DNA of 21,615 bases from Candidatus Nanohaloarchaea archaeon (GTDB taxonomy: Archaea; Nanohalarchaeota; Nanosalinia; Nanosalinales; Nanosalinaceae): the NCBI GenBank assembly GCA_046539225.1, contig JBKHHG010000011.1, positions 1-21,615 on the forward strand, in the 5' to 3' direction. Each line of letters begins with the position of its first letter. Position 1 is the stretch's first letter. Below the pieces are notes generated by a model. It had not been told where the DNA came from. It made no database searches and worked only from the letters and a program-made list of their open reading frames with translations. The position numbers and the translations under genes are program-made. Positions 1 to 21,615 of this stretch are shown piece by piece.

Positions 1-17
1 GTATCGATGTTTCTCAT
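1..17 (-). CDS. 5' end of a gene running off the window (MRNID...), probably DNA topoisomerase VI subunit A
   Basis: ATG at 17-15 is preceded by an AGGTGA RBS overlapping the top6B stop. Identity is inferred only from the usual top6B-top6A gene order. Confidence 0.5.
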
Positions 18-28
18 TTCTGGATCAC

Positions 29-1621
29 CTATAGTTGCTCCGGGTTGTAGTCGGCTTGAACCATTGCCTGAATCTTGTTTTCTATCTCGTCTTCGTCTCC
101 GGCTTCCGCGAGCTGTGCTATCGCCGGCCCCATCTCTTTCGCGTAACTTGTCAGCTGGCGTTTCTTCTTCTCCTGGATTTCTTTCCTCTCCTTCCTGCCG
201 ATGTATCTTCCAAGCTTTCTTCCTGCTTCCTGGAGAGCTAACTTCATCTCTTTCCTGATCGGGTCGTAGTTCGCGACCGCCTCCTTTCCTTCAGAGGTGA
301 AAGGCACCCATACAGAGGCAATATGCACCAGGATGTAGAGAGGGCCTTGAGGCCTTCCTCCGGTCTGGCTGATGTTGTAACGGTTCCATGAGACTTCTTC
401 GATCGCCTTTGTAGTTACGCAGCTCGACTTCTTGTAGAGGAGGGGGACCTTGTTCGCGAAACGCAGCTCTTCAAAGCTTCCATCGTCCTCGATGTCGCCG
501 CCCCATGCAAGGCCTACCTCGATCTGGAAAGGATTCCCTTTGTAGACTGTCGGGCTTCTGGTGATCGCGGTCGAGAACTCTGGATTCAGCTCTTTCTTCA
601 GGCCTTTCAGCACAAGATCTTCGCCAATCGGTGAGAGGCAGTCGGTCGGCGGGCTCTGAAGCTTCACGTTCTGAGCTGCTTTAAGCAGTGTCTCTATCTC
701 GTCTTTATCCATTGTGTTAGGCCTGCGGCCTGTGTCGAGGCCTGCTTCGTCGCATATTTCTTCTGCCGAGGTTCTTCCGACCCTGGTGAACTCGTTCTGG
801 AGGAAAGATGTGATTGTTCTCGCTGAGGAGTTCTCTATCATCCTCATCATGACTCCGAGCTCGACGCCATGTGGATGCGGCTTGATCTCCTTCGGCTCGG
901 GCGGAAGCTCTCTACTTACTCTTGGAAACTCTACCTTGTTTCCATCCGGTTCCCTCAGGACTACACGGGCGTACGGGTTCATGATTGCTGTATGTTTCAG
1001 GTAGTTGTAGACTGAGTGGTGTCCTCCTGTGTATTTCGCCTCGATATCCATCTCGATCGTGGTACCGTGGTCAAAGTAGTAATCCTTGTCGCCAGGGAAT
1101 TCATCGCTTTCCGGGTCAATAACCTCGTCTTCTATAATATTTGGTTCGTTGGTCTCGGTATCGATAGTCACGACGAACTTGTGGCAGGCCTCGCCCTCCA
1201 TCTTGGAGTAGACCGTTACAGGTTCTCCCGTAGTTAATTGAGCGTACATAGCGGAAGCAGAAATACCTATTCCCTGTTGGCCTCTCGACTGCTGAAGCTT
1301 GTGGAACTTTGAACCGTACAGAAGCTTCCCAAACACTTTTGGAATTGTTTCGCGGTCGAGGCCTATTGCGTTGTCCCGGATCTCTACCCTGCACTTGTCC
1401 TCTCCGATCTCATCGATGAGGACATGCACTTCGGGAAGTATCTGGTCCTGCTCGCATGCGTCAAGCGAGTTGTCGACCGCCTCCTTTACAACTGTTATTA
1501 TGGATTTCTGCGCGTTTTCGAATCCGAGGAGGTGCTTGTTCTTCTCAAAGAACTCCGCCACCGAGATCTCCTGGTGGTCGCCGCCCTCCTGCTCTATTCC
1601 ATCTTCAATTCCGTTCGGCAT
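29..1621 (-). CDS. top6B: DNA topoisomerase VI subunit B
   Basis: GHKL ATPase motifs (VKEAVDNSLDA, DNAIG, FGKLLYGSKF, SRGQQGIGIS), H2TH region, RFANKVPL and WVPFTSEGKE. Start set at ATG 1621 behind a GGTGA RBS; the ORF track starts at GTG 1633. Confidence 0.97.
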   Translation of the reverse strand: MPNGIEDGIEQEGGDHQEISVAEFFEKNKHLLGFENAQKSIITVVKEAVDNSLDACEQDQILPEVHVLIDEIGEDKCRVEIRDNAIGLDRETIPKVFGKLLYGSKFHKLQQSRGQQGIGISASAMYAQLTTGEPVTVYSKMEGEACHKFVVTIDTETNEPNIIEDEVIDPESDEFPGDKDYYFDHGTTIEMDIEAKYTGGHHSVYNYLKHTAIMNPYARVVLREPDGNKVEFPRVSRELPPEPKEIKPHPHGVELGVMMRMIENSSARTITSFLQNEFTRVGRTSAEEICDEAGLDTGRRPNTMDKDEIETLLKAAQNVKLQSPPTDCLSPIGEDLVLKGLKKELNPEFSTAITRSPTVYKGNPFQIEVGLAWGGDIEDDGSFEELRFANKVPLLYKKSSCVTTKAIEEVSWNRYNISQTGGRPQGPLYILVHIASVWVPFTSEGKEAVANYDPIRKEMKLALQEAGRKLGRYIGRKERKEIQEKKKRQLTSYAKEMGPAIAQLAEAGDEDEIENKIQAMVQADYNPEQL

Positions 1622-1629
1622 TTTTTTGG

Positions 1630-2133
1630 TCACCTTCTGATCCGCGACTGATTTCTTTCCAGGTAGTCGTACGCGGTTGAATGAGATCTACCGTTCAAAA
1701 GCATCTTTACAGCCTCCTGAGCAACTTCAATGTTCTGTACATAACCTATAAACCCGGCGGTCTTCCCATAAACCGAGATATCTGTCTCGGTCATGTTCTC
1801 GATATGTTTCCTTGCTTCTCCATCCCTGCCGATCACACGGCCTTTCAAACGCTCCTGGCCATTCTGACTGTCGGCAAACTTCGAGATATCAAGATGGTGG
1901 AACTCGAATCCTTCCTCCACAAGCCTGAAGGCCTTCTCCGGGTTAAAACCTCGTCCTATAGCCTTCACCATCTTATGCGCGGTCATCTCCTCAAGAGGAT
2001 CTCCCTCAATCGTCACGTTGTTATCCTCTACTTCGACTGAACAGCCTGTGTCTTCCTCGATTCTCTGCTTGGTCTCTCCGCCTTCACCGATCAAGACCGC
2101 GACACGTTCCTCAGGTATCCTGACTTCTCTCAT
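1630..2133 (-). CDS. KH-domain pre-rRNA processing protein (Dim2/Pno1/Krr1 family)
   Basis: Two KH GxxG loops (LIGEGGETK, VIGRDGEAR), AIGRGF, and a C-terminal GRSHSTAYDYL. Likely start MREVRIP. Sits between RIO1 and top6B as in the conserved cluster. Confidence 0.93.
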   Translation of the reverse strand: MREVRIPEERVAVLIGEGGETKQRIEEDTGCSVEVEDNNVTIEGDPLEEMTAHKMVKAIGRGFNPEKAFRLVEEGFEFHHLDISKFADSQNGQERLKGRVIGRDGEARKHIENMTETDISVYGKTAGFIGYVQNIEVAQEAVKMLLNGRSHSTAYDYLERNQSRIRR

Positions 2134-2197
2134 TGAATCCTTACAGTAAAGTTTAACGGAGCCAACCTTTTTATACCTTGGAAACCGAATACAGGCC

Positions 2198-2956
2198 TTA
2201 ACGCCCCGGAATAACACTATTTAAAGCCTTTTCTACATCCCGGTCCGCGCCTTCAGAATTGAAAAACTTTACAACATTCTCAACATCCCGCCTCAAAAGC
2301 TGCAAGGCCTCAGGATGCGACTCATGTACGCCCTGCGAAAAATCGATCCAGACCAGTTCATCCCCTTCAACCAGGATATTGTACTCCGAGAGATCGCCGT
2401 GCACCAGCTTTTCCTTCCTCCACAAGGCCTCTATCTTCTCCAGAACCTGATCCAAGGCCTGGGAAGGATTTTCAATACTGACCTCCTTCAGCTTGGGGTA
2501 AGGCCTGAACTCTTCCCCCACAAACTCCATGACCAGAACGTTCTCCTGCAAACCATAGACCTTGGGGCACCGCAGAACCTTAGAGGCCTTCTCCAGGTTC
2601 TTGAACTCTTTCTTCGCCCAGGCATCCACCACCGCTTTCCGATCCTTTTTCACGTTCCTGAACCTTTTATCTCCTCTAAGGTACTGGTGCATCTCCCTGA
2701 ATGCTCCAGCCCTCTTCATATAGATTTTTACAGCGGCGAGGCCTTCCCCGGTTTCCGCCAAAAGAATCGCCGACTCCTTGCCTGACTCGATTATACCATG
2801 CATCCTGTCGATAATATCCCGGTCAGCAAGCTTCAGCAATGCATCCATCGTATCGTCATCGAGAACGTTCTCGACAGCTTTCCGGGCCTCCGAAGAATCA
2901 AACATCTGCCTCTTCTTCTCCCTCCTCCTCGGATAAATCTCATCGTCTTCAACCAT
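2198..2956 (-). CDS. rio1: RIO1-family serine/threonine kinase
   Basis: SGKES, AVKIY, WAKKEFKNL, LVHGDLSEYNIL and IDFSQ motifs. Confidence 0.95.
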   Translation of the reverse strand: MVEDDEIYPRRREKKRQMFDSSEARKAVENVLDDDTMDALLKLADRDIIDRMHGIIESGKESAILLAETGEGLAAVKIYMKRAGAFREMHQYLRGDKRFRNVKKDRKAVVDAWAKKEFKNLEKASKVLRCPKVYGLQENVLVMEFVGEEFRPYPKLKEVSIENPSQALDQVLEKIEALWRKEKLVHGDLSEYNILVEGDELVWIDFSQGVHESHPEALQLLRRDVENVVKFFNSEGADRDVEKALNSVIPGR

Positions 2957-2996
2957 ACAGAAAATCAATCAGGCCTGAAAACTATAACTCTGATGT

Positions 2997-3308
2997 TCAG
3001 AGGAACTCCTCGATTTCGCCGAGGTAGTCCCGGTCTTCCAGCCAGTCCTGCTGGGCCTGTGAATAGGATTCGATAATATCTCCTTTCTCATCGCCCTGGA
3101 TATCCCATGGCTCCACGAGCACTACAGAGTCTCTCTTCACCCAGAGGCCTCTCTTCTTCGATCCGGGGATTCGGCAGAGCCTTTCGTTTCCGTCTGTACA
3201 GTAAACCTTGTACTTCCCGCCGCCGACCTTCCTGAGAACGATTCCCAAGACCTGGTCGCCTCTCGGGGTCTTGACACGTCCTATATCCTGCTCCTCGTCT
3301 TCTGCCAT
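2997..3308 (-). CDS. eif1a: Translation initiation factor aIF-1A
   Basis: VYCTDGNERLCRIPG...WVKRDSVVLVEPW...KGDI is the OB-fold IF-1A signature. Confidence 0.95.
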   Translation of the reverse strand: MAEDEEQDIGRVKTPRGDQVLGIVLRKVGGGKYKVYCTDGNERLCRIPGSKKRGLWVKRDSVVLVEPWDIQGDEKGDIIESYSQAQQDWLEDRDYLGEIEEFL

Positions 3309-3347
3309 GTAAAGTATAACCCTCTGAAGCTTTTTAAACTCTCGAAC

Positions 3348-4019
3348 TCAGATCCTGACAGAGACCACGTTCCGGTAGACCTTCTGGCCGTCCTCCTCGC
3401 TGACCAGTTCATAGCTTCTCTCTATCTCCGGATCGAAACGATCCCGCAGCATCGATAAAATCTTCCGGTTCATCTTCTCCGTTGAAAGATAAAAGTCGTA
3501 GCCGCCGTCAACCGGGTCCACGTTAGACAGAAAATCGGATCGATTCCTGTTCGTAAGTTCCGCGGCCTTGTCCACTATATCATCAGATACTCTCTCCAGG
3601 TCCTCGCCTCTCAACTGGATCTTGGCCTTGTAGAAACCGCCTTCAAACCTGGCGCAGTCTCCGCACTGCTCCTCACTCCATTCGACTCTGACATCTTCAA
3701 AGTCCTGCATCTCGCGGTCCTGAAGATGCGCCCTTACAAAGAACTCGTCTTCTTCCTCCCAGAACTGGAGCTCCATGTCAAGGCCTTCCGCAAACTCGGA
3801 GAACTTCTCTCCCAGCTGGTCCTCAATACTGTAGGCCTCAATCCATTCGCCTCTGTGCCGCATCCTGCCGCAGACGCTGCACCGCGTGATCTCCACCTTT
3901 GAAGGGATATCAGCCAGGCTGTGCACATCAGTGTAACACTCGGAGCAGTATTTCTTCTTCTCACCGTAAAGCTTCTCCACCTCTCTCCCGCACCGCGGAC
4001 AGAACTTTGAAAGCTCCAT
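3348..4019 (-). CDS. NMD3-family ribosome maturation protein (short form)
   Basis: FCPRCG, CSEC, CSVCG and CGDC zinc knuckles, GGFYKAKIQLRG, and C-terminal GQKVYRNVVSVR. Confidence 0.85.
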   Translation of the reverse strand: MELSKFCPRCGREVEKLYGEKKKYCSECYTDVHSLADIPSKVEITRCSVCGRMRHRGEWIEAYSIEDQLGEKFSEFAEGLDMELQFWEEEDEFFVRAHLQDREMQDFEDVRVEWSEEQCGDCARFEGGFYKAKIQLRGEDLERVSDDIVDKAAELTNRNRSDFLSNVDPVDGGYDFYLSTEKMNRKILSMLRDRFDPEIERSYELVSEEDGQKVYRNVVSVRI

Positions 4020-4051
4020 AAACAACTGAAAGAGTTAGAAGTTTTTAACTC

Positions 4052-4954
4052 TCAATATGTTTCCCGCCTATCCATCAAACTACATATCTCAAACCATTTC
4101 TCTGACAGGCCTGCGAGGCCCAGATGCTCATGCACCGTATCCACGTTTTCGCTCCTGTACTCCACAGGCCTTACATAACCTTCTTCCAGAATCTCTTCCA
4201 GATCCTGCTGCAGCTTTAAACGGGCGGTTTCCTCGCCTGCCTCCGCGACTATCTCAGTCGGCGGACCAAAGTTTTCATACTCTTCTTCAAGTTCTATTTC
4301 CCGCTCAGCTATACTGAACTCGGTTGGAAGAAGACTCTCTTCAAAAGTATTCACAGCCTTTTCAGGCCTTTCCTCTTCCCTGAGTATATCTCCATAGGTC
4401 AGGTTCAGGGCGGACTGGTTAATGCTGCCTCTGCCTCTGGAGGCCTGTCTCTGAGCGTACTCAGGATCCAGAAAGACCGATACCTGGCGATCCCTCCACT
4501 CTCTGGGATCAACTGCTGAAAGGCCTGAATCGGTGTACTGGAGCCACATATCCGATATCTGGGATAGGGAAAGATGCTCGGAAGAGGTGTCGACATTATG
4601 AGGATGAAACCAGTTATCCGAGTTATCTTTCGAGAGGTTTGTAGCATTTCCGGCCACTCTGAAATGGTGCATCATCCGGCTGTCGTCTTTGAAGTTGACT
4701 TCAGTCTGGTCCAGTAGGCCTGACTGGTTCTGGGAGACTATCTGGCTCGCTGTCCCGGAAAACCTGTCGTGCTCACCTTCCTCAACTTCTTTCTCAAGCA
4801 GTTCTTCCACGGCTTCATCCTTCACAGCCAGTCGAGGGCTTAAAGGCCTCGACCTGTCGTAAAGGTTTAGAACCTTGCCCGGCATATTTAGAGGATCCTC
4901 CTCTTCAGGCCCGCCAAGCTTGATCCTCCAGCTGTAATCCGGTTCACGCGTCAT
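4052..4954 (-). CDS. Hypothetical acidic protein (300 aa)
   Basis: Long ORF with acidic composition like its neighbours and a TATA-like CTTAAG upstream. No family recognised. Confidence 0.75.
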   Translation of the reverse strand: MTREPDYSWRIKLGGPEEEDPLNMPGKVLNLYDRSRPLSPRLAVKDEAVEELLEKEVEEGEHDRFSGTASQIVSQNQSGLLDQTEVNFKDDSRMMHHFRVAGNATNLSKDNSDNWFHPHNVDTSSEHLSLSQISDMWLQYTDSGLSAVDPREWRDRQVSVFLDPEYAQRQASRGRGSINQSALNLTYGDILREEERPEKAVNTFEESLLPTEFSIAEREIELEEEYENFGPPTEIVAEAGEETARLKLQQDLEEILEEGYVRPVEYRSENVDTVHEHLGLAGLSEKWFEICSLMDRRETY

Positions 4955-5006
4955 ACAGCCAAACCGAGGCCTCGAACCTTAAGTAGTTTTCACAGCGTGA
5001 CAACAG

Positions 5007-5339
5007 TTAGAAATTGATCCTGTCTCCCTCTTCAAGACCCAGATCCTCAAAACTCTCCAACAGGTACTGATACCGTTTTTCAGGCCTGTAAAACCTCCAC
5101 GTCTTCGGATTGAAACTCCAGGGCTCCGCTTTCTCAGAATGTATCAACTTCCTTTCAGAATCAAAAAAGTAGAGATACAGAGGCCTGGAGAGAAACATCA
5201 TATCGATCCTCGCATTTGTAGGCCTTGAAAACCTGAAAAACATCTTTCCTTCGTCCCTGAATGAAAGGCCTTTAGCCCTTGACAAAAAGGTATCCGCCAC
5301 TTCAACGTCGTACTCCTGCTCTCCAGCTTTTATTTTCAT
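5007..5339 (-). CDS. DUF192 (UPF0127) family protein
   Basis: VEVADTFLSRAKGLSFR, MFFRF, IDMMF and YLLE pattern. ATGA overlap with the upstream gene. Confidence 0.85.
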   Translation of the reverse strand: MKIKAGEQEYDVEVADTFLSRAKGLSFRDEGKMFFRFSRPTNARIDMMFLSRPLYLYFFDSERKLIHSEKAEPWSFNPKTWRFYRPEKRYQYLLESFEDLGLEEGDRINF

Positions 5340-5827
5340 TTTTCCGCCTCATCAGGATGCCTGAAAAACTCTGCAGCCCTTGCCAGCCTTGGCGAACGCG
5401 AGATAGGCCTGATAAACCTTGCGAACCGTGTAGATCTCATTGCCTCAGTCGTCCTGAACATCTCCGTTAATCTACCTGATCTAAGGCCTTCTGCCAGGTG
5501 TGCAGCGTCCTGGCTCAGGTCAGCGCCGCTTAAAACCCTTAAAAACTCGATGGTTCTGAAGACGAGGAAGAAAGGCGTGATTGCGATAATCTCCAGCCAG
5601 TAATCCCTCAGGAATCCTTCCCAGGTCGAGGCCTCGTAAAACTTGAAAGATAGATCAACAGCAAAAACCAGTATAACAGCATAGTCAGCGTAGTTTATCA
5701 GCGAGTGATACTCATGCGCCAGCTCCGGTAGAAAAAGCTCCACTGCGAGGATAACCGCTACTACAAAAAGCGCCGGCACAATCAACTTATCCGCAGTCCA
5801 CTCAATATCCTCCAGATAAGGATGCAT
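5336..5827 (-). CDS. Ion-transport (Ion_trans) S1-S4 voltage-sensor-like membrane protein without pore domain
   Basis: Three hydrophobic helices (ending ...VFAVDLSFKF and FLRDYWLEIIAITPF), then Arg-periodic RSTRFARFIRPISRSPRLAR. Start at ATG 5827 lies 23-30 nt downstream of TTTATTAA. Confidence 0.7.
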   Translation of the reverse strand: MHPYLEDIEWTADKLIVPALFVVAVILAVELFLPELAHEYHSLINYADYAVILVFAVDLSFKFYEASTWEGFLRDYWLEIIAITPFFLVFRTIEFLRVLSGADLSQDAAHLAEGLRSGRLTEMFRTTEAMRSTRFARFIRPISRSPRLARAAEFFRHPDEAEK

Positions 5828-5840
5828 AACTAACCATAGA

Positions 5841-5859
5841 AGGCCTGAATTAATAAATT
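5841..5859 (-). promoter_or_regulatory. Promoter element AATTTATTAATTCAGGCCT (TATA box plus AGGCCT), copy 1
   Basis: 19 bp identical to 11531-11549, upstream of the ATG at 5827. Confidence 0.7.
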
Positions 5860-5906
5860 CTGCCAACGCTACATCCCCATCTCAGGACAAGGCAGTAAGA
5901 ACTGAC

Positions 5907-5930
5907 TCGCCCGCACAGGGATTAGTGAAC
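5907..5930 (-). repeat. Duplicate of the tRNA-Arg 3' end (att-like direct repeat)
   Basis: tcgcccgcacagggatt at 5907-5923 equals 5997-6013 and continues into tgaac after a 2-nt insertion. Confidence 0.85.
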
Positions 5931-5997
5931 GAACTGCCTAAGGAAGCAGTTCACAGTTCCTTAAAGCCATGATTTGCATGGATTATGACAGAAATTT

Positions 5998-6145
5998 CGC
6001 CCGCACAGGGATTTGAACCCTGGATCTGCACCTATTTGTCTAACTTCTAAAAGCCATTTCGAGCTCTGCTCGAATATGGGTTGTAATGGTTGACCTTTCA
6101 GGAGTTCGTCCGCAAGGTGCCGTCTTTCCACTAGACCATGCGGGC
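5998..6145 (-). tRNA. tRNA-Arg(GCG) with a 76-nt intron at position 37/38 (exons 6145-6110 and 6033-5998; CCA not encoded)
   Basis: Acceptor stem GCCCGCA/TGCGGGC with G73, D-arm GTCT/AGAC with A20, anticodon stem GCACC/GGTGC, loop TT-GCG-G|A, T-arm CAGGG TTCAAAT CCCTG, and a relaxed BHB at the junctions. Confidence 0.9.
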
Positions 6146-6172
6146 CTTGCAGTTCTAGTTTGTGAGAACGGG

Positions 6173-6180
6173 TTTTATAT
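6173..6180 (-). promoter_or_regulatory. TATA box of the tRNA gene (ATATAAAA)
   Basis: Lies 28-35 nt upstream of the mature tRNA 5' end. Confidence 0.65.
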
Positions 6181-6240
6181 CGGGTTGGGGCGTTTGATTT
6201 AAATACTGTGAGCTTCAATGCGTTTTTAGGGCGACCTCAA

Positions 6241-6285
6241 ATGAAATTAATTAAGAAGATTAAGGACAAATTAGGCCTGAACTAA
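6241..6285 (+). CDS. Possible 14-aa micropeptide MKLIKKIKDKLGLN
   Basis: ATG...TAA between ATTTAAAT (6197-6204) and a T-rich tract. The translation is amphipathic, but the ORF is too short to be sure. Confidence 0.3.
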   Translation: MKLIKKIKDKLGLN

Positions 6286-6292
6286 CACATAC

Positions 6293-6311
6293 TTTCTTCT
6301 TTTTTGTTTTT
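6293..6311 (+). terminator. Oligo-T archaeal terminator-like tract
   Basis: Run tttcttcttttttgttttt. Confidence 0.45.
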
Positions 6312-6367
6312 GTGTCTGGTTCAAGTTTTAACTTTTTTCTCTTAACTGTTTTACAGGTGCAAATTAG

Positions 6368-6622
6368 ATGGGAGATATTGCTTGTGTATACAAGGTAATG
6401 CCGGAGGACGAATCCACCGACCTTGAAGAAATCAAAAACCAGTTGAGAGAGCTTCTTGACGTCGATGACATAGGAGAGGAAGAAGTCGCCTTCGGACTGA
6501 AAGCTGTAAAGGTTTCATGCGTAACAACCGATGAAGAAGGCGGAACCGACGCGGTAGAAGAAAAACTTGAACAGCTGGAAGACGTCCAGAGCTACGAGCT
6601 CGAGCACTTCGACAAGCTTTAA
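6368..6622 (+). CDS. ef1b: Elongation factor 1-beta (aEF-1beta)
   Basis: KVMPE...DLEE, EEVAFGLKA, EEGGTDAVEE motifs and an AGGTG RBS. Confidence 0.95.
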   Translation: MGDIACVYKVMPEDESTDLEEIKNQLRELLDVDDIGEEEVAFGLKAVKVSCVTTDEEGGTDAVEEKLEQLEDVQSYELEHFDKL

Positions 6623-6652
6623 GGCCTAAACTTCAGGCCTCAAAAATTTATT

Positions 6653-6784
6653 TCAGAACGTCTTTTCTCCTTTGTTACAGGCCTTGCAGCCGTACTCCAG
6701 GCTGCATTCCTCGCATACCTGGCTACCGCAAACCTCGCAGCTTTTAACTGCTTCTCTTTTCTGGCAGTGTTCGCAAGGCTTCAT
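6653..6784 (-). CDS. Small 43-aa zinc-finger protein with four CxxC motifs (not in ORF track)
   Basis: Translates to MKPCEHCQKREAVKSCEVCGSQVCEECSLEYGCKACNKGEKTF and fills the ef1b-fen gap. Confidence 0.8.
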   Translation of the reverse strand: MKPCEHCQKREAVKSCEVCGSQVCEECSLEYGCKACNKGEKTF

Positions 6785-6821
6785 GTAACACTATAAGTCT
6801 TGGAAACAGAAAAAACTTGGT

Positions 6822-7841
6822 ATGGGAGTAGACCTGGGAGAACTCGTCGAACCAGAAGAGATAGAGTTCGCCGACTTAAACGATAGAGAAGTCGCGATAG
6901 ACGCAATGAACACTATGTACCAGTTCCTGTCGATTATAAGGCAGAGAGATGGAACACCGTTGAAAGACTCGGATGGAAACGTTACCTCCCATCTCTCAGG
7001 GCTTTTCTACCGGACAATAAACCTGTTAGAAAACAATATCCGGCCTGTCTACGTTTTTGACGGTGCGCCGCCCGACTTGAAGGCAAAAGAAGCCAAGGAG
7101 AGAAGGAAGAAGAGGGAAGAAGCCCGGGAGGAGTGGAAGCGTTTGAAGGAGGAAGGTAAGATCTCCGAAGCGTACTCCAAGGCAACTCAGTCCTCCAAGC
7201 TGTCGGGCGAGATGATTGCAGAGGCGCAGAAGCTGCTGGACGCGATGGGCGTTCCCTACGTCGAGGCTCCGAGTGAGGGAGAAGCTCAAGCGGCCTACAT
7301 GTCGAAAAATAGTGGGGTGTATGCTGTCGGGTCTCAGGACTGGGACTGTTTGCTGTTCGGCGCCGATGTAATGGTGAGGAACTTGACAAGCAGGAAGACG
7401 CGGAAGACTTCTTCGGGGAAGAGGAAAGAGGTCAAGCAGCAGAGGATCAGGCTTGAACAGGTCCTCGAAGGGTTAGGCCTTGAAAGGCGGCAGCTCGTGA
7501 TGCTGGGGCTTCTGATGGGCACGGATTTCAACGAGGGGGTCCACGGAATCGGACCCAAGAAAGGCCTCGAACTCGCGAAAAAACATAGGTCCATTGACTC
7601 GCTCGTTGAAGACGAAGGCTTCGAATGGCGCTCCGAAAACGATCCTGAAGCGGTTTACAGCTTCTTCATGGATCCTCCTGTAAAAGACGTGGAGTTCAGC
7701 TTTAGTTCCCCTGATAAAGAAAGAATCAGGGAGGTTCTCGTAGAAAAACACGATTTTTCCCGGGATAGGATAGACTCAAAGCTTGAAGACCTAAATCAGG
7801 CCTTGAACTCCCGCCAGTCAGGCCTTGGAAGCTTTACCTAA
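6822..7841 (+). CDS. fen: Flap endonuclease 1
   Basis: MGV start, AIDAMN, YQFLSIIRQRDG, VFDG, EAPSEGEAQAA, SQDWD, GTDFN.GV.GIGPK, and a C-terminal PIP box QSGLGSF. Confidence 0.97.
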   Translation: MGVDLGELVEPEEIEFADLNDREVAIDAMNTMYQFLSIIRQRDGTPLKDSDGNVTSHLSGLFYRTINLLENNIRPVYVFDGAPPDLKAKEAKERRKKREEAREEWKRLKEEGKISEAYSKATQSSKLSGEMIAEAQKLLDAMGVPYVEAPSEGEAQAAYMSKNSGVYAVGSQDWDCLLFGADVMVRNLTSRKTRKTSSGKRKEVKQQRIRLEQVLEGLGLERRQLVMLGLLMGTDFNEGVHGIGPKKGLELAKKHRSIDSLVEDEGFEWRSENDPEAVYSFFMDPPVKDVEFSFSSPDKERIREVLVEKHDFSRDRIDSKLEDLNQALNSRQSGLGSFT

Positions 7842-8956
7842 CTCCTCAGTTCTTCAAGAACGATCTCCATCATCTCACCGAGTTCGACATAGCCTTCTCT
7901 TATATCCTCCACCTGGTCTTTGTAACGCTCGAGCTCGTCTATCAAGGCCTTAAAGTCTTCTTCATCCACTTTATCCGAAGGCTTCAGGCCTGAAACCTTT
8001 TCCTCCAGCCTTTTAACACGTTCATCAAGCTGTGATCCGCTGCTGTTCTTCAGTTCGGTGTACTCGTCTTTTGAAAGAAGCTTGAGCTGTGCAAGATCGT
8101 CGAAATCGTTGAACACCCATTTAAAGTCGGATACAATTCCTCGAATTTCATTAAGCTCTTCTTTAAGGTCCTGGAACTCTTCAGCATCCTTGCTATCCTC
8201 AAGTTCTTCGATCCTGCTTTCTATATTCTCTGTTTTAATCATAAGGTCTTCGAAGCCTCTTTTCTCGACTTCCTCTACCCTTTCCTCTACCTCGTCAATC
8301 TTTGAGGCCTTTGATCTTTTCTCTACTTCTTCAATGCGTTTTTCGAGCCTCTCTATCTTTTCGCTTTGTTCTTCTGCCGTCACATCGTCGAGACGGACTT
8401 CCAGGTTTTCAACCTTGTCCTCGAGGCCTGAAAAGTCTTCAATCTTCTTTAACCTGGTTTTAAGCTCTTCTATATCTCCTTCGAGGCCTCCAGTATCTTC
8501 CTGGTTTGAATCCTCTATTTTCTGCTCTAAATCATCGATTTTTTCTTCGAGTGTTTCGTCGTCTTTTTCAAATTCTTCTATCTTCTGTCCAAGGCCTTCG
8601 ATCTGGTCTTTGAGTTCTTCGATTTCCTCTGTTTTTTGCTGTTGTTTGAGGTCTTCTATCAGGCTTGTCTTCTCTGCGACGCGGTCCTTGATCTCTTCTA
8701 TCTCTTCTGAAGGGTCAAGTTTTTCCATTTCTTCTTCTATATTTTCTATCCTGTCTTCGAGTTGGCTGATGTCTTCATAGGCCTCTGCTTCCTCTTTTTC
8801 TGGTTCTTCTTTCAGTTCTTCCATCTGCTCCGGTTCTTCGTTCTCTTCCTGGTCTTCCACAGGTTCTTCTTCCTGTTTTTCTTCGGCTTCCTGCTCTCCG
8901 AGCTTCGCCTGTTCCTCGTCATCGTCTTCTCCGCCGAAAATCACGTTGTCAGCCAT
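7838..8956 (-). CDS. Highly acidic coiled-coil protein of unknown function (372 aa)
   Basis: E/D/K-rich heptads with repeated [RK][IV]xx[LIV]E units. No signal peptide or TM segment seen. Confidence 0.8.
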   Translation of the reverse strand: MADNVIFGGEDDDEEQAKLGEQEAEEKQEEEPVEDQEENEEPEQMEELKEEPEKEEAEAYEDISQLEDRIENIEEEMEKLDPSEEIEEIKDRVAEKTSLIEDLKQQQKTEEIEELKDQIEGLGQKIEEFEKDDETLEEKIDDLEQKIEDSNQEDTGGLEGDIEELKTRLKKIEDFSGLEDKVENLEVRLDDVTAEEQSEKIERLEKRIEEVEKRSKASKIDEVEERVEEVEKRGFEDLMIKTENIESRIEELEDSKDAEEFQDLKEELNEIRGIVSDFKWVFNDFDDLAQLKLLSKDEYTELKNSSGSQLDERVKRLEEKVSGLKPSDKVDEEDFKALIDELERYKDQVEDIREGYVELGEMMEIVLEELRS

Positions 8957-9062
8957 AGGATCACATCAGGTAGTTAACCTTGAAAAGTTAAAAGCATTTT
9001 TCACTTTCCGGCAACAACTTCTCACCGAATGTAATAAGTTCAGGCCTCCACAATTCTCAGGT

Positions 9063-10499
9063 ATGAAGAATCTTCTCGTTATAATCGATGGCTTAGGCCT
9101 TAGAGAGGAAAAACAGGGAAACGCGTTTGAACAGGGAGAGACCCCGAACATCGACTCTTTGATGCAGGATTACGGTTTCCAGGAGTTGAAGGCCTCAGGC
9201 CCTGCTGTAGGCCTTCCGGAAGGTTTTACAGGTAACTCGGAGGTTGGCCACCTTCATATCGGTGCGGGCAGGGTCGTGCCTCAACGCCTTACCAGGATTG
9301 AAAACGCCATCGAGAGCAACGAGCTTGAAGAGCTGGAATCCGTCAAGCAGGCCTTTCAGAGGGCGGAGGAGAAAAACTCTACAGTCCACCTCGCGGGAAT
9401 TATCTCGGATGGAGGCATCCACGGCCACATAGATCACCTGAAGGCCTTGATGGAGATAGCTTCTGATTACGATGTCGAGGTGGAGATCCACTGCTTCACT
9501 GATGGTAGAGACGTTGATCCCAAGTCCGCGGAAAAGTTTATTGAAGAGATCGAGGAATGGGGGAAGGAGTATGGGGGAAGCATCGCCACGGTGATGGGCA
9601 GGTTCTACTCCATGGATCGCGACCATAACTGGGAACGAACGCATAAGGCCTATGATGCAATGGCTCACGGAGAAGGATTCGAGTTTGAAGATCCGAGAGA
9701 GGCAGTTGAAAAGGCCTACAGCAACGGCGAGTACGACTACTTCATACAGCCGTCCTCAAGAAAAAACTTTGAAGGCATGGAAGATGAAGATGAACTGGTT
9801 TTCTACAACTACCGGGCGGACAGAGAGAGGCAGATCGCCGAGGCCTTTCTCAAGCCCGGGTTCTCGGAGTTTGATAATCCGGTGAGGCCTGAGTTTACCT
9901 CGATGTTCAGGTACAGGCAGGACTTTGAAAACCCTGTAATATTTGGAAAACAGGAGGTCGAGAACACATTGGGCGAAAAAATCGCGGAGAAAGGCCTTAC
10001 ACAGTTAAGGGTTGCGGAGTCCCAGAAGAAGCCGCATGTCACCTACTTCTTCAACGGCCAGCGCGAGCTGAAGTTTGAGGGAGAGGAGAGAAAGTTCATT
10101 GAGTCCGACAAGATAAAGGCCTACGATGAGAAACCGGAGATGCACGCCGAAGAAATCACTGATATAGTGCTTGAAGCTGTAGAGAAAGGTGAAAAAGACT
10201 TTATCCTTCTCAACTATGCTAACTGCGACCTTGTAGGGCATACCGGTGACCTTGAAGCAGCGATCACCGCGATCGAGACAGTGGATAAACAGATCGGAAA
10301 GTTAAGAGAAGCGGTTGAGGCCTCCGAATACGACCTGATCGTGACTTCCGATCATGGCAACTGCGAAGACATGGGAACTGAAGAAGAACCCAATACCTCA
10401 CACACACTGAACAAAGTACCTCTGATTGCGGAAGAACCGGTTGAGATGGAAGGCCTCACAGATATAGAGCAGCAGGTCTCAAAAATACTTTTCGATTAG
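9063..10499 (+). CDS. gpmI: 2,3-bisphosphoglycerate-independent phosphoglycerate mutase (bacterial-type iPGM)
   Basis: IIDGLG, GNSEVGH, SDGGIHGH, DGRD, GRFYSMDRD, NYRADR, HVTYFFNG, NYANCDLVGHTG and TSDHGN. Likely start MKNLLV at 9063. Confidence 0.95.
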   Translation: MKNLLVIIDGLGLREEKQGNAFEQGETPNIDSLMQDYGFQELKASGPAVGLPEGFTGNSEVGHLHIGAGRVVPQRLTRIENAIESNELEELESVKQAFQRAEEKNSTVHLAGIISDGGIHGHIDHLKALMEIASDYDVEVEIHCFTDGRDVDPKSAEKFIEEIEEWGKEYGGSIATVMGRFYSMDRDHNWERTHKAYDAMAHGEGFEFEDPREAVEKAYSNGEYDYFIQPSSRKNFEGMEDEDELVFYNYRADRERQIAEAFLKPGFSEFDNPVRPEFTSMFRYRQDFENPVIFGKQEVENTLGEKIAEKGLTQLRVAESQKKPHVTYFFNGQRELKFEGEERKFIESDKIKAYDEKPEMHAEEITDIVLEAVEKGEKDFILLNYANCDLVGHTGDLEAAITAIETVDKQIGKLREAVEASEYDLIVTSDHGNCEDMGTEEEPNTSHTLNKVPLIAEEPVEMEGLTDIEQQVSKILFD

Positions 10500-10501
10500 T
10501 C

Positions 10502-10807
10502 TTATGGAGCACTACAGTCAGAGACACATTTCATCTCTCCGGTAGAGGTAGGGCATGGTTCTTTATCGGGGCCACAGCTTATTGAGCCGTCTTCAGAGGT
10601 GAAGGGCTCGCCCGTGACTTCTTGACAGTTGTTGGCGTAGTACTCTTCCTGGTTGCTTCCCTGGTAGAGCTGGCACTGAGAACTATTGGTCTGGCCTCCG
10701 ATCACCTCGTCGAAGCTGGAGGCCTCGGAGCTGACCATGTAAGCCGCGATAGAGGCGATGGCGATGATGACCGCGGCCGCCACCACCATCTCAAGCATCT
10801 TGTCCAT
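10502..10807 (-). CDS. Pilin-like Cys-rich protein with an N-terminal hydrophobic helix and no obvious class III leader
   Basis: MDKMLEMVVAAAVIIAIASIAAYMV followed by a polar domain with 6 Cys. Directly downstream of a pilin gene. Confidence 0.65.
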   Translation of the reverse strand: MDKMLEMVVAAAVIIAIASIAAYMVSSEASSFDEVIGGQTNSSQCQLYQGSNQEEYYANNCQEVTGEPFTSEDGSISCGPDKEPCPTSTGEMKCVSDCSAP

Positions 10808-10809
10808 CT

Positions 10810-11154
10810 TTAGCTCCCGCTTGTATCGGTGCCTGAATCTACAGTGCTTCCGTCTCCTATTGCCTCACATCTCATACTGTCTACGTCTCCATACTCTTTG
10901 GCGTCCTGTATTACTTCTTCTTCACCCTCTGCATCGGTTGTTTTGCATGCACTGGGGGTAGATACTGATGTTGCTCCGTCTGCGCAGGCTGCTTCAAGCG
11001 CTGCCTCGCAGCCTTGGATATTCGCATCGCCTCCGAAGTCTATTATTCCGGCGAGGCCTTCGTCCAGCATGAATACGAGTGATAGTGCTGCGATCATTAG
11101 AACGGATGCTGCGATTATAAGGTATAGTATCTGTGACAGGCCTTTCTGTTTCAT
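10810..11154 (-). CDS. Type IV pilin with class III signal peptide, candidate major pilin
   Basis: MKQKG/LSQILYLIIAASVLMIAALSLVF, 4 Cys, and its own strong TATA box. Confidence 0.8.
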   Translation of the reverse strand: MKQKGLSQILYLIIAASVLMIAALSLVFMLDEGLAGIIDFGGDANIQGCEAALEAACADGATSVSTPSACKTTDAEGEEEVIQDAKEYGDVDSMRCEAIGDGSTVDSGTDTSGS

Positions 11155-11176
11155 ACTGTTTTGTTGGAGCTGCGGG

Positions 11177-11190
11177 TATAAAAAGTCTTT
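11177..11190 (-). promoter_or_regulatory. BRE/TATA (AAAGAC-TTTTTATA) of the pilin gene
   Basis: TATA lies 23-30 nt upstream of ATG 11154, consistent with a leaderless transcript. Confidence 0.65.
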
Positions 11191-11221
11191 CAAGAAGGAA
11201 AGGAAAGGGTATGCAGGGGTT

Positions 11222-11506
11222 TCAGGCCTTGGTGAGGTCGATCTGGATGCTTGAGACGTTGAGCTGGTCGCCTTCGTCTGTTTCGATCTCGTCTGTGCCG
11301 ATTGTGATGTCTTCGACTTCGGCTTCTTCGATGAACCGGTCTTTCACTATTTCTGCCACGTCTACGGCCCTTGAGATTGCTTTCCCTCTTGCTTTTACGT
11401 GTACTGTTTCGTGGTCTTCGCTGAACTGGGTTACGACCGCGAGTACATAGCTCATTGCTGGTTTGGATCCGACATATACTGTATTGTCGTCTTCTTGTTC
11501 TGCCAC
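11222..11506 (-). CDS. albA: DNA/RNA-binding protein Alba
   Basis: [31 protein letters not shown] and NVSSIQI motifs. GTG start with AGGTGA RBS. Confidence 0.95.
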
Positions 11507-11530
11507 TGGTAAGTCACCTGTACCTGACTG

Positions 11531-11549
11531 AGGCCTGAATTAATAAATT
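11531..11549 (-). promoter_or_regulatory. Promoter element AATTTATTAATTCAGGCCT, copy 2 (alba promoter)
   Basis: Identical to 5841-5859. Confidence 0.7.
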
Positions 11550-11550
11550 G

Positions 11551-12663
11551 TTACTGGAACTCGTGGCTGAACGGCTTTATCTGGAACTCCAGCCTCCTGA
11601 AGCTGTCTCCGGATAAAACACTGTATCTCTGGTCTTTCAGTCTCCAGTTGATATCTGTGTTTTCAGGGGTTACGGTCACTCGTGTGTATTTGTAGGTCTT
11701 GTTCTCTTTGTCTTCGTCGCTGCAGTTGGCGCAGCAGTCTCCTTCCCAGAGAGTTGAACTCGAACTTGCGTTCAAAATCTCGGATTCGTGGCCGTATTTG
11801 AAGGTGGCGTCTGCATCTGTCTCGAGTTCTTCTATGCTGAGGCCTTCTCTTGAAGGATACTTGGACTTTACTTCCTCTATTTTCTCCTCTACAGAGGCCT
11901 CAACTTCTTCCGCGGCTTCTTCTTCGACGCTGGACTTTGAAGGGTACGATCCACAGCTTCTCTGCTCATCGGTTTCTTCTGTGACGGTGTTAAGCTCCTG
12001 TTTCAGTTCTTTGAAGAATTTCAGGCTTTCATCCGCGAGCTGGACGTACCTGTTGTCTTTTGCCTCGGTCTCCGCCGAGTAGAAAAGCGCTTCGTCCTGG
12101 TACTGGCTTTCCTGGCCTCCAAAGCTGCAAGTCGTTGTCAAAGGCTCGGGGAGCATCGGAGCAAGAGGATCGTCTATGGAGTGAGAATGTATTCGACTGA
12201 CTGATACCTCTGTGTCTTTGGCTTCAAGGTCTTCAAACTCTGCCACATCTTTTTCCGGGTGTAGAACGGCCTGGTAGTAAGAGCTTGGTATCCTGCAGTT
12301 GCCTGTTGAACCTGAAACCGTGGATGTCAGGTTTCTGCTTGAGGCCTGGTTGAGGTTCTCGATGATGTCCTGCATGTTTGAGCTGTAGTCGCCGAGCCAG
12401 GAGCTTGTCCATTCTACTCCGCCCCCGTTCTGGCCGAGGCTGTAGGATGCGTTGTTGGCTGCGAACTGGGATGCGAGAGGCACATGGTTGTAGAAGTAGA
12501 AGTCTGAGTACGCTCTTGTATCAACGGTTCTCTTGAGGTCCTGTGTTGTCTCCCCCACGACTTCGTTCATCGCATCCGAGATCGGGATTGACTGGGTCGC
12601 CAGCACCAGTGACATCACAAGCAGCCCCATCATCGGCAGCGAACCCTCGAGAGAGGCCTTCAT
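11551..12663 (-). CDS. Large pilin-like secreted protein (370 aa)
   Basis: MKA/SLEGSLPMMGLLVMSLVLA class III-like N-terminus, ATGA overlap with the upstream gene, several Cys. Confidence 0.7.
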   Translation of the reverse strand: MKASLEGSLPMMGLLVMSLVLATQSIPISDAMNEVVGETTQDLKRTVDTRAYSDFYFYNHVPLASQFAANNASYSLGQNGGGVEWTSSWLGDYSSNMQDIIENLNQASSRNLTSTVSGSTGNCRIPSSYYQAVLHPEKDVAEFEDLEAKDTEVSVSRIHSHSIDDPLAPMLPEPLTTTCSFGGQESQYQDEALFYSAETEAKDNRYVQLADESLKFFKELKQELNTVTEETDEQRSCGSYPSKSSVEEEAAEEVEASVEEKIEEVKSKYPSREGLSIEELETDADATFKYGHESEILNASSSSTLWEGDCCANCSDEDKENKTYKYTRVTVTPENTDINWRLKDQRYSVLSGDSFRRLEFQIKPFSHEFQ

Positions 12664-13229
12664 TCTACCTGGAACACCCCTCCTGAGCCTTTGACCCACA
12701 TCTGGATTTTGCCGGTCCTGTTGCCGCTTAACTGGAGCGGAACCTCGATCGATGACCATGAGCCGCCTCTGTCGTCTATGTTCTCCACTTCAATATGTCT
12801 TTCGTTGTAGGTGATGTTTAAAGCGTGGTCGGAGGCCTCTGGCACGTTCAGAAAGTGCTGCCGCATCTTGTAGCTGTAGTAGGTCTCCAGGTCTGCTTTC
12901 ACTTGTTGGCGGCCGTAGGATTCATTTGCTATACGGATTTCGTCATCGGTGGAGAGATAGTAGGATGTAAGCTCTACAGCCTTCAGGTCGTCGTATCTCT
13001 CGTCTACTCCATGGGCCCGCCACACGTTATCGTTCAGCATAACTGTCAGCGAAGCTCTCTGTCTTATAGAGTCCATGTTCTGCTCGACGCTGCCTTCCGC
13101 GGTTTCCTGGAATTCTGTGGCGTCCGTTCCTGATAAAAGGAAGAAGATAGCCAGCGAGAGAAAGATAGTGAGGGAGAACACCACTATCTCTCCTATCACT
13201 CCCTGGGCCTTAACTGATCTTGTAGACAT
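12660..13229 (-). CDS. Pilin-like protein with class III signal peptide
   Basis: N-terminus MSTRSVKA/QGVIGEIVVFSLTIFLSLAIFFLL. Confidence 0.75.
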   Translation of the reverse strand: MSTRSVKAQGVIGEIVVFSLTIFLSLAIFFLLSGTDATEFQETAEGSVEQNMDSIRQRASLTVMLNDNVWRAHGVDERYDDLKAVELTSYYLSTDDEIRIANESYGRQQVKADLETYYSYKMRQHFLNVPEASDHALNITYNERHIEVENIDDRGGSWSSIEVPLQLSGNRTGKIQMWVKGSGGVFQVE

Positions 13230-13716
13230 GGACTCTGACCTCCAGAGGAGGATTATCTCCTCTAATCAGGAGCGCAGGACTTGAAACGCTGTCGCTCAGG
13301 TCTCCTCTTTTACAGTCAAGGCTTTCAGGGTTTGAAGCATGCATATTCGGGTTTTCAGCGGTTGTAACCGCCAGTCCAAAGTTCTGGCCGTCAAGCTCCG
13401 GTATTTCCTCGATGTAGCAGTGGCCTCCAGTTTTCTTGTAGCCTATTTCGCCGCTTTCAGGGTCTTTATTCGTGAATACTTCTTGGGGTATTATTGCTCT
13501 CCGTCTGTCGTAGTCGTAGCCTGCCTCGTCCGAACCGGCGTCATAGTTCAGCACTCTTTCAAGCAGTATGGCCTTTCTGTAGGCCTCTTGAGAGGTTACA
13601 TCTATATCGGTGCTGAGATCCTGGAGGCCTCCGACGTAGAGCTGGAGGATTATAACTGTTCCTATTCCCAGCATCACCACGTAAGGTATCTTGGTTATAA
13701 TGTTGTAGAGATCCAA
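13210..13716 (-). CDS. Pilin-like or membrane-anchored protein (TTG start)
   Basis: GGAGG RBS, N-terminal hydrophobic helix IPYVVMLGIGTVIILQLYV, 2 Cys, located inside the pilin operon. Confidence 0.65.
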   Translation of the reverse strand: MDLYNIITKIPYVVMLGIGTVIILQLYVGGLQDLSTDIDVTSQEAYRKAILLERVLNYDAGSDEAGYDYDRRRAIIPQEVFTNKDPESGEIGYKKTGGHCYIEEIPELDGQNFGLAVTTAENPNMHASNPESLDCKRGDLSDSVSSPALLIRGDNPPLEVRVHVYKIS

Positions 13717-13717
13717 G

Positions 13718-14119
13718 TCAGCAACCTCCGCTTGAAAAATTCAATGCCTTTTCGTCTGAAACCGGTTTTTTGGATATGCATAGGCCTTCCATCTCTGTAT
13801 AGTTTTCAGGCCCTATAATCTGTTCTGCGGTTACTGATCCTCTGATGTCCACAGAGTGGTTTTTATCCCGGTAGGAGAGCCGGAACTCTTCTCCGTCGAT
13901 CCTGTACTCGTAGTCCTGGAGATCCAGCTCAAGATGTCCCTGTGGAAGGCTGTCGACCGCCATGGCGGCGTTCTTCACTCTATCGGTCTGGGCGTCCGCT
14001 ACCTCTTGCTTGATAAAGTCCTGAGTGAAGCCCTGGCTTCCGTACGCAACTCCCATGATCAGCAGGAATGTCAGGCCTGCCTCAGCCATCGTGAAAGGAT
14101 AGGATGTCTGCGCCTTCAC
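13718..14119 (-). CDS. Pilin-like protein with class III signal peptide
   Basis: MKA/QTSYPFTMAEAGLTFLLIMGVAY, GTGA overlap with the upstream gene, C-terminal Cys pair. Confidence 0.72.
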   Translation of the reverse strand: MKAQTSYPFTMAEAGLTFLLIMGVAYGSQGFTQDFIKQEVADAQTDRVKNAAMAVDSLPQGHLELDLQDYEYRIDGEEFRLSYRDKNHSVDIRGSVTAEQIIGPENYTEMEGLCISKKPVSDEKALNFSSGGC

Positions 14120-14541
14120 TGGAACTCCACCTTTATCTCACCGTTTTCCTCCCCGATCGATACCTCATACTCGCCTATAGGCACGTCCCTGTCAGCCTCA
14201 AAATCTGCCTCAAAGTTTAGCGGATGGTCGCATTCAATGTTGAACTCTCTCTCCTCTCCTTTAGGGTTGTAGACAAGGCTTTTAGAATCTTCATCTATGT
14301 CAAGGCCTGAGTTTCTCAGGTCCAGGTCTGTCGAAGTACTGTACTGTAGTTCGTCCAGGTCCTCGAGTTTCTCACACTCTGTCTCGATCTCGTTTATCAG
14401 CGAGTTAACCTGTTTATCGTCGCTGTGAGTCGAAGCAGATCCCCCGAACTCGTTTACCTGCTGGGCTGCTATCCCGAGCACCAGTGTCGCCACCAAGGCT
14501 CCTATCAAAATGGTTATCGGGGAGCTCTCATCCACCTTCAT
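14116..14541 (-). CDS. Pilin-like or membrane-anchored protein
   Basis: SPITILIGALVATLVLGIAA hydrophobic N-terminus and 2 Cys. Exact start uncertain (14544, 14541 or 14535). Confidence 0.65.
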   Translation of the reverse strand: MKVDESSPITILIGALVATLVLGIAAQQVNEFGGSASTHSDDKQVNSLINEIETECEKLEDLDELQYSTSTDLDLRNSGLDIDEDSKSLVYNPKGEEREFNIECDHPLNFEADFEADRDVPIGEYEVSIGEENGEIKVEFQ

Positions 14542-14737
14542 CACCTTCCTCGCTGAAAAGGCTGCATTCTTCTTCTGAATCGCTGAGTATCCCTCCCATA
14601 CATCCAGAGAAAAATCCTGATGTATCCTTCACTTCTTCTCCACCGCTGTCAAAAACTGTTTCTGTCGCGGTGTAGACCCCGGCGATTACCGTCAATGCTA
14701 TCATTAAAACAATTACGACAGTGATAGAAAGCCTCAA
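14528..14737 (-). CDS. Small pilin-like protein (69 aa, TTG start)
   Basis: MRLSITVVIVLMIALTVIAGVY with a Cys pair. TTGA overlap with the upstream micro-ORF stop. Confidence 0.7.
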   Translation of the reverse strand: MRLSITVVIVLMIALTVIAGVYTATETVFDSGGEEVKDTSGFFSGCMGGILSDSEEECSLFSEEGDEGG

Positions 14738-14889
14738 TTCATACCACCTGTGGAGAAGTTCATATTGGCGAGTGCGAACTCTTTAAGGCCTGAAATGTTC
14801 CCTGTTAAAAGAGCCAGAATTATTCCTGCTACAATTAGGCCTACAGCAACCATTACCACAAAGCTCAGCGACAGTTCCAGGCCTTTCAC
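14734..14889 (-). CDS. Micro-pilin, 51 aa (not in ORF track)
   Basis: GTG start; MKG/LELSLSFVVMVAVGLIVAGIILALLTGNISGLKEFALANMNFSTGGMN. Confidence 0.8.
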   Translation of the reverse strand: MKGLELSLSFVVMVAVGLIVAGIILALLTGNISGLKEFALANMNFSTGGMN

Positions 14890-14922
14890 ATTCCCTACTT
14901 TCGAGGCCTCGTTGAAATAGGT

Positions 14923-15075
14923 TTACGGTGAAGAGAACTCAAAGTTGCTCAGGAACTGTTCCACTATAGAAGAGGTCCAGGACTCAAAGCTCATGTACAT
15001 CAGCACAATAATCATGATCCCCAGGGCTATCATCGCCATAGTCCTGATGGAAAGCATGGCTTTTTCCCTTCTCAT
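14923..15075 (-). CDS. Micro-pilin, 50 aa (not in ORF track)
   Basis: MRREKA/MLSIRTMAMIALGIMIIVLMYMSFESWTSSIVEQFLSNFEFSSP. Confidence 0.78.
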   Translation of the reverse strand: MRREKAMLSIRTMAMIALGIMIIVLMYMSFESWTSSIVEQFLSNFEFSSP

Positions 15076-15107
15076 ATCTGAAGTCTGCGGCTTCAGGTGT
15101 TAAAATA

Positions 15108-16718
15108 TTACTCCTTATCTGTTATCTCTACCTTCTTGATCTCAAGTTCGGGAGCATTTTCACTTATCCAAGATTCAAATACCAGTCTCCGGAAATCCTG
15201 TGACTCCTTGGAGAAAGACCATTTTTCTTCTCCACCTTCTCTAACAGACCATCCAGTCTCTCCTTCCGATCGTTCAAGAACCACGGTAAAGTCGCTGTTC
15301 AAAGGGTAGTCGTATTCTGTGTCAAAATCGTCATTCGAATTGAATCTCCACAGATGCTCGTTTCCGAACCTATCGGTGTTCAGGCCGCTGATTGTATCTG
15401 ATTTCCCCTCTCCGGCATCTCTTTGAGCATCTATTTGAAGGTGACCTCTATCAATAAAGTTCAGCGTTATCTCTATTGTTTTTTCTCCTTCAGGCAGGGG
15501 CTCCCATACAATGTAGTCACTAAAGTGGGGGGAGCGATTAGGTTCGAATTCGATACTTGAACCCGTCTTATTTATTACGTTGGAGTTATCTCCTGTTGCC
15601 TCTTTGGAGGGTTCTGTTGTGACATCGCCTTCTAAAGCGTCCTCTTCTATATCCAGATCTCCGCATGCCGGCTGTTCAACTTTTTCCACTACTATAATCG
15701 GGTAGAGAGGTTCATCGCTCGAGTGTCCGTGGCCGTCCGGGTATCCCCGGCTTCCCTGTACGTATCCCTCGTCGCCGGGACAGAGATTTACTCTCAAGTT
15801 GAGCTCGCTGATGTCAATATTTGAATCAGTATCGTATTCGTCCCCGATCGCTTCAAGATTTGTGCGGGCGTCAATATCAACATTCTGATCCTTGAAGTAT
15901 ATTACAGGCCTTTCGATCTGGGTGCCTTTCCTGTTCTCATCGTCGAACCAGGTGTTTCCTATCTCGTCAACTACATTTATCCCTACATCAATGCCTAACA
16001 TGCCTGCAGCACATACCCGGCAGACCGTTCCGGCAGCGACAGCCTCTTTCAATCCAGGTCTAAGATCGTTTAAGCTCGTTCCGCCTTCAGCTGCCCTTAT
16101 CGCCTCCGAGGCCTTTTCAGGGGTTGTAGGCACTACGTTTACCAGGTTTTCGTCAAGCCAGTACCTGCCGTTATTTTCCCTTCCTCCAATGGTTATAGCA
16201 TCTTTCTCAAGGTCTTCAGGCACTTTGAACTTTTGCCGGGAGTAGATACCAGGCATAAAGTTTTCGTCAGGAGTGTCCCCAACAAAGTTTGTGAAGTCTC
16301 TTAACCCGCTTCCAGGTATCAGGCCTCCAGGGTCTCTCACCGCTCCGGCTTCACCTCCGAAACAGGTGGGGTGCTGGGTAAGGGGCTGCGTTCCTTTGAG
16401 GCCTGGGTAGCCCCAGCCATCGGCTTCGAAGTCTCCATCAGTTCTTACAGCGTTGAAGGGTTTCTGGCCGTCGTTGACGTTGTTTACGACTGTGCAGCCG
16501 TCGTTAAGCGCTCTGTCCCGGACGAACAGCGTCAGGTCGTTTAAAGTCTTTGCGTCTTCTATCTCTGTGGTCTGATCGGTGTACTGGTTGATGTCGGTAA
16601 AGCTCTGCTGCAGGGCCTGGCCGAGGGAGCCTATACTGCTCATTGAGATGAATAGGGAGGCGACCATTATCGCAAGGACGAGTTTGATGATCGCCCCGAT
16701 TCCTATACCTTTCAGCAT
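15108..16718 (-). CDS. Large pilin-like adhesin candidate (536 aa)
   Basis: MLKG/IGIGAIIKLVLAIMVASLF, then a large Gly/Asp-rich domain with several Cys and a beta-rich C-terminus. Confidence 0.72.
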   Translation of the reverse strand: MLKGIGIGAIIKLVLAIMVASLFISMSSIGSLGQALQQSFTDINQYTDQTTEIEDAKTLNDLTLFVRDRALNDGCTVVNNVNDGQKPFNAVRTDGDFEADGWGYPGLKGTQPLTQHPTCFGGEAGAVRDPGGLIPGSGLRDFTNFVGDTPDENFMPGIYSRQKFKVPEDLEKDAITIGGRENNGRYWLDENLVNVVPTTPEKASEAIRAAEGGTSLNDLRPGLKEAVAAGTVCRVCAAGMLGIDVGINVVDEIGNTWFDDENRKGTQIERPVIYFKDQNVDIDARTNLEAIGDEYDTDSNIDISELNLRVNLCPGDEGYVQGSRGYPDGHGHSSDEPLYPIIVVEKVEQPACGDLDIEEDALEGDVTTEPSKEATGDNSNVINKTGSSIEFEPNRSPHFSDYIVWEPLPEGEKTIEITLNFIDRGHLQIDAQRDAGEGKSDTISGLNTDRFGNEHLWRFNSNDDFDTEYDYPLNSDFTVVLERSEGETGWSVREGGEEKWSFSKESQDFRRLVFESWISENAPELEIKKVEITDKE

Positions 16719-16906
16719 ATTGATCTACCTGTTACATCAGCAAGTATTGAGCCAATGTTTCTTAAAAGGCCTACGCAGCTTGCTGCGTCGTCTGTTCCTA
16801 TTATGGCCGGGAGGAAAAGCGCGAGGAAAAGCGTGGCTATTGCTATGGCCATGACGAGGCCTATCATTATGTTTATGGTTTTGCTGGAGGTTCCTTTCGG
16901 TTTCAC
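16712..16906 (-). CDS. Small pilin, 64 aa
   Basis: MKPKG/TSSKTINIMIGLVMAIAIATLFLALFL with a Cys pair. Confidence 0.75.
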   Translation of the reverse strand: MKPKGTSSKTINIMIGLVMAIAIATLFLALFLPAIIGTDDAASCVGLLRNIGSILADVTGRSIC

Positions 16907-16940
16907 TGTTACTGTGTTGTCAATCGTTTAATTTAATGAT

Positions 16941-17075
16941 TTAGTCCGCCGCTGTTCCGAGCGCGTTTATGACTGCGTCTCTCAGTATGGATTCTGCGAC
17001 GAAGTAGACAGTTGCGGCAGCGAGAGCAGCCACGATTATAAGGATGAGGTGCTTCGTTGAGAACTCGGCTTTCAT
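16941..17075 (-). CDS. Micro-pilin, 44 aa (not in ORF track)
   Basis: MKA/EFSTKHLILIIVAALAAATVYFVAESILRDAVINALGTAAD. ATGA overlap with the platform gene and a GGTGAGG RBS. Confidence 0.8.
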   Translation of the reverse strand: MKAEFSTKHLILIIVAALAAATVYFVAESILRDAVINALGTAAD

Positions 17076-19243
17076 ATTCCCTCACCTACTCCTGTGACTA
17101 TTCCTCCGAACAGCATACTTATAATCAGCACTGTTATGGCGTAGAAGAACATTCCGGAGAGGAGTATCTTCCCTGTGAACATGTATTTGAAGGTCTGGTC
17201 GTCTCCTCTCGTGATTTTCATGTAGAAAGTTCCGAGTATGTAGAGCAGCTGGATCAGATATATGCCTACAACAAGCTGGAGAAGCTCTGGAGGTATCGCG
17301 TTACCAAGGTTTCCGATTATAGAGCCGTCGAGGCCTGCTGAGCTTTCTGCCCCGGATGGGAGCTGGGACTGGCTTTCCTGGAAGCTCTGTGAGAGCTCGA
17401 AAAGGCCTGAAATTATTGTCTGCGACATCCCGACCGCGACCCCGGATACTATCGGTGCAAGCATGTATGCCAGCATCTGGATTGTGGTGGTTGTGTCCTC
17501 CATCAGGTCGTTGAGCTGTTCCTGTGTCTTGTGGATGTTTTTCAGGTACCGGGATATTGTCATCATTGCGGTGGCGGCCATCTCCGTGCCTTTCTCAGAT
17601 GATTCGAGCACGGCCTTCATCACTGTATGAATCATCTGGCTTGGAAACTCTCTCAGCGCTCCGTAGTCCGGGTCAAATATGGCGTCTTCAAACGTCATTC
17701 CCATCTCCTCTATGTTCCGGGATGAAAGCTCAAAGAGCTCAGATATCTCGAGGTCCTGAGTAGACTCCGTAGCCTCTTTCAATGAAAGTTCTATAGGTGT
17801 GCCGCCTGAAATCTTGTTTCCAAGCTCGAATAAGGCGGTGGGGAACTCAGACTCTATTTCTTTAAGTTTTTCCTCGGTTTTCAACCTTTCAAAGTTGCCA
17901 AGTATTAATGTTGCTCCGATTCCGAAGCCTGTTCCAAGTACTATAAGCAGGGAGCGCATCAGCATCGGAAGCGGCGCCAGAGATTCTCCTTCTGTGAATA
18001 CGTAGGGAGCTGAGGCCGCGAGTTCTTCTCCTGCCATAGGGTAGAAGTGAGGGAAGGATATGTATCCTATTATACCTGGCAGGGCCAGAACTGAGAAGAC
18101 TGCGAGGCCTACAGGCCAGGAGGGTAGCCTAAATTTTTTGTCCATCAAGGTCAGCGAGAACTTCCATCTGTCCGGCAGTGATTCCGTGTCCGCCGGTTTT
18201 GTACTGACTGTTGGAGGCCTCGAGCTCAGGGTTCTCTGCATGAACCACCAGAGGAAGGCCGGCAGCATAAGGTTGAACAGGATGAAGAGATGCAGCGGGG
18301 TTATAACTCCTCCGAGGAATGCGGAGATTAATGGCAGCATTATCATGCCGAGTACCGGGAGCAGGGCGCCTACTGCGTTCAGAATCATTACAGGCGTTTC
18401 CAGTGACTGGGCGTAATGCTTCATCTTTTCCTGTGTCCCGTCCAGAATATTGTCTATGGCGTCCTGAAGCAGTCTTTCCTGTCTGTCTGTATCTGGCTGG
18501 TTTGTAGCTGCTCTTAACAGGTTTAAAGACTCGAGAAAGTCTTTATTGTAGTTTTTCCACCTTTCAGTATAGTTCTCGAGCGCATCATCTATTCTCTTGT
18601 ATTCTCCGACTTCCAGGCTCCATAAAACTTCTTTGAGGTCTTTTGCGATCGGGCCTTCAAGGTTTAAAGCCGCGAAACGTACTGCTCCCTCCAGGTTGGG
18701 CGATGAACGCATGTATACTACCATGTAGAGTATTGAGAGTATCATTTCTCCACTGCTCTTTATCACTTTGTTTTTGGCGGCGTAGACCGGCTTGTAAAAG
18801 GTGTAGAGGCCTGCAGCGACAGGTACAGATACGAGAATTAACATGAGGGATGTAGGGATTATGCCGCCGCTGGAGCCGAGAGCAGATCCAAGCGATAGGT
18901 TCATTACGAAAAGAGATATCCATCCGATGAAACCGGCTATAAATGCTCCTGCAGTGGCTGAAAGCACCATTCCGGGCGTGATCTCCCATCCGAGAAGGTT
19001 GATCGCAGGGTTTAGCTTTTGCTTTGTTGATTCGCCTGCTTTCAGGCTGAGCAGCGATGACATCTGGTAGCAGAACTTTTCGTATGAAGTTCTTTTCCTG
19101 GCCTCGGCTTCCTCTTTTTTGTACTGCTGGTATCGGCGTGAGAAGCTTTCGCGTGAAGAACTGTTGTTGTAAGGCGGCATCTCGATGTCCTTGTCTATCT
19201 CCTCGAGTATATCGTCCAGACGTTTTTCCTGGTCTTCATCCAT
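17072..19243 (-). CDS. Type II secretion system F-family membrane platform protein (PilC/TadB-TadC/ArlJ-like, two T2SSF domains)
   Basis: Multiple TM helices and two T2SSF-like segments (YMVVYMRSSPNLEGAV; EFPTALFELGNKISGGTPIELSL). Follows the secretion ATPase. Confidence 0.85.
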   Translation of the reverse strand: MDEDQEKRLDDILEEIDKDIEMPPYNNSSSRESFSRRYQQYKKEEAEARKRTSYEKFCYQMSSLLSLKAGESTKQKLNPAINLLGWEITPGMVLSATAGAFIAGFIGWISLFVMNLSLGSALGSSGGIIPTSLMLILVSVPVAAGLYTFYKPVYAAKNKVIKSSGEMILSILYMVVYMRSSPNLEGAVRFAALNLEGPIAKDLKEVLWSLEVGEYKRIDDALENYTERWKNYNKDFLESLNLLRAATNQPDTDRQERLLQDAIDNILDGTQEKMKHYAQSLETPVMILNAVGALLPVLGMIMLPLISAFLGGVITPLHLFILFNLMLPAFLWWFMQRTLSSRPPTVSTKPADTESLPDRWKFSLTLMDKKFRLPSWPVGLAVFSVLALPGIIGYISFPHFYPMAGEELAASAPYVFTEGESLAPLPMLMRSLLIVLGTGFGIGATLILGNFERLKTEEKLKEIESEFPTALFELGNKISGGTPIELSLKEATESTQDLEISELFELSSRNIEEMGMTFEDAIFDPDYGALREFPSQMIHTVMKAVLESSEKGTEMAATAMMTISRYLKNIHKTQEQLNDLMEDTTTTIQMLAYMLAPIVSGVAVGMSQTIISGLFELSQSFQESQSQLPSGAESSAGLDGSIIGNLGNAIPPELLQLVVGIYLIQLLYILGTFYMKITRGDDQTFKYMFTGKILLSGMFFYAITVLIISMLFGGIVTGVGEGI

Positions 19244-19254
19244 TCTGCGCCACC

Positions 19255-21507
19255 TTATACTTGCTGGTCAAGCCATTCCCTCCAGCGGTTCATTATCCTC
19301 GCTCTTTGCTGCTCTCCGTATTCGTCGACTACCTGCTTCGATAGGAGGTGGAACTTCTGGTTTGCCTCTACAACTTTCTCCGCTTCAAGCAGTTCAGGCC
19401 TGTCTTCTTCCCGGGCCTTCTCCACTATAGCTTCCTTCATCTCCTTTCTCATCTCGACATTGTCCCAGACTGCCTGCCAGTTGTTCTTCCATTCACGGAC
19501 GTTTTCCGCGATACGGTTCATTATCTCGGATTCGCCGTTAAGGAGCGTGTCAGTAGGCACGAGCTCGTCTTTCTCACTATCGTAACGCATTAAATCCACG
19601 AACGCATTTTCCTCGAGAGGATCATCGGTCCACTCCTTTCTAACCTCTGTTATTCCTGTTACGCGGCGGTATTCCTCCATTCCATCAGGGCTTTTAATCT
19701 TGTTTACACTGACAACAATGTCCGTGGCTTTAAAGCTTGTTGTAGGTACTCCGAGATCGTTTACAACCCTGTCGAAAACGGAGTAGGCGTCTTCCCCGTG
19801 GATGGTGCCGCCGACAAAGTTTGCGACCGCTCCAACCCTCATAGCTTCGTATAGGGCCTGGGCCTCGTCGCTTCTGACTTCTCCGACCACAAGGGCGGAG
19901 TCACCCATTCTCAGCGAGGTTCTGATGGCTTCATCGGCTTCAAGCTCGTTTTCCACCTGTGTAATAACAGAACGGGACTTCATACGCTCGACGTTGTATC
20001 CCAGGTCTCTCATCTGAGGGATCGGAAGCTCTAACGTGTCTTCGACCGTTACGATCCTGTGGTTTTTCATTATCTCCAGCATGGAGGCGGCGAGTAGCGA
20101 GGTCTTTCCGGCTCCACGTGTACCTGAGAAAAGCACCGATCTATTTCCGTCGACTATAAACGATAGGAGGCCTGCGCCAAACCCGTTTATCATATCGCTT
20201 TCTATGAAGAGAGGAAGGGTCCAGGCCCGGGAGCGATGCCTCCTGAAAGCAAATGCCAGGCCTTCAGGGCTGAGGTTTTCCTGTATGACCGCGACTCTTG
20301 CTCTTCCGCCTTTAACCTCTGTCTCTGTGTCGAGCACCGGGTTTGCCTCGTCCAGAGGCCTTCCTGACTGTATCCTGAACTGTGTGGCCCATGACTCTGC
20401 CTCGTCTTTTGTCGGTATCAGGTTGGTCTCGCACTCACCGTATTTTTCATGGGCTATGTAGATTGGAGAGGATCCGATAGGGGAGTTGACGAAGACGTCC
20501 TGGACCTGTGGATCCGCGAGCAGCAGCTCTAAAACCCCTAGGCCTGAAGTATACCTGTTCAGGATATGTCCCAGGGTTTCGAGTTCTTCGCTGCCGAGCT
20601 GAAAGTTCATCTGGTTTGCGATATCTCTAAGCATATCCCTGCCGATGTTTTCGAATACGTCCCGCATCCTCTCAGGTTCAGCGAACTCTCCCGAGTCAGG
20701 TTCGTGAGAGGCCATGAAACGCCTCGCTGCATCCAGCAAGTTGTATTTCTCCTCTGGCAGGTTGAACTCTGGGGGGTCGACGTGGTAGATAGGCCTTGTC
20801 TTGTTCGGGACCCGGTATACCGATACTTCTACATTGTTCCTGGAGTCGTACCTGTCGATCTCCTCGCCTCTCTCAGGGGGCAGGGACATGTACTTTGTAA
20901 GCATGAAGTTCGGTCTCACGAGAGGATGGAAGAACTCTCTGTATACCTCTCTGTCGCCGACATGGTGGCCGGTGATGTAGTCTGAGGCCTGTTCAATTAT
21001 CTCTGTGGATTCAAGCATATCCATTATCGGGTTCAGAACATCCTGTATAAAGTATTTCCGGCATCGGCTCTGCTGGGGATAGCTTTCGTCCATATCCTGC
21101 TCGAGATGCCTTTTCTTCCTCTTCAGTTCGACGTATGCCCCGACAGGGTCCTGTTTCAAAGTGCTGAAAACCGTCTCCTGTATATCGGGCAGTTCATCCT
21201 GGTAGAGCTGCTCGCATTTCTCTCCCGGACTCTGCGACAGCAGGCCTTGATTGGAGATGTCTTGGACTATCTGGGCCAGTTCCTTCAACAGTATTATCTG
21301 GTCCTCGTCGTACTCGTAGTCCCGGGATTCGGATAGAATAACTGAGGAAGCGTTAGGAACCTCCTGCAGAATATTGATGACACGGGCCATCACCTCGGGG
21401 TAATCCTCTATACTCGCTCCGTAGATGCTTCCAAGGGTGTTGATCCTTACAGTCCCTGTATCCTCCTCAAACTCATATTCGAATACGTCTTTGTCGTGTA
21501 TGTTCAT
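19255..21507 (-). CDS. Type II/IV secretion ATPase (PilB/TadA/ArlI-like)
   Basis: Walker A GTRGAGKT, Asp box TVEDTLEL, Walker B LVVGEVR, His box GTIHG, and a long N-terminal extension. Confidence 0.93.
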   Translation of the reverse strand: MNIHDKDVFEYEFEEDTGTVRINTLGSIYGASIEDYPEVMARVINILQEVPNASSVILSESRDYEYDEDQIILLKELAQIVQDISNQGLLSQSPGEKCEQLYQDELPDIQETVFSTLKQDPVGAYVELKRKKRHLEQDMDESYPQQSRCRKYFIQDVLNPIMDMLESTEIIEQASDYITGHHVGDREVYREFFHPLVRPNFMLTKYMSLPPERGEEIDRYDSRNNVEVSVYRVPNKTRPIYHVDPPEFNLPEEKYNLLDAARRFMASHEPDSGEFAEPERMRDVFENIGRDMLRDIANQMNFQLGSEELETLGHILNRYTSGLGVLELLLADPQVQDVFVNSPIGSSPIYIAHEKYGECETNLIPTKDEAESWATQFRIQSGRPLDEANPVLDTETEVKGGRARVAVIQENLSPEGLAFAFRRHRSRAWTLPLFIESDMINGFGAGLLSFIVDGNRSVLFSGTRGAGKTSLLAASMLEIMKNHRIVTVEDTLELPIPQMRDLGYNVERMKSRSVITQVENELEADEAIRTSLRMGDSALVVGEVRSDEAQALYEAMRVGAVANFVGGTIHGEDAYSVFDRVVNDLGVPTTSFKATDIVVSVNKIKSPDGMEEYRRVTGITEVRKEWTDDPLEENAFVDLMRYDSEKDELVPTDTLLNGESEIMNRIAENVREWKNNWQAVWDNVEMRKEMKEAIVEKAREEDRPELLEAEKVVEANQKFHLLSKQVVDEYGEQQRARIMNRWREWLDQQV

Positions 21508-21548
21508 CCCAGCATTATTATTCCCGTGTTCCTAAAATAAAAGATAGG

Positions 21549-21615
21549 ATGCCAGACCAGCAGATAATCAACCAGATCATCGACCGCGTAAACGACTTCA
21601 ACCGCAGAGTCCGAG
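21549..21615 (+). CDS. 5' end of a divergent gene (MPDQQIINQIIDRVNDFNRRVR...), coiled-coil-like, truncated by the window edge
   Basis: ATG at 21549 with an open frame to the window end and a heptad-like pattern. Confidence 0.55.
   Translation, partial: MPDQQIINQIIDRVNDFNRRVR

Follow-up and report, generated by a model that had tools for sequence, protein, structure and literature searches.

In this nanohaloarchaeon the hexamer AGGCCT recurs throughout the genome as a highly iterated palindrome; the evidence supports a DNA-level signal, independent of reading frame and actively kept. In the window, the whole stretch of 21,615 nucleotides analysed here, an exact position count gave 102 dispersed copies at 350..21247, the figure that the initial annotation had reached approximately by hand; 100 dinucleotide shuffles averaged 6.63 copies (sd 2.68) and never exceeded 17. 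The 20-fold excess claimed there was recovered genome-wide with an order-0 expectation (observed/expected ratio, O/E, 20.25; 16.35 at order 1), while the dinucleotide null for the window gave ~15-fold. Density was 4.7/kb in the window and 4.7/kb across the assembly (G000, 82 % complete; 2,850 copies in 606,781 bases). Copies were present on all 38 contigs, at 3.5/kb or more on 36 of them, so that confinement to this contig, which had been named as a refuting case, does not apply. The next palindromic hexamer had a genome-wide order-1 O/E of 2.5, and CGATCG, the core of HIP1, one of 0.86. The enrichment is real and the word is an archaeal HIP-like palindrome.

A plain 4th-order Markov model gave an O/E of 1.11, an outcome listed beforehand as speaking against enrichment, but the reasoning here is circular: of the 6,825 AGGCC 5-mers, 5,700 belong to the motif itself. 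With the sites excised from the training sequence, ratios were 13.9 (order 2), 16.2 (order 3) and ~15 (order 4; 5,700 versus 372). The excess also persisted under codon- and protein-preserving shuffling, with 2,545 coding copies genome-wide compared with 445 ± 18 (largest 487) in 50 synonymous-codon shuffles, or 445, 930 and 1,170 by frame compared with 86, 180 and 180. Intergenic DNA held a further 291 sites (5.4/kb). At 614 places where the word was compatible with both the G000 protein and that of a relative lacking the trait, AGGCCT stood at 469 in G000 and at 15 in the relative. Together these results bear out the earlier view that codon or amino-acid bias alone is an unlikely cause. The use of compatible positions has been raised from ~6 % to ~75 %, arithmetically a ~40-fold shift in odds. 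About 65 % of sites required amino-acid changes.

Use was uniform, at 73–84 % in most conservation classes and over the length of a closed chromosome, and AGGCCT was fairly even in 20-kb and 50-kb bins of G005. Genes without a homologue in the trait-negative genome G024 had a use of 0.74, compared with 0.64–0.84 in conserved classes, and comparison by conservation class revealed no preference for core genes. Pressure acted on all six positions and in three frames. One-base deviations were concentrated at the first and last position, with GGGCCT/AGGCCC over-represented 2.1-, 4.5- and 3.3-fold in three genomes bearing the trait (positives) and inner one-base changes at 0.6–1.1 (masked order 2); only the outer A-to-G/T-to-C change was tolerated. 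A T at −3 increased use in all three positives tested, and no base outside the hexamer was fixed (C, G and A are all common at −1). Orthologous sites were shared above the expectation under independence (457 versus 424, 389 versus 333 and 265 versus 239), as were control hexamers in some pairs.

Within the window, genes were called with a simple gene caller made for this analysis. This placed 91 sites in genes (16 as RP, 30 as [KEQ]A-x and 45 as x-GL), nine in spacers and two across gene ends, in keeping with the dispersal over genes, intergenic DNA and codon frames described in the initial annotation; of 99 coding positions that allow the word by synonymous codons, 83 were occupied. A conserved housekeeping gene and phylogenetic marker at 29..1621 (− strand), which we take to be the topoisomerase VI B subunit, has seven sites in all three frames. 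The most site-rich gene, at 9063..10499 (+ strand) and presumably a cofactor-independent phosphoglycerate mutase, has 13 in 1.4 kb. The site map shows intergenic copies at 2971..2976 and at 4967, 5841, 6273, 6635, 6679, 9042, 11531 and 14904, and the word therefore needs no reading frame. The genes at 10502..21507 (− strand), presumably pilin-like genes, a TadC-like membrane protein and a secretion ATPase, carry AGGCCT at an ordinary level and are no special target. A rare close pair lies at 6622..6640 (13 bp apart), and a strain variant at 13745 (13740..13750, from a contig of run X2) creates an extra copy. Near-identical contigs cover the window in two public runs of one study, possibly including its own source; in run X3 next to none of the window was represented.

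Spacing was compared with a null that keeps compatible positions. Site pairs closer than 30 bp were depleted genome-wide, with 14 pairs versus 44.6 expected at 6–11 bp, 41 versus 72.4 at 12–19 bp and 71 versus 90.8 at 20–29 bp in G000. Such exclusion was likewise found in G005 and G057, and was absent for 63 other palindromes. Active maintenance of the sites, as suggested earlier, is supported by this exclusion together with the synonymous shuffles and the compatible-place comparison. Helical phasing at 10.25 bp (raw z 4.0) was set aside, with 14–22 of 100 compatible-position null sets equally high. Frame- and gene-blind use, amino-acid rewriting, tolerance at the outer bases, T at −3 and saturation over ~30 bp would be explained if the sites were bound by a sequence-specific protein of two-fold symmetry that covers ~30 bp. 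Of the functions proposed in the initial annotation, we infer that chromosome organisation fits best.

The comparison with related genomes that had been recommended found the trait in 12 of 70 genomes of the phylum, 11 besides G000, and showed that it toggles within one genus. Densities included 4.1/kb in the closed positive G010, 0.95/kb in the intermediate G003 and 0.28/kb in the negative G016. A first reading of several independent gains, based on one gene, was softened after reconstruction of a three-gene tree, in which the positives alone were rejected as a clade (p-AU 7e-6) and the positives with G003 and G061 were not (0.063). At the seven negative loci nearest to G005 the proteins showed no trace of an earlier trait (51 versus 50), which leans to gains. 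A viral scan found no halophilic-looking (acidic) virus in the six most enriched of at least 80 loci with flanks, and a literature search gave no relevant match for an archaeal AGGCCT repeat.

A protein that reads AGGCCT without methylating it probably lies behind the trait. Candidates were sought among genes that positives share and that G024 lacks or has in diverged form (n=91; those not listed individually were judged by family only). This screen rests on one whole negative, G024, because G021 was covered to 20 kb and G057 to 740 of 916 kb, and its restriction of GGCC biases G024 downwards as a comparison. Genes set aside were a Toprim/DnaG-like gene (36 of 50 genomes, including most negatives), a SWIM protein (missing in G022, present in G061), a PolB2-like gene (no close copy in G022, a copy in G061), the RadA type (another type in g19 positives), an AlkA-like glycosylase (10 of 50 genomes, just three positives), NucS/EndoMS (46 of 50 family genomes), ThiI (also carried by negatives), a 181-aa ORF (0/5), and a small HTH, a Cdc6 paralogue and a coiled-coil protein (5/5 each). 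No histone paralogue was specific to positives; histone A alleles lean with the trait, with no residue separating the groups.

One candidate reader, picked post hoc, is a conserved 159-aa winged-helix protein encoded outside the window (G000:C17:2843-3319, + strand), with a histone gene two to three genes away. In the discovery alignment all 10 positive loci have Leu at residue 92 and all 16 negative loci have Lys. In the wider phylum, where 46 of 70 genomes gave a match, Leu was found in nine of 10 positives and Lys in 33 of 34 negatives, and without the five discovery-set genomes in six of seven and 31 of 32; the intermediates G003 and G054 have Leu and Lys, respectively. Genus g2 combines two positives with Leu92 and three matched negatives with Lys92. 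The column is dimorphic (49 Lys, nine Leu and one Gln in 59 homologues) within a nearly invariant segment. The association with the trait (Fisher P=1.4e-7) is overstated, since kin are not independent. Control columns passed a loose filter at 18 of 4,063, or one of 917 in a balanced 30-genome set, and one further discriminating column exists that is site-driven. The positive G010 has Lys92, and the negative G016 and the sparse G003 have Leu92; without an appeal to lags, the allele can thus be called neither strictly required nor sufficient. Furthermore, Leu92 could be a product of the force it is proposed to explain, because K-G-L is AGGCCT-compatible and the codons at residue 92 read AGGCCT in all nine Leu92 positives; Leu92 without AGGCCT at the codon was found at two positive metagenome loci and in G003.

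Gene trees of the candidate are short (SH-aLRT support 82–87). With residue 92 masked, placement of G005 with its negative congeners was rejected (p-AU 0.003) and a grouping of the positives across genera was not (p-AU 0.41). For the RNase H-like and GrpE genes that flank it, the trees follow species (support 100; positives together p-AU 5e-15). Leu92 arises on more than one branch. The predicted structure has winged-helix topology (a three-helix bundle with a beta wing), in which residue 92 lies in the turn before the predicted recognition helix 95–106 (pLDDT 86–89 there). Top fold matches were all winged helices (TFIIE/TFE-alpha, Z 8.3 and 8.1; Fur, 7.9); TFE-alpha/TFIIE-alpha, Fur and PadR (PDB 6xjf, 8byq, 2xig, 5x11) share this topology at Z 7.9–8.3 but differ in sequence (identity 8–10 %). 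Matches at Z ~8 are generic and assign no family, and Foldseek gave no match at E≤0.001. Distant archaeal homologues were detected with hhalign (96.6 %, over 130 columns). The protein had no sequence match in Pfam, NCBIfam or the PDB and no relevant match in a literature search; Atlas feature scores to AF_0843 (PF27297) clusters were 0.91 and 0.89, and the Pfam copy searched, without a match, may predate AF_0843.

The Leu92 allele may be the AGGCCT reader, at somewhat less than an even chance, and the account as a whole, in which such a reader of unmethylated sites maintains AGGCCT, is credible to a similar, tentative degree. Replacing Lys with Leu where the recognition helix begins would give a chromatin or nucleoid binder of weak specificity the ability to read AGGCCT as a dimer, its hydrophobic Leu side chain recognising the methyl group of the thymine in the outer A:T pair. 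Every bound site might bring a small advantage through chromatin packing, protection or success in gene conversion, and a second site within one footprint would contribute little. The Leu92 allele may have passed between genera by recombination, and such exchange would account for the on/off pattern of the trait. As a counterpoint, sites peak 15–18 bp upstream of ATG, where stable binding might hinder initiation. The full chain, in which one Lys-to-Leu switch creates the reader, the allele spreads by recombination and the recipient genome and proteome are rewritten to about one site per 200–500 bp independently of methylation, is more doubtful still.

A neutral ratchet, in which repair or gene-conversion bias favours AGGCCT, sites bring no benefit and Leu92 is a by-product in a tolerant codon pair, is rather unlikely. 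It would account for use that is blind to gene class and overrides amino acids, for the AGGCCT codons of all nine Leu92 positives and for a positive G010 with Lys; it is also in line with the widespread presence of NucS/EndoMS. Elhai's model (PMC4390886) expects sites to saturate close to those already present, and given a short patch this would agree with the 30-bp exclusion. Against this, no repair gene among those tested across genomes tracked the trait, and variants near sites were not depleted (11 of the 40 listed, of 177, within 20 bp, compared with 18 % of positions; none of these 40 destroyed a site). In addition, Lys-to-Leu takes two base changes in a column that is otherwise invariant, the masked gene tree still tracks the trait, and all six positions are under pressure in three frames.

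The self-DNA uptake signal suggested in the initial annotation found little support and is improbable; here AGGCCT would label the DNA of kin to be taken up or recombined and would spread through the genome by molecular drive, as has been proposed for HIP1 and is known for uptake sequences. In its favour, long gaps without sites coincide with low-GC islands and restriction loci, and the window contains presumed pilin-like genes; HIP1 improves transformation and correlates with pilus and secretion genes (PMC13756078). That HIP1 effect is methylation-dependent, but the search here gave no shared methyltransferase. None of the five closed genomes searched, three of them positive, yielded DprA, core genes are not preferred, and the 91 scanned candidates, few of which were tested across genomes, included no transport gene that followed the trait.

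The other early proposal, methylation of GGCC/AGGCCT coupled to repair, was not borne out, and HIP1-type marking by such a methyltransferase, perhaps of an unrecognised fold or supplied by the host, is very unlikely. A GGCC core whose outer position is graded is reminiscent of how HIP1 copies deviate (PMC4390886), a bacterial AGGCCT methyltransferase exists (PMC12128166) and G000 is incomplete. A search for a co-occurring enzyme, as had been advised, used two Pfam families and a motif scan for recognised folds and found no DNA methyltransferase common to positives: the C5 family (PF00145) occurred in one of 12 positives and none of four single-contig positives, and the N4/N6 family (PF01555) was above cut-off in two of 12 and not found in G000 or the closed G005 and G010. 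The motif scan identified two methyltransferases in the closed G005, each within a site-poor island; G000 and the 740 of 916 kb covered in G057 yielded none. GGCC restriction-modification systems turned up solely in two negatives that avoid AGGCCT; the NgoPII family was in two of 50 genomes, both negative, and the G024 system accompanies avoidance (O/E 0.36). An avoided type II site with cognate nuclease and methylase was not encountered in positives. Alcanivorax (PMC12128166) methylates AGGCCT but has only 1,674 sites. An origin in codon or amino-acid usage, or in faulty assembly, for which the plain order-4 O/E would speak, can be dismissed in view of the synonymous shuffles, spacer density, compatible places, near-identical contigs in public runs and eleven other genomes with the trait.

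The bearers of this trait are tiny, salt-loving symbiotic archaea with AGGCCT at about three-quarters of gene-permitted places, their proteins altered too. If the link to the candidate is true, a DNA-binding protein reshapes a whole genome and proteome, a methylation-independent iterated palindrome is caused by one residue in one chromatin-like protein, and an archaeal winged-helix family gains its first function. Even without a reader, AGGCCT is a strong signature for binning and host prediction in part of the nanohaloarchaea, and it skews phylogenies built from their proteins.

DNA uptake sequences of Neisseria and Pasteurellaceae likewise reach at least about 1/kb, rewrite codons and proteins and are missing from foreign islands; they are non-palindromic 9–12-mers tied to competence and enriched in core maintenance genes. 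AGGCCT differs in being palindromic, in not favouring core genes and in that DprA was not found in five closed genomes. Closer is HIP1 of cyanobacteria (GCGATCGC; PMC4390886, PMC5861425 and PMC13756078), an equally hyper-abundant palindrome dispersed over genes and spacers (at least 15-fold), with an outer-position bias of one-base deviations and patchy loss among relatives. Its cause is still open after three decades (PMC13756078). Alternate HIPs, such as CAGGCCTG of Synechococcus sp. PCC 6312 (0.37/kb, O/E 14.72; PMC5861425), which contains AGGCCT, and GGCGCC of Calothrix PCC 7103, are also GC-rich palindromes of sporadic distribution, but are cyanobacterial and tied in the papers to methyltransferase targets; AGGCCT here is more than tenfold denser than CAGGCCTG and has no fixed flanking base. 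Compared with HIP1 (0.2–2.73/kb), AGGCCT is a different 6-mer, archaeal and denser at 4.7/kb, lacks any shared cognate methyltransferase among those searched for, switches on and off within a genus, shows a ~30-bp exclusion and is newly offered here with a candidate winged-helix reader, a single named protein and residue.

Exactly 102 AGGCCT sites occur in the window, against 6.63 ± 2.68 expected from dinucleotide shuffles. The window is contig C11 of genome G000 (607 kb, 82 % complete), which carries 2,850 copies (4.7 per kb) spread over 38 of 38 contigs, so the enrichment is not confined to one contig. For a protein encoded in the window, the nearest named relatives are nanohaloarchaea. Observed/expected (O/E) ratios were 20.3, 16.4, 5.9, 2.4 and 1.11 under Markov orders 0 to 4, respectively, the first matching the roughly 20-fold excess initially estimated; the runner-up palindromic hexamer reached 2.5 at order 1. 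A fourth-order model had been proposed as a check, and its plain ratio of 1.11 speaks against enrichment. However, high-order ratios are circular, because AGGCCT supplies 5,700 of the 6,825 AGGCC 5-mers, and the ratio was 14–16 once sites were removed from the training sequence. CTAG is nearly missing from this genome (133 sites, O/E 0.06–0.14), with ratios of 0.68, 0.74 and 0.96 in G005, G057 (both AGGCCT-rich, hereafter positive) and G024 (AGGCCT-poor, hereafter negative). Positions 10502–21507 of the window hold a run of short genes that we take to be pilin-like, plus a presumed TadC-like membrane protein and secretion ATPase.

A simple hexamer-based caller gave 714 genes in G000, with 91 % of the sequence coding. 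Coding sequences contained 2,545 AGGCCT sites versus 445 ± 18 after synonymous codons were shuffled within genes, and the excess was seen in all three frames, with use of 75–85 % at compatible positions (those where the encoded protein permits the hexamer). Spacers are enriched too (5.4 per kb), and codon bias is thus insufficient as a cause, as the initial annotation had argued. In 391 G000/G024 orthologues, positions allowed by both proteins were used at 469 of 614 in G000 and 15 of 614 in G024, a low-biased reference because it carries a HaeIII-like methylase together with an NgoPII-family nuclease. Within this set, 867 of 1,336 G000 sites sit where the G024 protein forbids AGGCCT. Compatible positions exclusive to one genome numbered 1,036 in G000 versus 306 in G024 (control hexamers, 783/654 and 573/456). 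The O/E ratios of RP, GL and [KEQ]A[FSYCW] were 1.64, 1.44 and 2.22 in G000 and 0.80, 1.0 and 0.94 in G024. Use was 272 of 374 at 31 positive loci (exclusive positions 424/131) and 33 of 566 at 53 negative loci, which showed no asymmetry (286/281); loci overlap, and the counts are therefore not independent.

Single-base variants of AGGCCT were close to expectation except for the outer transition GGGCCT/AGGCCC, enriched 2.1-, 4.5- and 3.3-fold in G000, G005 and G057, respectively. A T three bases out was favoured and a T at −1 disfavoured. With use permuted among compatible positions as the null, close pairs were scarce in G000 (14, 41 and 71 at 6–11, 12–19 and 20–29 bp; expected 44.6, 72.4 and 90.8), G005 and G057 were consistent, and no such short-range exclusion was seen among other palindromes. 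Use varied little with gene conservation class or with position on a closed chromosome. Long site-free gaps corresponded to restriction loci and low-GC islands, to certain genes of very large size, and to two GC-rich stretches with few genes, which we take for rRNA. In pooled data from G000, G005 and G057, sites were depleted at the start codon and at −36 to −27 from the ATG, with maxima at −18 to −15 and directly after stop codons. The promoter-region dip and peak, which come mostly from G000 and G005, are consistent with leaderless promoters in which AGGCCT lies between TATA box and start. The force on AGGCCT is DNA-level, palindromic and nearly all-or-none, with ~40-fold odds per site, saturating within ~30 bp, and no common methylase was found.

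Among 70 genomes of the phylum, with densities based on rounded genome sizes, 12 had 2.0–4.7 AGGCCT per kb (genera g1, g7 and g19, and two of six in g2), two were intermediate (0.95 and 0.69 per kb) and 56 had ≤0.58 per kb. Positive loci also occur in two complete records, strain M3_22 (2.1 per kb) and Ca. Nanosalina sp. VS9-1 (4.5 per kb). On a three-gene tree of 30 of these genomes the trait requires four changes. A clade of positives alone was rejected; one also including G003 (intermediate) and G061 (negative) was not (p-AU 0.063), and a single origin with losses is therefore possible. RadA in family f1 is of two types (64–67 % versus 76–90 % identity to G005), and the type in G054, an intermediate genome, is missing from its three congeners, which suggests replacement. 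Matches to topoisomerase VI B were interrupted within 1,112–1,626-aa open frames in G014, G054, G055 and G067, probably by inteins. Immediately upstream of a second family-B polymerase cluster, which is patchy in its distribution, lies a Cdc6 paralogue (G000:C22:2921-7384; G005:C1:685001-689336). Viral records G070 (L317) and G071 (L302), phages with non-acidic proteins, contained 39 (27.5 kb) and 55 (27.9 kb) AGGCCT sites, respectively, a richness subject to ascertainment because both were chosen by a three-copy pattern, and no TCCGGA. An ORF of G071 without a Pfam match presumably resembles a phage adenine methylase.

Eleven gained-gene or variant candidates for the cause were tested across genomes and all failed. 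When 402 orthologue triplets were ranked by positives being mutually closer than to G024, histone came second and an uncharacterised, conserved 159-aa protein (G000:C17:2843-3319+) fifth; their genes are near neighbours. Histone A (G000:C17:5222-5419; loci L461-L472 and L381-L409) of G005 and G060 is nearer to positives of other genera (91–95 %) than it is to most of their negative congeners (84–91 %), and no single histone A residue separating positives from negatives was found. The AlphaFold model of the 159-aa protein (mean pLDDT 69; 80–89 at residues 41–110) predicts the order helix-strand-helix-turn-helix-wing and places residue 92 in the turn that precedes helix 95–106. In winged-helix folds the corresponding position reads bases. 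The best-scoring folds were winged helices of a generic kind, namely TFIIE/TFE-alpha at Z 8.3 and 8.1 and Fur at 7.9; a Foldseek search gave no significant match, a family search gave no family, and related clusters were all archaeal.

At residue 92 of this protein, positive loci encoded Leu without exception (10 of 10) and negative loci Lys (16 of 16). A degenerate-pattern search, which matched 46 of 70 genomes (two positives are among the 24 unmatched), read Leu in nine of 10 positives and Lys in 33 of 34 negatives, with Leu in G003 and Lys in G054. The exceptions are important: G016, a negative genome with Leu92, and G010, a closed genome with 4.1 AGGCCT per kb yet Lys92, whose codons there agree with negative G061 and differ from its congener G049. 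The column held 49 Lys, nine Leu and one Gln in 59 homologues. In a control scan, 18 of 4,063 columns passed a loose filter; of these, only residue 92 was unanimous on each side while having over five negatives. AGGCCT sites clearly accounted for one further column. Leu92 may be a product rather than a cause of AGGCCT, because K-G-L is a compatible context and AGGCCT is spelled at nine of nine positive Leu92 codons. Three observations speak against its being purely an effect: Lys to Leu takes two base changes, at a column otherwise Lys; Leu persists without the site at that codon (two of six positive metagenome loci read, and G003); and a gene tree computed with the residue masked separated G005 from its negative congeners (grouping rejected, p-AU 0.003) and allowed the positives to group (0.41). 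Flanking-gene trees gave the reverse outcome (support 100; positives together, p-AU 5e-15). These trees used 20 rows, after exclusion of four near-duplicates and of any row in which a gene was missing, and the groups were defined once the alignment had been viewed.

A symmetric protein probably reads AGGCCT sites. The Leu92 winged-helix allele, a predicted chromatin-like binder, is a tentative candidate for that reader, and sites bound by it would prevail through weak selection or conversion bias. A neutral repair ratchet is a rather unlikely origin. Among the 40 of 177 strain variants listed, none fell inside AGGCCT (~1 expected), one created a site, and variants were not scarcer close to sites, numbers too few to decide. 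That the hexamer serves as a self-DNA signal seems improbable.

Methylation is a very improbable cause. The methyltransferase suggested by the initial annotation to accompany the enrichment did not emerge: none was found to be common to positives, with a C5 family in one of 12 (none of four single-contig positives) and an N4/N6 family passing the cut-off in two of 12 and not found in G000, G005 or G010. A motif scan of closed G005 gave two methylases, both inside site-poor islands. The sole C5 methylase of a positive genome (L010:98-2728, G004) lies at a contig end beside a gene for what we take to be a McrB-like ATPase. The NgoPII nuclease family occurred in two of 50 genomes, both negative (G024 and G020); in each a HaeIII-like C5 methylase adjoins it (L002:1456-3375 in G024). 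These are among the AGGCCT-poorest genomes, with a GGCC O/E of 0.36 in G024.

The AGGCCT phenomenon is real, strong and unusual, and the candidate reader makes its cause specifically and cheaply testable. A literature search found no report of the 159-aa protein or of an archaeal AGGCCT repeat, which supplementary oligomer tables or other papers could hold. Published work describes a nanohaloarchaeal GDGCHC methylome, with main texts in which GGCC was not found (PMC10266531, PMC11001535), and a bacterial AGGCCT methyltransferase (PMC12128166). The system differs from the cyanobacterial palindrome HIP1, to which it had been likened, in that no cognate methylase was found. Set against the HIP1 literature (PMC4390886, PMC5861425, PMC13756078), which puts CAGGCCTG at 0.37 per kb in Synechococcus PCC 6312 (PMC5861425), it nonetheless behaves as a highly iterated palindrome.
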